Assembly (NCBI GenBank): GCA_040954595.2
Contig: CM082577.2
Coordinates: forward strand, 15,321,903-15,385,902
Length of the DNA stretch: 64,000 bases
From: Balanoglossus misakiensis
Taxonomy: Eukaryota; Animalia; Hemichordata
Direction of reading: 5' to 3'
Below are positions 1 to 64,000 of this stretch, piece after piece; positions within the stretch are counted from its first letter, which is position 1, and every line of letters begins with the position of its first letter. Made by a program: the position numbers and the translations under genes. The notes under the pieces are model-generated. The model did not search any database and was not told the origin of the DNA. It was given only the letters and a program-made list of their open reading frames with translations.

Positions 1-132
1 CCCACGTGACCGCCTCGTGATACCCAAAGTAGTGTGTAATTTGTTCAACTTAAGATCAACTGAGACACAGATTCCTTTACTCTGAGAAACAAGCATGGTA
101 TATATTGGAACAAATTGACGCAATCTACTTAC

Positions 133-690
133 AATCCGTTCATTGCCACATTTAATTCCGGCAACTAGTCCTATGCCTGACACATTTGATGGTGTGGGAT
201 CGATTACTAGTCTGAGTCCAGATGTTAAGAGGTGCTCGCTGACGTCAACTCGTTTTTCGACCAATTTATCTAGCGTTATGTCGGCAAACAGTCTCTCGCT
301 AGATGTATCAATAAAATCTGCCACACCGAGGCACTCGCGTTCATAGGTTCCTTTTGCCAAGATGTCCATTAATATTCTGACTGGATTTCCTTCGCTAGAA
401 TCAATGTGCCTTGGAACCAGGTGGAGTTTATGGATACATACACCATGTACACCTTTCGATACACATTCTGAACACATGTACGTTTGAACGATCGACTTGA
501 CAAGGGGTTTCCCCCCCCATGACATGTCCAACAATTTATAGGACCAGTGTTCTCTGTTTGCCATAGATGAAGTAAATAAAACCGACACTGTTTTAGGCTG
601 AAAAATGGGCGCAGAAGTGATCAATGAATTATGTTTTACCCACGGAAACTCGTCCACCCAACCAAAACTACAACCGGCTCCTCTGGCAGC
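133..690 (-). CDS. Terminase large subunit (herpes UL15/UL89-like), internal exon with Walker B, motif III and start of the nuclease domain
   Basis: Manual translation: AARGAGCSFGWVDEFPWV..VLFTSS..YMCSEC..GVCIHKLHLVPRHID..TYERECLG..LVIDPTPSNVSGIG. This parallels herpes GIRGQ..VDEA..IFISS..YVC..LYVYLDPA..SGTG. Acceptor tatatttcag at 700-691, donor GTAAGT at 132-127, both phase 0 (186 codons). Confidence 0.85.
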
Positions 691-820
691 CTGAAATATA
701 TAATGATGAATATATATAAATATTAGTTAACAACGTTCACTTTTATGACGCTTAAGTGGGGTTGCTATACGTTTTAAACCCAGTGTAACAATGCATCCAT
801 CACATTAATACCACGTCGCA

Positions 821-1753
821 TTGACCTGTGCACAACGGTTTGATATGGAATTGGCTACGCGAACTGCTTTCCTGAGACAACACAACATAGGTGTATTTCA
901 CGTGGATATACAGCACAAGTGCACGGGCCAGTGTACAATGTTGAATCCATACGGCGTGGGGATGCATTACATATGTACGACTTCATTGAAATATCACAAC
1001 TGTGACGCAGACAGCGATCGGGACTGCCTGTTGGTTTGCACCGACGAAGGTCAAATTTGTAAACTGACCGGCCATGTCATACAAGGTAGCCAGGCGGCAA
1101 ATGTTTATGTTGGCCTTGATAAACCAATGTATCCACACCCTTCCACCAGTTACGATCACAGTCGAATATCTGTGATACACAAAGACCAGAAAATGGAACT
1201 TTTATGTCACACGCTCGCTAGCACTATCTCAAAGTTGTTTCATGCAGACAATCGACGAAAATACAACCAGCTCACGAGGGTTCATTCTCGCTGCATCAAC
1301 ACAGCGTGCGCAAGGATAAAATGCGATCTATTAGAAGGACGTATGTCTTTTCCACAAGCATTACATCACCATATAAACAGTGCCGTGTACATTTTACATC
1401 AATTATTTTTCCCATACTCGCTGTTATCTACACTGGAAGCTTACGAGAGAAAAGTTATTTCAATTGTGTTGTCACACGTGCAAGGGAATCATGGTCGTGG
1501 CGGGGACATTTCCATCCTTCTGGGAAATCCAGAAGCGACAGTATTGTACATTACGAAATGCGTGCTCGAAGGTTTTGGATGCGCAGGCTCCAATATATTT
1601 GACCCGATTTTCCGGTACATGGGACCGATGCCTTTGGATCGTCATTTGAAAGAAGTGTTTGATATAAATCCGCATAAGTTAACAAAGTGTTCCAAAATAC
1701 TACAGGTAGTAATGACAAAATCATCGTGCATCCGAGCATTAAACAACATGTAG
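821..1753 (+). CDS. UL92/ORF31-like Cys-rich late transcription factor (likely start ATG 845)
   Basis: YICTTSLKYHNCDADSDRDCLLVCTDEGQICKLTGHV matches the herpes UL92 pattern YxC..HxCD..CxLVxTxEGxxCxxTGxV. Confidence 0.65.
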   Translation: MTCAQRFDMELATRTAFLRQHNIGVFHVDIQHKCTGQCTMLNPYGVGMHYICTTSLKYHNCDADSDRDCLLVCTDEGQICKLTGHVIQGSQAANVYVGLDKPMYPHPSTSYDHSRISVIHKDQKMELLCHTLASTISKLFHADNRRKYNQLTRVHSRCINTACARIKCDLLEGRMSFPQALHHHINSAVYILHQLFFPYSLLSTLEAYERKVISIVLSHVQGNHGRGGDISILLGNPEATVLYITKCVLEGFGCAGSNIFDPIFRYMGPMPLDRHLKEVFDINPHKLTKCSKILQVVMTKSSCIRALNNM

Positions 1754-2262
1754 TCAATGCCATACCCTCATATAGTCGCACTGAATTTCAAGGTTGTATT
1801 TCAGAAGACGCGCTTTACTAGCAACTACGCATGCGCAACTATTATTGTCATTGTGATTTTGCTGATCCTAGAAGTAGTCAATGCCATACCCTCATATAGT
1901 CGCACTGAATGTCAAGGTTGTATTGCAGAAGACGCGCTTTACTAGCAACTACGCATGCGCAACTATTATTGTCATTGTGATTTTGCTGATCCTAGAAGTA
2001 GTCAATGCCATACCCTCATATAGTCGCACTGAATGTCAAGGTTGTATTTCAGAAGACGCGCTTTACTAGCAACTACGCATGCGCAACTATTATTGAAACT
2101 GACGCCGTGATTTCGCTGAGCCTAGAATTAGTCAATGCCATACCCTCATATAGTCGCACTGAATGTCAAGGTTGTATTTCAGAAGACGCGCTTTACTATC
2201 AACTACGCATGCGCAACTATTATTGACGATGACGCCGTGATTTTGCTGAGCCTACCCTTATA
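1751..2262. repeat. Tandem ~124-130 bp repeat, about 4 copies, upstream of the first IAP-like gene
   Basis: tagtcaatgccataccctcatatagtcgcactgaat recurs at 1751, 1875, 1999 and 2129. Confidence 0.95.
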
Positions 2263-2304
2263 TAGCGATGTTACCAACTCGCAGCCCGTCATATTGCTAT
2301 CGCC

Positions 2305-3201
2305 ATGGCATCGTCGGGTGGTTCTCCATACCCTAGTGAAGTTTATAAATCAACGAGTTCCCGAGAGTTAAGTATCAGAGAAAGTTTATTGTTCACTGAC
2401 AGCAGCTGTGTGGCCCTGGCTGAATCAAATCTGTACGTGAACACTGCTCGGCGTGTCCGATGTATTTGCTGCAAATTCAAACCTCGATACTGTTTTTCAC
2501 AAGCGCAAATAGGAGACTTGGTCTTCGAGCATTATGTGTTTAACCAATCCTGCTACAGCCATAATGAACACCGATATCCGAGAAGTGTACATGACAAAAT
2601 GGACGGGTTGGGTCGCCTGTTGGCATTGCGTGAACTAAGGTTTACATTCGTTGAACTGATACGCCATTTGCGACAACGCAGGCCAGACGATAGGTTCGAG
2701 GACCTTGTGTTCATGGCTATATACTGCATATCAGTAAACATTGTCGGTCCTGACGTTCATGTAAAAAGCATTTCTCTTTCTGCTATGAAGAACTATGCAC
2801 GTCGCCATAACTATTATGAGCCAATGCGCAGATCCTTGTCTAACTACTTACACAAGGCCTTCGTGCAAGTCGTTGGTGATTTTCCTTGGGCAAACGTCCA
2901 CCAACTATGTAGGGAAGCCTTTTCAAATCAAACGTTTATATTAGAATATTCCAGAACACGGGTTTCGTGCGACTTATGCCGTTTCAGCTTAGAACAGGTC
3001 CCATTACCACCGGATATCAAGGCCAAGTACATTTGTTGTAAAATATGTCTCGACAACCCCATCACGTTAATTGGTCAGTGCGGTCACCCAATGTGTGAGT
3101 CGTGTTATAATAAAATGGCGTCAGTAAGTCCTGGTGGACAGTGTCCGTTTATTTTCTGTCAACAATCATTAGATTCCTTTATTGCTATAAGATTCCCGTA
3201 A
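2305..3201 (+). CDS. IAP-like protein: N-terminal BIR-like CCHC domain plus C-terminal C3HC4 RING
   Basis: LAESNLY..VRCICC..EHYVFNQSC (BIR-like); CKICLDNP..CGHPMCESC..CPFIFC (RING). Confidence 0.7.
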   Translation: MASSGGSPYPSEVYKSTSSRELSIRESLLFTDSSCVALAESNLYVNTARRVRCICCKFKPRYCFSQAQIGDLVFEHYVFNQSCYSHNEHRYPRSVHDKMDGLGRLLALRELRFTFVELIRHLRQRRPDDRFEDLVFMAIYCISVNIVGPDVHVKSISLSAMKNYARRHNYYEPMRRSLSNYLHKAFVQVVGDFPWANVHQLCREAFSNQTFILEYSRTRVSCDLCRFSLEQVPLPPDIKAKYICCKICLDNPITLIGQCGHPMCESCYNKMASVSPGGQCPFIFCQQSLDSFIAIRFP

Positions 3202-3227
3202 AGTGTTATGGGTGTTGGCGGGACCTG

Positions 3228-3415
3228 AGCGAGTCGCACTGAATTTCAAGGTTGTAATTCAGAAGACGCGCTTTACTAGCAAACACGCATGCGCAACCAT
3301 TATTGACAATGACGCCGTGATTTTGCTGAGCCTATAAACAATCGTAGCTGATCGTCAATGCCATACCCTTATATAGCGATGTTACCAACTCGCAGCCCGT
3401 CATATTGCTATCGCC
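3228..3415. repeat. Further copy of the 124-bp repeat family plus the promoter shared by the two IAP-like genes
   Basis: agtcgcactgaatttcaaggttg..cgcatgcgcaac..gtcaatgccatacccttatatagcg matches 1751-2304. Confidence 0.9.
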
Positions 3416-4333
3416 ATGGCATCGTCGGGTGGTTCTCCATACCCTAGTGAAGTTTATAAATCAACGAGTTCCCGAGAGTTAAGTCTCAGAGAAAGTTTAT
3501 TGTTCACTGACAGCAGCTGTGTGGCCCTGGCTGAATCAAATCTGTACGTGGACACTGCTGGGCGTGTCCGATGTATTTGCTGCAAATTCAAACCTCGAGA
3601 CTGTTTTTCACAAGCGCGAATAGGAGCCTTGGTCTTCGAGCATTATGTGTTTAACCAATCCTGCTACAGCCGTAATGAACACCGATATCCGAGAAGTGTA
3701 CATGACAAAATGGAACATATTGGTTACATGTTGAAATTAGGGCGAGAGCGTGGACTAAGGTTTAAATTCATTAAACTGTTACGCCACTGCAGACAACTCA
3801 GGCCATCCTGTCCATTCCAGGAAATTGTGATTATGGCTATATACTGCATCTCAGTGCACATTGTCGGGCCTGCCGTTCGTGTAAATCACATTTCTCTTCC
3901 TGCTATGAAGAACTATGCACGTCGCCATATAGATGTTGGCAAAATGCACGGACCCTTGGTTGACTACTTACACAAGGCCTTCGTGCAAGTCGCTGGTTAT
4001 GATCCTTGGACAAACCCCCACGAACTATGTAGGGAAGCATTTAAAAATCAAAGGTTTTACTTTTGTGACGGAGGCTGTGCTCGGTGCGATGTATGCAATT
4101 TCATGTTAGAACATGTCGTACCACCAGCTGATATAGATGACAATTACATTTGTAAAATATGTTACCACAAACCCGTCACATTAGTTTCTAATTGCGGTCA
4201 CCCTATTTGTGATGGTTGTTATACTAGGGTGAGGTTTTCAGACATTCCAAATCTGTGTCCGTTCTGTCGACAACCATTGCACTCCTTTATAACTATAAAA
4301 TTTATGTGTTGTGTCGGTGTTTGCGGGACCTGA
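3416..4333 (+). CDS. IAP-like BIR-RING protein, tandem paralogue of 2305-3201
   Basis: First ~100 aa are nearly identical to the paralogue; RING CKICYHKP..CGHPICDGC..CPFC. Confidence 0.7.
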   Translation: MASSGGSPYPSEVYKSTSSRELSLRESLLFTDSSCVALAESNLYVDTAGRVRCICCKFKPRDCFSQARIGALVFEHYVFNQSCYSRNEHRYPRSVHDKMEHIGYMLKLGRERGLRFKFIKLLRHCRQLRPSCPFQEIVIMAIYCISVHIVGPAVRVNHISLPAMKNYARRHIDVGKMHGPLVDYLHKAFVQVAGYDPWTNPHELCREAFKNQRFYFCDGGCARCDVCNFMLEHVVPPADIDDNYICKICYHKPVTLVSNCGHPICDGCYTRVRFSDIPNLCPFCRQPLHSFITIKFMCCVGVCGT

Positions 4334-4334
4334 G

Positions 4335-4441
4335 CGAGTCGCACTGAATTTCAAGGTTGTATTCCAGAATACACGATTTACTAGCAATTAAGCCTACGCA
4401 ACTATTCTTTATTATGACGCTGTGATTTTGCTGAGTCTAGA
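4335..4441. repeat. Degenerate copy of the 124-bp repeat family
   Basis: gagtcgcactgaatttcaaggttgtatt..gtgattttgctgagtctag. Confidence 0.85.
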
Positions 4442-4934
4442 AAGAACTGATGTTGACTTTTGAGTAACTCATTTAGAACAGACCGAGTAGGGCGCATTCG
4501 AAACTCGTCTTGAAAATACAATGTGAATTCATGCAGTGCTTATGTCGGTGAATAAAATAATCGTTGGTTGTATTCACAAAGTGTGTTCGGCTGTCTTTCT
4601 TCCCTTTACCCCGATGAGTGACCACTTGAATAAATGACTGTACGAAAAAATGTATTGAGTACGAATAGTCATCGAATCCAGAGTTTTTCGGTACCAGTTC
4701 GTGTATATAATTTCCTGTCAAACGAAGGTATTCGAGACCCATGCAACTGGGGGCGCTACATAATCGGGGTTTTGCCTACGGTGGTCGGGCTCCGGCCAGC
4801 GCCATCACCCTGTAATGGTCATTCCGCTCGCTTGCGTTCTGACTGTAAAGTAATGACCAGCTTTCAACTCCTACAGTTAGTCTGAATTCATTTACTGTAT
4901 ACATTGCTCTTATTTATGTGTGTGGCAATAAATT

Positions 4935-7019
4935 ATGAGTGCCATGGATGAAAATGTACAGCTCGTGGTTGGGAGAAACGTGTACAGTTTCTTTACCCAC
5001 AAAGTTTGCCAGTCTATTCCTTACATAGAAAGTATGATGCAGTTTGAGCGCATGCGGTCGAGTTATAACGGCGTCTTGCAACTCAGCAATTCAAACATTC
5101 CAGACACACACTGGCACTTATTTCTCGGTTTTTTAAATTTAGGTAGAATACCACCTCTTGTTCGATACACAGATGTTAATGGCGGCGCAGCTACTTTCGC
5201 CATAGAAGAACACAATCTGGCGGAAGTTGCAGTAACAGCGGACTTCTTGCTCATGACGTCATTTACTCGGGCCCTCTCCCAGTTAATATTAGAAAGGTCC
5301 ACGCTCTTTTCTGGTAATTGCGTTCAGTCTATGCACAATCTATTTATATTTTTCGATCAGATCAGTCGAAAAATACCGCACGAAAACGACTTGATAGACA
5401 CTGCGGCTGCATTGTGTGCTCAAGTCACGGCAAATTTTCGGGGCGTTTCTGTCGGAAGGTTATGGTGTTTAGACACGTTAAGGCGATTTGTATTACGCAG
5501 GAATAGATTTATGGGGACCGAGAGAGACATATACACCACCGTGTATTGTTGGTTTGAACATTACAGACGTGAATTTGAGGCGAATAGCAACCCGTTATCG
5601 TTTATCGAAATATTGTTGGCCATATGGCCCAACACTCCCATCCTCCAGTCGGAGATATATGACTTGGCATTTGGTATTATTATGAGATATCTTGGGCAAG
5701 AGAACGGCTTAACGAAATACATAGATAACATATCTCATGAATTGTCTGATCGGGAACTCTTTGGTATAAACATACAACCATCCGACATTCACCATCGTAT
5801 CGTGGAAGCACATGCAAAAACTATTCTTGATTCCATTAAAGCTACTTGGCGAAAAAACTACAAGCAACCTATAGATTGTACATATTCATATTTATTGATG
5901 GATCGAGATAAACTTCAATCTTACAATATGTACACAAATAACTGGTCGGATCTGCCCAATACGGATATGTTCTACAATAGTATATTTCCACCACCATCAT
6001 CAAAATGTAGGCTATATGACGTCATGGTTGTCAGTGAAAGAAATAGTGTGTTTTGTCTGTTTAGACAAGATAACTTTTTGGTTCTTATTGTGAACCATAT
6101 TGGGGATAACGATAGCCTTGTTTTGGGAGAATGTGGCTGGAAAGTTGTGTTCAATATAGCATTACAGCTAGGGGGGCTACCGTTGAATCCGCGTGGGTTT
6201 TACCAAATGTGCAACTTCGAGGAGTTTCTCATCATGAAAGATTCTACATCTCCGCATATAACGTGTGTTCACAGAGAAGGGCCGTGGAAAACGTTCAGGG
6301 ATTGCAATGTACTGTTTTCAACGACGTACATCAGTGTCAAACCTGAATGGGAAATAAGAGACAAAACAATATGTCCAGTGTATTCAGGCGAGAACCATCA
6401 TAAGTTGTTTTGCGACATCTATGTTGTTGGCCCGGCATCCGAGTTATCCTTGTGCGTGTTAACGGTGGAGATCGATAAAATATGCTGCAAAACACACATA
6501 GAATACGACCTTGTTGAGCAGAGGGTGCTTTTTGGTATGAAGTTAGAACGTTCAATAGCCACCCCCGACCTTGAAGAAGGGAATTACATGCCTTCACTGT
6601 TCTTCTTATCAGCAATAGGGCTGGTGTGTTTGGGTAGGTTGAATATATCACACGACCGACAAGGACAGTATATGTTGATAAACATTCAGTGTTACAAGTA
6701 CATCAAACACGACCAGTGTTGGGAACGCATTGATTTGTCGCATGGGTCATTCCAAACAGATGCATCTTGGGAAAGTGTTAGTCTGGAGTATAGTACACAG
6801 TCGCACGCGCTACCTCTCAAGGGTCATCTTGACGGGCCTCACACGTTGGTATTGTATGACGGGGACCGTCAAGAGAACCACGTAAAGCATTTATTTTCTC
6901 GAATGAACGTCGTAATAGATTTGTCAATACAAAATATAGAGGTTCGACCGCTATGTTCAGGTAGGATTACTTGTCCGTGTTCTCAGCATGGTAACCGAGA
7001 CGGCAAAATATCTATGTAA
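4935..7019 (+). CDS. BTB-BACK-Kelch-like protein (Cul3 adaptor-like)
   Basis: BTB-like VQLVVG..THKV..SIPYIESM..ADFLLM; BACK-like ERDIYTTVYCWFEH; kelch-like SYNMYTNNWSDLP. Confidence 0.65.
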   Translation: MSAMDENVQLVVGRNVYSFFTHKVCQSIPYIESMMQFERMRSSYNGVLQLSNSNIPDTHWHLFLGFLNLGRIPPLVRYTDVNGGAATFAIEEHNLAEVAVTADFLLMTSFTRALSQLILERSTLFSGNCVQSMHNLFIFFDQISRKIPHENDLIDTAAALCAQVTANFRGVSVGRLWCLDTLRRFVLRRNRFMGTERDIYTTVYCWFEHYRREFEANSNPLSFIEILLAIWPNTPILQSEIYDLAFGIIMRYLGQENGLTKYIDNISHELSDRELFGINIQPSDIHHRIVEAHAKTILDSIKATWRKNYKQPIDCTYSYLLMDRDKLQSYNMYTNNWSDLPNTDMFYNSIFPPPSSKCRLYDVMVVSERNSVFCLFRQDNFLVLIVNHIGDNDSLVLGECGWKVVFNIALQLGGLPLNPRGFYQMCNFEEFLIMKDSTSPHITCVHREGPWKTFRDCNVLFSTTYISVKPEWEIRDKTICPVYSGENHHKLFCDIYVVGPASELSLCVLTVEIDKICCKTHIEYDLVEQRVLFGMKLERSIATPDLEEGNYMPSLFFLSAIGLVCLGRLNISHDRQGQYMLINIQCYKYIKHDQCWERIDLSHGSFQTDASWESVSLEYSTQSHALPLKGHLDGPHTLVLYDGDRQENHVKHLFSRMNVVIDLSIQNIEVRPLCSGRITCPCSQHGNRDGKISM

Positions 7020-7070
7020 CGCGGTGTAAGAAGAAAAGGTTGACTGGTTCTCCACACTGTATATAATACA

Positions 7071-8801
7071 GTGTGTTCAAGTCAGACGTTCAGTCGTTTT
7101 CTATCGCTGAACCAAGAACTGTGTACGATGGCTAATATACTGAAATACTCGAGTCGACTTGCGTTTGATCCCATAACCCCGGAATTGTTAAACATATTCG
7201 CGGACAATGATATTAAATGTCCAAACGTCTGTTCCAGAGAGTATAACTCCAGAAGTTTATCGTATCTCCTGTGTAAGACGGGATCTCAAGCGTTCCCAAA
7301 TTACGATATAAGTAAATTCAAACTTATCGATTCCAAAGCTATCCTGAGTGGCGACGTGGACATCTTTTTATCTGAACTGGTTCACACGCCATTCTTTGCT
7401 AGCATTGCTATGCGTATAATAGCAGAGGTTACCGGAAGAGCCTATAACAAATACGATCCAATGGTGAAAGACGACAGACAGTGGGTAATGAAAGCTATAG
7501 AAGAAACTGATTGCAACCAACCAAATGACATTTTCAACTTGACTGGACTACGTCTCGAAAAGAAGAAACTCAAAAAAGACAAGGCTGACACTGGTTCGAA
7601 CAAGTTTTCACATTATGATGTTGTTTTCCAATTTGGTGACAGCGCAAAAGTAGTAACACTACCAGGAGATTGTGATGATAACATTGTAGATTGTTTTGAT
7701 GCGACTGACAAAATTGTGGCGCGTCCTGCCTTACAGACGACAGAATTGAAGACGGGCACACAGCTAGTCGGATATTCCAACGTTTCGTTTAAGGGTAACT
7801 TTTGTATCACAGACGAAGAATTGGATACTGTCAAAGGGCAGATGAAATCACGTGGTGGTTCCTTGATAGGTGCAAACCATCTACGACAGATTGATAGTGC
7901 CCGCTATATAATAGGGCTGTCATGTCGTTTTGGCGAATATGGAAACATGAAATTTCTGAAACTTCAGTTAGTCTATCTGATCGTTCAGTGTAGATATTTA
8001 TATCTCTGCATGATTGAAGACAAAGACAACCCTCTCTATTCAGAAGTCAGACTGAGAGATGATGTTGACTTGAACACTTTCAGTTCGTTGTTTACGCAAG
8101 AACTACGGAAACTTTTTTACGGAGAAAACGACAACATAGGCCGTAAACTCAAATTGGCTGATGATATGCCCACATCAATATACAACAAACACCTTGCTTC
8201 AGTCACCATGAGATCTTTTTATGAAGTCGGTCTCGAACAAAGAAACGGGAATCTGTTGGCGAAAGAAGCTATAAACACCAGTGCCGACGTTCAAAGTCAG
8301 GTTGCAGCGTTTTCCGATGTATTACGGCGTTCTAAGAGAGAATATAAACCTCTGCATATAGTCTACCACCCAGCTGTTGTACCAATGAACCGCGATAAAA
8401 GTAGCATAAGGGTTCCGCAGAATGTGAGGATTTACATAAGTGACTCGAAACGCGAGTCCAATGACCCGCCAGATGCCATGAATGCCGCCCTCAAAATAAT
8501 CTGTTACGGCAGTAAAGAGATAAAAAAAAACGTGGTGATGTCGTCGTTGTTAGACTCTGTCCAAGTTGTGCCATGGAAAGCTGTCTTTGAGAAAGATACT
8601 TCTTTGCAACAATCTACCGAATTAGACCAATCTAGTCTTGCACTCGCTGTCCAGAATATCGTTTGCCATTTGAATAGCAGTGAAGAAGAAGCGTGTGAAA
8701 TGCTAGCCATCCCATGGGCCGATTATCTGGCGTCTAAAAACGAACAGTTGGCTATCTGTGCCGAGCCCGACGCCAAACGCATGCGAATTACAAGTAATTA
8801 G
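7071..8801 (+). CDS. Hypothetical protein, C-terminal NLS-like PDAKRMR (likely start ATG 7128)
   Basis: 576-codon ORF, TATATAA at ~7061, AATAAA downstream; no family recognised. Confidence 0.75.
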   Translation: MCSSQTFSRFLSLNQELCTMANILKYSSRLAFDPITPELLNIFADNDIKCPNVCSREYNSRSLSYLLCKTGSQAFPNYDISKFKLIDSKAILSGDVDIFLSELVHTPFFASIAMRIIAEVTGRAYNKYDPMVKDDRQWVMKAIEETDCNQPNDIFNLTGLRLEKKKLKKDKADTGSNKFSHYDVVFQFGDSAKVVTLPGDCDDNIVDCFDATDKIVARPALQTTELKTGTQLVGYSNVSFKGNFCITDEELDTVKGQMKSRGGSLIGANHLRQIDSARYIIGLSCRFGEYGNMKFLKLQLVYLIVQCRYLYLCMIEDKDNPLYSEVRLRDDVDLNTFSSLFTQELRKLFYGENDNIGRKLKLADDMPTSIYNKHLASVTMRSFYEVGLEQRNGNLLAKEAINTSADVQSQVAAFSDVLRRSKREYKPLHIVYHPAVVPMNRDKSSIRVPQNVRIYISDSKRESNDPPDAMNAALKIICYGSKEIKKNVVMSSLLDSVQVVPWKAVFEKDTSLQQSTELDQSSLALAVQNIVCHLNSSEEEACEMLAIPWADYLASKNEQLAICAEPDAKRMRITSN

Positions 8802-8998
8802 CCCGTACACAGTTGATTGACGAACATTTTTTAGTTATAATTATATGTGTTAGTTGAATAAAATATATGCTAATATTTAACGGAGATCGAACATTGACTA
8901 TTCAGTTATAGTTGAAATAGAACTGAATACCCGTTTTCTTTAATTTTAACATTGCCGATCGTTAGGAATAGACTCATAGATTGCAATAAACTATCTTG

Positions 8999-9667
8999 TT
9001 ACACTAAATGTTTAGTCGACCCTGGTAGATTATTATATTTCGGGTTGCTAGTCTCATTCAAAGTCCACACTAGCATATCGGTTACAGTTGACGCAGAACA
9101 GTTCGCCATCAGATTGACATCCACGAATTTATCCACGTTTAGAACCACCCAGCAGGCACGAAGCAAAGGTTCTAGAGATGTACAGACAGCAATGTGAATT
9201 AGTTCATCCGAATTTTGGCTATGACTAGTTAAGAAATTATCCAATGAGCCATATTTCAGCCACTTGTTCGCGCTCATATTATGCCAAAGCGCAACTCTGT
9301 CCGGCAAGGCCCTCAAACACGACAGTTTATTTGTTTGAACACCGGACCACATACAAACGCCATCGTCGCAATAGTCCAATTTTTTCCTTTTGGAAGGTAC
9401 AGGTATATGCGCTGAAGTCTTTGGGACAAACACGTGCGTTTCCATCAATTGAAATAATTCTTGGCTAGACATAGTACCGGCGAACCATCTCAGATGTACG
9501 TCTTGAGCCTGCATTGCCCAGTAGTCGTCGAATTCATCCTTTGCGGTCATATATCGGATGACGATATCATCGCTAACCTTTCCCTCATTACAATTAGATT
9601 GAAATAGTGTATCGTGCAAATAGGCGTCTCTGAGGACAATGTATTCATCGAACGATGTCGCACTCAT
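8999..9667 (-). CDS. Hypothetical protein with NLS-like PSKRKK
   Basis: 222-aa ORF with TATATAA about 45 nt upstream. Confidence 0.7.
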   Translation of the reverse strand: MSATSFDEYIVLRDAYLHDTLFQSNCNEGKVSDDIVIRYMTAKDEFDDYWAMQAQDVHLRWFAGTMSSQELFQLMETHVFVPKTSAHIPVPSKRKKLDYCDDGVCMWSGVQTNKLSCLRALPDRVALWHNMSANKWLKYGSLDNFLTSHSQNSDELIHIAVCTSLEPLLRACWVVLNVDKFVDVNLMANCSASTVTDMLVWTLNETSNPKYNNLPGSTKHLV

Positions 9668-9798
9668 GCCTTATACACGCCGAACTACATGACATAAATG
9701 AGCCCCCACTATTATATACTGCAATTTTGTTTATTTCATAATTCATTTGTAATTATACAGAGATGTTAGACGATGTGAAGAAACAAAAACAATTGTGA

Positions 9799-10380
9799 CT
9801 AGTAGGCATCAACCAAGCATGGATTGAGTAGCTTCCTCATAAGTTGTCCAGTGAACTCTTCGTGGATGATCAAGCACGGAAGTCGATAGTCGTGGCAGAT
9901 TTCTAGGAATGTGGACTGGAACTTCTTGTGCACATCGGCTAATTTGTCAAGCGCTCTTATTTCATAGGGTCGACCACGGCTGACAATGTTTTTCTTACAA
10001 TAATCCCAAGCCATATCTTTGAACACAATTATGAATTTATCTAGGTGTCCAAAGGCAGCCCGTATCATATCTTTCTCTGTCAGTTGTAAGTTGTATGTTT
10101 GCCTGATTCGCGAAAATGTCAAGTGTTGAATTATACTAGAGTCACAGATTCGCCCCTTCGACATTCGCCCTTCCGAGTTCCACTGCAAATCGAGGGTGTG
10201 TTGGATGAATTGTCGTTGAAAATCACCCGGGTCAATTTCACCAGCATAGAAATCGGAAATTTTGGTCGAAAAAGATTCAGTAAATTCGGGTACACACTCA
10301 TATTCCAGCTCTCTGGCGACATAAAATGCATCGTGAGATTTACCGCAACCGATTGGGCCGTTAAGGAATATGGTGGCCAT
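9799..10380 (-). CDS. Deoxynucleoside kinase (dNK family)
   Basis: P-loop GPIGCGKS, VPE, FQRQF, lid RGRPYE. The usual D/ERS motif reads DSS. Confidence 0.85.
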   Translation of the reverse strand: MATIFLNGPIGCGKSHDAFYVARELEYECVPEFTESFSTKISDFYAGEIDPGDFQRQFIQHTLDLQWNSEGRMSKGRICDSSIIQHLTFSRIRQTYNLQLTEKDMIRAAFGHLDKFIIVFKDMAWDYCKKNIVSRGRPYEIRALDKLADVHKKFQSTFLEICHDYRLPCLIIHEEFTGQLMRKLLNPCLVDAY

Positions 10381-10590
10381 CCAATGAGTTTACTACAGTT
10401 TGTGTCGGGTCTATTTATACCATTCGTTACGACTACGATGATCAGAACCAAACGCTTCCGATAATGATTTGTTGCATGTGGATCAACTAGGGGATGTCGC
10501 ATGTTGTCCGTGTTCCGGAGTGTGAGAGCAACCACTATCCAAATTTAATAAAGATTTGTTTCGCAACAGCCTCTCAGTATTACGGAGATC

Positions 10591-11499
10591 ATGACGGCTC
10601 ATAGTTCTGCCAGACCCCATGATATCCCGTCCACGTGCATGTTTGATACATGTGAAAATACGCCACTCTCATACTGTTCCGTACGGTACGGTGCATTGGA
10701 AGAAGAAATTCATCTGCACTACACTAGTGGCCTGAATAACGTAGAGAATGAAAGAGCGTACGCTCTTTGGGCCATAAATACATCCTTAGAAGAGCCTAAA
10801 GCGATCAACTTTAACAATGGATTGCATCTTGCCTGGAAAACCGTCAACTTTGTTTCTTCTCCAAAAGCCGTTGTGTTAAACACGAGCATGACAAGTCTCG
10901 CCGCTTGTGGTTATGAACCGTACAAATTGATATCATTGGTAGTAAGTCGGCGCCTAAAAACACCCTCTGTTAAGGCTTCTGTCGTTAGTGCATTCTGGGT
11001 AACGTCGGCACTCTCAAACTCTTACATTAAGTGCACCCTATTGAACCAAATGTTTATCGACCATTATCCTAGTATGCATTATATATTTTTCACTGTTTTG
11101 GACAGTTTAGACAATTCTATCATGCGAAATAATGTATACGAATTCGCAAAAAAACTAGAGTACATATGTCATTCAGACTACAAAAAACAAGACCAGATTG
11201 TCCGCGCCATGCTCGCGCCGATAGCGTTAAAAAGCAGTGTTGAGGACACGACAATTAGACGGATACGTGTAGGTCATGGTATTTATGACCGTAAGGTCGG
11301 TGTGACCAGTGACACTATAAACATAATAGTTCCAGACCGCTGCTGGCCGTACGCATGGCATGACTGTACTCTGATCTATTCATCAAAGATTAAAACGTAC
11401 GAGAGGACTGACGAGAGAATCAGGTGGTTATCGTCCGCCTTTCTGAATGTATCGGATCTTCCAGACACTTTATTGCGTATGTTCAAACCTCTGGTGTAA
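10591..11499 (+). CDS. Hypothetical protein
   Basis: 302-aa ORF within a co-oriented gene run. Confidence 0.7.
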   Translation: MTAHSSARPHDIPSTCMFDTCENTPLSYCSVRYGALEEEIHLHYTSGLNNVENERAYALWAINTSLEEPKAINFNNGLHLAWKTVNFVSSPKAVVLNTSMTSLAACGYEPYKLISLVVSRRLKTPSVKASVVSAFWVTSALSNSYIKCTLLNQMFIDHYPSMHYIFFTVLDSLDNSIMRNNVYEFAKKLEYICHSDYKKQDQIVRAMLAPIALKSSVEDTTIRRIRVGHGIYDRKVGVTSDTINIIVPDRCWPYAWHDCTLIYSSKIKTYERTDERIRWLSSAFLNVSDLPDTLLRMFKPLV

Positions 11500-11505
11500 T
11501 CCGAA

Positions 11506-12087
11506 ATGACAATGGGAGACACGTTATACAGTAATGTGCATAGTGCCTGGGAGAACGTTTCCACCTTGGATATAACCATGGTGTTAGAGCAAGCCCATCC
11601 ACAGACAACATGTTGCATCAATTGCACTGGTCTTGGTGGGAAGGTCATATATTCCCCCGGCGGATGCACCTGTCTGATATCAAAGATGAAACTCCCTAGT
11701 AAAGACCCCTCTTTTCAAGACAAACGGGTTTTTGAACATCCTACCATACATATGATAGTTCATTTGATGTCGTTTTTCTCAGAGAGTGTGGATTTCCAGG
11801 AGGACAAGTTCATTTTTAGGGAGATTGTACATGTTGGGCCCGACATAATTTCATTGATCATAGGTGCCCAGGACCTCAGAGGAGTATGTAATATTAAAGA
11901 GAGAACGTTGACTGTAACCGTTATACAGAGTCCGTCTATACTAATAAAGATTGAACCGTTAAACAAAGACCAGGAGCTGTCTTCACTGGTAACTAAATTG
12001 GCGCACCACACCTTTATTAAGAAAGGGATGAATCGACAAAGGTTGGCAAAGAGAAGACGGGTGAAAAGGCTACGCAAGATAAACTAA
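11506..12087 (+). CDS. Hypothetical protein with basic C-terminus
   Basis: 193-aa ORF ending KRRRVKRLRK. Confidence 0.65.
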   Translation: MTMGDTLYSNVHSAWENVSTLDITMVLEQAHPQTTCCINCTGLGGKVIYSPGGCTCLISKMKLPSKDPSFQDKRVFEHPTIHMIVHLMSFFSESVDFQEDKFIFREIVHVGPDIISLIIGAQDLRGVCNIKERTLTVTVIQSPSILIKIEPLNKDQELSSLVTKLAHHTFIKKGMNRQRLAKRRRVKRLRKIN

Positions 12088-12274
12088 CTCTATATACGTT
12101 TATATACTTACGACTAGCGACTATTTGGCTGACATATTCAAGCCGTAAAATTTGTACCAAGAAGTTGACGAATCGTTCCCGACGAAAAAAAAAGCACCGA
12201 CCATACAGCGCACTTGAAAAGGTTACGCACTAATGAATGTGATTGTCCAAATATAAATCAAAGGCTATATAACA

Positions 12275-14173
12275 ATGGGTCGATATGGTTTGGCTCATAT
12301 TGTAACCGATGTCAAAAGACACGCTTCTGAAATTAGGGACCCTGTGTACGGCGTGCTTGCAGCGGACGTCAACAGGTGGCGATTAACAAAACTCCCTGTC
12401 CGATGGGAGCATGTACACGGGAGAGGAGAAGGTAGTGAGGACATTGGAAAGTCTTCTATACTATCGAGTAAGGGTATTGGTTACGTGAAAAACTGGTGGC
12501 TCGATTTTTCGTATCCAGGATCATATTTTGCAGTGGCCGTTTTATTGGAATTGGATGCCAAAGACTATATACAGAGTCCATTCTCTAGCGTGTTTAATAG
12601 CGTGTCATTGAGTCAAGATGCGAAGAATCGAGGGAAGTGCTTCGACATATCTCTAGTCAGAACTGGAGCAAGACATGGTACGCGTGCCTTGTTCTTTGAT
12701 GACCTCAATCAAGTTCGTTTGGCAAGTCGCAAATATTTTGGTTTAGACTCAACTTTCACGGATGTCGTAAGTAAATACAAAGCGATCCGCGGGAGATATA
12801 ACGCATACAGATCGAACGGTGGCTGCAGACTAAAGTATAAACGTGCAACATCCAACCAACATAATGTCAATATGGACGGTAGGGCGGACGGCAAAGCGTT
12901 GAATCATGAGGAACTGGAAATGACTAACCAGTTTACAAGTAAGCAAGATGCAGATCACGATACGCATGACACCCGAAAGGAAGGCGAAACACGACTGATA
13001 CACATGTTAGGACAAAATAATGAAAAGGCCACTGTCCATGAGAGGACAGACTCGCCACGCACTCCTGCACCTAACACTGAAAATTCGCTGGCTAAGGAGT
13101 TGGCGTTAGTCAGCAAATTGGCACAGAATCTTCCCAAAGAGGACGCTGTACAGTTGATGGAACTGTTTGAGAATCGGGACGAGAAAATAAATTCCATGGA
13201 CAATATGGCGTTGACCATGTCGTTACAAGTTCAGAAAATCTTGCAACTAGTCAGTAACATAATGGACGAACAAAACACACCGGAATCCAGGAAACGCAGG
13301 GATGATCTTATGGAACTCCGTCAAAAACTCACCAGAGAGCCCATGGATCAAGGTCATATAAACGCCTCATTTTCGAAACTTGGTGAATCATACCAAGACA
13401 TATCGAAGGAAGCAAACAAGGTTCCCAGAGCATCTATGGACGAGGCAGTCAGTAATAAACTGATCGACTACTATAAACGTGTTACTAACGTGCTCAAGAA
13501 GCAATCAAACCCGGATACAATAAGTGAATCCAATATGTCCTCTTTGAGTAAAGATCAACAGGAACGCATGGCTAGAATTAAACAACATATGTCAGAAAGC
13601 CCAGACATATACCAATACATACAGTCACTAGAGGCGGCAGTGGATAGTAGTCTACTCCAAGGTATACGTGAAAAATCCCCGCGACCACACGGTAGTCTGT
13701 CGCGTCATGCTGCGCAACAAAATGCTACCTATAGAGACCGCGACGATGGGTATTCGCCACATTATCACACGCAAAAAATCACGGGACCTAGTCAGGAGCC
13801 CTACCAACGGCGTCAACCAACGCATGAGTGTATGTGTGAGGATTGTCAGCCCATACGTCACACCAAATCTCCCCACCTGCAGAACCGACGCCAAGGATCT
13901 CCGCAAGACCCCATAAAGACCCATCAATCTAAGCACAATTCTGAAGCTATGCAACAGCGCAAAGATGCGACCCAGTGTGATCGACAGCAAGACTGTACTG
14001 CAAAATCGTGTCGCCAACCGGACTCCGAGGATAAAATCGACGCCAGTTTCAGTGGTCATTCGGAGCACCAACAGACATTCTGGAAATTGAGGAAGCCAAT
14101 AGTATACGATAATGATTTTCCGGAAGGATTTTGTGACGACGGACCACCAATAGTCAAGAGAATCAAACATTAG
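12275..14173 (+). CDS. Capsid maturation protease (assemblin/HK97 prohead type) fused to a scaffold-like region
   Basis: LPVRWEH (His), SVSLSQ (Ser) and FDISLVRTGARHGT (oxyanion-loop-like) in the first ~150 aa; coiled-coil/low-complexity C-terminus; upstream of the MCP. Confidence 0.7.
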   Translation: MGRYGLAHIVTDVKRHASEIRDPVYGVLAADVNRWRLTKLPVRWEHVHGRGEGSEDIGKSSILSSKGIGYVKNWWLDFSYPGSYFAVAVLLELDAKDYIQSPFSSVFNSVSLSQDAKNRGKCFDISLVRTGARHGTRALFFDDLNQVRLASRKYFGLDSTFTDVVSKYKAIRGRYNAYRSNGGCRLKYKRATSNQHNVNMDGRADGKALNHEELEMTNQFTSKQDADHDTHDTRKEGETRLIHMLGQNNEKATVHERTDSPRTPAPNTENSLAKELALVSKLAQNLPKEDAVQLMELFENRDEKINSMDNMALTMSLQVQKILQLVSNIMDEQNTPESRKRRDDLMELRQKLTREPMDQGHINASFSKLGESYQDISKEANKVPRASMDEAVSNKLIDYYKRVTNVLKKQSNPDTISESNMSSLSKDQQERMARIKQHMSESPDIYQYIQSLEAAVDSSLLQGIREKSPRPHGSLSRHAAQQNATYRDRDDGYSPHYHTQKITGPSQEPYQRRQPTHECMCEDCQPIRHTKSPHLQNRRQGSPQDPIKTHQSKHNSEAMQQRKDATQCDRQQDCTAKSCRQPDSEDKIDASFSGHSEHQQTFWKLRKPIVYDNDFPEGFCDDGPPIVKRIKH

Positions 14174-14207
14174 CGTGAGAGAATAATTTACAACACAGGA
14201 AGAAAGA

Positions 14208-15128
14208 ATGTCCATCAGAAACGCGCAAGTAAAAGCCCCTCCAGTTGAAGGCCCAGTGATTGCGCTTGAAGTAGACCGCACGTTCGTTTCACAAAACTTG
14301 GACGGTGCGAAGTTATCGGTCACTCAGGATGTGCTCTACCCGAGAGACGACAAGGTCACAATTGTACCGGGACAGGTACTGTTGGGACACAGGGATTTTG
14401 CTTCTAGAAAGTGGGGAGTTGTTCCTTCACCAGCTGGGCTCATGGCAAAGTCATTTGATATACATACTGGAGATATCGAAAAAAGCAGGCAGATGTGGGA
14501 GTTAGACCCACAGGCGTATAAGGTACTGGGTATAGCTTCGACCGAATCCACCGATTGGGAAAAGGGTCAGCTAATGTCGATTGTGTCAAAGTCACCCAGT
14601 ACGGGTTTTTTAAACACAGGAGGCAATTGGATAAGAGACGGACAACTTGTCTGTGTGCGTCTCCCAACCCACGAAGAAGCCAATCAACACTTGCATCGGT
14701 ATGGTTCGATCAAATTTGCCACCTATCCCCGCGACGATAACGACGTTCATTCAAATATATACGAGTTTATGGACTATCTAAGAATGGAAAAGGATATTGC
14801 TGTAGCAACAGGTCACCACAACAAAAGAGAATCGCTGAAAGCGCTCACCGAGATACTATCGCGTTCTGGGGAATTCATTTCGAGTCATATAGTGCCAGAG
14901 CCAAGATCCCGAGCACAATTCGACAACTGGAAGCGTACGGGATATATTTTCAACACTCCATTAACCCTATTCACTGATGAAGCGCACAGGATATCTTTGC
15001 AACATTTTCTCAACAATGTGGTCAAACTTGCCAACACAATTAGATCAAAGAACGACCTGATAATCTTAGGACTCGCCAGGCAAGATATACACCCTTACGA
15101 ATACGGGAGCATAGAACTCTACGTTTAA
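14208..15128 (+). CDS. Probable capsid triplex subunit
   Basis: 306 aa, between protease and MCP; beta-rich pattern VLGIA..NTGGNWIRDGQLV..P..LGLA..IEL recalls herpes/mirus triplex. Judged by eye only. Confidence 0.5.
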   Translation: MSIRNAQVKAPPVEGPVIALEVDRTFVSQNLDGAKLSVTQDVLYPRDDKVTIVPGQVLLGHRDFASRKWGVVPSPAGLMAKSFDIHTGDIEKSRQMWELDPQAYKVLGIASTESTDWEKGQLMSIVSKSPSTGFLNTGGNWIRDGQLVCVRLPTHEEANQHLHRYGSIKFATYPRDDNDVHSNIYEFMDYLRMEKDIAVATGHHNKRESLKALTEILSRSGEFISSHIVPEPRSRAQFDNWKRTGYIFNTPLTLFTDEAHRISLQHFLNNVVKLANTIRSKNDLIILGLARQDIHPYEYGSIELYV

Positions 15129-15797
15129 TATCTGTACGCGGAACACGTGTAATGGCATAAGACAATTTACCGTGGATTGTAATTTTTATCTTTATATATA
15201 CATATTAAATAAATGTTACAAACAAAGTAATATAAGTAGTGAAACTTGCATGTCTACACACGAATAAATACACATAGACGATCATATGGGTTAAAATGAA
15301 TTTATTTTTAACATGTTGTAAGAGAGTGTGCTGTATGTGATAAACAATCACCTACACAGTTCTCATCTACATAACAATAAAACTCCTTCTGTGATTGGTT
15401 CACCGCCGACCAGTCTCAAGTCCAGTTGGGGTCGTTAAAATTGCGGCCTTTATGACTTCAATGACTAATGAATGAAGTCAATATGACCGCCGTTTCACCC
15501 CCCCCCCTCATATGTTACGGGGGAAATCATTACAACTGTACCATGGAATCCTCCTGTACATTACTTGTACCTTTCACCATGGACTATGCGTTGTGCTTCT
15601 TCATCATCTTCGTAGATGTACCGAATATAACAGTCCATGGTGTCAGACTTGTAGCCACGAATAATGATTACTATCCTTTAGATGGGATTCAGCTATGCGT
15701 CTTCTCTGTTACAGCATGTTTCGCCAAAAGTGGTTCGTCAGAGATATTATATTAATAATGTGTTAGAATAGCGATACGTGTATAAAGGTATTTCAAA

Positions 15798-18700
15798 ATG
15801 CTGAATCCGTTCAGACGGGGTCAACCCAACATGAGCAGGCCTTTGATGACGTCTGATCTACTAAATTTTGACAATTTTTTTGCAGACGACGGGTCAAACC
15901 CGCCCTCTGGTCAGGGTCGATTCGGGGGAACATTCTCATCCAATCCAAACTATATCGGACATCGAAACCAGGGTCACACTGCCACAGACACCGATTGGGT
16001 TGCCCCGAAAGATGTCTTATTGAGTCAAAGGATATTATACGACTCGATCTCGCCTGATGAAGGCGTTGTTAAAGTGGGTGGTGATAGGTTGGCTTGGTTT
16101 TGTCCCATCGCTATTTTCAATGGAAGACCCAATTTTGCAATACAGGAAATCATCGCCCCGGCTTCAGTTGTAGATAAATGTACATCCGCGTCTACTCTGC
16201 CAACACTGGGCGTTGAAAAGCAGTCGAGACAGTATACCATGGATATGATGGGCGTTGCCATCAGTTTAGCTCCAGAGCTTATTCAAAGAGGGACTGTTAA
16301 CCAGATAAGGAATGCGTACAAACTCAAGGTCAAACAGGTGGTCGACAGTATCGCAATGACACTACAGGCAGTAGTATACAGTAATGTATTCGGTGGTCCC
16401 ACACTCGAATACATGGAGTTTCGCAGGATGGGCAACGAAAGAGATGTTTCTAGAGCTAACCTATTTTATGGTACATATCAGAAAAGAATCGACAATTTTC
16501 TACTATGGAACCTGGGGCGAACAAACAAGAAAGCTGTGTTAATTGACTTGGATAACTGTTTGAATTACAGTTCGAACAACGACGGTGATGCCGACACAAT
16601 AATATGTCACCCTGTCGTCGCAGGTGTCTTGAGGGAAACTGTCGCGCCTAATCTAGGCACGCAAGAAACTCGAGAAACCTATTTTGTGAATACGTCTGAT
16701 AATCACATTGTGTATAATCACCATCTTCAACCAGACCCAAACCTCTCCCACCAAGTTCATGCTCCAAATTTAAGAACAATAGTTAATGCAAAAGTTAAGT
16801 ACATTATTCCCTGTCCGGATGTACGAATAAACAATGTCAAGTCGAATCTCAGTGAACTCGAGGCCAACTTCAAATCGTTTAACGTTATAGGATATTGTCC
16901 ATTACTGCAACAAATGGGTAGTCTACTGGACTTCAAACAAACCACATCTGTGGATTGGAATTCCATATACGTTACCGACTTTGAGAAACGATACGATTCG
17001 AGGGTTACCTTGGACGAGGTGATGGAACAGGGTGGTTATTTTGTACCAGAAACATACAACGCGAGTTCTTATAACAATCTATTGAGAAGTGCAGACTTTA
17101 TTGAATTGACGACCATAACACCAGCCGAGTATTATCGATCATGCACAATGCCTTTCACTGGAAAGGAGAAATCCTGCTTGTTAGATCCTAGTCGAAAAGT
17201 GTATTATGACCCGGACAGACAAACATTTCTACCCGCGTTCACTTATGGACACAGCAACGTGAGCACCTGTCCCGTCGACAGGGGTGACATTGTCGCCGGT
17301 ATGACGTTCATGTCCAGGACAATGGTTGGCCTCGGAGAGCATTGCGACGAGGAATTGTTATGCAACTATGTAAGAGACTGTCTGTCGCTGGAATGGTCTC
17401 AGGAGGATTTCGACACCCTTATGCTGTTTGATCGCACACCGTTTCACGAGGCAATGGGCGATGTGGCAGAAGTTGGCAATACCAGTGATGGGAATGGAAG
17501 TGGAGAAGGTTCAGGTAGCCAGGGGACATTGGCCCAAAGGGTTATCAGGGACGTCACTTCTCATAGTGGCGCCACACATTTTACCAATTACGATCAATTG
17601 CTAATCGTCCGTCATATTTGTCAGCAACGCAGATGCATCGATCGAGAAAGAGAGGAAGGTGGTCGTGCAGGTGCTACCGCTATGAACGCATTAGACTGCG
17701 CAATTGTCAACATTACTATGATTATAGAATGGGTAGACTTACTCTATGACAAATATAAAACAGTAACCAAATCCAGGCCAGATACTACACACAGTTGGTT
17801 GTTCACGCCATTGGGTCATGAGACTCTACAAAAAGTATTTCACGATGACCGCCTAGATGAAGCGGATGAGAGAGATTACACGCATATGTTACGCAACAAG
17901 GCTGCTCTGTACCACAATGTATTTCTGAGAGCATTTTCGCCGGTTGTATATGTTGCGGGAAATTCTTCTTTAGACGAAGCTATAGAGGCCGGCATCGTGA
18001 ACGTTGTGGGGCTGGGTGACATTACACTGAACGAGGAGGTTTATCATTACAATTGTAACTTTAGTACATATTCAGCCAGGCGGACATTCAATACTATAGC
18101 TGATTCGTCATTCATACGCCCCAAGCAAAGATTTGTTATCTCCGATTTGAGTCCATTGCACTCATACAACAATGACTCTCCTGTCGATGCGGAACACTTT
18201 CTGAACCATAACTATTCCTACAGGTTGTCATGGATCTGCAGTTCGTCATACAGTCTCATGATCAAGTGTTTTACCATGATTTTCATTAGCATGTTACAAA
18301 ACCCAACCACTACTAGAGCGTTAGCAAAAGAAGGGATATATTTAAACACGGCGTTTCTTTTGTTCAGAAATGTGGTACAGCGGACATGTAGCATCGCCAT
18401 GGCGCGATCTGGTAGAGAGAACAGGTTCTTGTTTTGTGGCAATAGCACTACAAATAGTTACCATAGTAATGCCACCAGTTATGTGACGAATTGTCGTTTC
18501 GAGACAAATATGGTGGACTTCGACCCGATCAATAACACCAGGGTACAGTTGCACGTGGGAGGTCTGGGTTATAACAGGGGGATGGGTTCAAAAATTAGGG
18601 ACCCGTTCACGGAGGGGACGTCCGATGGTAGGGGCGACTTTGTTGTTGTACCTATGTGTCCGATCGTAGATGTTGGGCTCTGGAATCACATTCAACCTAT

Positions 18701-19265
18701 GAACGGGCGAGTTACGTTCGAAGATGGTAATTCAAACAAAAAGGCCACGAGAATAGACACTGTCCAAGGTATTTACACCAATAATCCGTGGTCAACGGCT
18801 GGACTGTCAGAGGCTCAGATTATACATGGTAACATGCGACATCCCTTATGGGTTCACAATAGTAACAAGCACGGGACGTTCAAGTGTTTCTTACAGGCCA
18901 AGACACCGTCACCACAATACCAAGTTGGTATTGATGAATTTTATAGGCCCATAGATTCCAATGGTCTACAGAGAGAATCAAACATAGCTGTACAGGGTAG
19001 GCAGTACCACAACAACATTGACTGTCCATACGCTTTCAAGACTCTTAACAGAGGGTTTTATGGAATGGACGAAAATAGTAGCAATCGCTTCCAAGACGCC
19101 CTCAACGTCTCCACCGTTCGTGATGACGAAGGTTTACATCTGATGGATCCAATCACGATTCAACCGTCTGTCAAGAGAACGGACAAGTACTACGCAGAGA
19201 CTGGAATCCGTAAGAAATTCAAGCCAGACGACGCGTCGCGTCAACACAGACTAATACCTATTTAG
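15798..19265 (+). CDS. Major capsid protein, HK97-fold floor with large insertion (herpes/mirus type)
   Basis: 1155 aa, clustered with protease and triplex. N-terminal E-loop/spine-helix-like segment (QYTMDMMGVAISL..YKLKVKQVVDSIAMTLQAVVY) and DTIICHP. Confidence 0.7.
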   Translation: MLNPFRRGQPNMSRPLMTSDLLNFDNFFADDGSNPPSGQGRFGGTFSSNPNYIGHRNQGHTATDTDWVAPKDVLLSQRILYDSISPDEGVVKVGGDRLAWFCPIAIFNGRPNFAIQEIIAPASVVDKCTSASTLPTLGVEKQSRQYTMDMMGVAISLAPELIQRGTVNQIRNAYKLKVKQVVDSIAMTLQAVVYSNVFGGPTLEYMEFRRMGNERDVSRANLFYGTYQKRIDNFLLWNLGRTNKKAVLIDLDNCLNYSSNNDGDADTIICHPVVAGVLRETVAPNLGTQETRETYFVNTSDNHIVYNHHLQPDPNLSHQVHAPNLRTIVNAKVKYIIPCPDVRINNVKSNLSELEANFKSFNVIGYCPLLQQMGSLLDFKQTTSVDWNSIYVTDFEKRYDSRVTLDEVMEQGGYFVPETYNASSYNNLLRSADFIELTTITPAEYYRSCTMPFTGKEKSCLLDPSRKVYYDPDRQTFLPAFTYGHSNVSTCPVDRGDIVAGMTFMSRTMVGLGEHCDEELLCNYVRDCLSLEWSQEDFDTLMLFDRTPFHEAMGDVAEVGNTSDGNGSGEGSGSQGTLAQRVIRDVTSHSGATHFTNYDQLLIVRHICQQRRCIDREREEGGRAGATAMNALDCAIVNITMIIEWVDLLYDKYKTVTKSRPDTTHSWLFTPLGHETLQKVFHDDRLDEADERDYTHMLRNKAALYHNVFLRAFSPVVYVAGNSSLDEAIEAGIVNVVGLGDITLNEEVYHYNCNFSTYSARRTFNTIADSSFIRPKQRFVISDLSPLHSYNNDSPVDAEHFLNHNYSYRLSWICSSSYSLMIKCFTMIFISMLQNPTTTRALAKEGIYLNTAFLLFRNVVQRTCSIAMARSGRENRFLFCGNSTTNSYHSNATSYVTNCRFETNMVDFDPINNTRVQLHVGGLGYNRGMGSKIRDPFTEGTSDGRGDFVVVPMCPIVDVGLWNHIQPMNGRVTFEDGNSNKKATRIDTVQGIYTNNPWSTAGLSEAQIIHGNMRHPLWVHNSNKHGTFKCFLQAKTPSPQYQVGIDEFYRPIDSNGLQRESNIAVQGRQYHNNIDCPYAFKTLNRGFYGMDENSSNRFQDALNVSTVRDDEGLHLMDPITIQPSVKRTDKYYAETGIRKKFKPDDASRQHRLIPI

Positions 19266-19555
19266 ATCGAAGGGATAACTGTCAAATCAGTTTCGTTTAA
19301 TCCCACCCGCATAGATAGATAAAAGTTTTGTTAAGGCCAGAGAGAAAAAAAAATCTTGTTCATCGGATTTTTTGGACGATGGTCCAGGAGCGGCGAGCGA
19401 ATATTTTTTTTTTTTTTTTTTTTTAGGCTCGTGCTCTTTCATTTTGTTACCTGTATGTGTAGGTCTACCTGTGCTGTACTATATGTAATGTATGACTTAT
19501 ACGGCCGAAATAAAAAGTTGAACCACCAGAAGTGACAACCACAATTTTTTCCGAG

Positions 19556-19617
19556 CATGGTGTATTATTTGCTGACCTTATATTGGCAAGCTTCACAAAT
19601 GGTGACCCCGACGTGAT
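19556..19617 (+). mobile_element. LTR-end relic (..CTTCACA) followed by a perfect tRNA-Trp primer-binding site
   Basis: TGGTGACCCCGACGTGAT at 19600-19617 is the complement of the eukaryotic tRNA-Trp 3' end plus CCA, 2 nt after a CA terminus. Confidence 0.8.
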
Positions 19618-20412
19618 GAATTCTCAAGGCATGAGTGTATTGTATTTACAATCGTGACGTTACTGGTTACCGACTCACCCTCTCCAGACAAGTGACGCAC
19701 ACGATCACGGCCAGTATGTATGGCAGGAAATCACACGCATTAATTCCCGAATAAAATTTGGGATAACGATTATTTAAAACGGAATGCTTGTTTTGAGAAA
19801 GCTGCCCGTCTCGCGCATAAAAGTTCAACATATTTGAAATATCTTAAATAAAAGTGAATAAGCTTTCAATATATATATAATGACAACAAAATGGTTTAAC
19901 ACGTAACAAAAATATAAATTCTGTACAAAAATTCATGAATTCTTGTCAATGAATCTCAGATATAATAAATAATGTCTATACAGCGTGATTTTGATTGTCT
20001 TTTCCATGTAACGTAAATACCACAACGTAGTTCTTCTCCAGGCGATGGGAAAATATAGTCTCTTGCCATGGACGAGCGAAATTTAATCTATCAGGGAAAT
20101 ATATCTGCTCACAAATGCGCGCCATATTGGGTGGCAAAGCGCGTCGTCGTCATCAAAAGTGGAAATCAACACTAGAACGTGAACATCGCTTTTGATGTCC
20201 GTTTCTCGAGTCACAGTTTCAAGTCTGAATACTCCAACACGACATATTAAAGCTCTGTCTCTTCCACCTCCAGTTTTGATTGTATAAACATCGTCGCGTC
20301 CGATGGCGCGATCATTTGGTGCAGCGTTCGGTCGGGTGCGAAATTTTCCCTTCAAGACGGTGTGATTTTTTTCCTCATACTAATTCTGTGTAACTACGAG
20401 TCTTGGCTGTCA

Positions 20413-20898
20413 TTATGAATACGATTTCAGTTCGGCAAAAACTTCTGAAAAATACGTACTCTCCTTGTTTATCCGTAACATGTTGGCACTACAGTCATTT
20501 ATAATTTTCAGGCTTCTGTCCCCGAATCTGTCTCTGTCGTCTTCAACTAGGAACGGTTTTAGCGGATAACTGATCTCGTTGCCCACGTAACTATAGGATA
20601 AGTACAGACATGTGAGCACGACGGCTTGTAGCTCAGACTCGGAGGTGATTTTGTCGTCGACAAAGTCCCGACATAACATGTACACGAAGACAAGGTTTGC
20701 CGGGGTGATGAAGGCAATGTCCTGCCACCCTTGCAAGAGCAGGGACCTGTCCACTGATCGCAGCCACATTATGGCATCGTTGCCTTCGAAGTCCCGCAAG
20801 CAGGAGCATCGCCGACTGAGGAAATTTCCCAGACACTTCAGCAGTTCTCCGGTGGACGCTTGGATGGTTTTCTTGGTGTTCGGCGTTTTCACCGCCAT
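20413..20898 (-). CDS. CDK5R1: CDK5 activator p35 homologue reduced to the activation domain (p25-like)
   Basis: [58 protein letters not shown]. Intronless; in-frame stop just upstream of accATGg. Confidence 0.95.
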
Positions 20899-20937
20899 GG
20901 TGTATTATTTGCTGACCCTATATTGGCAAGCTTCACA
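20896..20937 (+). repeat. Second copy of the 42-bp LTR-like repeat (1 mismatch), overlapping the p35 start codon
   Basis: catggtgtattatttgctgacc(t/c)tatattggcaagcttcaca at 19556 and 20896. Confidence 0.9.
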
Positions 20938-21317
20938 CGATGAACAATTTATTTTTCTTCCTGGCCTAATTGTCTCTGTACTGTCCGTGTTGCCAGCCAA
21001 TCCACTCATTTATTCCGCTGCTTTGATATAATTACATGCCTATGCAAATAGGGAAAGATATACAAATCTACATGCCTTTTTTTTATACACCACATAATAC
21101 GTAAGTGCATGTATTCCAACTGTAATACATTGGATAGACCGTGTGCGTGCGTGTCACTATCCTGCGTGTAAAATTGGCGAGTATAATTTTTAGAGACAAC
21201 TCGGCTTTTGTGGCTCATAATTCTAATTATATCAAAGTACAACGCCAACAGTCCTATACATCTGGCGTTGACATAACCTATTAGCGTGTGCAGAGAACAG
21301 TATTGTTTAGTTGAACC

Positions 21318-21683
21318 ATGAGAATTTTACTCGCTACTTTTATGGGGGTTCTCTTTATATCATTTATTATCGGTCTTACAAACTTCGTCAAATCTTTACC
21401 GTCACATCATAATCCAAAGTCCCCGATAGCGCCACCCTTTTATTTACGGTGGTGTAAAGATTCCCTCTATACTACGCTGTCAGAGACGACCGAATGGGTA
21501 CCCGATCAATTAACGAATCTGATGTACAACTCCACCTACACCCCAATGCCATTGAGGAAAGTGAGCAAAGAAACAGTAGGTTGGATGGCACAGAGGCTTT
21601 TAAACATCAAGTCTGCTATTACGCCCAACGCTCCAAAAGCCTTAGTAGGATACACGATAGATATTTCTATACAGGGTCCTTAG
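21318..21683 (+). CDS. Small secreted or membrane protein (signal-peptide-like N-terminus)
   Basis: MRILLATFMGVLFISFIIGL hydrophobic leader. Confidence 0.5.
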   Translation: MRILLATFMGVLFISFIIGLTNFVKSLPSHHNPKSPIAPPFYLRWCKDSLYTTLSETTEWVPDQLTNLMYNSTYTPMPLRKVSKETVGWMAQRLLNIKSAITPNAPKALVGYTIDISIQGP

Positions 21684-22195
21684 TAGTTGTGTTCGGACTA
21701 ATGCTCGCTTCGCTGACCAACACTCTGTATCTCAACCATCTACATTCCAAGATAGCAGACGAACAATGCGAGTTGCCATTCGGGGATGTCATTGATATCA
21801 ACGAATATGGATACACTGTACACACATTCAATGGTCGTTTGTTGTTAAACAGAAAAAGTAGCGGGTCACAATTACCAGCAGGCCCTTGTACACACTTCAA
21901 TTCGACTGTACAAGAAGCTGTCCAATGTGAATCTGAGATAATGTTATACGATATAAAAGGCGAACCATACTATGCTTTGCGCATGTTCAGAGATCAATCA
22001 AACCACACATTTTTAGTACAAGGGCCTTATAGTGGCAACGGCGACGAACACCAAGTCCACATCCGTACCGACCTTCAGTCTGGTAATGTCGTCGTTGGAT
22101 ATGGTCCAGTGCCGCCAAACAAAGTACCAGATGCAGAACTGTATGTAGACGGATTTATTTATGCTGCTACCTTGGATAGAAGTAGTTTCAATTAG
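21494..22195 (+). CDS. Membrane-anchored protein with beta-rich domain; 5' end uncertain
   Basis: TM-like LVVVFGLMLASL; overlaps the previous ORF; possible acceptor ttctatacag near 21673. Confidence 0.55.
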   Translation: MGTRSINESDVQLHLHPNAIEESEQRNSRLDGTEAFKHQVCYYAQRSKSLSRIHDRYFYTGSLVVVFGLMLASLTNTLYLNHLHSKIADEQCELPFGDVIDINEYGYTVHTFNGRLLLNRKSSGSQLPAGPCTHFNSTVQEAVQCESEIMLYDIKGEPYYALRMFRDQSNHTFLVQGPYSGNGDEHQVHIRTDLQSGNVVVGYGPVPPNKVPDAELYVDGFIYAATLDRSSFN

Positions 22196-22288
22196 AACGA
22201 GACTGGGACACTGTTATCGAACATAACGGCGCCCCTATTTAATCCCACCTGTCAAACTAAGTATACCAGAACGAACGACATACTTGGC

Positions 22289-22867
22289 ATGACAGAACAA
22301 ACGTCAATGTCGTCTCAATTAGACCCCGAAATGTGTATTTGTCGCATATGCCAAGAAGGTGAATCGTGTGCTGAAGGCGGCATGCTTTTGATTGCACCTT
22401 GTTTATGCAAAGGTAGTCTGAAGTTTGTCCACCGTAGGTGCATCCAAACCTGGATAAGAAGCGCTCGTATCAACCGATGTGAAATTTGTAATGCACGCTT
22501 CAAAATCATGGTTGAGACTAGACCAATATCAGAATGGACATTGCCGAAGATGACCAGAACGATATGGATAAATATTGCACTTGTGTTGTCGTGTACTGTG
22601 TGTATATTAGGCATATCATTACACATGCACCTTTTGGTGGAATCCCTATTTCTAAAGATGGATGCACTGAATACATTTTTCGTGGTGGCTTGCGTGTTGC
22701 TGGCACTTATGGCGCTGACTGCATTTGTCCTCCTAGAGACTTTTAGGTGCGTGGACGTGTATGTGTGGTTAAGAGAGAACAACAGAGAGATAGGTGTTAA
22801 GGACTATTGCCCATCTTCTCAACAAATACATGGTGGTGATGAAGACATACGCACGAATACGGTGTAG
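22289..22867 (+). CDS. MARCH/K3/K5-type RING-CH E3 ligase with two TM helices
   Basis: CRIC..LIAPCLCKGSLKFVHRRCIQTWI..CEIC followed by two hydrophobic segments. Confidence 0.9.
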   Translation: MTEQTSMSSQLDPEMCICRICQEGESCAEGGMLLIAPCLCKGSLKFVHRRCIQTWIRSARINRCEICNARFKIMVETRPISEWTLPKMTRTIWINIALVLSCTVCILGISLHMHLLVESLFLKMDALNTFFVVACVLLALMALTAFVLLETFRCVDVYVWLRENNREIGVKDYCPSSQQIHGGDEDIRTNTV

Positions 22868-23019
22868 ACACCATGTAATTGTTCCATACTCTATTTTTGT
22901 TTTGTTCATTACGATGACGACATTGTTGTCCAATCAGTATCCTCCCTTCTCACCCCCCATGATGAGTACGGCGATTTTGACAATGAACGAGTCACATCGT
23001 TCGTCCATGTAATGAGCCG

Positions 23020-24366
23020 TTGGTGACATTCACCATATATAAGCAAGAGCGATTTCAGTCACTCTCGCCAATCACAGTTTGCCTATATCAAACAACAATG
23101 TCCGAACTTATCGACGTGGTTTATGGAGTTGACGGGAAAAACATCGGAGAGGTATTCCACATTCCGTACTTCTGGTTACCCAAGTTTATACCGGCATGGG
23201 ATCGTTTGCTAGAACGAACAGGAGGTGGTCAAGAGGATGGCGATCGCCGGCGCCTCATTCTGAGATACCCCTTTCCATACAAGGTGACGTCGAAAGATGT
23301 GGATGAAATTGTCAAGTTTGTCAGCGATTGTGTACATAACTATTCAACATTTTGTCGACCATCCGATGTTCCTTGGTCGAGGTTGACAGCTGTGCTCAGG
23401 CTGGTGGACCATTACAAGGTCACTCCATACCTCGACGCTTTGGTATCTTTTATACATAAAACCTCCATGAATGCGTACACATCCCAAACCACCCTACACA
23501 TGTTAGAAGCCTATCATGACCTTGTGCATGACTTGACGGAAGATGTACTACCTGCAGCAATCGTCAGAGTGGAGATCGCCACTCAATGCGTGTTAAATGC
23601 CAATTCGTGGAATTACATTTGTTCATGTCAAAAATGTCCCGAACACCCGCGACGCGACGAAGTCGCTTTGTTATTTTGTGGACACGAGAAACAGATTCAC
23701 GCCTACTGGGAAAAGATGATGTCGTGCACTCTGACAAAGAATCTACGAAAGAGTAAATGGACCCTTGCCACTTTCGCGTGTATGGTCTCTGATGGTTGCC
23801 ATGGAATAGCTACGCAATTACCGCAAAGTCCATCTTATTCTACTAATTTTCGTCTGCTCTTGCATTTGTGGTTGGCGAAAGGAGGTGAAGATGTACTTGC
23901 TGAACACGTTGCCCTTCTATCGTGCCTGTGTAGACAGGATGATCTTATGAGGCGTGCAGTCATTTTACAGGGCATGTTCAAGTACTCCGGAATGACCCAG
24001 AGTGCCATCAGAGATTCTCTGAAACCTATAACATCACGGAGACGTACCATACAACAGGTATGGGCGAGCGCCGCCGATGAAACATGCTATAATTGTTTGA
24101 ATACACCGCAAGCGTCAAAATGGATTCATTGGAAAACATTTCCACGCGTGGCGTGTGATGTATGCGCAGAAGAGATGTGCCGGAAATGTTACGGTACGTG
24201 CGCATTGTGTGAACGAACTTTGTGTTTCGGATGCGCTACGTTTCTTACCAATGATAGAAGAATTGAATGGCTGATGACTAATGTGAGTAGGCGAGCAATA
24301 CACGGTCATGGAGTATGTGTAGATTGTAGAGGCTTTCCGGGGAAGTTGGTACCCAACAAAAACTAA
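23020..24366 (+). CDS. Degenerate BTB-like N-terminus plus C-terminal multi-CxxC zinc domain (likely start 23098); paralogue of 37967-39394
   Basis: LRLVDHYKV..; CYNC..CDVC..CRKC..CALC..CFGC..CVDC. Confidence 0.6.
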   Translation: MVTFTIYKQERFQSLSPITVCLYQTTMSELIDVVYGVDGKNIGEVFHIPYFWLPKFIPAWDRLLERTGGGQEDGDRRRLILRYPFPYKVTSKDVDEIVKFVSDCVHNYSTFCRPSDVPWSRLTAVLRLVDHYKVTPYLDALVSFIHKTSMNAYTSQTTLHMLEAYHDLVHDLTEDVLPAAIVRVEIATQCVLNANSWNYICSCQKCPEHPRRDEVALLFCGHEKQIHAYWEKMMSCTLTKNLRKSKWTLATFACMVSDGCHGIATQLPQSPSYSTNFRLLLHLWLAKGGEDVLAEHVALLSCLCRQDDLMRRAVILQGMFKYSGMTQSAIRDSLKPITSRRRTIQQVWASAADETCYNCLNTPQASKWIHWKTFPRVACDVCAEEMCRKCYGTCALCERTLCFGCATFLTNDRRIEWLMTNVSRRAIHGHGVCVDCRGFPGKLVPNKN

Positions 24367-24734
24367 CAAGACTGTCAGGAATTGTACATGGCACGCAGTA
24401 AATGAAATATTCGCGATAGAAAGAACAATAGCAATAAGAAGAAGAATTACAACAAAGTGTCGTGTCCCTAAAATAACGGAACTGTTCAACATTGATGAAG
24501 ATATGAGGTCGTTACCGCAACTTAAAGATGGCAGAACTATAACAATTGCCATAATAGTTCTTTTTTTTTATTTCTTGGGTGTGTCATAACATAGGTTCTA
24601 CAAAATATACGGACTCTCCTTTCAATACATGCATCGTCCAATCAGGTAAATAAACAAACAACCCATAAATGTATGGATGTCTGCGATACTGTGTACATAA
24701 TTTAACATAAATAAATAAATACATATCCGTATAA

Positions 24735-27700
24735 ATGCCCACTTGTCTGTGTCCATCTTCGTATTTATATTGCAATTTTATCACGGGTCAGAGCCTTATA
24801 ACGTTAAACCTGGTCATGAATGTAGGAAGGCGGCGTGTTTACCTGTTAAAACTAGAAGTCAAAGGGAGAGGAGTCAACGCATCCGACCTCTGTACCATCT
24901 TCGGCAAACTTCCCAATGGGCGTAGTATCGCGTTGGACATACTCGACCCAGTATATAGGATTTATTTGAATCCCATCAACGAGGTTAGGGACGAGGAAGA
25001 AGTGTGCGCCCTCATTCATCAGTATACCAGCACGTTTTCCAATAACTTCAGCGTTGGTAAAACGTCAAAGGTAATCGGCAATGGTTACGCGGGGGATTCT
25101 CGACTGCCATTTTGGTACGTCGAGTCGTCGGAAAATGCGGTTGTTAAACAGGTGCAAAAAAATCTACCACGCTCCATTTTCAATTTTTTTATGGACGGCT
25201 GTGGAAAGGCCTATTTGGACGTAGCGGCCAATATGAACATCGGGGGTGTTGGTTGGCACTGGATTAAGTCGTCAAGATACGTAACGGGATGCAAATGCCA
25301 TTCGTGGTATGGCAAAGAACATGATCATGCCACTGTGAGTGATACCCACTCCATTGAGCCCCAACGAGAAGGCGAAAGTAGTCCACCACCACCCATTAAC
25401 ATTCTTCAACTGAAAGTTCATTGCTATCCAGACGGTGTAATCGCATTTATTACCTGTTCGTTGTTACGATGGGCAAAAGATTTGACTTGTCTGTTTAATA
25501 ATACATTCCGTAATTGTACCGTTGTGAAGTTTAGAACCACGATGTATGGTGGTGATATCTCAAATGTAGTAAATTGCAGGGATGAAGGTAATGTGTTACG
25601 CGCATTCACCAAAATCATCACTACCTGTGACTATGACTTTTTATGTGGATATTTTTTGGAAAAGGAACAGTTAAGAGTGTTAAAGGAGAGAAGTTGTCTT
25701 CACGGGCTCAACTTGATAAACCCTTTATTAATCAGGGATATTCGCCACACGCCTTTCATCAACAGGTGGGATAATGACCCACGCGGTATTGGCTTGATCG
25801 ACATATGTACTGACAAACACGCGGATGGTCCGGACGCCTACAAATACATCAAAGACACTGTATTTAACAAAGGCTTCCTGAACACATACTTATCAACTTG
25901 CGAAGCGGCTACTATATTCTGTAGCCGACTAACTCACAAGAAGTCAAATGTAGATATTATACAGGTACCATACATGGATTTTTTTGAGTCAGCTATGACT
26001 CGTAAGGCTAAACAACTTGGGTACGTCTTTGCATGCAGGGAAATCGGAGGAAGCAATGCGACGACGAGTCATTCTGAATATGAGATTGAAGCAGATCGAG
26101 GTCAAGGTTGTCAAGGCGGTTTGTTTCTCACGCCGGTTCAAGGGTTACACGTGGGCAATGCAGAATTGAGAGATTTTAAAAGCATGTACGGTTCCATAAT
26201 AGTTGCATTTAACATCGACATCACCACTAGTTTGCAAGAATCACGCGCGGGTTTATTAAATGATGTAATTGAGATACCAGGTGGCTACAACTTTGTTAGC
26301 CCAAATGTTCGGCAGGGGTTACTACCGTCTATAGTTTCAAATCTTGTCGCGCAACGGGAACACTTCCAGAAAATTGCCCAGAGCAACAACGAAAACGGGA
26401 GTTGGTACGAAATGCAACAAATGGCACGGAAACAATTGATTGTGGGAGCTTACGGAGTCAATTTACGTCAGAGTATATTCACAAGCCCGTGTGTGGCTAA
26501 GGCCATTACATCCACTGGTAGATTCCTCTTTGAACGGATGAGAGTAACAGCCGCGTCATTCACCCACCCACATTTATTGACGACACCCAGTGTCCTATTT
26601 GGAAATGCAGATTCTCTGATGACCAGTTTCCTGCCAGCACGTGAATTGTCTAACGTCGAATGGACCGAAGTTTTCATGGATATTGGACAGTGTTTCCACG
26701 ACGACATTCGTAAAGTAGTTCAAACCATGGGCGCGAATATAGATGCGCGTTTATTGCGGTTTGAGTCGAAAGGGCATGCAAAAATAGTAATGTGTACGAG
26801 TCGCAAACAACAGTATGTGATGTGCATTAGGTCAACTTCCAAAAAAGGATGTTGTTTAGTTGTCAAAGGGTTTGTATCGAACTCTACAAACTGCCATCCC
26901 TTGGTGAGAAACGTGGAAAGATGTATGCTGTCACTCCTGTTTGAAGGTCATGTATTGCTTAGGTCTGTAGAATCTGGGCAACTGTCAACACTTCACCCAA
27001 GTGAATTGTCCACACGCTCGCAACTGATATATGAAGCGTACGTAGCATCATCTGGGGTGTGGGTGAAGGTTGGAGATGCTATAAACCAAGATACTGGTGT
27101 TAAGAACTCCTTTCGTTTGCGAGATAATTTAGGCAGAGAATTGTGCGAACGCCTTTTTGACGAGGACGGCATTCCGATACTCACCACTGACAGACTCAGA
27201 GAAATAAGGTCTGAAGTGGAGACGGTTGTGTTGTACACGTTAAACAGAGTCATAATGTTGCAAGAAGACACGCACCTGTTGATAAAACATTTGCCACCGA
27301 ATGCTAACCCTGGTGCAAGGTCGACGTTGGAAAAACAATACATGCAATTTCACGGGAGATTGCCTTGTGATATATTATATGTGAATACCAAAGAAGATGG
27401 ACCAATGCACCCTCTTTTGGCTGTCTTCCAACAGAAAACACTAGAGACAGATGACACAATTGCATCGATAAAAAAGACCTTTATTGAGGGGGGTGACGAA
27501 GGTGGTCCGTATTCCATTATGAATGTTATGAGGCCCAACGTCAAGACATTACACGGAGTATTGTGCATGGAAACAGAATCAACTGTGCAAAATCAGTTAA
27601 GAGTACAAAGACAGTTTCGGAAACGATTCGATTCTGTCCTCGCTATGTCCTCTAAGAAAGTCGAACACCCCGTGTGCAATAATGAAGAGGAATATGTGAT

Positions 27701-28019
27701 GACAAAATTGTTGAATTTTACCAACTGTCCGGATTGTAAAGTTATCACTGTAGATCGAGCTAATCGCGACTACAACTACACCGACATGTTCGGAACTGAT
27801 GCGATAATCCGGAAGCATAATTTGGTTTTATTCAATGTATGCAAACAAAGTTCGCGTGTGTATTTCATATCCAATTGTAAGGATGTCCAGTGTGTAGGCG
27901 TATACAAATTTGCCACCTTGGTGAATCAATTGAAAATACTAACTGCACTTAAAAACAAGGAAGCAATGGTAAACAAAGTGTCAACTGTTTTGACTGAACG
28001 TCTCACGAAATCACAATGA
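24735..28019 (+). CDS. Family B DNA polymerase, Pol-delta-like layout, with degenerate exonuclease and polymerase motifs (likely start 24816)
   Basis: GGLFLTP..DFKSMYGSIIVAFNI; QMARKQLIVGAYG; FGNADS; VVKG; C-terminal Cys cluster. Confidence 0.85.
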   Translation: MPTCLCPSSYLYCNFITGQSLITLNLVMNVGRRRVYLLKLEVKGRGVNASDLCTIFGKLPNGRSIALDILDPVYRIYLNPINEVRDEEEVCALIHQYTSTFSNNFSVGKTSKVIGNGYAGDSRLPFWYVESSENAVVKQVQKNLPRSIFNFFMDGCGKAYLDVAANMNIGGVGWHWIKSSRYVTGCKCHSWYGKEHDHATVSDTHSIEPQREGESSPPPPINILQLKVHCYPDGVIAFITCSLLRWAKDLTCLFNNTFRNCTVVKFRTTMYGGDISNVVNCRDEGNVLRAFTKIITTCDYDFLCGYFLEKEQLRVLKERSCLHGLNLINPLLIRDIRHTPFINRWDNDPRGIGLIDICTDKHADGPDAYKYIKDTVFNKGFLNTYLSTCEAATIFCSRLTHKKSNVDIIQVPYMDFFESAMTRKAKQLGYVFACREIGGSNATTSHSEYEIEADRGQGCQGGLFLTPVQGLHVGNAELRDFKSMYGSIIVAFNIDITTSLQESRAGLLNDVIEIPGGYNFVSPNVRQGLLPSIVSNLVAQREHFQKIAQSNNENGSWYEMQQMARKQLIVGAYGVNLRQSIFTSPCVAKAITSTGRFLFERMRVTAASFTHPHLLTTPSVLFGNADSLMTSFLPARELSNVEWTEVFMDIGQCFHDDIRKVVQTMGANIDARLLRFESKGHAKIVMCTSRKQQYVMCIRSTSKKGCCLVVKGFVSNSTNCHPLVRNVERCMLSLLFEGHVLLRSVESGQLSTLHPSELSTRSQLIYEAYVASSGVWVKVGDAINQDTGVKNSFRLRDNLGRELCERLFDEDGIPILTTDRLREIRSEVETVVLYTLNRVIMLQEDTHLLIKHLPPNANPGARSTLEKQYMQFHGRLPCDILYVNTKEDGPMHPLLAVFQQKTLETDDTIASIKKTFIEGGDEGGPYSIMNVMRPNVKTLHGVLCMETESTVQNQLRVQRQFRKRFDSVLAMSSKKVEHPVCNNEEEYVMTKLLNFTNCPDCKVITVDRANRDYNYTDMFGTDAIIRKHNLVLFNVCKQSSRVYFISNCKDVQCVGVYKFATLVNQLKILTALKNKEAMVNKVSTVLTERLTKSQ

Positions 28020-28526
28020 GTGTCATACAATGGATGAGAAGGGTCGTGATAATACTACTAATAATAATATATATATGCAGTCGCTTTAATTGGTATGTTG
28101 GTTTTCGTATAATAAAGTGTATTGCAAATAGAACAGTCCAGAATAGTCTTCTGCGAGTGTAAATTAGCATACACATAATACCATATTAGCTGTCTAATGG
28201 CGTGGTTTCATTGTCAGAACAAAGAATATACAATAAACAATATATCCCTAGAAACATCGTATTTTTAACTCGCATTTAATATCAAGTAACATTTTCAACA
28301 GATAATGTGTACATTGTGTTGTGTATTTCAAATGTTTTGTTTTATTTCGGGAGGTGTCGATGTTTAGAGTGTTCCTACAGAGAAACACTTGCATATAAAA
28401 ATAGAGACTCAATATACTACATACAAAACACCACAGCCTATTTGTTATCCTATATCGTCTTCTTCGGTTGACTTTTGACGTAGACAAATCTGCGATATGT
28501 TTTTTTTTCCATACTCGCCCCTCTTA

Positions 28527-31500
28527 TCACTTGACTGTTATCTGGTTTAGATTTTGGTCAAAGTTGTGACTCAACATAGATTTGACATATGGAACGAGAG
28601 TGGTCAAATTTCTTTTGCTTTTGGTGACAACGATGTACTTAGCACTCCCTTTAGTGAAGTCTATCAGATGCTCATTCGTTGACACAAAACAGAGCGGGAT
28701 CATTGCATCGTGCCGGTCTACAAATTTTACATTTCGAGTTTTACCCAGTAAAAGTATCAATCTGAACATAGTGGGTGTGGATGTGTTAGGGTCATGCGGA
28801 ATCACAACTGGATAAAACGTTGCGACTTTAGTAGTCGCATGCCCCCTACACATTGCAGCCACTCGACTGAATTTGTTTAGTTCGCTGTCTCGGTGTCCGT
28901 TGTCATCGCGGTAGCACATAAACTGCCTCGCCTCTTCTAACATGACCGAGAATGATGGTTGTGGGTCGAAAAAGTCTGTCATGATGTTCTTGAATAAACT
29001 GTCTGTGTAAGAAGGGAGTCGTCTGTAAGCAGACGACACAAACGAGACGAAAGGACGTCCGTTTATCGCTAAGTCTACATAGTTATCCCTACATGGCGCG
29101 TCGATCGTAACCCCTTTGCTTCGTAGCCGATGCGCTTCTTTCAATGCGTCCCTTTGTGTCTGTAAATACCGCACTATATCCTGGCTCTCCCTTAACTGGC
29201 GAGATAAATCGCGCACTGTAACCTCGTGTTTATCGCAGCCGTCATGCGCCTTCTTTAGTCTGTCAATTTCAGCAGCTCTCTCGGCAGACAACTGTCGAAT
29301 CGCTTTATTTTCCTTTCTCAGTGAGTTTACCAATGATTCCAAATCATGTTCGGATGAAACTTCCAAACATACTGTCTGCTCTATATTGGAGGTTTGGGAT
29401 CCGGAAGGATCAATCCTACTCGCTTGACTGTCAATCGCACGAACACCCAGTATTCCTTTGGCATTTTCTAGTTCTCGTAGGCTTTTGTCACGGGTTTCAA
29501 TAATCTTTTGTTGTTCTCTGATCTCGTTTTCAAAATGTCTCCTTAATTCGGCGATCTGAGATGTATGACTTTTTTCCATCACTTTAACTTTATTTTCTAG
29601 TAGCCGTTTATCGCTTGCAATTTCCTGCATGCGCCTGTCCCGTGCGATATAATATTCCGGGGACCCTGCCTGAGATTGACTATCCGACAAGTCACTATCT
29701 TGACCCTGCCCAATCCGGCTTTCGTCTCTAAAGGCCCGTGTATTTAAACTGTCCCTTTGTTCAGCTTGGATAAAGGAAGTTTCCAGCGAGTGTAATTTCG
29801 TTCGAAATTCACTATTTTCATCATTCAGGTCATTCGCCTTTCGTTTCCAGTCATTAAGATCGCCGATCGCATCGTCTAGCCTTAACTGAATTTCATTTAA
29901 TTTTTGTTCAAATTCCCTTTGCTGCATAATGTTGTCTTCATTATTTCGTGCGACTAGTTCGACTTGCTCAAGCAGCTTGTTGCGCAAGGCTTCGTTCTCC
30001 GATACGAGGCCAGCATTCTCTTTTTGTTGTAACTCGTTTGACTTGACCGTGGATGTTATTTCAGTATTCTTGTCGCCAAGTTCTCGAGATATTTGTATAT
30101 TTTCCTGACGGAGATTACGAAATCGACTATTTGTATCATCAAACTGACGTCTAAGTGACTCCAAGTCCATACGGAGCTGTCGATTGTTTGTCTCCGTCTG
30201 TCGATGTTGTTTGCTAAGTGCGTCTACATGTTCGTTTGCTACCACGACTTTGTCTTCCAGTTGGTCACGATCACGCTGGTACATATCACGCTCGATTCGC
30301 AGTTGGGCTATCTGTTTGTACGTGATGTCTGCTGTACTCTCCGCCTTCGCTTTCATATCCTGATTGTCTGACTTCAAGGTCTCAATTTCCTCCCTCAAAT
30401 CGTCAACTTCTGCATTTGCTTCATCTAGTTGTTGTTTTAAGGCATTTCTGGTGTCCACAGACTGCCGAACTTTCATTTCTAAAGTATCAATCTCTCTCCT
30501 GGTTTTGGACTCTTTCTCTTTAAACTCTCTCAAACTTTTGTTGTCACTTAATGATTGTGAATTCAGTTCCTGTAACTTCTCTCGCTGTCGTTGATTATTC
30601 TGTTCTGATACGGCCTTTTCGTGAACGAATCGCTCAATTTTCTTGTTCAAGTAGTCGTTTTCTTCTCGTATTGCGTTTTCCTGTTCGGTTCTTTTTGAGA
30701 TTTCAGCGCGCATTTGATTATACTCCATTACCTTTTCATGTAGCTCAGCCTTTAAACGCTTTGCTTCACCCATGTAACGATTAGTCTCTCCATCAATCGA
30801 CCCTGACTGTTTCCCTCTACCATTCGATTGCAGTTGTTCATTCTCGACCGATAGCTGGTAAATTTTCGCCTGAGCGTTTTTGTTACTGACAAAGACCTCT
30901 GTCCGTAATTTACTACAGTCGATATTCAACCGGGTAACCTGGGCTTGTAACTTCTCTTCCGCTTCTTTTTGTTTGGAATTTGTTTCATTAGCATGTTGTA
31001 GACTGAGGCGAACATCCTCTAACTCGGTCTCAAATTTACGAATGTCTGACTGTCGTTCTTCTAATAAATTTTCTCTGATTTCCAATTTATGCTCTAAAGA
31101 GTCAACGACCGATCGCGTGTCCGTTAACTCCGTTTGTAACCTCTCATTGTCTTGTTTGAGGTTGGAACGTGTAGTATCATGTTGGACCTTTTGCGCATTA
31201 AGATCCCCTTGTAATTGGTTCTTTTCAGAGACCAATGCGGACAACTTAGTTTCTAGGCGCCTAATTTGGTGATTCAATTGTTCATTTGCGGCTTGTTCCT
31301 TGTGTAGAAGCTCCTTGGTAAATGCATTCTCACTAGACACACGCTTTACGTGTTGAGAAGTGTCTGTGAGATCACTGTCGATGGTATTCATTTTGGACGT
31401 GGCCGTCGCAAGTTGATCCTTCAGCGCATCAATCTCCTTCAACGCATCTGAAAGTTTCTGTTGGGTCTCCTCATGTTTATCGTGTCTTGTTGACAGACTG

Positions 31501-34500
31501 GTGTTTTGCTCAGAAACAAGTCGTTCAAATTCTCTTGTCCGTTCCAACAGTTGTCCGTTGGTCTCAATCAATTTCCTTCTGTCTTCATTCAGATCCACGA
31601 TATCGCGCTCGAGGTTTCGAATCAAATTAAAACTTTCATCATTGGAGCGTTCTATATCATCTTGCAATTTCTGTTTTATCGCCTCAATGTTGTCTAATGA
31701 CTTTCTCATACTTTCAAGCTCGCGCTGTTTCGCTCTGTTTTCTTCTTGAGTACGTACAATGCGTTTGGTCAACTCGCCATTTTCGTTTTCTGCAATTTCT
31801 AATTTTTGTTTGGCCATTTCCATAGCATATAGTGACTGTTTCATAGAGTCAAGCTCGCGCTGTTTCGCTCTGTTTTCTTCTTGGGTACGTACATTGCGTT
31901 TGGTCAACTCGCCATTTTCGTTTTCCGCAATTTCTAATTTTTGTTTGGCAATTTCCATAGCATATAGTGACTGTTTCATAGAGTCAACTTCTCGCTGTTT
32001 CGCCTCAACTAACGAATTTTGTTCTGTTTGTATACGTTCGATGTCCCGACTCAACGTGTCTTTTTCGTTCTCTACAACCACCAGTTCCCTTTTTGCCGCC
32101 TCTACAGTTTCTAGTGACTGTTTCGCACTTTCGACCGCTCGCTGTTTCGCCAAAACTAAAGTTTTGTTTTCTGCTTGGATACGTCCAATCTCTTCCACCA
32201 ATTTGGCTGCCTCATTCTCTGCACATACTAATTTCCCTTTCATATCCTGCATGTTACGCTTATCCGCTGTGATTAGTGCCTCGTTGTCCGCTTTAAGATG
32301 CTCAATGTCATTTTCTAAATTTTCTATACGCGCCAACAATGATTTTATTTTTTGTTTGGCGTCAGTTTGACTCGTTTGTTCAGTTTGACCGTCGTTGACC
32401 CCCTCCGATACACGAAGAGTTCTGCAATTTTCTTCAGATAGTTCCCCATTTACAGAAAGCCTACTGCCACTCTCTCGAGGTCGCGGCAATCTTATTGGTT
32501 CATAATAATCAGTAAGAGATTTCAAGTCATCCTCCAGTGTATCAGTTTCAGTACCGGATACAAGGGGTATGTCAAATATAGGATCCTCACCAACACTGGC
32601 GTTGCTGTTCGACGTATAGTGTATCAGTGACGGGGACATTGTTTGTGGTTTTGGAGTATGTAAGGTGTCGGGTGTATCGACTGGAATCTCAACAAGCGAA
32701 GGCCGGGACTGTTTAGGCGACGCATGTCTTGGAGGATGTAAGGTGTCGGGTGTATCGACTGGAATCTCAACAAGCGAAGGCCGGGACTGTTTAGGCGACG
32801 CATGTCTTGGAGGATGTAAGGTGTCGGGTGTATCGACTGGCCTCTGAACAAGCGAAGACCGGGACTGTTTAGGCGACGAGTACAAGTCGTCGAGGCCACT
32901 CGACGTATCTTGAGGACAGACTGTCTGTAACAGTGAAGTAATGGTATCATCGAAAGGCGCGGTAGTTGAGGGCGCCGTTCGTGGTTTAGGGACAGGTAAT
33001 GCCACCAGCGAGTCTGATGCAGGAGACGAAGTAGGCAACGATGATAGGTCTCTATGCTTAGTAACCTTCGAATCTTCTCGCGAGTCCAATGGAAGAGTGG
33101 TGCGTGTTTCTTCGGGGATGGTAATCTGCAAGGGTGTGGACGCTGATACCGGTGGGAATACGACGCCGTCAGTTGTGGAGGTGTCGACAAGAGAGGAAAA
33201 CTGCTCCCAATTGTCAATTTTCTCAAGGGGATGGTCGCCAGGGGTTTGCGCATTAGACGAAGATGTCGATTTGCGTGAGAGTGCGTCAGAACCATTTCCG
33301 TCCACTCGTGTTGGAACATTTTGTACTAATTCACTAACGTCTTCGCTGTGGATCAATTCCTGTAAACCGGAATATCCGCCACTGTCTGCTTGATTTACAT
33401 CTGATATAGCGGACGCCGTGTCTGAAGTATGTGTCATTTGTTCATCAGTGTCAACTACACGTATCGGGTCACTTGACTGGTCGTCGTATTGTTCTGTCAG
33501 TTCTGATAGGGATGCCTGGCAAATTTCCCCGGCTGGTTCAACATTTACAATGTTTTCAGGATGATACTCATATTCGTCTCTGTATCTGTCCAAAGTATTG
33601 TCAGTCACTCTGTCGTCGAACCCTCGAGGTGAAGGGTCCGTTTCAAGCACATTCTCGTATTGACTATTTGAAAAGTCAACGTATCTTTGGTCATTGTCTG
33701 ACAGAATGCCCGCATTGGCGCGTCCTGTCTTATATCTTCTATCCTCCGTAAACCTCGTGTCGCACAAAGCACCATATACAATGGCGACAAGATTACCCTC
33801 AGTGTGTCCACATTTTAGAGTCCCCTGTATATTATTACCAAAGAGTGTTGGTAAGTCATCTGTAGCATTATCTGCCAATAATTCTCTTAGGGCAGTTTGT
33901 TCTAAAGTACCACTTAAGACGTTATGTACATCTTTTTCGATTCGTATGAAACGTGCAAGACTCCTAAATAATTGATTAAAATTTATGTCCATGGACGTTT
34001 CTTTGTACTGAGCAAAAGTTGAATTAAGTGCCCGTGCAGCAGAATGCATGGCTACTCTCAATTGTTCAAACAATGGAATATTTATTGAGTCTGGTGTACC
34101 TAAACACTCTGGAAAGGTTGATAGGAAGTGCGGCTTTGTCTGGTGATCGTCGAATAAACCATTTATCAGGTCGAGCAGCTCGTTTCTATTCGTATGACTG
34201 TCGCTGGCAAGGTCCAAGATCGTTTCACAATTGGCGCACAAGTGACTCCACAGATATGGATATAAAGACAACACGCCCCAGACATTTGGAATTTCAGATA
34301 AGATTAATTGGAGTGTATGTTTTGACAGAATTATGTAAAACGTTGGCATTTGACTTTTGACATCCTGTTCGATATATTTAAAAAAATGATACATCGTACC
34401 CCTCTCATATTTCAAAAGCACACTGCACACATTCTCCAACCTATCCAAATCAACCTTTTCTATGCCTTCCACTACAAAGCTGTCCTCATTTTTAGCTAAA

Positions 34501-35267
34501 TACCGATGTGCACCATAAGCGGTGTACGTGAAATTTTCGGATTTTACTCTGTGTGTGTGTTTGCTGGGGTTAGCGTCTGTTGATTTGGAATGGTAAGATG
34601 TGGTTCCTGGAAAACTCCGCATACAAGAGAAACATACGGCCTTGCGCGTCAACACGCGACATATGGCATTTTTTTTTAAGTCGTACGCCACATACAAATT
34701 TTTTGTAGAGTCTTTTTGCAACAAGAAGCCACCTCCTAGGACCAACATGTAGACGAGCCTATTGAACGTGGATGGTGGCAGGCTGCACGTCGACTTTGAC
34801 CTGACATCTTTGTATATTGTTAACAGACTTTTGTACAATCTAAGCAGTTCGACGCAACATGGCGTGTCGCCTATTTTACTCTCACGAACGGAGCACAATG
34901 TCTCGACGAATGCGTCGGTAAATCCACGTGCTAGAAATCTATTTTGGTCCGCAGCATGGACTATGAAACCATCGTCAAACCCCGTTGAGATTATTCTATT
35001 TAACCTACACACGGGATTGGTGCTTGAAACCAGTTCGTCTTCTATCCTGTTAGTGGGTGTACACACCCTCTTGCCTATCTGGAGGTGACTTTGCCCATCT
35101 TCATCGTCTGAATGTGAACATTCACTCTCATTGGGCCGTTTTCGAGAAATCTCCTCTGGACATTCCATTAAAGGTTCAAATGTTAATGCCCAAATACAAA
35201 ACATAATTGCCCAAATACAAAACATTAGTATTAAGGTTTTATTATTATCAAATCTAGGTGACCACAT
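28527..35267 (-). CDS. Very large coiled-coil protein with Pro/Ser-rich linker (tegument-like; start possibly 35168)
   Basis: 2246-aa ORF with ~1000 aa of heptad-rich sequence and internal repeats. Confidence 0.8.
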   Translation of the reverse strand: MWSPRFDNNKTLILMFCIWAIMFCIWALTFEPLMECPEEISRKRPNESECSHSDDEDGQSHLQIGKRVCTPTNRIEDELVSSTNPVCRLNRIISTGFDDGFIVHAADQNRFLARGFTDAFVETLCSVRESKIGDTPCCVELLRLYKSLLTIYKDVRSKSTCSLPPSTFNRLVYMLVLGGGFLLQKDSTKNLYVAYDLKKNAICRVLTRKAVCFSCMRSFPGTTSYHSKSTDANPSKHTHRVKSENFTYTAYGAHRYLAKNEDSFVVEGIEKVDLDRLENVCSVLLKYERGTMYHFFKYIEQDVKSQMPTFYIILSKHTLQLILSEIPNVWGVLSLYPYLWSHLCANCETILDLASDSHTNRNELLDLINGLFDDHQTKPHFLSTFPECLGTPDSINIPLFEQLRVAMHSAARALNSTFAQYKETSMDINFNQLFRSLARFIRIEKDVHNVLSGTLEQTALRELLADNATDDLPTLFGNNIQGTLKCGHTEGNLVAIVYGALCDTRFTEDRRYKTGRANAGILSDNDQRYVDFSNSQYENVLETDPSPRGFDDRVTDNTLDRYRDEYEYHPENIVNVEPAGEICQASLSELTEQYDDQSSDPIRVVDTDEQMTHTSDTASAISDVNQADSGGYSGLQELIHSEDVSELVQNVPTRVDGNGSDALSRKSTSSSNAQTPGDHPLEKIDNWEQFSSLVDTSTTDGVVFPPVSASTPLQITIPEETRTTLPLDSREDSKVTKHRDLSSLPTSSPASDSLVALPVPKPRTAPSTTAPFDDTITSLLQTVCPQDTSSGLDDLYSSPKQSRSSLVQRPVDTPDTLHPPRHASPKQSRPSLVEIPVDTPDTLHPPRHASPKQSRPSLVEIPVDTPDTLHTPKPQTMSPSLIHYTSNSNASVGEDPIFDIPLVSGTETDTLEDDLKSLTDYYEPIRLPRPRESGSRLSVNGELSEENCRTLRVSEGVNDGQTEQTSQTDAKQKIKSLLARIENLENDIEHLKADNEALITADKRNMQDMKGKLVCAENEAAKLVEEIGRIQAENKTLVLAKQRAVESAKQSLETVEAAKRELVVVENEKDTLSRDIERIQTEQNSLVEAKQREVDSMKQSLYAMEIAKQKLEIAENENGELTKRNVRTQEENRAKQRELDSMKQSLYAMEMAKQKLEIAENENGELTKRIVRTQEENRAKQRELESMRKSLDNIEAIKQKLQDDIERSNDESFNLIRNLERDIVDLNEDRRKLIETNGQLLERTREFERLVSEQNTSLSTRHDKHEETQQKLSDALKEIDALKDQLATATSKMNTIDSDLTDTSQHVKRVSSENAFTKELLHKEQAANEQLNHQIRRLETKLSALVSEKNQLQGDLNAQKVQHDTTRSNLKQDNERLQTELTDTRSVVDSLEHKLEIRENLLEERQSDIRKFETELEDVRLSLQHANETNSKQKEAEEKLQAQVTRLNIDCSKLRTEVFVSNKNAQAKIYQLSVENEQLQSNGRGKQSGSIDGETNRYMGEAKRLKAELHEKVMEYNQMRAEISKRTEQENAIREENDYLNKKIERFVHEKAVSEQNNQRQREKLQELNSQSLSDNKSLREFKEKESKTRREIDTLEMKVRQSVDTRNALKQQLDEANAEVDDLREEIETLKSDNQDMKAKAESTADITYKQIAQLRIERDMYQRDRDQLEDKVVVANEHVDALSKQHRQTETNNRQLRMDLESLRRQFDDTNSRFRNLRQENIQISRELGDKNTEITSTVKSNELQQKENAGLVSENEALRNKLLEQVELVARNNEDNIMQQREFEQKLNEIQLRLDDAIGDLNDWKRKANDLNDENSEFRTKLHSLETSFIQAEQRDSLNTRAFRDESRIGQGQDSDLSDSQSQAGSPEYYIARDRRMQEIASDKRLLENKVKVMEKSHTSQIAELRRHFENEIREQQKIIETRDKSLRELENAKGILGVRAIDSQASRIDPSGSQTSNIEQTVCLEVSSEHDLESLVNSLRKENKAIRQLSAERAAEIDRLKKAHDGCDKHEVTVRDLSRQLRESQDIVRYLQTQRDALKEAHRLRSKGVTIDAPCRDNYVDLAINGRPFVSFVSSAYRRLPSYTDSLFKNIMTDFFDPQPSFSVMLEEARQFMCYRDDNGHRDSELNKFSRVAAMCRGHATTKVATFYPVVIPHDPNTSTPTMFRLILLLGKTRNVKFVDRHDAMIPLCFVSTNEHLIDFTKGSAKYIVVTKSKRNLTTLVPYVKSMLSHNFDQNLNQITVK
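31714..32003. repeat. Intragenic 135-bp (45-aa) coiled-coil repeat, just over 2 copies
   Basis: RAKQRELDSMKQSLYAME.AKQKLEIAENENGELTKR repeated. Confidence 0.9.
32658..32879. repeat. Intragenic 78-bp (26-aa) repeat, about 3 copies
   Basis: SPKQSRPSLVEIPVDTPDTLHPPRHA; tgtaaggtgtcggg at 32659, 32737 and 32815. Confidence 0.95.
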
Positions 35268-36540
35268 TATGTGGACGAGGAGGCGGGCGAAATGGCGAGA
35301 GTTGATGGAAGAGAAATATCGAGTAAGGTGCGCGCGTCTGACTAGCCGAATCGGTATTACCTCCAGAACTGCTACGCACTATAACTTTCCCGCGGTAACT
35401 CGTCGCACTTCGAGATTAACACCCGTTCAAGATGCATATGTACAGACCAGGGATGTAGAAGTGACGCCGGCCTTACCTCCCCTGGGAACAGATGTTGGCG
35501 TATCAGCAGGGCACACCATTACGGACGGTTTGATACGAGACTCCACCCCACAAACCCATACACAATCGGACAGGCGATTACAACAAGCATCACCTGTTTC
35601 TACCACTAGGGTGCAAGACAGGTGTTCGCACTTGACCAGTACACCAACTTCAGAAACTAATTCGATTACGATACCGGAGAGAAATGATGGGATACATGTC
35701 GTTTATTCACAATTTGCCAATGCACAGGTACCCGACCAGGCCGAGAGAATTAACAAAACTGCGCTTGGTGTTATGGATAGTACAATACACACCCCAAATC
35801 AACAATCAGTCAGAACATGGACGAGGCGTCCGCCAACAAACCAGACAGATCGTTCCATTGCATCGTCAACGTCACCAGTAGACAATCATACAATAAATGA
35901 AGGGAGTCTCCCGCGGACGCCACCCAGACATAAGAATTCGGGTAAATCAAAACAAAAGACCAAAATCGGAATTGTTGGTAAAAAAAGAAATAATAAGAAA
36001 ATAATATATGATAATCACGGCAACCAATATTTGCTATTGCAAGTCAGTGGGGTTGCCGACGCCTGTTTTTATCGATGCTGCGTTATTGCATCTGATACAA
36101 CACTCCTACAAAAGTACCTATCCGGTCATATCCAACCTCATCATTTAGAAGATACGGTGGAGACTGGTGTGCCGAACCTAAGAATAAAAATGGCCAATCA
36201 CATGGACGGTTGGCCCAGCGATCGAATTTTGCCAGAATTCGGAGTCGACATTTTGCGAGAGGGCGGGTTTCGTTCACTCGCTGACAGGTCCGAAAGTCTC
36301 AGAGGGACGTATCCACACTGCGCTTCTACCATCGAGATCATGTGCGCCAGTGAAGTGTTAAATAGACCTATTCGGTTGTTCCAGAAGTCACTTAACGATG
36401 AAGATGCTGTGGTTGAATGTCTGAATACCAGCAGCCGCCTTCCTATTGAGAGTGGTTGTGCCACTCCAATAAATATCCTGTACCGTTACTTTGGACCTGA
36501 TGATCCAGGCAATCATTTCGACTTACTAATCAAGCAATAA
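35131..36540 (+). CDS. OTU-like deubiquitinase (C-terminal domain) with disordered N-terminus (likely start 35269)
   Basis: DACFYRC (catalytic Cys), STIEIMCASEVLNRPIRL, ILY..GNHFDLL (catalytic His). Confidence 0.8.
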   Translation: MGRFREISSGHSIKGSNVNAQIQNIIAQIQNISIKVLLLSNLGDHIMWTRRRAKWRELMEEKYRVRCARLTSRIGITSRTATHYNFPAVTRRTSRLTPVQDAYVQTRDVEVTPALPPLGTDVGVSAGHTITDGLIRDSTPQTHTQSDRRLQQASPVSTTRVQDRCSHLTSTPTSETNSITIPERNDGIHVVYSQFANAQVPDQAERINKTALGVMDSTIHTPNQQSVRTWTRRPPTNQTDRSIASSTSPVDNHTINEGSLPRTPPRHKNSGKSKQKTKIGIVGKKRNNKKIIYDNHGNQYLLLQVSGVADACFYRCCVIASDTTLLQKYLSGHIQPHHLEDTVETGVPNLRIKMANHMDGWPSDRILPEFGVDILREGGFRSLADRSESLRGTYPHCASTIEIMCASEVLNRPIRLFQKSLNDEDAVVECLNTSSRLPIESGCATPINILYRYFGPDDPGNHFDLLIKQ

Positions 36541-36864
36541 ACCACTTAATACAGTGTTGTAATTTTATTATATTTTCATGAGGTATTGATGTATATGGGA
36601 TTTTATAATTTAATGCACAAGCAGATCCAATAAAGAATTACAGCATAGTTCTAACGCTTGTTGTGTATATTGGATTTATACACCTCACCGACTTCATCAT
36701 ATCAACACAACTGTGTTGTAATAAGAACTACACACATATTATAAATCATGACACATATAACTCCATTTTATGTGCGTGTGTATGTCCAACGCAGCGAGCC
36801 ATCGTTTTGAGAAGTACACTTTATTTGTAAACTCAATTCATTGAAACCACAGACATTCCAATAA

Positions 36865-37708
36865 CTACAGTGCTGAAGTACAATATGCCCAAAAACTATT
36901 GAACATGCCTGAGATGTCACTATTGAAGCATGCCTGGGTATGATATGAGACATCATTGAGCTCTTGGACCAAACTCTCCATCATCTCACTCAGGTCCGCG
37001 GAAACATACTCCAAATGTTGACGTATGTCCATTTCCGAGCTATGATAATCACTGCGCACGGGTACGCAATAATTGCGCCTGAGACCATCTAATAACGCAA
37101 TAACTGCGAAACACATCTTTTCACGGTGTGTGCTCTGGATCGCGTGCTTCCTGTGATGATCATTGACAACTCTGTACATTTCGATTAAGAGTGGGCGGAA
37201 CAGGGACTTGTACACCTCTTCCATCTCTCCAGTATCCATATACATGGCACAATAATCATCTATTTGTTCTAAAACACCTTGGTTGATAGCACTCTGTTGA
37301 ATTGCGTCTAGTTGCTCTAAGTCTGGAAGGTTGCAATCTCGCAAAAGTCTGTCCCATGGTACAAAACTTGACGTACAACCATTGACATCCACGCGCCATA
37401 TGTCGCCAACTGCAACGAGAGCAAGCGATATACAGTGAAACCGACCACAGGTGACAAAATATCACGAACGAGATGAGTTTGTGTCAGCGAGAACATGCAT
37501 TCAACTACTTACGAAATTGGTAGATTTTTCCATCTGATGCACAGATGCGCGACTTTTCTAGTAAATCGTCCAGTGATATACATTCAGCTGTATATACTGT
37601 CTTCACACGCATATGTAGCTCCCCTATTCGGGCAAGGGCATCAGTCGTTGTGATGTTATCGCTCTGAGTGTACCCGTATTCGCAGACGCCATTCGAGTCG
37701 AAGTCCAT
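36865..37708 (-). CDS. Two-exon hypothetical protein (exons 37708-37513 and 37409-36865, ~246 aa)
   Basis: Donor C|GTAAGT and acceptor ttgcag|TT join the two track ORFs in frame (..IYQF-L-GDIWRVDV..); 103-nt intron. Confidence 0.7.
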
Positions 37709-37966
37709 CAGCGTTTCATCTCCATTAGTTTGCCAACTGAAAGCGAGCTTGTATCTCCTTGCTATTCAGTGTCTGTCCTGGTGAATACTGCGATGACCAC
37801 TTGCATTAGTCGTACTGACATAATCTATTTATAAGAACCACATCGCATGCATATAAAACATATCACATAGCGCCAAATACTATGCTGTCAGTGTTAGTCG
37901 AGTGGACCTCGGATTTAATTGACGTGTCATCTGTGATATCACTATTTCGGGGAGTGAACATTAATT

Positions 37967-39394
37967 GTGTCACCGTCTTGTAATCTTGGATGTCACCGTT
38001 TCACTTGGTGTATAATTACCTTGTGTCAGTTTATTGTAAATAAGATGAACTGTCGTAATTCAGGAATCGATGTCCAAGGGCTGATAACTACAGCACCGGC
38101 GTTAGTATCCACAATGCTTGACAAACGTATCTCTTTGGAGTACACTACCAGCAATGGCTCAAGTAACGTTATTATTGTCGATGAAGCCAGACTGGAAAAA
38201 ATGTCACCCCCTTTGTTCGCTCAAACTTCATGGCCCCACGGACACTCGTGTAAAAAGGCCAAAGTCACCACTGCAATTGCCCCAGATGGAGAGAGAGTAC
38301 GATCGCTTATGTTGGCACCTAGTACTTACATAAGCCAAGATTATGTCGATCACTTTGGACATTTAATGGACTTCATCTCTGAATCAAAGGTTGGCCTGCG
38401 CTTATCCGACATACATTGGGGTTGCATTCAACTCGCTGACTTTCTGCAGGTCACGTATTATTTAGAACATGTCCTAAAAACTATGGATCGCTTGTTGTTT
38501 GTATCACCGGGCGAAAAAACAAATTCATTTTATGGAGCCCTTGGAGACATATTAGTGGCTATCGAAAGATTATCACTGAATGATATTCCCTATTTTGTCG
38601 AACTGCGAGATTCGGTGGGTGATGAGCTGTTTGCCGGATGTCGTTGGCGACGCATGTGCTCGTGCAATAGCCTGTTGGAGAACACGGGGTTCAACGGGCT
38701 CCCCTTTCAGCTTCACGTACACACTCCCTTTAATGAAGAAACATTTTGGCGTCGCCTTGAAAACTGTAGAGCTATACGGGCAATTGACCATCAGTCTTCA
38801 GACTCTCTTGACACGAGGTTGACGCCTGCGTTGCGTTTTCTCTCGTCGCACAACGACCGTAGATTGGCATTTGACATGCTCGTCCACTTTGTCTTAGCTA
38901 AACAGGCCTCCATGGACGATTATGCGACACTATGTGAAATCATGTGTAATTTGTGCGCAAAGGAGAGGCGAAAGGATGTCGCATTACGCAGACTTCGTAT
39001 CATCGAGCGCATGTTTAACTACAAATTTCGATTTTACCAGAAAGAGACAGCAGCCGTGGTCGACGTTATTTCTACTATGCTCACTGAAGTGTCACGTGCA
39101 TACGACGCACGAACGGGCGATACTCAAACAAAGTGCCACAACTGCGCTACCTCTTTCGATAAGGCTGTCGTCACCCCTTCCAAGTGTAAAGTCTGTGACA
39201 CAATGACATGCGAACTATGTAAAGACCGATGTATGTTGTGTAAGCAAGAAACTTGTCTCCCTTGTGGCAAGTTTGTTGCCTTCAAGACGGAGAGAGGGGA
39301 TGCATTCTATTCCGAGTATAACGTGTCACCCGCATTCCGTAGTAGTTATCCAGCGTTCTGCATTGACTGCGCCTTGAACAAATATGAACAATGA
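37967..39394 (+). CDS. Degenerate BTB-like plus multi-CxxC zinc domain protein (likely start 38045)
   Basis: IQLADFLQV; CHNC..CKVC..CELC..CMLC..CLPC..CIDC; same layout as 23020-24366. Confidence 0.6.
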   Translation: MSPSCNLGCHRFTWCIITLCQFIVNKMNCRNSGIDVQGLITTAPALVSTMLDKRISLEYTTSNGSSNVIIVDEARLEKMSPPLFAQTSWPHGHSCKKAKVTTAIAPDGERVRSLMLAPSTYISQDYVDHFGHLMDFISESKVGLRLSDIHWGCIQLADFLQVTYYLEHVLKTMDRLLFVSPGEKTNSFYGALGDILVAIERLSLNDIPYFVELRDSVGDELFAGCRWRRMCSCNSLLENTGFNGLPFQLHVHTPFNEETFWRRLENCRAIRAIDHQSSDSLDTRLTPALRFLSSHNDRRLAFDMLVHFVLAKQASMDDYATLCEIMCNLCAKERRKDVALRRLRIIERMFNYKFRFYQKETAAVVDVISTMLTEVSRAYDARTGDTQTKCHNCATSFDKAVVTPSKCKVCDTMTCELCKDRCMLCKQETCLPCGKFVAFKTERGDAFYSEYNVSPAFRSSYPAFCIDCALNKYEQ

Positions 39395-39529
39395 AAAGAT
39401 GACACATGTATCGAGGGTAAACCCACAGACTGGAATGTCTCACCTGCGTCCCATACGCATTTTTGTCGTATGTTTTGTAAGAAGACAGACAGTGTATATT
39501 TTGTACTTGACGTTTATTTATCACCTTTT

Positions 39530-39955
39530 GTTACATTAAAAAATAACATAATTGTATCGGCAGTATTAACGTCGTCTTGTTTTTTATTGTATGCGGGGGG
39601 GGTGGTACAACCAAACCACACAGTTTAAAATCCATATCAATTGTAAGACAACCAGTGTAAATTTTGTACGCTACATTCATTGATCAATATTTGTTGAACA
39701 ACAAAAAATAACATAATTGTATTGTCTGTCTTATAGTCGCTTTGTTTTCTATTGTATGTGAAGGGGGGGGGGGTACAACCAGACCACACAGTTTAAAATC
39801 CATATCAAGTGTAAGACAACCAGTGTAAATTTTGTACGCTACATTCATTGATCAATATTTGTTGCATTAAAAAAAGATAACATAATTGTATTGGCTGTCT
39901 TAACGTCGTTTTTTTCTGTATTTTACGCGAAGGGGGGGGGGGAGGCACAGCCAAA
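39530..39955. repeat. Intergenic ~165-170 bp tandem repeat, about 2.5 copies, each with a T-tract then a G-run
   Basis: ataacataattgtat at 39543, 39708 and 39877. Confidence 0.9.
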
Positions 39956-39963
39956 CTCTATAG

Positions 39964-40983
39964 TTAAAACTCAATATCAGTAGTAAACTTATGATCTTCT
40001 TTGTTTCCAGAGCCAAACTTTCGATATTCGCTGACTCTTCTTTCGAAAAAGTTTGTTTTTCCATCAAGAGCGATGTTTTCCATAAAGGGAAAGGGATTGT
40101 CTACTTTATACAGTTTATCCACGCCCAATTCTCCAAGTAATCTGTCCGCCACAAATTCCACGTATTGTTTCATTTTGTTGGCATTCATCCCGAGCAAGGG
40201 TTCTGGAAGGCTTTCGTCGACAAATACCTTCTCGATCTCAGTACCTTCTTTTACAATGTCAATAACTGTGTCCTCGGGGGGTTTGTCTCGAAGAGGTAAT
40301 TTATGGTACATGAGACAAGCAAAATCGCAATGTAATCCCTCGTCACGACTGATTAACTCATTAGAATGACACAGACCGGGTAGAAACCCCTTTTGCTTTA
40401 ACCAAAATATACCGGCGAAAGCCGAAGAAAATAGAACCCCTTCGACCACGGCAAACGCCACCAGTCTAGTAGCGAAAGTAGACGCCTCGTCTTCAATCCA
40501 CTTTGAGATCCATTTTGCCTTTAGATTAATACTCGGTACGGTTAATACAGCATTAAAGAGTCTTTGTTGCTCTTGGCTGTTCTCGGCGTAAGTCTCTATT
40601 AAGAGTTTGTACATCTCCGAATGAATGTTTTCCATTGCTGTTTGAAAGTCGTAGAAATATTGGGCTTCCAATATGGTCACTTCACGAGAGAATCTATTGA
40701 CTAAATTCTCGGAGACTATCATATCGCTACTCGCAAAAAAGGCTAAGATCATTTTCACGTACATTTGCTGTGTCTCTGTCATGAGTTTCCACGTCATCAA
40801 ATCTTTACTAGTATCTACTTCACCTGGGACCCAGTAGGAAGACTTAGCCTTCTCATACATGTCCCACAGGTCATGGTGTTCAATATCTCTGACACAAAAC
40901 CGACGGAGGTCTATGGTTTTATTCGTTCCCTTAGATACAGCTATTTTTGACTGTACCTCACGGAGGATATTTGTCGCGTCCAT
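39964..40983 (-). CDS. RRM2: Ribonucleotide reductase small subunit, intronless
   Basis: FFASSD.IVSENL, ENIHSEMY, VEGVLFS, SRDEGLH, KTNFFERRVSEY. Confidence 0.97.
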   Translation of the reverse strand: MDATNILREVQSKIAVSKGTNKTIDLRRFCVRDIEHHDLWDMYEKAKSSYWVPGEVDTSKDLMTWKLMTETQQMYVKMILAFFASSDMIVSENLVNRFSREVTILEAQYFYDFQTAMENIHSEMYKLLIETYAENSQEQQRLFNAVLTVPSINLKAKWISKWIEDEASTFATRLVAFAVVEGVLFSSAFAGIFWLKQKGFLPGLCHSNELISRDEGLHCDFACLMYHKLPLRDKPPEDTVIDIVKEGTEIEKVFVDESLPEPLLGMNANKMKQYVEFVADRLLGELGVDKLYKVDNPFPFMENIALDGKTNFFERRVSEYRKFGSGNKEDHKFTTDIEF

Positions 40984-41216
40984 GTAATCGGTTCACAAAA
41001 AGACATATGATAAACTGGCCGTTATCTTCAATTATTTATACGTTCATGAAAACAGAATCACAACAAACATAATTCACATGTGTTGCGTATGTATAGTAAT
41101 GTCGTAAATGAAGTGACCGTTTGATATTTTCTTCAGGGACGCGGTTGAGAACCAATGTACATGGTTTGTGCCCAGACGCAATTGGTTAGTACACCACCCT
41201 TTTATTCAATCACTTA

Positions 41217-42022
41217 GGCTGCATTCACAAACACCTCTGGAGGGGGGGGGCGGGAGAATTCAATTTTTTTTACCGCTAATTTTCACATGCCCCCCTTCCG
41301 AACTGCCAATATTTTCAAACCCCCCCCCCCTTCCGAACTGCCAAAGTTTTGAAATCCCCCCATTGTCTTTCACAGAGCAAAACACATCACCTATCTATCT
41401 TGTAAAAAGAAAAACAGCGCTCCCATGAAAAGAATTTGAAACTGATGTTTCCCCTCATCAGTGGGTATTAAAACTGAACATTGTTTTTATTTGTTAAGTA
41501 CATATATTTGTATTCTGTGTTGGGAGAATTTGTAAACCGAGAATTGAAGGGGGTGGGTTTGGGAGGGGGTGTCCCCCTCCCACGTAAGAAAATTTTCTAA
41601 AATACAGAGCTCAAAGCTGCATTTTAAGGAACCCGGCAAAAGCAAATTAACTCAACTACCGGTTTGTTGGGGAGGACAAATTTAACCGTCGCCGAGCAAA
41701 GTTATCATGGGGTGGGGGCAAGTCCCCTGACCTGGGTCACTAGATAAACCAGTCAATGATTGAAAGGTGTTGATGAATTGAGGGGGTGGGTGTGGCAGGA
41801 GGTTTCCCCCTCCCACATTAGAAAATTTTGTAAAATAAAGGGCGCGAAACTGCATTTTTGTGGACTCAAAATAAATATTTAGTCGTCAAAGTTTTCAAGT
41901 CCCCCCCCCCTTTCAGTCCCTAAATTATTTCAAACCCCCCCCCTCACATACCCTCAATTTTTTCAAACCCCCCCCCCCTTAATTCTCCTGCCCCCCCTCC
42001 AGAGGTGTTTGTGAATGCAGTC
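41217..42022. mobile_element. PIF/Harbinger-type MITE, ~806 bp
   Basis: ~45-bp terminal inverted repeats g(g/a)ctgcattcacaaacacctctggaggggg..gagaatt; TTA duplicated at 41214-16 and 42023-25; no coding capacity; G/C homopolymer runs. Confidence 0.85.
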
Positions 42023-42222
42023 TTAGAAGGGGTTCATTACATCAATTTGTGACAAAGAAGAGAAGATACACAGTTCACATCGTGCGTTTCATGATGTTTA
42101 TTACTTTCCGTACTCGGACCTTGTAGAACCAGCAACCGGATACGACACCACCGTCGGCTTGTGGGAGTTCTACCAATTATAATATATAAGTATAAGAACA
42201 ACAGATAAACGCCTTATCGATA

Positions 42223-42792
42223 TTGAGGCTTTTACATCCGCGGAAGACGATGTCTGCGTGCAAACAGCTAACGGGCAACATACACGATCGACGTCCGGAA
42301 CTATCCAGTCTGTTGCTGCAAGTATTGAAAGGTGCTGACAGGGATCATTTGAGTGACATGAATAGCGGTAAACATGTAAAGCTCTATCGCAGACTGGTCT
42401 CCATACAACCGAACCATCACGAGGTGTCTCACGGTGTATATGTCCTACTCAGTTTAGCATTGAGGCGTGACATGCACCATGAACTAGAATTGATAAGTTA
42501 CATATGCTCGGAATGGTTACGGTTGTATAAGGTAAAGGTATCAGCCAACACCCTTCACAACATGTACCATCGTGTTATTGAAACCGTTGCCAAGAGTAAT
42601 TTGGCGGATGCGACGTTGTGTACCAGTGTAAGACCCACAGAATCGTGCGACGGTGAAGCTGTGGCATATTTTATACTTCGGTCATTGTACGCACTTGTGG
42701 AAGTACCAGCAGGTATGATGCTTGACTCGCTCAAAACTGGTAAGGAGCAACTGTGGCATCGCAAGGCGTGTACGATATGTAGTCAATTGTAG
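42223..42792 (+). CDS. Hypothetical protein
   Basis: 189-codon ORF with TATA-like sequence at ~42180. Confidence 0.6.
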   Translation: MRLLHPRKTMSACKQLTGNIHDRRPELSSLLLQVLKGADRDHLSDMNSGKHVKLYRRLVSIQPNHHEVSHGVYVLLSLALRRDMHHELELISYICSEWLRLYKVKVSANTLHNMYHRVIETVAKSNLADATLCTSVRPTESCDGEAVAYFILRSLYALVEVPAGMMLDSLKTGKEQLWHRKACTICSQL

Positions 42793-42798
42793 GTCTTT

Positions 42799-44223
42799 GT
42801 GTTGCGCCATCGACGGAAAGAGCAAACATTATGTGATGCGACTATTGGTGATGTCTACACAACCCGGCAATATAAAATCAGTAGACGTCCATCACATTTG
42901 ATCATTCAGCCCATGCAATCGGACATGACAACTCTGTCGGAAAACACCAATAAGGTCGTGCCAGTAGTAAATGTTATTCCAATCGAGGCAAGTGCAAGCA
43001 AGACAGATTGCTGTCAAATGACGAACGAGGGCTTGAACACAAAAGCAGTGTACGATTTGTTTCCAGATTTTTCAGATGAAGACTCATGCATGGAATTCGC
43101 TCGATTATCCTGCAGTTTGGACGACGACGTATTCACCGAAACACAAATTGGATCAATGTCAGGCGTTTCAGAGAAGCTTAGTGACAAGACACCAGCGGTG
43201 ATAAAAGACAACGCGTGTACCAAGACGCAGCAACGTCCATCATCGATTGATCTGCAGTCACCCTTCTCAACTTGGAATATCAGTCCCATGTCTGGTATCG
43301 ATTCCGCACCGGGTAGATTTTACTACATGCGTTTGGGATCCATCTCCGATGCCGAAGAAAGTGATACTGGAGTCATCGACAAGGTATCGGACTGCTCCGA
43401 GCCTATGCACAACACACTGCCACATTTTCCATCATCTCCTATCGACATCCCATTAACACCGGATGCCGTTAAGGATGACTCTGAGTCGATAGCCTTATCA
43501 AACGGCAACACAAGGATGGGGGCTACAAACAAGTCAATGCTTCTTCCGCGTCATAACGAAGAAGGCGATAATCTTACTGCTTATGACATGATGTCAACGA
43601 GGCGTAAAAAGTCCACGAAGAATAAACCACGTGATTTGGACAAACATGAAACTTCCCCCCAAATGGAAGACCAACTGCCAGCCAAATTATCTACGCCGCG
43701 TTCAAGGTCTAAGAAGACTAAGCCACCTGGTCGGAAAAAGCGTGAAACTTCCCCCCAAATGGAAGACCAACTGCCAGCCAAATTATCTACGCCGCGTTCA
43801 AGGTCTAAGAAGACTAAGCCACCTGGTCGGAAAAAGCGTGAAACTTCCCCCCACACGGAAGACCAACTGCCAGCCAAATTATCTACGCCGCGTTCAAGGT
43901 CTAAGAAGACTAAGCCACCTGGTCGGAAAAAGTGTGAAACTTCCCCCCACACGGAAGACCAACTGCCAGCCAAATTATCTACGCCGCGTTCAAGGTCTAA
44001 GAAGGCTAAGCCACCTGGTCGGAAAAAGTGTGAAACTTCCCCCCACACGGAAGACCATCTGTCAGCCAAATTATCTACGCCGCGTTCAAGGTCTAAGAAG
44101 ACTAAGCCACTTGGGCGGAAAAAGCGTGAAACTTCCCCCTACATGGACGAACAACTGCCAGCCAAAAAATCTAACAAAGCTTCGAAATCGAACAAGACTA
44201 AGTCGCACAGGGTGAACAAATAG
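42799..44223 (+). CDS. Disordered protein: acidic N-terminal half and basic K/R/S/P repeat tail
   Basis: 32-aa repeat ETSP..EDQLPAKLSTPRSRSKKTKPPGRKK. Confidence 0.75.
   Translation: MLRHRRKEQTLCDATIGDVYTTRQYKISRRPSHLIIQPMQSDMTTLSENTNKVVPVVNVIPIEASASKTDCCQMTNEGLNTKAVYDLFPDFSDEDSCMEFARLSCSLDDDVFTETQIGSMSGVSEKLSDKTPAVIKDNACTKTQQRPSSIDLQSPFSTWNISPMSGIDSAPGRFYYMRLGSISDAEESDTGVIDKVSDCSEPMHNTLPHFPSSPIDIPLTPDAVKDDSESIALSNGNTRMGATNKSMLLPRHNEEGDNLTAYDMMSTRRKKSTKNKPRDLDKHETSPQMEDQLPAKLSTPRSRSKKTKPPGRKKRETSPQMEDQLPAKLSTPRSRSKKTKPPGRKKRETSPHTEDQLPAKLSTPRSRSKKTKPPGRKKCETSPHTEDQLPAKLSTPRSRSKKAKPPGRKKCETSPHTEDHLSAKLSTPRSRSKKTKPLGRKKRETSPYMDEQLPAKKSNKASKSNKTKSHRVNK
43648..44166. repeat. Intragenic 96-bp tandem repeat, about 5.4 copies
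   Basis: gaaacttccccc at 43648, 43744, 43840, 43936, 44032 and 44128. Confidence 0.95.
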
Positions 44224-44423
44224 GACCATTGAATCGAACGAATTAAATGCATAAAATAACCATTGTTCCGTATAACATACTATTAATTGTACCGATATGT
44301 CGTTTCACCGACACTGGTTATAGTCTAACGTTTTTAGTTTGAATGTATGAACGTTCTACTATACGCATGGGTTGTAGTGCTGTTCGTGAACCTGTCAATT
44401 ATTGCGAATAAAGTGTTCTGATA

Positions 44424-45485
44424 TTAAATATACATTGACTCGTAATTCTGTTGCATGTTCAGATCTATCTTTGGTGGTCTTGCTTGTACATCTGTAGAGA
44501 ATTCATAATTCAAGCAGAACGATCCAACTTGTTTTGTAAAACAAGGTGTCTCTAACCCTCTCTTCCCTATTCCAACATAGCCCATACTCTTACACTGACT
44601 GAATATATTATCGTCGCTAGAGTAACTGAGAGCTGGATATGCGTAATTAAACGCAGGGTTGCCTCCATTCGACCTCATTCCTACCACATAATGTAATTTA
44701 GATCCCGAATATGTGATTCCGTCTGTTCCGCCACTCGACCATTTAGCATTTGGTACTGGTGTAATGTCTGTCACGCCAGAATACATACACGTAATTAAAG
44801 GAATATGCCATCCGTGAAAGACTTCTTGACCATTGAATGACTTCATGAAACCAATGGGACTGAAACAATTCGTAAACATTTCAGGTGAATCGATAAGACT
44901 CAACACAAGTTCGATTGAATCCAGACCATAGTTTTCGTTGGCATACCTAATGTAGTCATCGTAATTAAACACCTCATTAGCTACAGTCTTCCAGTTTGAC
45001 CGTTCCCTTTCATCTGATGCCTTTTTAGTGATAATGTTTTGTAACCATTTCAATGGCATCGCCTTCTTAAATTCACCCCTTGGGCCACGAAATTGGTACT
45101 TTGGGAAACCAACCGCTGACTGACCATAATTAAGAGTCACTTTCTCTGGACCAGTATACAATAGCAAGAAATCGCCTCTGTTGAAAAAGTCTCCCAAGTC
45201 GTGGTTAAATGGTCTGTTAGTGCACGTGATATCGTGCGTGTATTCCCTGATTGTCTTATAATCAGGATTTACTTGATCTGCAAATAAGGGAGCTACTAAT
45301 GGACCGTCGGTTTGCGTGAATACATTGTGTAAATCCCATGGGTCGTGATAACTGGGCGTGTCGAACGGGGGATATAGCGTCGGATTTGGGACTGGGTTTA
45401 TTCTCGACCGTGTGACAACATCCCTATGGACACCTTGATAAGTAGGTTTCCTGTTAGGATATGGAAATAAATCAGCCAGTTCCAT
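44424..45485 (-). CDS. Probable structural protein, candidate second triplex subunit
   Basis: 353 aa; G/aromatic beta pattern (FSPIGF..MYSGVTDI..SGSKLHYV..VGSF..IDL); TATTAAA upstream. Assignment tentative. Confidence 0.4.
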   Translation of the reverse strand: MELADLFPYPNRKPTYQGVHRDVVTRSRINPVPNPTLYPPFDTPSYHDPWDLHNVFTQTDGPLVAPLFADQVNPDYKTIREYTHDITCTNRPFNHDLGDFFNRGDFLLLYTGPEKVTLNYGQSAVGFPKYQFRGPRGEFKKAMPLKWLQNIITKKASDERERSNWKTVANEVFNYDDYIRYANENYGLDSIELVLSLIDSPEMFTNCFSPIGFMKSFNGQEVFHGWHIPLITCMYSGVTDITPVPNAKWSSGGTDGITYSGSKLHYVVGMRSNGGNPAFNYAYPALSYSSDDNIFSQCKSMGYVGIGKRGLETPCFTKQVGSFCLNYEFSTDVQARPPKIDLNMQQNYESMYI

Positions 45486-45517
45486 TTCGTGTAATAATTG
45501 TGCAATGCACCAACTTG

Positions 45518-45524
45518 TTTAATA
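45518..45524 (-). promoter_or_regulatory. TATTAAA late-promoter-like element
   Basis: 33-39 nt upstream of ATG 45485; fits the gammaherpesvirus late TATTWAA consensus. Confidence 0.4.
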
Positions 45525-45628
45525 TGTATCTTTATGTTTGTTGCACTCGGATGTAAAAAAAAGTCCACTCATTACACTTCTTACATACTGCATTCTAACG
45601 CGCACACTGCGTGTGTTTATGGTCACGT

Positions 45629-45884
45629 CGCATTTAATTCATCATTATATTAATTGTAGTTGACAAAAGGACTTGAATAAAAAAACAAATACGCTCATGA
45701 CGTATCCTTACATACCAGACTCTAATGCATATGCTATGTTTGAGCGCGTACATGACGCATTTAATTCATCATTATATTAATTGTAGTTGTCAAAAGGAAT
45801 TTAATAAAAAAAACAAATACGCTCATGACATTTCCTTACATACCAGACTCTAACGCATATGCTATGTTTGAGCGCGTACATGAC
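45629..45884. repeat. Intergenic ~127-bp direct duplication
   Basis: cgcatttaattcatcattatattaattgtagttg..gagcgcgtacatgac occurs twice. Confidence 0.9.
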
Positions 45885-45970
45885 ATATTGAAATCCGTCT
45901 AATTCAACGCACATCGTAACGATATCAGTTCGTATCAAGACGAATAATTGTTCTTTAGTTCCTGTCTCTT

Positions 45971-46363
45971 CTATCTAACCATTTTCATATGGATAGGTTC
46001 CACTCCCGATCGCCCTTCATATCGAGCACATATAGCACTGTCTTGTAAGAGTCTGATCGTATACATCTCGGCTGCCATCTGAAGACTGTCAAAAGCTTGT
46101 CGAGTAAATTTGATCTCTTTTGAATGATTTCTGCGAACGATCTCTCTAACTATAGCTTTGAAAACCGGTTCGTCGATGACGAATGGATGTCCTGTATAAA
46201 AATAATAACAGTGAATATTGAACGAGTATCACGGCCGCTAAAGTTATTGTGAATTAAGCGTCAGTTCATGCCGGAGTTATTGAGTGTACATACCGATGGT
46301 CGGTGAACGATTCTCTTTGATTGAACATCTTTGCTTGTACGGTGAAAACGCTTTCCCCCGCAT
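45971..46363 (-). CDS. Two-exon histone H3/CENP-A-like histone-fold protein (exons 46363-46294 and 46191-45971; 96 aa)
   Basis: MRGKAFSPYKQRCSIKENRSPTIG|HPFVIDEPVFKAIVREIVRRNHSKEIKFTRQAFDSLQMAAEMYTIRLLQDSAICARYEGRSGVEPIHMKMVR aligns to H3 [69 protein letters not shown]. Phase-1 GTATGT..TACAG intron of 102 nt. Confidence 0.85.
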
Positions 46364-46515
46364 GATGATACGTCTTTTGAGAAGTCTGAACCCGAACTGT
46401 CCTTGATAGACGATACTAAGAACTATATACAAGAGTTATGTCACGTGGTAATAGACATCGATATGAATGTACTAATTTAACTGCTTCACATGACAAGCTA
46501 TGCATTGTGTAGACC

Positions 46516-46713
46516 GACATCATGACTACTTACTCCGACCTGTGATGCCAAACTGTAGTTCCCATGTTTTATCACCGCATACTGCACGTCCTGGCGTCCT
46601 CACATCAGCATATGTGCGACTTTACACTTTGAAATCATGACATCGTGATTACTTACTCCAACATGTGATGCCATACTATATTTCCCATGTTTTATCACCG
46701 CATACTGCACGTC
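46516..46713. repeat. Two ~75-bp direct repeats (123-bp spacing) in the divergent promoter region
   Basis: tacttactcc..tgtgatgcca..ttcccatgttttatcaccgcatactgcacgtc occurs twice. Confidence 0.85.
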
Positions 46714-46842
46714 GTTCTTAGACTATTTCATGATGCCACCGATGCGACTTCACGCGCTTATATATATGTGTGTACACACACACGACCGCATACCCATCTT
46801 GTTCACATCGCCAATAACCGAGAAGTCCACACAAGTGTTGAC

Positions 46843-48462
46843 ATGGCCGAACTATTCAGTGTTTCAATAAGGAGGCCGGTCAGTATCATTTTGTAATACC
46901 TTTTCCGTATTTTTACATCTTCGGGTGGCATAACCCCCACCTTTTATTTCTTTACTTAGGTGAGTATGTGGCATTTGAGACACGTAAATAAGGACGCGAA
47001 ATGTAAAGCTATGGGAATAGCCAAGAAATTAGAGACAGCGCCCACTAGCGGCCGAAAAACAATGTCGAAAGGTGAGTATCGCGCGTTCGTCAGATATGCG
47101 TTATATTTAATGGTTTTGCGTTTCTGTGCGGTCGTTGATGACCGAGCCAATGATCCGTGTAAAATCAGCACCCATACTTCGAGATATCGGTGGTTTCTTG
47201 AACCATTGTATTTTATTCCGGTTTCAGGCACGAACATCGTTCTACACAATTCAGTACAGTGTTCACAGCCCTTACCCGAAACCTCTCACGTATTGGACGC
47301 CTTGACTAGAGTACATTGTGTGATTGAAGGCTGTTACAACCCAAGTGCCAGAATAGTCAGCACCGATAATGTACACGGTCTAATGCACGCTGTGCAGATG
47401 GCATACAGAAAAAGCTATCCGTTGGTTTTGAGTCCAGATATTGTGTGGTTGTGTATTTCACAAGGATTTATGCAACACATGTGCTCCGACGACCGTTTGT
47501 ACCGCCTACTAATCAAAACTCACGAGAATACAAGCGTTGAATCTACCATGTCCCACCTCGACGACAAGTCAGAATTTGGGGAATGGAAAACTGCGTTAAT
47601 CGACTTGTCAAACCATGTTCGCGAAACCCTAGGAGAGTGTAATTACGGAATGATGACACCAGACTTTACCACAACCAGCCTACAAGATAAAATTGTAGGA
47701 GATTTGACAGTGTCTGCCCAAGTGGACCCGAAGTTTTCGTATTTGCTGCAACCAGGTGAAGTAAAAAATCAGCGTCCTTTGACTTCGAATGGAATTCCCT
47801 CTATTTTTTTAGAAGGCTGCCTAGATGATTGGACGGCGATCCGGCGTAATACTGTCAAATTGGGGTGTTATGATCTGAACTGGTGGACCGATGGTGTGGT
47901 AAAAATTCTTGACAAATTTATAAAGGCGAAAGAAGGAGTGATCGACAGAGAATTCTGGTCAGGCATATATGAGGCAAGTATTGTAAAGGAGATTGCATGA
48001 ATTATTGTATTTACCCCTCTTAGTTGTTTCGAGTATCAATTATTTTGAACCATGTATATGTATTCCGCGGTTACAATCATAACACGTTTGTGTTTTGGGG
48101 GTTTTCTGTGGGGTGGGGGGTGGGGGTGGAATACCATCCCTTATACATCGTCTCTTTCGCTCTCTCATTATCAGATGGTTGAGTACCCATGTGGCCCATG
48201 TATCACCGGGTGGATCGTCGACCTGTTTCCGTATTTCATGTACAAACAGGACCGAGAATCAACAATACTGGCGGACTCTTTTCCATCTGGTCTGTCGATA
48301 AACCCTTTCAACGTGGGACAATCCGCAGAAGTCTCGAAACTGGCGCTTGTAAGCGGGTTCATGGGAGTATCTCAAGACGCTGATACACTAGCTCTCAGAC
48401 CGGAATTGGGATGGGTCGTTCTCAACCACAACAAGAACAACGGCTCACCGACCAAGATATAA
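46843..48462 (+). CDS. DUF4419-like protein, 4 exons (46843-46878, 46960-47071, 47228-47973, 48175-48462)
   Basis: GLMHAVQMAY..PLVLSPDIVWLCISQGF; PDFTTT; GIPSIFLEG..DW; FWSGIY|..GPCITGWI..FP; SGFMG..LRPELGW. Splice sites are phase-compatible; the last intron is GC-AG. Confidence 0.75.
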
Positions 48463-48744
48463 CAGTTGATATTGTAAAATATGTTTGAAATCATTCGTTA
48501 TACAGAGAATAAAATAGAGTCGATGCGCGTGCGTAGGTTTGACAAGAGAACATTGTTACCTGTATGCATGGAGAGCGTCCAAAAGTATGAGGCTCCCATT
48601 TCTTAGACATGGCGAAATATGGCCACCTTGAAAGTGTTTGTTAAAACGTTATACAATTTTAGAAGGAAATATATCACACTTGACACAATAACTTCTGTCC
48701 GCGTATTTATTTATTTAGTTAGTAAAATACAAGTTCTTTTATAT

Positions 48745-50133
48745 TTACTGGGTGAACATATGAGGATGAATATTACGCTTTATGGCAGAATCTCTGTTTT
48801 CTCCGTGTTTATTTTTCTCTTCTTTGGGAGTGGACTGACTGGAATCTATGTCGGTCTCTTGTGAAGTTTCGGTGTGTATAAGGTGTCTCGTATTCCCAAT
48901 CATTTCGATGTCCGGAGGTAACCTCCCCCGGTTATTCGCAATAGCATACGCGGTAGAAGTTGATGAAGGTACATACCCACCATGGAACGCGAGCAGTAAT
49001 CCGTGATATACAGTCAATATGGCCGCTCGGATCACCCACGCTGTATACAATATTTTCCCCCATAAAGGTCCGACACTGTTTATAGGACAGTGCCTTGCAT
49101 CTCTTCCAGCTAAATTTGAAGAAAGTATACTTTGTATACACTTGTCTTCAGAGACAATGTCATGTACACTGTAACATTTCGGGAACGCAGGTATCCCATC
49201 GTTTACACATGGCCCGCTAATGAGAAAAATGCCATGTTTGAGTAAATCCAAGACAGCATATGCTACCGAGCTGAGGGCAAAAATATAAGCCACTACAGAC
49301 AGTACCCGGACAACGCAGGTGTCTTCCTGTTTACGATTGGACTCTCGATATAGCAAGACTTTACTCCCTTCTAAGTAATAACTCAATATACAGTTCACTA
49401 AAAATGCCATCGTTGGGGGCCATGTTATTAGCTCATATTTACCATAGGATGGTAGCAATTCGACAAACAAACAAGCTATCATAATTATCATTCCAAACAA
49501 ATACTTTGTAAAGGGAATATTCCCGTATACAAACGACTGATATTGTCTGTCGTATATGTGAAACTGCGTATCTGTAGTACATCGTTCTTGCCCGCGTGTA
49601 TGTATATGTATTAACAGTGGTAAAACTCCGCTTGGAACATATCTCAACAGACACATAATTATGTAATACATGGCTGCTGCTTCTCGTCCCAATCTCACGT
49701 CCGGACACCGTTCGTAGTCCACGTTGAATTTCAGAGGATTTTGTACAGACAGGAAGCGAGTACATTGAGCCAGTGACATATTTAGACATTGCACGTTCGT
49801 TCTCACATCCCGTTCGGCAGTGGAACAGTTAGCCAAGTGTTCCATTATATTAAACATCAGAGACACGTTTGCACAAACGAAAAGTAGAATACATGCCACC
49901 GAGGCCAATTTCGATAGTATCGTATGCACCATCACATCCCGTTTTTCGTGCGATTCACTAGCAAATTTAGAACACAAGTAATATACTATAGCCGGAAAGA
50001 TGACTTCATAGTCTACCAGTGAATATATGTCCGTTTGAAAGAGAATTTCTACTAACCACGTTAAGAGTAGGCACAATACAATGATAGTGGCCCAAAATTG
50101 GTCTTTCATTATTCCAATATCATACAATAACAT
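48745..50133 (-). CDS. Multi-pass membrane protein with an apparent internal two-fold repeat and Cys-rich loops
   Basis: About 8 hydrophobic segments; two C..C..C..CP loops. Confidence 0.7.
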   Translation of the reverse strand: MLLYDIGIMKDQFWATIIVLCLLLTWLVEILFQTDIYSLVDYEVIFPAIVYYLCSKFASESHEKRDVMVHTILSKLASVACILLFVCANVSLMFNIMEHLANCSTAERDVRTNVQCLNMSLAQCTRFLSVQNPLKFNVDYERCPDVRLGREAAAMYYIIMCLLRYVPSGVLPLLIHIHTRGQERCTTDTQFHIYDRQYQSFVYGNIPFTKYLFGMIIMIACLFVELLPSYGKYELITWPPTMAFLVNCILSYYLEGSKVLLYRESNRKQEDTCVVRVLSVVAYIFALSSVAYAVLDLLKHGIFLISGPCVNDGIPAFPKCYSVHDIVSEDKCIQSILSSNLAGRDARHCPINSVGPLWGKILYTAWVIRAAILTVYHGLLLAFHGGYVPSSTSTAYAIANNRGRLPPDIEMIGNTRHLIHTETSQETDIDSSQSTPKEEKNKHGENRDSAIKRNIHPHMFTQ

Positions 50134-50193
50134 TTACGGGATCGAATGCACGCAAATACAAAATATATATATATGTTAAGTTTTTTAGGGTCC

Positions 50194-51045
50194 TTATCGC
50201 CTGCAACTAGGAAACACAGGTATCTCAGTCATTAATTTACCGCGTCCGACACATACAAATGATCGGGTGTTTTTGAAAACAGCGTGACATCCTTTGTCGA
50301 ATTCTTCTGGAAACCTTGGGTCCCAACCAGCCTCCTTCAACATTCTGGTGAACGCAGACTCTGTTAATATTTGACTCAATTTGATAACTTTGGGTGATTC
50401 GGTCGGGTCTATTTTGTCTTTGAAACGTGTAAATAACCCCTTTTTACGCGATGACTCAAGTATCAATTTAGGCATTCCAGTCGACTGATACAATCTGATA
50501 TCACTATTCCTGACACACTTGCGGACACAATCGTCCATTTTACACCAATCTATATATTTGTCTTTGAATTCAACACGCTTAAACTGCACGGGGATACTGG
50601 TTGGAGGTACAGGTAGAGATATTTCACGACCGTCACCCCTCATTACCCAACGGAGCTGTTGCCAGTTGCATAACATGGTTACATAATACTGTTGTAAATC
50701 CACATATTGTTTCCCAAGCAGATCTATTGGTACATCACATTCTCTTATATCAACAAACACAGTTTTGTCATTAGTTGCACACCGAACAGGTATGTTTGCA
50801 TATGCGCACACGTATGGGTTCGGCAACTCCAAATCGTCGACAGATTGTTCATAGGAACCAAATCTCAAACAGTCTGTGCTACAGTCTAAAACCACTGTGA
50901 CCCGAGGTGGTAATTGATCGATATGCAATGAGAAAAAAGTGGATTCTTTGGCTGTGTCCATCTTTGTGACACCATGACCTAAAACATTAATACATTTGCT
51001 CACGTTCATCCATGTATTAACACATTCACACGTCGGTTGGTTCAT
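50194..51045 (-). CDS. Hypothetical protein
   Basis: 283-aa ORF. Confidence 0.7.
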   Translation of the reverse strand: MNQPTCECVNTWMNVSKCINVLGHGVTKMDTAKESTFFSLHIDQLPPRVTVVLDCSTDCLRFGSYEQSVDDLELPNPYVCAYANIPVRCATNDKTVFVDIRECDVPIDLLGKQYVDLQQYYVTMLCNWQQLRWVMRGDGREISLPVPPTSIPVQFKRVEFKDKYIDWCKMDDCVRKCVRNSDIRLYQSTGMPKLILESSRKKGLFTRFKDKIDPTESPKVIKLSQILTESAFTRMLKEAGWDPRFPEEFDKGCHAVFKNTRSFVCVGRGKLMTEIPVFPSCRR

Positions 51046-51138
51046 CTACATTTATTTTACTCGTGCGAAACATTTGAAATCTAATTACTGACAAAACTGA
51101 GTGTAAAAAGGGTGTTACGTGTCTTGGTATAAGTTATA

Positions 51139-52383
51139 ATGAGTTATCTGAGCTACCGTTGCGGCGGTAACCGCGACAAGAAATACCCCAAAAAAACAGT
51201 TTCGTATAACGATCAGAACCTAACGCCGAACTTCCCTGAACAACAGATCCATTCACTGGTGAACCTTCTACAGAACGTTAATTTAGGACAAGGTGCCCTT
51301 ACGCAAGATGTCCCTAATGAACAGGTACAAAGTTTGCGGCCAAAAGTGTTGTACGCAAAAAAAGCTCATGGAGAGAAGAGTTCGGAAGCATTCTCTGGCC
51401 TTTTTGGGCGCAAAATCCCGCCCGTCGTTTTTGCGAACGAATTAGACTCTCCGGGTTGGGACGTATGTCTGGAGATGGTATGGGAACCTAATTTCCGTAT
51501 TCTCGACGAAAGGAACACTCGTAAATGTATTGACTTGAGTGTAGCTTCCAAACAATATGACGCTGTAGTCAGAGAAGTTGGTACAGCACCTTCTAAAACA
51601 GTTTGGCGATTATTTCGACCGGAAATGATTGGCGCTATTCGGCTTTTGTCACCCCACAGACATTTTCAAACACCAAAGTGGGAACCCACTGAAATACCAA
51701 CATGTCCAGAGTTTGCGTCATGGGAGTCTGGCAGTCGTCGTCTACTGTCAGAAGAAGTCAATTTCTTATTAACACCAGAATGCGAATACAATGCATGTAC
51801 CTTAATGGTGAGTGAGGCATTGAGTGAGCACTTCGGTGATTGTTACGACCTTCGCACAGACGTTATTGATGTAGAATCATGCGCTAGACGCCTGGGCCAA
51901 AAACCAGAGAAGTTGGCGGAGCAGATGATTAATACGTTCTTAAAATGTACCTACTTTCGCCAGAGTGGGTGTTGGCTATCTAAGCAATCGACAACTTATC
52001 GCGATATAGCGATTTGGAAATATAGTGGGCTGCGTCCGTCACACCTGTTTTCACACGACGGACAACACATGGAAAGGCATGTTGTGCGGCATCACCCGAC
52101 CAGATGTGAGTTGTTCATACCAGATGGTAAACACAGTATGTGTTGCAGACCATCCCATCTATGCTATGGTTCGTGCAAAGCAAACTCAAGAGACATGGAA
52201 TTGAGAAAGGCAGTATCTAATTTATTATCATTGATCGACGACAGTTCAACGCATAATCACACGTGGTTAAAAGTACAAACACATATAGATAGTTTAGCTG
52301 AATTATTAAATCCACGCGGCTACGTTAATCGAGAAGTTAATCACCCGTTTGACCAGGACACCATCCCAGTATCCACAGAGTAA
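51139..52383 (+). CDS. HNH (beta-beta-alpha-Me) endonuclease domain protein
   Basis: GCWL..VVRHHPTRC..CCRPSHLCYGSCKANSRD. Confidence 0.75.
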   Translation: MSYLSYRCGGNRDKKYPKKTVSYNDQNLTPNFPEQQIHSLVNLLQNVNLGQGALTQDVPNEQVQSLRPKVLYAKKAHGEKSSEAFSGLFGRKIPPVVFANELDSPGWDVCLEMVWEPNFRILDERNTRKCIDLSVASKQYDAVVREVGTAPSKTVWRLFRPEMIGAIRLLSPHRHFQTPKWEPTEIPTCPEFASWESGSRRLLSEEVNFLLTPECEYNACTLMVSEALSEHFGDCYDLRTDVIDVESCARRLGQKPEKLAEQMINTFLKCTYFRQSGCWLSKQSTTYRDIAIWKYSGLRPSHLFSHDGQHMERHVVRHHPTRCELFIPDGKHSMCCRPSHLCYGSCKANSRDMELRKAVSNLLSLIDDSSTHNHTWLKVQTHIDSLAELLNPRGYVNREVNHPFDQDTIPVSTE

Positions 52384-52559
52384 GAATGTTTACGGAGGAA
52401 GCAGGTGTAACCGGATATATTTCCGAACGACACCCATCTGACGACAACTTCTTGAAAGGCACATAAGCTGCAACTCTTGGGATAATTATCATAATTTTTG
52501 TTTCAAACTGTACTACCATTAGTCTATGCAGATGAAGGCAGAGAAATAAACACAAGCAT

Positions 52560-53340
52560 TATAAACCCTAAATATGAGTGGATATGCAAGTTCTAAGCAG
52601 ATAAATAATAAAGCTTTGCCGCAAGCGATTATGGCCGCAACCGTGGGGAAATAAAAAAAAAAAGAAAATGTTGCATTTCCGGTTATGAAACTTTATAAAC
52701 AAAACATGAACTCATCCACTTGAGCTCATGGAATTAGTAAATGTACACCACTGAGACATTGTATTTTCCTTTTTCTTTCCAATATTGCTCTTTTTTTAAA
52801 CATTGCAGGAATTTTGGTTTTTCTTCAATTTGTGGCCATTTTGTCATAAATACGTGTTGAGCTTGATATATTATCATGAAATATCATTTAATAGACACGA
52901 TTAGAAGCATATACGAGATTATTTAAAACTTTAATTTTTTGTCCAGTTGCAGCTCATGTGCCTTCAAGTCTTTCTTTCCGGCTATCTCTTTCGCGTGATT
53001 ACGGATATGAATACTTCTCACTCTAAGGTATTTGTACGCAACAGGTTACTCTAAAATGACTCAAGTGCACAGGCGGTCATCACGGCCTCCTCCAGATGCA
53101 AATATTTCACGTTACTCACTACGTGCACATTTTCAGGTGGAATAATATGCATGGTCGTGTAGTCGTTATTTTGGTTTTTCCTCTGTTTTGAGTTTGAAAG
53201 GTTTGGTTTATACCCTTGTCGATAGTTGCGTCAGTATCACATTTCATAGAGAATTCCTCGTTCTGTCGCATAACTGCAAATCATAAGTAATCCCGGCGTC
53301 ATAAAATTATCTTCCACATATGTACGCAACCTGATCATTT
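52560..53340. other. Non-coding AT-rich stretch, possibly a host-derived insertion
   Basis: No ORF; A/T homopolymers; composition unlike the flanking viral genes. No termini identified. Confidence 0.35.
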
Positions 53341-53345
53341 CAAAT

Positions 53346-56300
53346 TTAATACATTGGGGCTTTATAACCCCCAAACTCGCCATTGTCTTCCAACCCGTCG
53401 TGTCCTTCAACAATTTTAGACTTTACAGTAGGTGCCAGCTTGAAAATATTAGTTTGGGGGGTTACCGCGTCAACTTCGTTTGAGATTTCAACAAACCTTG
53501 AATCGCGCAGCTTGTTAACAATTAGGTCAATTTCATTGTCATCGACTGAACGAGGGAAATATCGACGAATGTCGAATAAATAAAACGGTTCCTGTTTGGA
53601 TGTCGATGCAAAATCTAACACAGGTTTCTCTAAGGTCTCGCGTATTTTAATCTTGAAGTCGTTGACGGCCTTCTCGTCTTTTAATAAAACCGTGTCATAG
53701 TCTGTAGAACTCACAAGCACCTGCCTTGACTTGTTTTTAATGTCAAACGATTCTCTGGACATCAATGGCTGCTTACATAGATTAAATTGTATGATGTTTA
53801 ACTGACGTCGATTGTATACCGGTGTCTTACAAATAGGACAGGACACTTGTTCAACGTTCTCATCAAAGGCGTTCACTCTCATATATTCTTGCAAGCACGT
53901 TTCGTGGAAAAGATGACATCCATTCCAACAGTCTATCACGTTATTTTGTTCAGAATATTTTATTAATTCTTTGTCTGACATTTCTTCTCCGTGATCCCGT
54001 CTCAATCTCAACTCGCGACAGTTTATCGCCTGCAATTGCCGGTATGGCCCCAGCTTATCCAAACATAGGGCGCAATTCGTGGCCTCCCATTCTCCGCGTT
54101 CGTATTCCGGGGATGTGCAATCCGAAGAAGGTTCCGTGAACGACGTGTCGTAATAAGATTCGTCAAAGAGGACAACGCACTTATAAGGGTCACCACATCT
54201 GTAATAACGCTTTCGGAATAGGTTTATCTGGGCACCGGTTCTGTTTTGATTTAACATATTGAATAAATTTACTACACACGACGTCCACAGTGCAAAAAAA
54301 TTTCCAGGTCTAACCAAACACCCGCTGACACATTGACTTTGTGTGCGATGTTGCAGAAAAGATACGCCTTCCTTACTGAGATGGAACGTATCAGAGAAAA
54401 ATTTAACCACTTCCGATTTGACAGAAAGTATGGCATCTTGGGTAGGAGTTTTGGAATGTACCATCAGATATTTTATCAAATAGCAAAGTCCATAAAAACA
54501 ATCGTTGGGGTTAATTTGAATTTCACGCGGATCCAGTAATACAAGTCGGCGGTCATTAGCTGGACGCAATTGTCCAGGACCGTGTTTTTCACGAAGGGTT
54601 GTTGAAGCACCATGAAATGGCACTCTGGAAAACACTCGTCCATAGCCCACACCTGTAGTAGTTCCGATTGGAATTAATTGACAACTGCTCTCGGAGTTTG
54701 TAGGTGGCTTTGTCAAAACACTGTCGTTTTGTTGTAACGGGGCCGATTGAGAATTTCCATCTCGGTCGTGATCACTTCTCCTACTGGCTGTGACAATCGG
54801 TGTACAACTACCCCGCAGTTCAACGGGACAAGTTAGGCGTGGCTTTGTCAAAACACTGTCGTTTTGTTGTAACGGGGCCGATTGAGAATTTCCATCTCGG
54901 TCGTGATCACTTCTCCTACTGGCTGTGACAATAGGTGTACAACTACCCCGCAGTTCAACTGGACAAGTTTGACGTGGCTTTGTCAAAACACTGTCGTTTT
55001 GTTGTAACGGGGCCGATTGAGAATTTCCATCTCGGTCGTGATCACTTCTCCTACTGGCTGTGACAATCGGTGTACAACTACCCCGCAGTTCAACGGGACA
55101 AGTTAGGCGTGGCTTTGTCAAAACACTGTCGTTTTGTTGTAACGGGGCCGATTGAGAATTTCCATCTCGGTCGTGATCACTTCGCCTACTGGTTGTGACA
55201 ATAGGTGTACAACTACCCCGCAGTTTAACTGGACAAGTTTGACGTGGCTTTGTGCACAGCATAGGATCTAACCCCTTTTCTGCACTCTGCACACCAGTAC
55301 CAAACGAAGTTGCTTGTTTATCGTCATCCTCACTGTCATCTGAAGATGAAGACCATTTTGTCAATTCGGGATGTGTTAAGGTGGAGTTGTCGACACGCTC
55401 TATCCTTTTTTTAATAGCACACAGCTCACTTCCGCGCGCCGTGTCCTGACCGACATTCCTTTGTCTTCTGTTACAAAGCCGATTGGCCAATACGCTAGCG
55501 CGGATGGTTGACTCGGTGCGATCTCCCTCGTGTACTTCCAATTGTAACACTTTATCAGAGTGAAGACTAAAATCTCGTCCCGCACACCTTTGGAGAGAGT
55601 TCTGAAAGTCAACATCCGCCAGGTGTATTGCCTTCCATTGCTGACTGGAAAATACAGATTCCTCGCACTTTCGTCTGAAATCAGCAACAGAATTGTTTTC
55701 GTCTGTTCTTTGTTTCAACACGGACAACCACATTTCATGCAACATGTTGTATTTAGTGTCGTCGATAACTCCCAGTTTACCCGCATGTAGATGCCTACTG
55801 AGCGTGGTTAACGTACGATCCATTGCTTTACAAAGGTCCCCATCACTTGTGTCTCGAATGCATTTTTGCAAGCGTGTAATTTCAGCCCCTAAATTGTTAA
55901 GTTTGGTTGAATTCTGTGTATGTATCTTGACGAATTCTTTACACCTTTCACCTAGGTTCGGCATTCTCATGCATAAATCTCTATTTAACATTCTCGGGTT
56001 TCGATCAAGCCATTTATTTTCGTCAGAGAAATGGTAGAAATCGGCGGTAGAACACGCATCAATACTCTTAACTTCTTCAATCTGTTCCTCTGTATATCCG
56101 TGATCTCGCAATATATGCCTATTTAAGGACCGTTCATTATGAAAGCGGTCGTGGCAATTACGTATTCTACAAGTAAATCGAAACCCTAGTAAGACTTCCT
56201 GGGTTTTCGCGTATGGTCCTAATTCTTCCATAAGAACTCGTATTTTCCGGCGTCTGTCCGGTTGGTCTTCTGCAAGCAAGTCGAAGTGGCTGACTGATTC

Positions 56301-57293
56301 CGACAAACCAAACACTCTGACGTTGGTGAGTGACCAATCAAACGTGGACAGGTACTCTGTTAAACCACGAGTGTGAATAAATCCATATTTCTGTCGCAAA
56401 TGTTCTAAAAGGACATGGAAATAGCACACTCCTCGTGGTTGATTGTCATTATCAGCCAAGAAATAAATGCAATCGGAAACAATAGTTTTGGGGACATTCG
56501 CCACTAATTTATCGCCATGCATTCGGACAAGTGTGACGTTGTTATTACAAGTATCGCAGTTGACAACGCTTCTAAGACGGCCTAGGAAAAATACGCATGT
56601 TTGAAATCCCAGGTTTCGTTCCTTTAGGTTAGTCATTGAGACATAGTCGCCACTGGTCAATGCCCTTTGCAAGAATCGCCATTGGTCGCGCATAAACGCG
56701 GGTTCTCCAATCAAGATAGAATGGGGTCGGTTAAGCATGGCCCTTGACAAGATCATACTGTGATCTCTGTCGCTAAACGTGTAAAACTTATCAAGGCCAC
56801 TGGTGTCTCTCATGTCATTAACCCATTCGGGGTACACTGTGTGTGTCTCTCTCTGTTCGTCGTTTGTCTTCATGCGCTTGTTAGCACTCTTGGTGTCTCC
56901 GTCACTCGCGTTCACGAGTGGACTGAGAGTCGTCGACAATGCTCGAACGAAATCAGCTTGACTCGCGTATATGCCATACAGACTGAAATTTTTTGGTCTC
57001 ATTACCATCTCGTTGATTAGTTGATATAAATCAATCCGGAACCCGGGTGTCGGTTGACCAGTAGAAAATTCACGGGCCATGTTAGCAATTTGATTAATAG
57101 TCAAACAATCATGTTGGCTGACAACTTTGTATATCTTTTCAAGAAACGTGTGCAATGACTTTTCTTGCACAGTGGTCGAGTCAGTGTTCAGTTTATCGAT
57201 GGTAGATGAAGGTTTCCGCCCAGAGCCTGAGTCGACGCCAAACACCAATAAAACGTCTTTACTGAGTTCTGGATAGAGCGGGGACAGATTCAT
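53346..57293 (-). CDS. Large protein with C2H2 zinc finger, 45-aa repeats and a split RING-H2
   Basis: CRIRNCHDRFHNERSLNRHILRDH; CALC..(insert)..CHLFHETC..CPIC. Confidence 0.8.
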   Translation of the reverse strand: MNLSPLYPELSKDVLLVFGVDSGSGRKPSSTIDKLNTDSTTVQEKSLHTFLEKIYKVVSQHDCLTINQIANMAREFSTGQPTPGFRIDLYQLINEMVMRPKNFSLYGIYASQADFVRALSTTLSPLVNASDGDTKSANKRMKTNDEQRETHTVYPEWVNDMRDTSGLDKFYTFSDRDHSMILSRAMLNRPHSILIGEPAFMRDQWRFLQRALTSGDYVSMTNLKERNLGFQTCVFFLGRLRSVVNCDTCNNNVTLVRMHGDKLVANVPKTIVSDCIYFLADNDNQPRGVCYFHVLLEHLRQKYGFIHTRGLTEYLSTFDWSLTNVRVFGLSESVSHFDLLAEDQPDRRRKIRVLMEELGPYAKTQEVLLGFRFTCRIRNCHDRFHNERSLNRHILRDHGYTEEQIEEVKSIDACSTADFYHFSDENKWLDRNPRMLNRDLCMRMPNLGERCKEFVKIHTQNSTKLNNLGAEITRLQKCIRDTSDGDLCKAMDRTLTTLSRHLHAGKLGVIDDTKYNMLHEMWLSVLKQRTDENNSVADFRRKCEESVFSSQQWKAIHLADVDFQNSLQRCAGRDFSLHSDKVLQLEVHEGDRTESTIRASVLANRLCNRRQRNVGQDTARGSELCAIKKRIERVDNSTLTHPELTKWSSSSDDSEDDDKQATSFGTGVQSAEKGLDPMLCTKPRQTCPVKLRGSCTPIVTTSRRSDHDRDGNSQSAPLQQNDSVLTKPRLTCPVELRGSCTPIVTASRRSDHDRDGNSQSAPLQQNDSVLTKPRQTCPVELRGSCTPIVTASRRSDHDRDGNSQSAPLQQNDSVLTKPRLTCPVELRGSCTPIVTASRRSDHDRDGNSQSAPLQQNDSVLTKPPTNSESSCQLIPIGTTTGVGYGRVFSRVPFHGASTTLREKHGPGQLRPANDRRLVLLDPREIQINPNDCFYGLCYLIKYLMVHSKTPTQDAILSVKSEVVKFFSDTFHLSKEGVSFLQHRTQSQCVSGCLVRPGNFFALWTSCVVNLFNMLNQNRTGAQINLFRKRYYRCGDPYKCVVLFDESYYDTSFTEPSSDCTSPEYERGEWEATNCALCLDKLGPYRQLQAINCRELRLRRDHGEEMSDKELIKYSEQNNVIDCWNGCHLFHETCLQEYMRVNAFDENVEQVSCPICKTPVYNRRQLNIIQFNLCKQPLMSRESFDIKNKSRQVLVSSTDYDTVLLKDEKAVNDFKIKIRETLEKPVLDFASTSKQEPFYLFDIRRYFPRSVDDNEIDLIVNKLRDSRFVEISNEVDAVTPQTNIFKLAPTVKSKIVEGHDGLEDNGEFGGYKAPMY
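54703..55252. repeat. Intragenic 135-bp tandem repeat, about 4 copies
   Basis: ggctttgt at 54706, 54841, 54976, 55111 and 55246. Confidence 0.95.
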
Positions 57294-57600
57294 TTCATTA
57301 CTTTTCTCGGTTATTCGCCGAAACTGTTTTGGAACGTACGCTAATATCCACTTACAAAAGAGGGCACGGTAGTGTGTAGAGGTAATGTGCTGTAATTGAA
57401 TCTTTGTAAGAACACCTGTCGAGAAAAGTGCCTCATTAAACAGGACTCATCTTCCTTGTTTAATATATATCTTTATGTTTTCATTATCGTCTGCATATAC
57501 AAAATACATTTCAATACCCCACGATTGATAAGAGAGACTGTATCCTATTTATTCACGTGTATGTTTTTGAGGAAGAAACGACCATGTCGTATTCAGTGAA

Positions 57601-58392
57601 TTAGTTTCTTGTACGTGACACCCCTTGAATGCTGTCAGTATCTGCATGGTCTATTAGTAAGTCCGACTCGTAATCGTCTGTAGGATAAGGGTCGTTGTTT
57701 CTAAAATTGATCTCTCTAGTCAGCCTCTTGTGGTGATACAAATGTGTCGCTAAATGTACGAACGAAAACACGGCAATTATAATGAGACCACCCTTTACAA
57801 CGTCTTCACCGAACACTTTACAGAACCCAGTGTCTCTGTAATTGGGCGTCAGAAAACACATGGGTATGCTTTGGGCCGTTACCACAAGAATGCCGATGAC
57901 AAAAAGTGGAAACACATGTATAGCTATTCTCTCTCGCATATGGGGTTCCATGAGAGACTCCAGTATCTTCTCTTCCCCTTTGAAAGTCTTGTAAAGGAGA
58001 TACACTACGTTCAGCATCACGATAGCGCAGTCTATATACGCGGGATACACGCAAAATCTCAATATACCGTATAAATCTGGGATCTTACACGGGTCTCCAC
58101 CCGCTCTTTCACCTTGTACGACTAACATAATGGCTGCGATTGTGAAAAAAACAGCGTACACAAACTTTTGAAGATGAAGTAACAGATGGTCGTGAAATGC
58201 CCTCAGTCCCTTCTGTCTATAAACGTCTGTGACGCCATCATCCAGTCTCTTGAATTCTTGAACAGTTTTTAGGAAAACCTTTCTAGACGAATGCGTTAAA
58301 GTATCCCACCTGTCGCCCATCTGATTCTTAAACGGCCGTTTAGTCACATGTTGTTTACCGACAATCCGGGTATATTTTTTGCCGGGTGTCAT
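57601..58392 (-). CDS. Four-TM membrane protein
   Basis: Four hydrophobic segments with Cys in the loops; TATTAA about 40 nt upstream. Confidence 0.7.
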   Translation of the reverse strand: MTPGKKYTRIVGKQHVTKRPFKNQMGDRWDTLTHSSRKVFLKTVQEFKRLDDGVTDVYRQKGLRAFHDHLLLHLQKFVYAVFFTIAAIMLVVQGERAGGDPCKIPDLYGILRFCVYPAYIDCAIVMLNVVYLLYKTFKGEEKILESLMEPHMRERIAIHVFPLFVIGILVVTAQSIPMCFLTPNYRDTGFCKVFGEDVVKGGLIIIAVFSFVHLATHLYHHKRLTREINFRNNDPYPTDDYESDLLIDHADTDSIQGVSRTRN

Positions 58393-58455
58393 TCTGATTT
58401 ACTTAGTTACTTGTCTAATAACGTCGACGTTAATAGAACTAACCAGTGAATAAGT

Positions 58456-59277
58456 GTGATGTCTCGCGCACACCCTTACACTACTTTAAAAAAAAATCGC
58501 CTCAAGACTTATTTGACAGTAACGCTGGTAGAAAAATGTAAGATAAATATTAAAAGGGCAAGAAAGGGTTACGTGGCTATCGACAAACGGTCTTCTAAAG
58601 AATGTCAGCTCACCGGTGTCTACAAGCAGATCAGAAAATATCATTTACCAGCAGAGTGTTACACAAATATTAAGCTACGACGACAACGGCGATCGCGCAC
58701 ATACAGCACTAAATGCCCAAGGGAAGCCATGTACTTAGGAAAAAACATTGACAAATCAGTCAAACTTATGTTAAAAGAGAAACCTATCGCACACACTCCG
58801 GTGACACAAAGCATATTCAATTCATTGCGATATTTGGGATACACTCCGCTGACAGCACAACTTCCTGTCACAAACTTCCAACCGGATCAACAAGATTGTA
58901 AGTGGGGTGCAACTGTTGGTGTATTAGACCTCGTAGCATACAACCAAGAAAAGAAAATATATACAGCGATTGAACTCAAAACAACCTCTAAACACTACAG
59001 TGATATTAAAAAAGAACACGATTGGGCGAACCTTAATCCTTCGACCGGCTACAGGCGGTCTTTTTATTCTCAAGCGGTACTACAATCCCAGTTAGGAGCT
59101 CTCATGCTAATTAATACATTCAACTTAACAAGCGCTGATAGCTTAGTCATTGTTTATTCTTTCGCAGATAAATCCACCGTTATCGAATGTGTAGGACAAT
59201 TTAATAACACCACGTCGGCATCTGAATTGTTTCCATGGGTTGTAGGTTACAGGAAACAATGTGTACACAGAAGGTGA
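58456..59277 (+). CDS. PD-(D/E)XK nuclease
   Basis: GVLDLVAY..AIELKT..QSQLG. Confidence 0.7.
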   Translation: MMSRAHPYTTLKKNRLKTYLTVTLVEKCKINIKRARKGYVAIDKRSSKECQLTGVYKQIRKYHLPAECYTNIKLRRQRRSRTYSTKCPREAMYLGKNIDKSVKLMLKEKPIAHTPVTQSIFNSLRYLGYTPLTAQLPVTNFQPDQQDCKWGATVGVLDLVAYNQEKKIYTAIELKTTSKHYSDIKKEHDWANLNPSTGYRRSFYSQAVLQSQLGALMLINTFNLTSADSLVIVYSFADKSTVIECVGQFNNTTSASELFPWVVGYRKQCVHRR

Positions 59278-59316
59278 GATGTGTCACCTCGCGTCGACTG
59301 ATAAACATCACGTCAC

Positions 59317-59334
59317 ATATATATATATATATAT
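59317..59334. repeat. (AT)n microsatellite at the virus/array junction
   Basis: atatatatatatatatat. Confidence 0.95.
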
Positions 59335-62300
59335 CTGTAATGGAAATGGAGAAAGTACCTTATATTTTCTGTAAAATAGACATTTAATTGGCAAGCCGTC
59401 CTGCATCAATTATGAATTGTGTACATGCACTAAAGCGCCCTCACTGCTGGGTGTGTTGTATGGTCTTTAACCCTGTTTCAAATTAGAGTACTTTCTGCAA
59501 TTTCAAGACAGATCTTACGTGCCATTGGAGAGCTCCATTGACTGGTCATTCATACTGTTTTCATTCATTCATTGCGGCATCAATATATTTTATCTATTCT
59601 AGCCAAAGAGCTTGGCACCTGTTGAAATGAACTCATCTGCTGTGGGCCAGTTTATTGGTGGCAGTTGAGCTGAGCAGAGCACCTTCCTTCCCGGCACGCC
59701 ACCAAGTAAAGTTCCACGCCGCCCACCACAGATGCCAGCATTCATTCATGCGAGTGAGTGTAATTGCAAATTTGCCTATTCTAGATCTGTAATGGAAATG
59801 GAGAAAGTACCTTATATTTTCTGTAAAATAGACATTTAATTGGCAAGCCGTCCTGCATCAATTATGAATTGTGTACATGCACTAAAGCGCCCTCACTGCT
59901 GGGTGTGTTGTATGGTCTTTAACCCTGTTTCAAATTAGAGTACTTTCTGCAATTTCAAGACAGATCTTACGTGCCATTGGAGAGCTCCATTGACTGGTCA
60001 TTCATACTGTTTTCATTCATTCATTGCGGCATCAATATATTTTATCTATTCTAGCCAAAGAGCTTGGCACCTGTTGAAATGAACTCATCTGCTGTGGGCC
60101 AGTTTATTGGTGGCAGTTGAGCTGAGAAGAGCACCTTCCTTCCCGGCACGCCACCAAGTAAAGTTCCACGCCGCCCACCACAGATGCCAGCATTCATTCA
60201 TGCGAGTGAGTGTAATTGCAAATTTGCCTATTCTAGATCTGTAATGGAAATGGAGAAAGTACCTTATATTTTCTGTAAAATAGACATTTAATTGGCAAGC
60301 CGTCCTGCATCAATTATGAATTGTGTACATGCACTAAAGCGCCCTCACTGCTGGGTGTGTTGTATGGTCTTTAACCCTGTTTCAAATTAGAGTACTTTCT
60401 GCAATTTCAAGACAGATCTTACGTGCCATTGGAGAGCTCCATTGACTGGTCATTCATACTGTTTTCATTCATTCATTGCGGCATCAATATATTTTATCTA
60501 TTCTAGCCAAAGAGCTTGGCACCTGTTGAAATGAACTCATCTGCTGTGGGCCAGTTTATTGGTGGCAGTTGAGCTGAGAAGAGCACCTTCCTTCCCGGCA
60601 CGCCACCAAGTAAAGTTCCACGCCGCCCACCACAGATGCCAGCATTCATTCATGCGAGTGAGTGTAATTGCAAATTTGCCTATTCTAGATCTGTAATGGA
60701 AATGGAGAAAGTACCTTATATTTTCTGTAAAATAGACATTTAATTGGCAAGCCGTCCTGCATCAATTATGAATTGTGTACATGCACTAAAGCGCCCTCAC
60801 TGCTGGGTGTGTTGTATGGTCTTTAACCCTGTTTCAAATTAGAGTACTTTCTGCAATTTCAAGACAGATCTTACGTGCCATTGGAGAGCTCCATTGACTG
60901 GTCATTCATACTGTTTTCATTCATTCATTGCGGCATCAATATATTTTATCTATTCTAGCCAAAGAGCTTGGCACCTGTTGAAATGAACTCATCTGCTGTG
61001 GGCCAGTTTATTGGTGGCAGTTGAGCTGAGCAGAGCACCTTCCTTCCCGGCACGCCACCAAGTAAAGTTCCACGCCGCCCACCACAGATGCCAGCATTCA
61101 TTCATGCGAGTGAGTGTAATTGCAAATTTGCCTATTCTAGATCTGTAATGGAAATGGAGAAAGTACCTTATATTTTCTGTAAAATAGACATTTAATTGGC
61201 AAGCCGTCCTGCATCAATTATGAATTGTGTACATGCACTAAAGCGCCCTCACTGCTGGGTGTGTTGTATGGTCTTTAACCCTGTTTCAAATTAGAGTACT
61301 TTCTGCAATTTCAAGACAGATCTTACGTGCCATTGGAGAGCTCCATTGACTGGTCATTCATACTGTTTTCATTCATTCATTGCGGCATCAATATATTTTA
61401 TCTATTCTAGCCAAAGAGCTTGGCACCTGTTGAAATGAACTCATCTGCTGTGGGCCAGTTTATTGGTGGCAGTTGAGCTGAGAAGAGCACCTTCCTTCCC
61501 GGCACGCCACCAAGTAAAGTTCCACGCCGCCCACCACAGATGCCAGCATTCATTCATGCGAGTGAGTGTAATTGCAAATTTGCCTATTCTAGATCTGTAA
61601 TGGAAATGGAGAAAGTACCTTATATTTTCTGTAAAATAGACATTTAATTGGCAAGCCGTCCTGCATCAATTATGAATTGTGTACATGCACTAAAGCGCCC
61701 TCACTGCTGGGTGTGTTGTATGGTCTTTAACCCTGTTTCAAATTAGAGTACTTTCTGCAATTTCAAGACAGATCTTACGTGCCATTGGAGAGCTCCATTG
61801 ACTGGTCATTCATACTGTTTTCATTCATTCATTGCGGCATCAATATATTTTATCTATTCTAGCCAAAGAGCTTGGCACCTGTTGAAATGAACTCATCTGC
61901 TGTGGGCCAGTTTATTGGTGGCAGTTGAGCTGAGCAGAGCACCTTCCTTCCCGGCACGCCACCAAGTAAAGTTCCACGCCGCCCACCACAGATGCCAGCA
62001 TTCATTCATGCGAGTGAGTGTAATTGCAAATTTGCCTATTCTAGATCTGTAATGGAAATGGAGAAAGTACCTTATATTTTCTGTAAAATAGACATTTAAT
62101 TGGCAAGCCGTCCTGCATCAATTATGAATTGTGTACATGCACTAAAGCGCCCTCACTGCTGGGTGTGTTGTATGGTCTTTAACCCTGTTTCAAATTAGAG
62201 TACTTTCTGCAATTTCAAGACAGATCTTACGTGCCATTGGAGAGCTCCATTGACTGGTCATTCATACTGTTTTCATTCATTCATTGCGGCATCAATATAT

Positions 62301-64000
62301 TTTATCTATTCTAGCCAAAGAGCTTGGCACCTGTTGAAATGAACTCATCTGCTGTGGGCCAGTTTATTGGTGGCAGTTGAGCTGAGAAGAGCACCTTCCT
62401 TCCCGGCACGCCACCAAGTAAAGTTCCACGCCGCCCACCACAGATGCCAGCATTCATTCATGCGAGTGAGTGTAATTGCAAATTTGCCTATTCTAGATCT
62501 GTAATGGAAATGGAGAAAGTACCTTATATTTTCTGTAAAATAGACATTTAATTGGCAAGCCGTCCTGCATCAATTATGAATTGTGTACATGCACTAAAGC
62601 GCCCTCACTGCTGGGTGTGTTGTATGGTCTTTAACCCTGTTTCAAATTAGAGTACTTTCTGCAATTTCAAGACAGATCTTACGTGCCATTGGAGAGCTCC
62701 ATTGACTGGTCATTCATACTGTTTTCATTCATTCATTGCGGCATCAATATATTTTATCTATTCTAGCCAAAGAGCTTGGCACCTGTTGAAATGAACTCAT
62801 CTGCTGTGGGCCAGTTTATTGGTGGCAGTTGAGCTGAGCAGAGCACCTTCCTTCCCGGCACGCCACCAAGTAAAGTTCCACGCCGCCCACCACAGATGCC
62901 AGCATTCATTCATGCGAGTGAGTGTAATTGCAAATTTGCCTATTCTAGATCTGTAATGGAAATGGAGAAAGTACCTTATATTTTCTGTAAAATAGACATT
63001 TAATTGGCAAGCCGTCCTGCATCAATTATGAATTGTGTACATGCACTAAAGCGCCCTCACTGCTGGGTGTGTTGTATGGTCTTTAACCCTGTTTCAAATT
63101 AGAGTACTTTCTGCAATTTCAAGACAGATCTTACGTGCCATTGGAGAGCTCCATTGACTGGTCATTCATACTGTTTTCATTCATTCATTGCGGCATCAAT
63201 ATATTTTATCTATTCTAGCCAAAGAGCTTGGCACCTGTTGAAATGAACTCATCTGCTGTGGGCCAGTTTATTGGTGGCAGTTGAGCTGAGAAGAGCACCT
63301 TCCTTCCCGGCACGCCACCAAGTAAAGTTCCACGCCGCCCACCACAGATGCCAGCATTCATTCATGCGAGTGAGTGTAATTGCAAATTTGCCTATTCTAG
63401 ATCTGTAATGGAAATGGAGAAAGTACCTTATATTTTCTGTAAAATAGACATTTAATTGGCAAGCCGTCCTGCATCAATTATGAATTGTGTACATGCACTA
63501 AAGCGCCCTCACTGCTGGGTGTGTTGTATGGTCTTTAACCCTGTTTCAAATTAGAGTACTTTCTGCAATTTCAAGACAGATCTTACGTGCCATTGGAGAG
63601 CTCCATTGACTGGTCATTCATACTGTTTTCATTCATTCATTGCGGCATCAATATATTTTATCTATTCTAGCCAAAGAGCTTGGCACCTGTTGAAATGAAC
63701 TCATCTGCTGTGGGCCAGTTTATTGGTGGCAGTTGAGCTGAGCAGAGCACCTTCCTTCCCGGCACGCCACCAAGTAAAGTTCCACGCCGCCCACCACAGA
63801 TGCCAGCATTCATTCATGCGAGTGAGTGTAATTGCAAATTTGCCTATTCTAGATCTGTAATGGAAATGGAGAAAGTACCTTATATTTTCTGTAAAATAGA
63901 CATTTAATTGGCAAGCCGTCCTGCATCAATTATGAATTGTGTACATGCACTAAAGCGCCCTCACTGCTGGGTGTGTTGTATGGTCTTTAACCCTGTTTCA
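59333..64000 (+). repeat. 452-bp near-perfect tandem array (>10 copies, runs off the window); Helitron-like unit ends
   Basis: Unit ATCTGTAATGG..GCAAATTTGCCTATTCTAG starts at 59333, 59785, 60237 and onward; only one C/A variant site was noticed. Confidence 0.97.

Follow-up and report, generated by a model that had tools for sequence, protein, structure and literature searches.

A herpesvirus-type genome of a probable new family adjoining satellite DNA

The window, i.e. the whole stretch of 64,000 nt analysed here, joins ca. 59 kb of tightly packed open reading frames (ORFs) to a tandem satellite, which raises the questions of what these ORFs belong to and of whether they really lie in a host chromosome. 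The 59 kb are a portion of a large DNA virus genome that continues past the left edge of the window, with 35 ORFs in bases 1-59277 that occupy 47,037 of the 59,277 bases (79 %). Our preferred reading, with a probability of about 0.6, is that of a herpesvirus of an undescribed family, recently integrated where an animal chromosome is rich in satellite DNA. Its parts differ in strength: the virus is almost certainly of the Herpesvirales type and very probably falls outside the three named herpesvirus families, a new family of Herpesvirales being probable, and we lean towards its being really integrated at this place.

The ratio of observed to expected CpG was 0.9-1.17 in 28 of the 29 bins of two kb that start in the viral part, with 0.76 in the bin of a miniature transposable element (MITE); a degraded fossil was rejected, as the ORFs are open and there is no loss of CpG. 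The motif TATAWA lies upstream of 11 of the 30 viral starts (7/30 in a reverse-strand control), a count that none of 1000 shuffles equalled, while the TATT late-promoter signal was not significant (7 of the 30 starts; 79 of 1000 shuffles reach 7). The initial annotation had described a largely intact virus with spliceosomal introns. This holds for the ORFs seen, but not for the genome, of which the window yielded no portal, helicase, primase, large subunit of ribonucleotide reductase (RNR), fusion glycoprotein or terminase 5′ exon; as to the introns, the terminase, histone and DUF4419 genes carry GT/AG-type splice signals, although read by eye only.

The genes for capsid and packaging, and those clustered with them, are given below; L001 designates a 15.9-kb metagenome contig with orthologues for 9 of the 35 window ORFs, in which a six-gene capsid cluster is repeated in the same order and orientation.

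1-690, − strand: probable 3′ exon of the terminase ATPase-nuclease, running off the window (motifs by eye)
8999-9667, − strand: core-cluster gene 1, 222 aa, 37 % identical to its L001 orthologue
10591-11499, + strand: core-cluster gene 2, 302 aa, 41 % identical to its L001 orthologue
11506-12087, + strand: core-cluster gene 3, 193 aa, 34 % identical to its L001 orthologue
12275-14173, + strand: probable maturation protease fused to scaffold, with a conserved N-terminal domain of ~165 aa and a helical and low-complexity tail
14208-15128, + strand: triplex candidate, directly upstream of the major capsid protein (MCP) gene, 54 % identical and likewise MCP-adjacent in L001
15798-19265, + strand: MCP, 1155 aa, by structure matches, with a herpesvirus-type tower at about residues 475-852

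The predicted tower identifies the 1155-aa ORF as a herpesvirus-type MCP, in agreement with the initial annotation. Of 48,161 PDB chains compared with its model, four reached Z≥5, all of them capsid proteins of herpesviruses (top Z 18.4, with rmsd 3.4 over 298 residues; next best after the four, 4.8), and in a second fold search each of the 40 listed entries with Z≥8.5 was a herpesvirus capsid (Z up to 19.3, with rmsd 3.5 over 306 aligned residues). Residues 475-852 superpose on herpesvirus upper domains with Z 16-19 and rmsd 3.4-3.9 over ~300 residues, and the isolated HSV-1 upper domain (1no7) gave Z 16.2. What matches is the tower; no HK97 floor could be shown, because the model is poor overall (mean pLDDT 44.7, with floor regions below 50). 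Foldseek alignments to herpesvirus MCPs cover 1000-1150 columns with TM-scores of only ~0.2, and the top three matches in BFVD are alloherpesvirus proteins, two of them named MCP (E 1.3e-6 to 2e-5). Identity to these is 10-12 %, and similar to orthoherpesviruses. The tower has ~380 residues versus ~530 in HSV-1, and the whole protein 1155 aa versus 1224-1439 aa in the significant herpesvirus matches of BFVD. By sequence, no match was found in Pfam, PHROGs, NCBIfam or PDB; none of the 16 aligned members of the MCP family matches Pfam Herpes_MCP, and one relative matches Phage_capsid_4 below the cut-off (2.2e-4). A phage or giant virus was rejected, there being no significant MCP match of such kind, and so was a mirusvirus, because the tower is herpes-type.

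All 16 sequence relatives found are nameless. A profile search over 1.84 billion representatives gave 13 matches, with the clusters that were looked up being unnamed and of one or two members each. Neither IMG/VR, queried with the MCP, the triplex candidate and the terminase, nor the GTDB genomes yielded a relative, and no named malacoherpesvirus protein is among the relatives of the MCP or of the family B DNA polymerase (PolB). We found no paper naming the lineage in the literature searched, which leaves out most subscription journals. A quick tree of the MCP shows three supported clades. The herpes-type tower and the nameless relatives together support an uncharacterised lineage of Duplodnaviria.

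The terminase exon proposed in the initial annotation stands by its motifs, read by eye (a Walker B-like DE, SS-x-x-N and CxxC/HxxC), but had no match in any database search, and tblastn against phages gave only E≥0.9. It starts at a splice acceptor 12 codons before the DE, with a stop 12 codons further up. A search for a terminase among longer proteins found none, which is weak evidence by the search tool's own note, and of the 17 GK[ST] motifs that fall in open frames between 1 and 59300, none is set in a terminase-type context; this search could miss a very divergent Walker A. Since no Walker A exon appears in the 58 kb upstream, the sequence suggests that the two parts may be joined by trans-splicing, as in alloherpesviruses. 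The intron position had been taken as orthoherpesvirus-like; however, according to the available part of PMC12768974, a split just before Walker B is common to mirusviruses, orthoherpesviruses and alloherpesviruses, and it is therefore no pointer to orthoherpesviruses.

The candidate protease, assemblin-like in the initial annotation, is identified from conserved His, Ser and Arg motifs read by eye, and had no match in Pfam or PDB. Its L001 orthologue, 51 % identical in the N-terminal domain, gave a sub-threshold match (E 0.015) to PF25720 Herpes_ORF28, a family that we take to be of alloherpesvirus origin; the protease-scaffold layout fits in both orthologues. The triplex assignment likewise keeps its conserved, MCP-adjacent candidate but gains no fold match: the model was too poor (pLDDT 33.7), its fold search gave no meaningful match, and neither a triplex nor a mirusvirus fold was among the matches listed when folds were compared, which argues against neither. 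An Atlas search gave no usable match for the ORFs at 7128 and 14208. Profile searches assigned no window ORF as portal, the genome being incomplete in the window.

Pfam bears out the replication and nucleotide genes named in the initial annotation, for RNR in its small subunit:

9799-10380, − strand: deoxynucleoside kinase (dNK), Pfam 1.7e-6; missing at the corresponding place in L001
24735-28019, + strand: PolB, Pfam 3.5e-20
39964-40983, − strand: RNR small subunit, Pfam 1.6e-97

In PolB, motifs B and C are non-canonical and the acidic residues of ExoI are absent; PolB and its relative, 47 % identical to each other, are both without several conserved catalytic residues. PolB is predicted to be a likely active but non-proofreading enzyme. 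Its search score was 6.8e-18 against cellular Pol delta versus ~1e-8 against the HSV polymerase.

The remaining genes are mostly accessory or captured:

845-1753, + strand: UL92-family protein, Pfam PF03048, E 8.6e-9, 35.9 bits versus a cut-off of 21
2305-3201, + strand: RING protein of IAP-like layout, RING E 6.8e-6, BIR by eye only
3416-4333, + strand: tandem paralogue of the gene at 2305, 65 % identical
4935-7019, + strand: 694-aa ORF, BTB/Kelch-like by eye, no Pfam match
7128-8801, + strand: 557-aa ORF, no match in any database search
20413-20898, − strand: CDK5 activator, p25-like core, Pfam 8.4e-87, PDB 3.1e-62
22289-22867, + strand: RING-variant (MARCH-type) ligase with hydrophobic tail, Pfam 4.6e-13
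23098-24366, + strand: Cys-rich ORF, paralogue of 38045-39394 (E 3e-9 between the pair)
28527-35267, − strand: 2246-aa coiled-coil protein with conserved ends, L001 orthologue (E 4e-33 and 5e-11)
35269-36540, + strand: ORF with OTU-like C-terminus by eye, no Pfam match
45974-46228, − strand: divergent H3-like histone fold, Pfam 1.5e-9, splice acceptor near 46201
46966-48462, + strand: DUF4419 gene split into two parts (profile positions 1-195 and 249-303), splice signals between
53346-57293, − strand: 1315-aa protein with C2H2-like and RING-like fingers, 37 % identical to its L001 orthologue, weak Pfam matches
57601-58392, − strand: membrane protein, 54 % identity to L001
58459-59277, + strand: last viral ORF, PD-(D/E)xK nuclease-like, weak (YhcG_C 0.034, Hjc 0.19)

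UL92 is a late transcription factor of beta- and gammaherpesviruses. The Pfam scan, which covered 38 window ORFs, agrees with the initial annotation on UL92 and the RING genes; a Pfam match also bears out the H3-like histone, for which H3 chains head the PDB list; the BIR domain was seen by eye, but 2305-2700 matches no Pfam family at E≤10. BIR and RING genes had been read as malacoherpesvirus-like. Nevertheless, the part of PMC12768974 available counts RING genes and histones among the mirusvirus core functions, and the amphioxus herpesvirus has IAP-like genes in that of PMC2994540; accessory genes such as these therefore do not tell the families apart. The CDK5 activator gene, which is captured from an animal, adds to the initial annotation, as do the altered PolB motifs and a 452-bp satellite. 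Because of this gene and of CpG-poor repeats, the host is probably an animal.

The repeats of the window are as follows:

1750-2225: 124-bp tandem repeat, 3.8 copies
41217-42024: MITE bounded by inverted arms of 36 nt (placed at 41213-42026) and flanked by a TTA target duplication, intergenic, CpG observed/expected 0.37
59314-59335: (TA)n run at the virus-satellite junction
59333-64000: 452-bp tandem satellite, 10.3 copies 99.8-100 % alike, CpG observed/expected 0.44, a host-type repeat

The arms and duplication confirm the internal MITE of the initial annotation, presumably of the PIF/Harbinger-like class. For the satellite, a known RNA gene array was rejected, Rfam giving one chance match. 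The virus stops 55 bases past a stop codon and passes, with no terminal repeat, straight into the satellite. The initial annotation had called for long reads spanning the junction; in both runs that cover this place, the read contigs reach 59307 but end there, so that none bridges the (TA)n run, at which this check skips repeats, and a third run (X3, share 0.06) gave no contig on 55300-59780. A false assembly join could arise at this run. The satellite-to-virus depth ratio was 576-901 in one library and 544-985 in the other, summed contig depth not being copy number; since the ratio is alike in both and viral depth is flat, a fixed stoichiometry fits. Between read contigs and window there are 2 differences in ~4000 viral positions, all three runs being from one sample of one study, maybe the window's own source.

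Compared with beta- and gammaherpesviruses among the Orthoherpesviridae, the window shares the tower fold (Z up to 19.3), a triplex candidate beside the MCP and a UL92 gene and terminase 3′ exon arranged head to head, a neighbourhood that we take to be similar in those viruses. Orthoherpesvirus terminase is cis-spliced from two exons a few kb apart, whereas in the window no Walker A exon turned up over the 58 kb upstream; the window also differs in its shorter MCP, in the lack of a significant TATT signal and in that UL92 is the only match to a herpesvirus family among 38 ORFs, with none in Pfam for the other five late factors and the core herpesvirus families. The Alloherpesviridae (ranid, sturgeon and cyprinid herpesviruses, Teratorn) provide the best BFVD structure matches of the MCP, a rank that slightly favours them, and, in partly available sources, resemble the window in a terminase probably trans-spliced near Walker B, while Teratorn shows that herpesvirus genomes can integrate intact (PMC10175614, in part); they are unlike it in the MCP identity of 10-12 %, with no sequence-level match, and the window is without a piggyBac transposase and with a UL92 match and an H3-like gene. 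The Malacoherpesviridae, together with AaHV-1 and BelcheriHV-1 of lancelets, are similar, as far as the available texts go, in integration between repeat-rich regions (probable here), ~70 % coding content, few variants, IAP-like genes (here by motif only) and a protease fused to scaffold (PMC11565193, in part; a candidate here); their terminases are intron-free in the accessible part of PMC2994540, unlike the candidate here, which, if it is a terminase, starts at a splice acceptor. Mirusviricota share H3 histone, RING ligases, spliceosomal introns and the terminase split near Walker B, but infect protists and have a tower insertion that is "substantially smaller" in the part of PMC10132985 available, compared with a herpes-type tower of ~380 residues and an animal gene here. 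A group described by PolB in invertebrate assemblies, placed between Ortho- and Malacoherpesviridae in a partly available source, may or may not be the lineage of the window.

A very divergent member of the Alloherpesviridae (Teratorn-like) or of another named family is unlikely. The Foldseek ranking, the weak PF25720 match and a trans-spliced terminase, an alloherpesvirus trait in the sources at hand, point in that direction, but alloherpesvirus MCPs are no closer in identity than orthoherpesvirus ones, the 13 matches among 1.84 billion proteins led to unnamed clusters, no piggyBac transposase was found and the malacoherpesvirus terminases differ as above. The bridging lineage of the initial annotation is not upheld, the tower being herpes-type and the terminase split common to ortho-, allo- and mirusviruses. 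A narrower version, in which a virus with a herpes tower kept H3, a Pol delta-like PolB and the UL92-type factor from a mirus-like ancestor, is very unlikely: it would fit the H3-like gene (H3 being a core gene in the part of PMC10132985 available), the PolB scores nearer Pol delta than HSV UL30, and the short MCP and tower, but no RNA polymerase, TBP or heliorhodopsin matched in Pfam among the 38 ORFs of this partial genome, search scores are not a phylogeny, and H3 may also be a capture, because the virus took its CDK5 activator from the host.

The same new lineage might instead persist as a free or latent episome, joined to host satellite by the assembler via the (TA)n run, which we consider possible but doubtful. 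The open ORFs, the undepleted viral CpG, the unbridged junction and the single sample suit it, no integrase, transposase or telomeric array was found in the window, and a host MITE could also insert into an episome. Against it stand the flat depth with its similar satellite ratio in two libraries, the abrupt passage into host-type satellite with no terminal repeat, and the lancelet herpesviruses known to be integrated between repeat-rich regions (available part of PMC12373286).

For the integrated herpesvirus that we prefer, replication would be nuclear and use host RNA polymerase II and spliceosome, consistent with the TATA boxes and splice signals. The MCP would be built around the scaffold, matured by the fused protease and stabilised by triplexes, as motifs and gene order suggest beyond the tower, and the capsid would be filled by a terminase whose halves are likely trans-spliced. 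By their family labels, dNK and RNR would supply nucleotides, and the RING ligases, CDK5 activator and H3-like histone may act on the host. Because the window has no integrase, transposase or telomeric array, the virus may have entered the chromosome by accident, when DNA in a repeat region was repaired, a route also proposed for the amphioxus herpesvirus.

To our knowledge, Herpesvirales comprises three families, only one of them known from invertebrates. Tentatively, the lineage could be a fourth, with at least three deep clades, infecting and integrating into invertebrates and placed near the root, with a UL92-type factor, an H3-like histone, a trans-spliced terminase and a non-proofreading PolB of aberrant active site. 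A lineage whose tower is shorter and whose terminase is split could help to root Herpesvirales and to test a mirusvirus-like origin, and a UL92-type factor outside beta- and gammaherpesviruses would imply an earlier origin for late transcription in herpesviruses. A PolB conserved at 47 % yet without residues kept throughout family B poses a direct biochemical question, and the MCP alignment is a probe for further members in animal assemblies.

Positions 1–59277 hold part of the genome of a herpes-type virus, with its coding regions intact. Both strands are dense in long open frames; 35 ORFs occupy 47,037 bases, 79% of this part, and the GC content is even (39–46%). The description of the virus as largely intact in the initial annotation is thus right for its coding content but not for the genome, which is only partially contained in the window. 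Pfam matches above or near the cut-off were obtained for 12 of 38 ORFs, including UL92, dNK, PolB, the small subunit of RNR, a CDK5 activator, RINGv and DUF4419. These confirm the PolB, dNK and RNR genes recognized earlier, as does the following fold for the H3-like histone:

45974–46228: H3-like fold

The 1155-aa ORF proposed as the major capsid protein (MCP, 15798–19265) showed no sequence match in Pfam, PHROGs, NCBIfam or PDB. Relatives were found in other ways: two by a word search, at 51% and 62% identity, 13 by a profile search against 1.84 billion representatives, and two more through cluster look-ups. None of the 16 sequences of this family carries a name, as expected from the uncharacterised lineage originally suggested, and they fall in clusters of one or two members; some of the relatives are fragments and may derive from one genome. 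In a quick tree the family split into three supported groups, with 20–22% identity to the most distant one. The AlphaFold model built from the 16 sequences was weak overall (pLDDT 44.7) and better over much of residues 500–850. With this model, Foldseek returned four significant matches in BFVD, three of them alloherpesvirus proteins and the fourth a target without a name, and 12 in PDB, the 11 listed being orthoherpesvirus capsid chains. A structural aligner fitted residues 475–852 to the herpesvirus upper domain (Z 16–19, rmsd about 3.5, about 300 residues), and in an unbiased search against 48,161 chains only four reached Z 5, all of them herpesvirus MCPs, the next scoring 4.8. From the upper-domain alignment and the unbiased search, the predicted MCP tower is of the herpes type. 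The claim of an MCP of around 1150 aa holds for this modeled tower, whereas for the HK97 floor we can only infer its presence.

A 15.9-kb metagenome contig, L001, contains orthologues of 9 of 35 window ORFs (33–54% identity), and six genes keep the same order and orientation: the ORFs starting at 8999, 10591 and 11506, the protease candidate (12275–14173), the ORF at 14208 and the MCP gene. The dNK gene is absent from the corresponding place in L001. Coiled-coil and zinc-finger genes directly flank the capsid cluster in L001 (2–3820 and 13299–15899) and are far from it in the window, so gene blocks have been rearranged between the two. In the protease candidate, a conserved N-terminal domain carrying His, Ser and Arg motifs precedes a scaffold-like tail, a layout described across Herpesvirales in PMC11565193; its sole tool support is a sub-threshold match of the L001 orthologue to PF25720. 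ORF 14208 is a triplex candidate by its position and by a motif like one in herpesvirus triplex 2.

For the window PolB (24735–28019) a single close relative was found, P0003, with 47% identity. In a comparison with yeast Pol delta, the Asp of motif A, the Lys of motif B and the second motif C Asp are retained in both proteins. Missing from both are the Asn of motif B, the Thr and first Asp of motif C, and the acidic residues of ExoI. Because two distant members share the altered residues, these are a lineage trait and not decay. An active, non-proofreading enzyme seems somewhat the better explanation; the protein could instead be an inactive paralogue, another PolB being present elsewhere, which is less probable but a serious contender. 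A literature search brought up nothing relevant on this altered active site. PolB matches Pol delta with a better score than HSV UL30, in search scores and not in a phylogeny. The C-terminal tails of both PolB and P0003 are rich in Cys and, by eye, similar to the Pol delta C-terminal domain.

The terminase candidate, a minus-strand frame (690–1), opens at a branch-point-like motif and an AG acceptor, and carries both a CxxC/HxxC pair and, at residue 13, a Walker B-like DE. We take it to resemble herpesvirus terminases; no search gave a match supporting this identity. Since malacoherpesvirus and amphioxus-virus terminases are without an intron, according to sections of PMC2994540, the candidate, if a terminase, would not be of that type. 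Likewise, none of the 17 GK[ST] motifs in 691–59300 is a terminase-type Walker A, which would make orthoherpesvirus-style cis-splicing over a few kb unlikely. PMC12768974 describes trans-splicing at this split point in both mirusviruses and alloherpesviruses; the intron once regarded as orthoherpes-like is therefore not discriminating. The neighbouring UL92 (845–1753) is real, as its Pfam match indicates. According to portions of PMC7162547, UL92 is one of six beta- and gammaherpesvirus late factors using TATT promoters; the other five had no match among the scanned window ORFs. Upstream of starts, enrichment was seen for TATA (11 of 30, reached by none of 1000 shuffles) but not for TATT (7 of 30, reached by 79 of 1000).

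The viral part is followed by a satellite:

59314–59335: (TA)n run, followed by a tandem array of 452-bp units up to the window end

The array comprises ten full units with at most one differing position, and two unit types one base apart (59333–64000); it had no Rfam match. CpG o/e was 0.44 in the satellite, 0.37 in an internal MITE (41217–42024) and 1.02 in the viral part, so that the first two look like methylated host-genome DNA and the virus does not. Three read runs, all from one sample, match the stretch. Viral depth was 148 and about 446 in two runs, the second with GATC-ended contigs, as Hi-C would give, and satellite depth was 576–901 and 544–985 times the viral depth, a ratio similar in both libraries. 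In this sample the satellite is therefore a major repeat, and a shorter unit of about 270 bp also occurs at high depth in the read contigs. No read contig crosses the virus-satellite junction, all ending at 59307, and the contigs from both covering runs disagree with the window sequence at two places, 56837 and 57255, inside a 1315-aa ORF. These differences may stem from an additional copy, a virus population or an assembly error. Directly at the junction lies a PD-(D/E)xK nuclease-like ORF (58459–59277), which by eye we take to resemble herpesvirus UL24. Neither transposases nor integrases nor tandem telomere repeats were seen in the window; Teratorn needs piggyBac, according to part of PMC10175614. 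On balance we lean towards integration in the chromosome, and the endogenous state previously suggested is likely, though not certain.

Other features concern repeats and splicing. The two RING genes in 1729–4421 form a recent tandem duplication, of which the first 300 bases are 98% alike and the proteins 65% identical, with a 124-bp promoter-like repeat upstream of the first and related copies 3′ of both. Intergenic tandem repeats at gene ends (39482–39942 and 45580–45884; 168 and 128 bp) are possible origins or repeated terminators. Two minus-strand frames in 36865–37765, with a GT donor near 37512, are probably a single spliced gene.

The CDK5 activator core (20413–20898) is intron-free and matches animal p25 very closely (E 3e-62), and its start is repeated as a 42-bp copy at 19556–19597. 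The gene is not known to us from any other virus. Its family is, to our knowledge, animal-specific, which points to an animal host.

The virus works like a herpesvirus, but the features tested for Orthoherpesviridae, Malacoherpesviridae and Mirusviricota were not found here, and an MCP identity of 10–12% reveals no special closeness to Alloherpesviridae. The predicted tower argues against Mirusviricota because mirusvirus towers are "substantially smaller" according to PMC10132985. With this tower and a terminase intron that does not discriminate, the bridge to mirusviruses initially envisaged was not borne out and is a minority reading. In lancelets, integrated herpesviruses of invertebrates have been described, and these are malacoherpes-like, as stated in part of PMC12373286. 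The passages considered from PMC10827195 and PMC11253617 add nothing on this lineage, and no description of the family was found in the literature searched. The herpes-type virus of the window thus probably belongs to an undescribed family.

Follow-up and report, generated by a model that had tools for sequence, protein, structure and literature searches.

Results

A Viral Region with an Inserted Host Gene Fragment

The DNA analysed here is a stretch of 64,000 nucleotides (the window), which is gene-dense and viral in content according to a scan of 34 ORFs. The profile search assigned a UL92-family protein, a deoxynucleoside kinase, a family-B polymerase, the small chain of ribonucleotide reductase (RNR) and several RING proteins. 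Terminase and portal were not detected among the 34 ORFs scanned, and Rfam and ARAGORN scans yielded nothing relevant. The ORFs for capsid, polymerase, RNR and kinase are all uninterrupted. The features of the insert and its viral flank are collected in Table 1.

Table 1. Positions of the features at the insertion site within the window.
Feature	Position	Strand	Evidence and remarks
Probable herpes-type major capsid protein, 1155 aa	15798..19265	+	Foldseek on low-confidence model; viral flank
Left target-site duplication TAA	19332..19334	+	Host copies: loose ends before 19332/19334
Left arm of Harbinger-like MITE	19335..19431	+	TIR 19335-19365, T-run 19404-19424; right limit probable
5' LTR of host LTR retrotransposon, about 166 nt	19432..19597	+	TG...CA, AATAAA at 19509; 3' end from contigs, 5' start probable
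42-nt repeat copy 1, last 42 nt of 5' LTR	19556..19597	+	Repeat and host contigs
18-nt primer-binding site (PBS) after 2-nt spacer	19600..19617	+	Last 8 nt (19610-19617) common to host p35
Captured host p35 (CDK5 activator), 3' coding part and about 800 nt 3' untranslated	19610..20895	-	Contig X3 record 19; antisense to LTR
161-aa ORF: LTR-derived Met and equivalent of host residues 142-301	20413..20898	-	p25-like cyclin-fold activator domain
42-nt repeat copy 2, LTR 3' end only	20896..20937	+	Gives ACC-ATG on minus strand; junction contig X2 record 13
Right TIR of MITE, adjoining LTR end	20938..20966	+	Inverted repeat, contig depth
Right target-site duplication TAA	20967..20969	+	

Sequence-level searches with the 1155-aa ORF gave no match to a herpes-type major capsid protein (MCP). 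The structural model of this ORF was of low confidence (mean pLDDT 40.8). A Foldseek comparison with BFVD returned two matches under E 0.001, both of them herpesvirus MCPs (E 5.3e-06 and 9.1e-04); in the PDB the top ranks were herpes capsids, but none was under E 0.001. On the basis of this low-confidence capsid model the virus appears to be herpes-like. For the 1155-aa ORF 14 related proteins were found, and for the polymerase region three matches. The viral_contigs collection contained no relatives of the 1155-aa capsid ORF or the p35 ORF, hence no empty site from a relative. In the literature we did not find a herpes-like virus of a hemichordate described, and the available part of one preprint likewise does not mention hemichordates.

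Several further features of the viral region were observed. The 632-aa, 306-aa and 1155-aa ORFs follow each other at 12275-19265, upstream of the insert; that the first two are the protease-scaffold and triplex genes is a guess. Two RING-finger genes (2305-3201 and 3416-4333, in region 1729-4421) are tandemly duplicated together with a repeat of 124-130 nt that carries their upstream TATA-like region. The ORF at 22289-22867 encodes a MARCH-type RING-CH protein (PF12906) with two hydrophobic segments; in this it resembles E3 ligases of viruses by which surface proteins are down-regulated. A DUF4419 gene at 46966-48462 is present as two ORFs (344 and 136 aa) that jointly cover the profile, and is either split by an intron or broken. 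At 59333-64000, 56 nt past the last ORF and behind a TA run, a 452-bp tandem array is present in 10.3 copies of 99% identity, which may be host satellite DNA that marks the place of integration, or else a repeat of the virus itself.

The 42-nt Repeats Derive from a Host LTR with a Primer-Binding Site

The two direct repeats of 42 nt reported by the first-pass annotation are 41/42 identical and exceed what shuffling produced: the longest exact repeat in the 4-kb region was 22 nt, compared to a maximum of 16 in 200 shuffles. Copy 1 ends with CACA, followed by AA and by an 18-mer, which presumably pairs with tRNA-Trp and was the sole match in the window at up to three mismatches (0.03 expected). 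The spacer of 2 nt lies within the 0-4 nt found between the CA of an LTR and its PBS, in agreement with the canonical geometry described before. Copy 2 has no PBS. It stops precisely at CA, with no 2-nt spacer behind it, and the ATG of the 161-aa ORF on the minus strand is made up of its first three bases, again as described.

The same 18-mer followed CA and 2 nt at 9/9 viral-contig loci. A metagenome scan found, among the matches listed, CA located 0-4 nt upstream of the 18-mer in 80 of the 112 usable cases, and Gypsy-type or Bel/Pao domains in 11 of 12 downstream ORFs of at least 525 aa. Because of this CA spacing and these downstream domains, the 18-mer is a working PBS of LTR elements. The combined pattern of LTR end and PBS gave 0 matches in metagenome_contigs. 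Three metagenome loci (L054, L092, L113) contain tandem repeats of a PBS-like 18-mer. Many metagenome loci have the same few letters after the PBS, possibly an extended complementarity to the tRNA.

We compared the locus to contigs from three runs (X1, X2, X3) of one sample, in which the stretch is represented and which is possibly its own source. These are assembled contigs and not reads, and contigs drop rare variants; all results from this comparison rest on the matches listed. Multi-copy host contigs matched 19434-19597 at several times the viral depth. In X1 two contigs passed into unrelated sequence, the one directly after 19597 and the other after 19599, as would be expected of solo or 3' LTRs. 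Another X1 contig ran through the PBS and departed exactly behind 19617 for at least 255 other letters, which is the pattern of a 5' LTR followed by the interior of its element. Contigs ending at 19617 were present in X1 and X2, but the loose end in X2 resembles a GATC-GATC ligation product and was not counted as a second parent; the parent internal sequence is therefore represented by the one contig of X1. Since host contigs end their match at the 3' end of the repeat and continue into unrelated flanks, the 42-mer is the genuine 3' terminus of an LTR that has many copies and a parent family in the host. This comparison within the same sample answers the question, raised with the first description of the repeats, whether the 42-mer matches a host LTR end. 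It also excludes the local duplication of viral sequence that had been offered as an alternative.

The two 42-mers had been taken as the LTRs themselves. They do represent a real LTR end, but we rejected LTRs of 42 nt, as the host match reaches at least to 19434 and the first LTR is longer. Its length is probably about 166 nt because the TG at 19432 is the only one available between the T-run and 19434; the region of the 5' start (19366-19432) was skipped as a repeat in contig matching. A polypurine tract before copy 2 was absent (longest purine run 3 in 60 nt), as was a target duplication of 4-6 bp around the LTR part, where only CG (2 nt) is shared at the probable start; both absences had already been noted. 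With about 166 nt on one side and 42 nt on the other there are no two complete LTRs, and the chimera is not an intact LTR or TRIM element. Between 19433 and 19463 the depth in X1 was about 3,400-3,800 and thus several-fold above the remainder of the LTR, and behind 19464 one contig diverged; a related, more abundant repeat has this part in common with the LTR.

A Segment of Host p35 Replaces the Interior of the LTR Element

By its sequence matches, the p35 of this locus is the CDK5 activator and not the baculovirus caspase inhibitor. The match of the host p35 contig of 2725 nt from run X3 was confined to 19610-20895, where it had 25 other letters and 44 gap letters (about 98%), and there were loose ends on both sides, of which the left one was repeated in X2. 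The host letters behind 20895 stay in frame and correspond to the residues preceding position 142 in Ptychodera p35. We concluded that the gene was cut at this point and that the Met of the ORF is foreign and LTR-derived, which confirmed the earlier proposal that the LTR donated the start codon. On the other side, the host contig runs 715 nt further before 19610. The captured copy has neither these letters nor a poly(A), so the capture did not start at the poly(A) tail.

The host p35 match and the PBS overlap over 8 nt, precisely those with which the PBS ends (19610-19617), with a chance probability at a given place of 1.2e-5. Read-through into the tRNA past the PBS was rejected, since the host p35 match takes over there. 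The second junction (20895/20896) showed no exact microhomology, and an imperfect match of 7/9 just before it. The insert extends from the PBS to the last 42 nt of the LTR, and the parent internal sequence seen in X1 is missing, i.e., it was replaced and not interrupted. The host gene piece is flanked on both sides by host LTR retrotransposon sequence, and by the alignments the p35 segment, in antisense orientation, took the place of all that lay between the PBS and the final 42 nt of the LTR.

The ORF had been described as intronless host cDNA. It is indeed collinear, but this is not informative on the template: host contigs of a DNA run were also collinear over 20452-20895, with no joint among the matches listed, and the host p35 gene thus seems to be intronless over this compared span. 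The lack of an intron in the viral copy therefore cannot tell cDNA from genomic template.

The best matches of the p35 ORF were from Ptychodera flava (96%), Glandiceps (92%) and Saccoglossus (86%), followed by 74%, and a tree of 17 hand-picked named homologues placed it among the acorn worms (97/93). Based on these matches and the tree, the virus host is likely an enteropneust (acorn worm).

Contig depth is a qualitative measure here and gives no copy number; in X1 it was 142-165 for window-type p35 contigs, compared to 135-152 for the viral flanks, and a separate host allele had 59.6, and the viral depth is thus only about 2.5x that of the host allele. Window-type p35 was present at viral-flank depth in two runs. 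Run X3 is small and without viral-flank cover, and its sole p35 contig is host-type; it looks like a transcript assembly, though it is not on record as RNA. No RNA run was among those listed as containing the stretch. Junction-containing contigs were present at both LTR-p35 joints and both TIR-virus joints. Among the matches listed, contigs of X1-X3 bridged a junction with 30 letters at best, against a criterion of 31 letters. Joints that skip the insert were not found among the listed contig matches of X1-X3, which does not prove fixation, and neither an empty viral site, nor an empty MITE, nor a loaded host copy was seen among them. At four positions (19464, 20662, 22387 and 23278) every X1 contig differs from the window, which there either is a slightly different copy or has errors.

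The Chimera Lies within a TIR Element Flanked by TAA

The account of the first-pass annotation did not include a TIR element (19335-20966) that encloses the entire LTR-p35 chimera and has TAA on both sides. Its terminal inverted repeats match in 26/31 columns. The contig depth of this MITE was in the range of thousands to tens of thousands, compared to about 135-165 in the viral flanks; at 20951 it was 4,930 in X1 and 40,381 in X2, and a loose end was present behind 20967. Host copies stop matching at 19332/19334 and at 20967, i.e., many host copies have the same ends. The host flanks of the element were mostly TAA, while two of the flanks among those listed differ. A loose end in X3 behind 19377 showed that the T-run follows MITE sequence in host copies. 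The left MITE arm folds no better than its shuffles (z -1.5). TAA/TTA is the target of PIF/Harbinger elements, according to the parts of two reports that were available (PMC10288884, PMC4735498). Because TAA is duplicated exactly, we concluded that transposition of the TIR element made the hole in the virus.

A second TIR element of 806 nt is located at 41217-42022, between the gene for the RNR small chain and the next ORF. Its arms match at 34/36 positions, it has TTA on both sides and subterminal repeats of 33-35 nt, and it looks free of cargo. By these features it is likely another Harbinger-like host MITE, so that elements targeting TWA would have entered the viral genome twice. The scan for TWA and TIRs at 11/14 gave 0-4 chance hits per shuffle and is not itself a test. 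A further TIR candidate at 4880-7323 was dropped as chance.

The 161-aa ORF Encodes a p25-Like Domain

The 161-aa ORF matched the CDK5 activator profile PF03261 (E 8e-87, 292 bits, profile positions 181-333 of 336) and contains the complete cyclin-fold domain. It covers the 147-residue chain of 1h4l and matches the p25 chains in PDB 1ung/1h4l; a myristoylated N-terminus is absent. Its product is predicted to be a soluble CDK5-binding domain of p25 type that is not myristoylated. Frame and stop have been kept, and the GC3 of the ORF is 0.62, compared to 0.39-0.54 in the other 34 ORFs listed.

Among the 52 positions with at least 97% invariance, 51 were kept. Position 126 differs, and the residue in the window was seen in 0/240 homologues, among which position 126 is 99.6% and position 105 is 95% invariant. 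Nine coding differences to the host contig are listed, four synonymous and five nonsynonymous. Ptychodera as outgroup places the changes of codons 105, 122 and 126 on the virus side and that of codon 131 on the host side, and codon 79 is peculiar to the window; two conserved sites (105 and 126) among so small a number of changes do not reach significance. We rejected an ADAR signature, since A-to-G in gene sense was a minority among the differences between window and host. Our literature search returned no paper on how the residue equivalent to position 126 contributes to the structure.

The conserved core begins 8-9 residues after the cut. Of the 456 combinations of return point and frame, 144 would be expected to offer an open in-frame ATG, 27 to have one within five codons and 2 to have one directly abutting; an argument for selection from the ATG position is post hoc. 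The repeat contains a TATA-like word only 24 nt before the ATG. A TATA box 24 nt ahead of a start is too close for a transcript that includes this start. For this reason, donation of a promoter by the LTR, considered possible in the earlier description, is unlikely. A canonical TATA is present at 21087-21081 on the minus strand, and an upstream ORF of 34 codons ends 7 nt before the ATG. We consider it more probable that the 161-aa ORF is a passenger (young, weakly selected or decaying), and rather doubtful that it works as a viral CDK5 activator.

Discussion

Proposed Route of Capture

The locus contains a host p35 fragment that is joined in antisense orientation to the PBS on one side and to the final 42 nt of an LTR on the other, within a TIR element flanked by TAA in a herpes-like virus, and we favor, with some reservation, an origin from plus-strand strong-stop DNA that was mis-paired on p35 mRNA. 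Plus-strand strong-stop DNA consists of the LTR and a copy of the 18-nt primer end, where synthesis is stopped by m1A58, and PBS pairing guides the transfer of this DNA, a step that can go wrong, as described in the available parts of two reports (PMC8599865, PMC12657518). In a first step such DNA (LTR, 2 nt and the 18-nt PBS copy) would have annealed by its last 8 nt to the 3' UTR of p35 and not to the minus-strand PBS. Reverse transcriptase (RT) would then have copied about 1.29 kb of the p35 mRNA towards the mRNA 5' end, and would have jumped back onto minus-strand DNA 42 nt before the LTR end, which would have put codon 142 in frame with an ATG on the antisense strand of the LTR. The chimera is seen inside the Harbinger-like MITE, whose transposition left the TAA duplication; the MITE may have arrived loaded, like a Pack-TIR, or empty to be filled later, and the chances of the two orders appear about even.

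Pairing of the strong-stop 3' end with mRNA leads to an insert that is antisense and begins at the PBS end, and both were seen. From the RT cycle one would expect a sense insert if ordinary minus-strand switching had taken place. The second jump onto minus-strand DNA leads to a 42-nt copy that ends exactly at CA, as an integrase-processed end would. Among the findings against the strong-stop model, the LTR chimera has no target duplication of 4-6 bp, although the model predicts integrase-ready ends, and the second junction is without exact microhomology. We found no paper on plus-strand transfer onto cellular mRNA and thus no direct precedent for the first step.

Alternative Explanations

The virus may be chromosomally integrated, so that the insert is due to host transposon traffic and the ORF is an unexpressed passenger that was never in a virion. 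This reading overlaps with the strong-stop route, and we give it nearly an even chance. Integration is suggested by a viral depth in X1 of only about 2.5x that of a host allele, although depth gives no copy number, and further by the 452-bp array after the last ORF, the second MITE and the DUF4419 gene in two pieces. The open ORFs for capsid, polymerase, RNR and kinase and the kept frame and stop of the p35 ORF argue against it. For a passenger speak the three amino acid changes on the virus side against four synonymous changes, which include sites of 99.6% and 95% conservation, and the upstream ORF in front of the ATG, while the position of the cut just ahead of the core, and of an in-frame ATG within a distance expected at few return points, speaks against it.

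Template switching at the DNA level is an unlikely but serviceable explanation of the junctions. Here a broken end of the LTR (or MITE) would have invaded genomic p35 by the 8-nt microhomology, copied 1.29 kb and returned, without any RT. Microhomology with gap filling is the common route for Pack-TIRs in animals, according to the accessible part of one study (PMC8277862), the host p35 gene that seems intronless here would suit as a DNA template, and a target duplication of integrase type is absent. However, the switch coincides with the 8 nt that end the PBS, a single defined site in an element of several kb, and the antisense orientation is what an mRNA template would force at that stage. 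The copied span also lies wholly inside the single 2725-nt host contig with its transcript-like layout.

The strong-stop route can be extended to a relay of two transposons, in which transfer onto mRNA was followed by carriage in a Harbinger MITE into a hemichordate herpesvirus, and in which the virus expresses the first viral CDK5 activator, an encoded p25 with an altered kinase-binding surface. Taken as a whole, this chain is quite improbable.

The first-pass annotation had proposed conventional transduction by an LTR or TRIM element straight into the virus, with the 42-mers as both LTRs. An LTR parent in the host does exist, with canonical LTR end, spacer and PBS, and this part of the proposal stands. 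The rest does not: the LTRs differ in length (about 166 and 42 nt), polypurine tract and LTR-type target duplication are lacking, the only target duplication at the viral site belongs to the TIR element, and minus-strand switching onto mRNA would have produced a sense insert. We therefore regard this route as very improbable.

An assembly chimera of viral and host repeat sequence is hardly to be expected either. The junctions cross high-copy repeats, the data stem from a single sample, and there is no spanning piece among the matches listed, but p35 of the window differs by about 2% from the host allele and has viral-flank depth in two runs, junction contigs exist at all LTR-p35 and TIR-virus joints, and TAA is duplicated exactly.

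LINE-type retroposition, with the T-run as poly(A) tail or the 42-mers as long target duplication of a viral promoter, is the least credible explanation: the ORF is truncated at the 5' side, the T-run lies downstream of the gene in gene sense and capture by LINE-1 into a poxvirus is documented (PMC9578709, available part), but we rejected the 42-mer as a duplicated viral promoter because it is a host LTR with host copies and the T-run as a tail because MITE sequence precedes it in host copies (behind 19377 in X3), the mRNA's own 3' end is missing while the host contig runs 715 nt beyond the junction, and the ends of such an insert show no matching duplication.

Comparison with Known Systems

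In its formation the insert resembles LTR-mediated retrocopies in animals, in its wrapping Pack-TIRs, and in its delivery the host elements that enter baculovirus, as far as these are described in the available parts of the reports (PMC5131818, PMC8277862, PMC4735498). Like the retrocopies in the accessible part of Tan et al. 2016 (PMC5131818), it is a partial mRNA copy that replaces the interior of an LTR element, with microsimilarity at a junction and without poly(A) or a target duplication of L1 type. In contrast to them, the PBS end was the place of the switch, the polypurine tract is missing along with most of the 3' LTR, an ATG on the antisense strand of the LTR provides the start codon, and the location is in a virus; the insert here has antisense orientation relative to the LTR, and for theirs the accessible part states no orientation. 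Such retrocopies are recognized by both LTR termini and a target duplication of 4-6 bp, while here the 3' terminus is exact, the 5' terminus is a probable one, and the duplication is CG at most. Aberrant second-strand transfer in HIV-1 proviruses also comprises errors of PBS-directed plus-strand transfer with junctions at or near the PBS; in the cases described in the available part (PMC12657518) the transfer goes to another site of the viral minus strand or into the tRNA, whereas here the acceptor is cellular gene sequence.

With Pack-TIRs (Tan et al. 2021, PMC8277862) and PIF/Harbinger MITEs (PMC10288884), as presented in the parts at hand, the enclosing element shares the non-autonomous TIR structure, the 3-bp TWA duplication and the foreign sequence inside. 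It differs in its cargo, an LTR-gene chimera, and in its viral landing site, and is called Harbinger-like for its TIR and TAA. The influx of host transposable elements into a baculovirus (Gilbert et al. 2016, PMC4735498) and LINE-1 capture by vaccinia (PMC9578709) likewise show host mobile elements that bring host DNA into a large DNA virus. In the available parts of these reports the cases are transient insertions or LINE-type captures, in contrast to an open-frame coding fragment with LTR hallmarks in a TIR wrapper.

Host-gene acquisition by large DNA viruses is mostly inferred long after the footprints have vanished, and the LINE-1 route was shown experimentally in a poxvirus (PMC9578709, in the part available). 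Here every junction survives, and the three donors, i.e., gene, LTR family and MITE family, are visible in the same sample, which makes the route readable base by base and testable. The insert is likely a fresh record of how a mis-jumping RT copied a host gene that then reached a virus. Its structure suggests that a route based on an LTR led into a herpes-like virus, and it suggests one specific error of RT, the transfer of the PBS end onto mRNA. Our literature search, which had most subscription journals outside its range, found no title or abstract on LTR-PBS capture into a DNA virus, on plus-strand transfer onto mRNA or on a viral CDK5 activator. The transfer error predicts a class of antisense retrocopies starting at the PBS, which can be searched for in animal genomes. 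In addition, the locus documents a herpes-like virus from a hemichordate.

Should the product be expressed and active, it would amount to a p25 ready for use, a deregulated CDK5 activator. Like p25, the calpain product of p35, it keeps the cyclin-fold domain and lacks the N-terminal myristoylation signal, and loss of the myristoylated N-terminus of p35 lengthens the half-life and moves CDK5 off membranes, according to the available part of one report (PMC8609871). In contrast to p25, the viral ORF was made by truncation of the gene, is about 40 residues shorter at the N-terminus and has one near-invariant residue changed. The viral cyclins of gammaherpesviruses derive from D-type cyclins and not from p35.

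Follow-up and report, generated by a model that had tools for sequence, protein, structure and literature searches.

The ORF at 20413-20898 of the 64,000-nt stretch of Balanoglossus misakiensis contig CM082577.2 analysed here (referred to as the window) is probably a recent copy of a host p35 gene, captured by a non-autonomous Harbinger-type transposon and now drifting as a passenger in the genome of a large DNA virus. The features on which this reading is built are collected in Table 1. Contigs were compared from three runs (X1, X2 and X3) of one sample, possibly the window's own source.

Table 1. Features in and around the inverted-repeat element, with positions in the window
Feature	Position	Strand	Basis or remark
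Adjacent viral gene, putative major capsid protein (1,155 aa)	15798..19265	+	51% identical to L001 ORF
Left target-site duplication, TAA	19332..19334	.	sequence
Left terminal inverted repeat (TIR), 31 nt, starts GGCCAG	19335..19365	+	alignment to right end; summed contig depth in thousands
Whole non-autonomous TIR element, 1,632 bp	19335..20966	.	without transposase ORF
T-run within element body	19404..19424	+	about 190 nt from captured gene
42-bp repeat copy 1, element sequence	19556..19597	.	41/42 identical to copy 2, E 4e-14
12-nt filler between repeat copy 1 and captured piece	19598..19609	.	gap from repeat end to start of X3 record 19 match
Captured host-like segment: p35 core coding, stop, about 800 nt downstream (3' UTR-like)	19610..20895	-	match to X3 record 19
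p35/p39-type CDK5-activator core ORF	20413..20898	-	161 aa, ATG to TAA
42-bp repeat copy 2, ends in the ORF's ATG (20896-20898)	20896..20937	-	host-like match reaches only to 20895
Right terminal inverted repeat, 29 nt	20938..20966	-	summed depth at 20951: 4,930 (X1), 40,381 (X2)
Right target-site duplication, TAA	20967..20969	.	sequence

The product of the ORF is recognized over residues 8-160 by the Pfam profile PF03261 (E 8.4e-87, 292 bits against a cut-off of 25), and the human p25/p35 chains 1ung_D and 7vdp_C align to it without a gap (E 3e-62). In this alignment residue n of the ORF corresponds to about residue n+132 of p35 and the whole ORF to about p35 133-293. An earlier sequence-only reading had described a p35 core without its N-terminal region, and this description holds: the QAST motif is preceded by just 12 residues, against a median of 143 in the 53 homologues that start with MGT, and the ORF has no p10 region with a Gly2 myristoylation site. 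The same reading had named an upstream exon restoring p10 as a reason to abandon its proposal. Such an exon is ruled out by an in-frame stop two codons above the ATG and by a tblastn search of the window with 120 homologues, which found no separate p10-like piece near the ORF (best match elsewhere, E 0.022). The ATG has a good start context, the native stop codon is kept and an AATAAA lies downstream, while the nearest TATA-like words are found at least 189 nt upstream of the ORF, outside the element. An Rfam search of 19200-21600 gave no match. The GC3 of the ORF is 0.62 compared with 0.447 +/- 0.034 in 31 other ORFs (z 5.1), as expected of an unameliorated import.

The form of p35 that lacks p10 in the cell, p25, is a calpain product covering about p35 99-307. 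The ORF does not reach this span and is instead truncated at the DNA level, so that of the earlier term 'p25-like' the loss of p10 stands but the extent does not, the ORF being the shorter of the two. According to the available text of PMC8609871, p25 is without the myristoylation signal and has a lifetime 5-10 times longer, and Cdk5 is inhibited by two p35 fragments, CIP (154-279) and p5 (ending at 277).

The ORF is enclosed by an element that has, by its sequence features, the marks of a non-autonomous PIF/Harbinger-type transposon, a setting that the sequence-only reading had overlooked. Harbinger elements typically have a 3-bp duplication and 25-50-bp inverted repeats (PMC2572040, available text), and enter baculovirus genomes at TAA (PMC4735498, available text). 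Here TAA is followed by GGCCAG on the left and CTGGCC (20961-20966) is followed by TAA on the right, both inverted repeats fall within the typical length range, and dispersed copies occur in the host. The assignment of the TIRs relies on a gapped alignment test, in which the pair scores 41 and none of 200,000 random window pairs reaches that value (null maximum 31), and not on an exact-match test, which is weak (14 nt, reached by 2 of 60 shuffles), or on blastn, by which the pair was not detected. Among 50 TWA-flanked candidates in the window the pair ranks first, with 34 against 14 for the next.

Copies of the element on other flanks are seen in all three runs, where its ends appear as deep, variant contigs with loose ends (among the 17 of 49 loose ends listed). 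Two X3 contigs carry TAA and the same terminal hexamer on other flanks, and one right-end contig continues into a flank that is not TWA. The first copy of the 42-bp repeat is covered by deep, diverged host-repeat contigs. The T-run in the element body was considered as a poly(A) tail of the gene and is ruled out by its position; it belongs to the element, and the loose end of another element copy enters the same T-run context. A search of IMG/VR with the TIR pattern returned three matches that had neither a partner end nor any other similarity, and these were put down to chance.

Within the element, the captured segment is matched by a 2,725-nt X3 contig (record 19) at about 98% identity, with 25 differing letters and 44 letters in gaps. 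This contig continues for about 700 nt on each side in sequence unlike the window, and it has the family residue at those conserved codons at which the window deviates. Since it offers room for the missing N-terminus as well as the family residues, the second locus is likely to be the host's own full p35 gene. That the viral gene was taken from a host, as had been claimed, is borne out by the occurrence in this sample of a nearly identical locus that has different flanks. As in Pack-TIRs, non-TE sequence thus lies inside a TIR element with a parental copy elsewhere (X3 record 19 and X1 record 6), and one breakpoint has a short filler, of 12 nt; no joint of an empty parent element was found among the records listed. 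A phylogeny had been proposed as a way to name the donor, and was run by a quick method on 60 rows, comprising the window and 59 homologues (named ones plus top matches); it gave no supported clade for the window.

The host-like match ends at 20895, and the ATG that follows is therefore element sequence, placed exactly at the junction and in frame with the captured core. As this ATG lies within the 42-bp element repeat that flanks the captured piece, the truncation is a capture breakpoint and not an evolved p25 design. The p25-like look of the product is a consequence of where that breakpoint fell.

The surroundings of the element agree with the earlier description of the gene as virus-borne. 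The window is gene-dense with single-exon-looking ORFs, 33 of which were scanned with Pfam, and includes a family B polymerase (E 3.5e-20), a ribonucleotide reductase small chain, a dNK, a UL92-like gene and several RING proteins; an NCBIfam search of the window ORFs named the polymerase only. The element begins 69 nt from the stop codon of the putative capsid gene. The putative capsid ORF has two unnamed relatives, HK97-type look-alikes found by features (0.91, a weak sign at low recognition) and a predicted model with a pLDDT of 28. The gene content is that of a large DNA virus, putatively a herpes-like or mirusvirus-like one (for background on mirusviruses see the available text of PMC10827195).

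A metagenome contig, L001, has nine ORFs in common with the window (33-54% identity), six of which keep their order, yet both the CDK5-activator gene and the element are absent from its 15.9 kb, which are rearranged behind the capsid gene so that another gene comes next. No relative of the ORF was found in IMG/VR by single query or by alignment, a blank that is weak because the putative capsid and polymerase have no IMG/VR relatives either. Among the 120 homologues of the ORF listed there are no viral names, and most are unnamed. Absence from related viruses had been set down beforehand as counting against a viral CDK5 activator, and the result from L001 and IMG/VR leans that way.

Several other features of the viral sequence may be recorded. 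The six-gene block of L001 (1-15899) ends, as in the window, in the putative capsid gene, and the two appear to represent an undescribed group. The sole AATAAA within about 330 nt downstream of the capsid stop on the same strand lies inside the element (19265-19509). The family B polymerase (24735-28019) is very divergent, with the motif FGNADS (FGHADS in its sole close relative, P0261) where YGDTDS is usual. The product of 22289-22867 combines a RING-variant (MARCH-type) domain (E 4.6e-13) with hydrophobic stretches behind it, and presumably resembles membrane ubiquitin ligases of the K3/K5 kind. Two paralogous RING-finger ORFs at 2305-4333, with 124-bp repeats upstream, represent a recent tandem duplication, and at 46966-48462 a DUF4419 domain is divided between two neighbouring ORFs (profile 1-195 and 249-303), either as a broken gene or around an intron. 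A non-coding 36-bp inverted repeat encloses C-rich direct repeats of 33-35 bp at 41213-42026, possibly an origin or packaging signal. From 59333 to 64000 a tandem array with a 452-bp unit (10.3 copies, 99% matches) runs off the window and is perhaps a terminal repeat. At 19464, 20662, 22387, 23278 and 24002 all sample contigs differ from the window letter, owing to assembly errors or to a viral genotype that differs slightly.

The substitutions in the captured segment were compared with the X3 contig. Of the 25 differences 23 are listed. The non-coding part (803 nt) has 14 of these and the ORF 9, namely 4 synonymous and 5 non-synonymous changes (codons 79, 105, 122, 126 and 131). Codon 79 is doubtful, as the X1 contig has the other letter there, and without it the non-synonymous changes number 4. 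In these small counts (9 coding differences), where host allelic variation and post-capture change are not separable, pN/pS is 0.36, or 0.29 without codon 79, and neutrality is not rejected (binomial p 0.12 and 0.08). An omega of 0.1 is rejected (p 0.001 and 0.007), an omega of 0.2 is borderline (0.017 and 0.062) and an omega of 1 is not rejected. Host allelic variation within the silent differences may mean that the true post-capture ratio is higher. The non-synonymous rate, 1.1-1.3%, is not distinguishable from the 1.7% seen in the captured non-coding sequence (Fisher p 0.80, or 0.46 without codon 79). Among the indels listed none lies in the ORF and several lie in the captured non-coding part. 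Neutral evolution had likewise been named in advance as telling against the proposed activator, and these values lean towards it.

Of 47 columns that are conserved in at least 90% of 258 homologues, the ORF keeps 46. The sole departure is codon 126, which is Gly in the window and in one of the 258 homologues, and Trp in 254 of them. By alignment to the p25/p35 chains this codon lies within the p5/CIP stretch of p35, in the helix of the p5 peptide region; the literature searched yielded no report of what p35 Trp258 does. Any protein made from the ORF is likely to be a weak or dead activator, judging by this residue. The sequence-only reading had suspected decay in the motif FGDRSL. The suspicion is upheld for the Gly, which is peculiar to the window copy, but not for the Ser (codon 129), which is found in 32 of 257 homologues and is common to the host-like allele, since an X1 contig covering 124 nt of that allele has 6 differences, none of them there. 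Decay at Ser129 is thereby ruled out.

The proposed origin of the ORF may be set out as follows. During repair of a break in a host MITE, synthesis would have switched its template to the p35 locus, in the manner by which breaks are filled in animal Pack-TIRs (PMC8277862, available text). The switch would have copied 1.29 kb of p35 and re-copied 42 bp of the element. Host transposase would have moved the packed element into the TAA site behind the putative capsid gene, where its intergenic position may have been of low cost to the virus; the packing could have taken place either in the host or after insertion into the virus. The viral copy would then have gathered amino-acid changes at about the non-coding rate, including that of the nearly invariant Trp. 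Against such passenger drift stand the in-frame ATG at the junction, the complete core with its own stop, a pN/pS below 1, the lack of indels in the ORF, the lack of an empty site among those listed and an allele near viral depth (see below). Host insertions in baculovirus are rapidly purged, according to the available text of PMC4735498. The neat junction is, however, a biased sign of function, because the same neatness made the ORF visible to the reader.

Three other accounts concern how the gene came to stand where it does. Repeats occur at every junction, and a virus and a host p35 locus might have been joined through repeat copies during assembly. Among the records listed, bridging by at least 31 letters on both sides occurs at the left outer junction alone (X2 record 9, with 70 letters outside and 40 inside), the right outer junction being covered by 29 letters inside and the inner left junction by 22 letters; the ATG junction is bridged by none of them, the listed records stopping at 20895 as expected of a fork. 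Such a chimera is nevertheless quite unlikely, because a matched TAA duplication stands with the TIR pair at both outer ends and a distinct allele occurs at virus-like depth in two runs. At 20452-20575 X1 has two alleles, with summed depths of 142 (window type) and 60 (host-like) between viral flanks of 135-152, and in the two runs the window-type allele against the viral flanks gives 142-164 against 135-152 and 411-475 against 300-499, bearing in mind that contig depth is no copy number. No joint of an empty TAA site was found among the records listed. The presence of viral and host-like sequence in the same sample, with X1 viral contigs exceeding the host-like allele in depth by a factor of only 2-3, would also suit a virus integrated in the host genome, into which the element jumped without ever being carried by virions. 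The viral ORFs are long and open, though, only one such element occurs in 59 kb, and the viral-to-host-like depth ratio is unequal in X1 and X2 (a weak sign, contig depth again being no copy number), so that a provirus is improbable. The lack of viral-gene coverage in X3 is given no weight. Equally small is the probability of an RNA route, in which a LINE would have inserted a 5'-truncated p35 retrocopy into the MITE and the 42-bp repeat would be its target-site duplication. This would account for the 5' truncation, the coding and 3' UTR sequence in mRNA sense and the direct repeat on both sides, but the 3' junction (19610) has no poly(A), the host-like contig continues for about 700 nt there, and a 42-bp repeat is far from the 15.9-bp average duplication of LINE-1 captures in poxvirus (PMC9578709, available text). 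An RNA route would leave the passenger reading standing, as the capture step alone differs.

The remaining alternatives concern function. It is conceivable, if rather unlikely, that a virus is here making a new gene, the transposon having removed p10 and given a start codon, with the result fixed as a first viral CDK5 regulator, whether activator or inhibitor. As an activator it would be a young functional p25 mimic, kept since CDK5 activation that is long-lived and free of the membrane anchor would favour replication in cells that do not divide. The complete in-frame core with native stop and AATAAA, the conserved columns, the pN/pS, the near-viral depth without a listed empty site and the longer life of p25 without its myristoylation signal (PMC8609871, available text) would all fit such a mimic; the Gly in the p5-region helix, the rejection of strong constraint, the absence of the gene from every other viral contig searched and the distance to the nearest TATA-like words speak against it, and the idea is regarded as doubtful. 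The earlier proposal of a deregulated activator analogous to v-cyclins finds no support for similar reasons, the gene being about 98% identical to a host-like locus, its ATG having come from a host transposon, no other viral contig having the gene and a nearly invariant residue being changed. By analogy with CIP and p5, the product might instead bind CDK5 without activating it and so dampen the host kinase. These inhibitory fragments come from the same region (PMC8609871, available text) and the altered residue falls within their stretch by alignment, but the ORF extends beyond CIP at both ends, the change is a single radical one with no other sign of selection, and loss of the Trp may equally unfold the domain; a dominant-negative binder is accordingly held to be most improbable. 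The passenger reading, with a captured and drifting p35 copy, is thus preferred.

Host-gene acquisition by large DNA viruses is mostly read from old, diverged copies, and LINE-1 retroposition is the route that has been experimentally shown. In the present case the vehicle, the duplication, the breakpoints, the likely donor locus and the first mutations are all still visible, and the evidence points to a cut-and-paste DNA transposon that both truncated the gene and supplied its start codon. This is likely to be an instance of host genes entering viruses by way of transposons, a meaning that stands even with a dead protein; if the product does work, CDK5 would have a viral regulator. The main texts searched, mostly non-subscription, describe neither a viral CDK5 activator or regulator nor a case in which a packed DNA transposon has brought an open host ORF into a virus. 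The ingredients are each known, in the available texts on transposons in viruses (PMC4735498; PMC6004678), on Pack-TIRs and on Harbinger transduplication.

At the level of the protein, the ORF resembles p25 and CIP in consisting of the core cyclin-box activator region without the myristoylated N-terminus. It differs from p25 in being a DNA truncation, with an N-terminus about 30 residues shorter (by the p25 boundary as generally given), an end at about p35 293 and an altered, nearly invariant Trp. The v-cyclins of gammaherpesviruses are likewise host CDK partners in large DNA viruses. They are expressed genes of old origin, diverged from the host and conserved among related viruses, whereas the ORF shares about 98% identity with a host-like locus and is found in one genome.

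At the level of the element, the closest likeness is to the Pack-TIRs of animals (Tan et al. 2021, PMC8277862, available text) and the Pack-MULEs of plants, in which non-TE sequence also lies between element halves, with a parental copy elsewhere, a short filler at a breakpoint and the target-site duplication outside. Unlike these, the present element is in a virus genome and holds an open ORF started by an element ATG, and in the main text of the Pack-TIR paper (PMC8277862) the word 'Harbinger' is absent and 'virus' occurs once. Turmoil-1 of C. elegans is similarly a Harbinger-superfamily element with captured coding fragments, which were judged not to be under purifying selection (PMC2572040, available text). 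Turmoil-1 is autonomous, resides in a cell genome and holds its fragments in long TIRs, in contrast to the one internal 1.29-kb piece of a non-autonomous element in a virus described here. Host transposons in baculovirus (Gilbert et al. 2016, PMC4735498) and viral MITEs (PMC6004678) provide, in their available texts, further cases of Harbinger elements at TAA in large DNA viruses. The baculovirus insertions are rare and purged, and no host gene is reported in the available text, whereas the present insertion is apparently in most viral copies and carries a host gene. Finally, the capture of genes by LINE-1 in poxviruses (PMC9578709, available text) is also a case of a host mobile element carrying a host gene to a virus. 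It proceeds by an RNA route that leaves poly(A) and duplications of about 16 bp, marks that are absent from the element described here.

Follow-up and report, generated by a model that had tools for sequence, protein, structure and literature searches.

A probably active Pol delta-like DNA polymerase without proofreading, conserved in a virus group with no named relative among the search results

The 64-kb window (the whole stretch of DNA analysed here) carries a gene for a DNA polymerase of family B (PolB) that is conserved and is probably an active Pol delta-like polymerase without proofreading; the searches turned up no named relative of the virus group to which it belongs. The reading that we favour, at roughly even chances, is that of a Pol delta-like viral PolB that is devoid of the proofreading residues, retains those that bind metal and dNTPs, likely continues to make DNA and likely serves the virus as its replicase. 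The pattern of kept and replaced residues is common to distant relatives, which makes a working polymerase without proofreading, and not a dead scaffold, the likely interpretation. Taken separately, DNA polymerisation by this enzyme seems rather probable, whereas the joint claim that it polymerises and is the sole replicase is evenly poised.

The gene is contained in an uninterrupted open reading frame (ORF; positions 24735-28019, + strand) of 1094 aa from the first ATG. This in-frame ATG at 24735 lies 81 nt upstream of 24816, and the second ATG, at 24816, is the probable start because the relatives start at the matching Met, and it coincides with the start given in an earlier note on this DNA; residue numbers are counted from it. 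The ORF matches the Pfam DNA_pol_B family (E 3.5e-20; PF00136 score 72.7 bits against a cutoff of 23), and its top PDB sequence match is yeast Pol delta (E 3.6e-14). The earlier note had described the ORF as intact and it is indeed a single frame without stops or frameshifts. Assembly contigs of run X1 span it in a single 10.8-kb piece and no variant letters are listed inside it for the X1 or X2 contigs; since these contigs agree, a sequencing error is unlikely, although the check is not independent because X1 is perhaps the source of the window. Run X3 yielded no contigs over the gene, which says nothing about its expression. The features of the gene are listed below, with counts that refer to the 13-row clade alignment.

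24816..28019, + strand: PolB gene, 1067 aa, with the probable start at 24816, where the Met of the relatives matches
24816..25385, + strand: N-terminal domain, Pol delta-like (phmmer against the yeast Pol delta N-terminal domain, domain E 1.3e-4)
25392..25970, + strand: 3'-5' exonuclease fold without catalytic residues (DnaQ-like fold matches and motif census)
25410-25424, + strand: ExoI site, part of the catalytically depleted exonuclease fold
25647-25670, + strand: ExoII site, part of the same depleted fold
26172..26195, + strand: motif A, with the metal ligand D453 and the steric gate Y458 kept (both in 13/13 rows)
26346..26456, + strand: fingers, with R514 and motif B K539 and G547 kept and Val at the motif B Asn site
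26598..26615, + strand: motif C, with Asn at the first Asp site and the catalytic second Asp, D599, retained
26802..26873, + strand: primer-template motifs of the KKRY and KG types, retained in part (K664, Y667 and G685 in 13/13 rows)
26952..27158, + strand: beta-rich thumb-region insertion of approximately 70 aa, not in Pol delta (strands E713-E781, pLDDT 82-94)
27726..27893, + strand: C-terminal four-Cys motif C-x2-C ... C-x4-C, likely a Pol delta/zeta CysB metal site

Alignment to yeast Pol delta bears out the motif readings of the earlier note: DFNSLYPS of motif A pairs with DFKSMYGS (aa 453-460), KISANSVYG of motif B with KQLIVGAYG (aa 539-547) and YGDTDS of motif C with FGNADS (aa 595-600), so that the canonical YGDTDS and K-x3-N-S-x-Y-G are both absent from the query protein. 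The two metal-binding Asp residues that had been noted as retained are D453 and the second motif C Asp, D599, the first motif C Asp being Asn. In the exonuclease domain, FDIEC, the ExoI motif of yeast Pol delta, aligns to LKVHC (aa 199-203) and the ExoII position reads GYFLEKEQ; here, the alignment and the motif census concur with the previously suggested loss of the acidic residues. The ExoIII motif Y-x3-D is absent as well, with a shortened ExoIII helix and an ExoIII stretch approximately 35 aa shorter than that of Pol delta (142 vs 176-177 aa).

A word-index search with the query yielded two matches among 6911 candidates, namely an algal PolB whose Pol delta motifs are canonical and a protein, P0001, that is 47% identical to the query with 96% covered, contains the motifs DFKSMYGS, KLLIVGAFG and FGHADS and lacks the Exo residues. 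The same variants of motifs A, B and C are found in P0006 (approximately 32-37% identity to the query). Other copies thus carry the changes as well, and the outcome that the earlier note had named as refuting its reading, changes private to this copy, is not what is seen. A search of 1.84 billion representatives identified 540 proteins at E <= 0.001, and from the 150 of these matches that were listed, 12 full-length, high-scoring proteins with non-canonical motifs were picked by hand; two close fragments, P0007 and P0008, were excluded, and so were 14 near-copies obtained by cluster look-up. The resulting alignment (A4) consists of the query and 12 relatives, that is 13 rows, with a median pairwise identity of 18%.

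These 13 rows were placed in a midpoint-rooted IQ-TREE quick tree of 46 rows together with six Pol alpha-type, seven Pol delta-type and 20 other sequences, the latter hand-chosen from the search matches and with no PolB2 in the set. All 13 fall on one side of a branch with SH-aLRT support of 95, the query, P0001 and P0006 group together at 99, and the rows form three deep subgroups. The clade is set apart on a long branch and does not nest within Pol delta in this quick tree, a placement that is tentative. Given the long branches and the odd composition of three clade rows, long-branch attraction might contribute to the grouping, which is supported by features outside the palm that the rows have in common, namely the way in which the Cys tail is built, the insertion in the thumb and a G-x-G strand.

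Loci of the PolB or its relatives were sought in several other collections. Locus searches of viral contigs with the query, P0012, P0009 and P0164 found nothing, and neither the metagenome contigs searched with alignment A1 nor the genome contigs searched with P0012 yielded a locus. The clade alignment matched 17 loci in viral contigs (43-122 bits), and the 16 in which motif C could be read all belong outside the clade by motif and profile score. A word-index search with the clade alignment returned only P0001 and one Pol alpha (E 1e-30), and tblastn against phage records gave no match.

Both metal-binding Asp residues, the steric-gate Tyr and the motif B Lys are kept in all 13 rows, as are G547 in motif B and S600 in motif C, and R514 is kept in 12 of the 13 (Lys in the remaining one). 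Among the 110 acidic residues of the query, two are invariant in the alignment, and these are the metal ligands D453 and D599. Of 14 polymerase-site positions chosen beforehand (canonical motif positions, checked against P0002), eight are invariant, compared to 16 of 260 in the palm and fingers (hypergeometric p 7e-8), a contrast that is inflated because the relatives were found and chosen via their palm motifs. Other positions vary: the motif B Asn is present in 4/13 rows and replaced by Val in 9/13, the Tyr preceding the motif B Gly is kept in two, and the first site of motif C is Asp in 10 rows, His in two and Asn in one. The replacement of this Asp by Asn or His (3/13 rows) is confined to the branch of the query, and the adjacent Thr is replaced by Ala in 2/13. 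The earlier description of the motifs as eroded goes too far for the polymerase site, in which the metal and dNTP ligands are the best conserved residues of the clade. Identity between the query and P0001 declines from 73% around motif A and 55% in the palm and fingers to 41% in the Exo domain and 39% in the tail, as expected from selection on a working polymerase site.

The exonuclease motifs show the opposite pattern. The ExoII motif N-x3-F/Y-D is found in none of the 13 rows, and neither ExoI D-x-E nor ExoIII Y-x3-D occurs in any row at the aligned sites (two D-x-E and one Y-x3-D matches lie off these sites), whereas all three motifs are present in 3/3 Pol delta controls. In P0006 (745 aa), most of the Exo domain is gone. 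The fold itself appears to be kept in the query, with DnaQ-like fold matches of the predicted model over aa 193-385 (Z 8-10). With Exo motifs surviving in neither the query nor the 12 relatives, the sequences support the earlier suggestion that the polymerase lacks proofreading; that it would also be error-prone is a surmise. Exonuclease-free Dpo2 is reported to insert nucleotides with an error of 1e-4 to 1e-5 (PMC8764526).

The AlphaFold model of the query (pLDDT 82.9, pTM 0.82) displays the full PolB order of NTD, Exo, palm, fingers and thumb, a predicted fold that is biased towards Pol delta because 35 of the 50 rows in the input alignment were canonical PolBs, the other 15 being from the clade; a previous model built from two sequences (pLDDT 30.5) was set aside. 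Foldseek searches with the model retrieved Pol delta as the top match (E 6e-37), followed by HSV-1 UL30, and nucleocytovirus PolBs as the best named matches among viral models. When compared to 48,161 representative chains, the model was closest to E. coli Pol II, archaeal PolBs, human Pol delta and Pol alpha. The structural comparison with Pol delta and UL8 that had been proposed in the earlier note separates the two: human Pol delta aligns over 823 residues with Z 22.4 and rmsd 4.2, and a 747-residue chain of the HSV-1 helicase-primase, taken as UL8 on account of its length, ranks 19th (Z 11.9, rmsd 5.6, 568 residues aligned, 9% identity), below 16 active PolBs (Z 16-25) and two PolB fragments, with the inactive Pol epsilon module close by (Z 10).

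The catalytic subunit of Pol delta (PDB 3iay, 6s1m), along with Pol delta-like viral PolBs, is the best match in both sequence and fold, with the same domain order and, likely, a CysB-type C-terminal metal site in both. The query lacks all three Exo motifs of Pol delta and has other residues at the Asn site of motif B, the Pro site of motif A and the first Asp site of motif C; further differences from Pol delta are the thumb insertion and the 35-46 aa between the Cys pairs. The insertion is aligned in P0001, P0009 and P0011 and gapped in P0002, P0006, P0010, P0012 and P0013. The four-Cys pattern is present in seven of the 13 rows, the other six having no Cys tail. When the model is superposed on human Pol delta and on yeast Pol zeta, the aligned range reaches the C-terminal domains of these proteins, which fits the presence of the motif, and comparing the tails as profiles gave no significant match; the tail is a likely candidate for the CysB metal site. 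In Pol delta and zeta, CysB is described as binding an Fe-S cluster and the B-subunit (PMC7544198).

The polymerase gene is part of an element of dense, apparently intronless ORFs that occupies positions 1-59300, continues past the left end of the window and adjoins a 452-bp tandem array. The element may be integrated. The following genes bear on its identity.

845..1753, + strand: UL92-family late transcription factor (Pfam PF03048, E 8.6e-9)
9799..10380, - strand: deoxynucleoside kinase (Pfam PF01712, E 1.7e-6)
12275..15128, + strand: two genes, a candidate capsid protease-scaffold fusion of 632 aa and one of 306 aa (synteny with L001)
15798..19265, + strand: candidate HK97-fold major capsid protein (MCP), 1155 aa (Atlas lead)
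39964..40983, - strand: ribonucleotide reductase (RNR) small subunit (Pfam PF00268, E 1.6e-97)

Other Pfam matches in the element include RING proteins and an animal-type CDK5 activator. The 1155-aa ORF has Atlas feature matches of 0.91 to phage SU10-type MCP clusters, with recognition below the threshold of the tool, so that its HK97 capsid identity is a lead only. It presumably resembles the capsid proteins of mirusviruses. A search with this protein returned two matches and no named relative, an alignment-based PDB profile search was empty and viral contigs gave none. A 51% identical relative is encoded on L001, where homologs of the 632-aa and 306-aa genes precede the MCP in the same order. 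We take the 632-aa ORF to be an assemblin-scaffold fusion from its appearance, a likeness left unconfirmed by a PDB profile search with the protease alignment, which was empty. Such fusions are described as pan-Herpesvirales (PMC11565193). Atlas gave no usable match for the 557-aa ORF at 7128, and no Pfam, PHROGs or NCBIfam family match to terminase, portal or triplex proteins was found among the window ORFs scanned. With Mirusviricota and Herpesvirales, the element shares a likely HK97 MCP of approximately 1150 aa, a likely protease-scaffold fusion, a UL92-like factor, RNR and RING proteins; the described mirusviruses infect protists, whereas the element carries the animal-type CDK5 activator. 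Altogether, the element is likely to be a large herpes-like virus with an HK97 capsid and an animal host. More specifically, and at somewhat less than even chances, it could represent an undescribed family of herpes-/mirus-like animal viruses with a single Pol delta-derived polymerase that has lacked proofreading since the root of the family, one branch having also given up the first motif C Asp.

Under the interpretation of an active replicase, two-metal catalysis would rely on D453 and D599, another residue (Asn or His) standing in for the first Asp of motif C in the manner of archaeal PolB2, and the virus-encoded ribonucleotide reductase and kinase would supply dNTPs. The C-terminal four-Cys domain might dock a B-subunit, probably host POLD2, for processivity, and copying errors would either stay or be put right, be it by a separate nuclease or by the mismatch repair of the host. 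The mirusvirus orders without PolB are also devoid of RNR, according to PMC12768974, and the retention here of nucleotide-supply genes that are absent in those orders argues for virus-driven DNA synthesis. A precedent is provided by the archaeal PolB2 of Sulfolobus (Dpo2), which likewise lacks proofreading, was predicted from sequence to be inactive and later proved active; in the absence of both the exonuclease and the first motif C Asp, it is reported to be a robust polymerase (PMC8764526, PMC7390963). Where motif C would have its first Asp, Dpo2 has His and the present branch Asn or His, a change similar in kind (3/13 rows) in a different motif, that of Dpo2 being of the H-x3-D type. Furthermore, Dpo2 is a 555-aa cellular repair enzyme that works alongside a replicase, whereas the query is a full-length viral protein of the eukaryotic type, and the likeness is therefore likely to be convergent. 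Against the preferred reading, the Asn of motif B, the Pro of motif A, the Thr of motif C and part of KKRY are also gone from the branch of the query, which exceeds the site losses of most active PolBs; in addition, replication without proofreading would burden a large genome with mutations.

The enzyme could instead be active but auxiliary, a polymerase of the Pol alpha, Pol zeta or Dpo2 type that extends primers, mismatches or lesions, with bulk synthesis left to a canonical viral PolB elsewhere or to host Pol delta/epsilon. Pol alpha and zeta are exonuclease-dead, polymerase-active family B enzymes and the C-terminal domain of zeta, which has a CysB domain (PMC7544198), is likely of the same type as that of the query; both retain canonical motifs B and C, unlike the query. 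A dead Exo domain and an altered motif C also mark the extender Dpo2 (PMC8764526), and the element lies only partly within the window. We nevertheless consider an auxiliary role rather unlikely: a six-frame search of the 64-kb window with the clade profile, which covers approximately 59 kb of the element, found no second PolB, and none of the 13 rows, known as proteins and spanning three deep subgroups, could be tied to a canonical partner. A separate question is descent from Pol alpha, suggested by the GG before motif A and the dead Exo domain; this origin is not favoured because the Pol delta profile outscores the Pol alpha profile in 12 of the 13 rows, mostly by small margins. Alternatively, the polymerase might be on its way to loss, with weak or no synthesis in the three-member branch; it would then persist as an adaptor that binds DNA and brings Pol delta subunits of the host to the viral DNA, midway to the absence of PolB seen in Okeanovirales and Styxvirales. 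The graded losses across the clade (the largely missing Exo domain of P0006, the six rows without a Cys tail), the restriction of the first motif C Asp replacement to the query branch and the complete loss of PolB reported for nuclear mirusviruses (PMC12768974) are compatible with such a course, which we judge quite unlikely given that the metal and dNTP ligands are invariant amid varying neighbours and that RNR and the deoxynucleoside kinase are retained.

The UL8-like scaffold proposed in the earlier note, an inactive subunit of the helicase-primase, would suit a herpes-like virus with UL92 and a likely HK97 capsid, and the model does align to the presumed UL8 chain. UL8, poxvirus F12 and the C-terminal module of Pol epsilon resemble the query in combining the full PolB architecture with a dead exonuclease, in the herpesvirus and poxvirus cases likewise in a large DNA virus. 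To our knowledge, these three proteins are not detected by Pfam-level searches. UL8 (PMC12594203) and F12 (PMC4304020) are reported to have lost the polymerase catalytic residues, and UL8 also the central positive charge, whereas the query retains D453, D599, K539, R514 and Y458 and scores on DNA_pol_B. In addition, neither helicase nor primase was found in the window by Pfam, where the sole P-loop motif in a plausible context is that of the kinase. With these residues kept and the presumed UL8 far below active PolBs at 9% identity, such a role appears improbable. A decaying pseudogene of an endogenous virus, for which the adjacent tandem array and possible integration might speak, is barely credible: stops and frameshifts are absent, and the motif changes are shared with proteins at 47% and about 35% identity, which refutes this reading.

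Proofreading is generally considered necessary for large DNA genomes. A whole clade of viral PolBs in which the exonuclease is dead and the synthesis site conserved makes this need testable in nature. If the reading of an undescribed virus family with a single such polymerase is true, that family would be a lineage of large DNA viruses with no proofreading of their own, and perhaps a surviving link between duplodnaviruses that encode PolB and those that do not. The finding also points to a deep group of viruses, likely HK97-capsid viruses that infect animals, and the searches returned no named relative of this group. No report on exonuclease-dead PolBs of herpes-/mirus-like viruses was found in the literature searched, which excluded most subscription journals; in the excerpts available, the mirusvirus screen of PMC10827195 left out animal assemblies and PMC4889955 is silent on proofreading. 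After archaeal PolB2, the clade might provide a second natural case of how far motif C can vary in a working family B enzyme. Variation at this motif is also seen in a viral PolB on L016, which contains GHTDS alongside intact Exo motifs.

In the predicted model of the PolB, the thumb contains a confidently modeled beta-rich insertion (window positions 26952-27158) that, in sequence comparison within the clade of this protein and its divergent relatives, is common to the query, P0001, P0009 and P0011 and is missing from P0006, P0010, P0012 and P0013. This insertion might be a processivity or partner-binding module. A His at the position of the first Asp of motif C is also present in two viral PolBs outside the clade, as read in the ORFs located at about 8660-11200 of contigs L008 and L016; the L016 polymerase keeps all three Exo motifs.

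Nine ORFs of the window, located within 8999-19265, 28527-35267 and 53346-58392, have relatives on L001, a metagenome contig of 15.9 kb, to which they are 33-54% identical. The order of the genes for the likely protease, a 306-aa protein and the likely capsid protein is the same in the window and in L001, and PolB was not found on this 15.9-kb contig.

Several other genes and repeats of the window were identified:
2305-4333 and 22289-22867, a tandem pair of RING-finger paralogues, plus a membrane protein of the RING-variant type, MARCH/K3-like (Pfam)
20413-20898, minus strand, 161-aa CDK5-activator ORF (Pfam E 8e-87)
41213-42026, inverted 36-nt arms (94%) with short direct repeats and C-runs between them
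46966-48462, DUF4419, Pfam match divided between two successive ORFs
58459-59277, ORF of 272 aa that matches a PD-(D/E)xK nuclease weakly (Pfam YhcG_C, E 0.034, under the cutoff)
59333-64000, tandem array holding 10.3 copies of a 452-bp unit that are 99% alike

Of the CDK5 activator, a protein of animals, the ORF found here covers the cyclin-box part only. The gene lies within a 1.3-kb piece (19556-20937) that is bounded by 42-nt direct repeats and looks like an animal gene captured recently; positions 19610-20895 are matched by a contig assembled from sequencing run X3, with 25 letters different. The RING-finger paralogues and the MARCH/K3-like protein are likely ubiquitin ligases with host targets, and the 272-aa protein is a candidate viral nuclease. 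The DUF4419 match may be divided because the gene has an intron, carries a frameshift or is broken.

The inverted-arm structure may be origin-like or a small transposon. The 452-bp array, which begins directly after the (TA)n run closing the gene-dense region, may represent either a host satellite or a viral terminal repeat.
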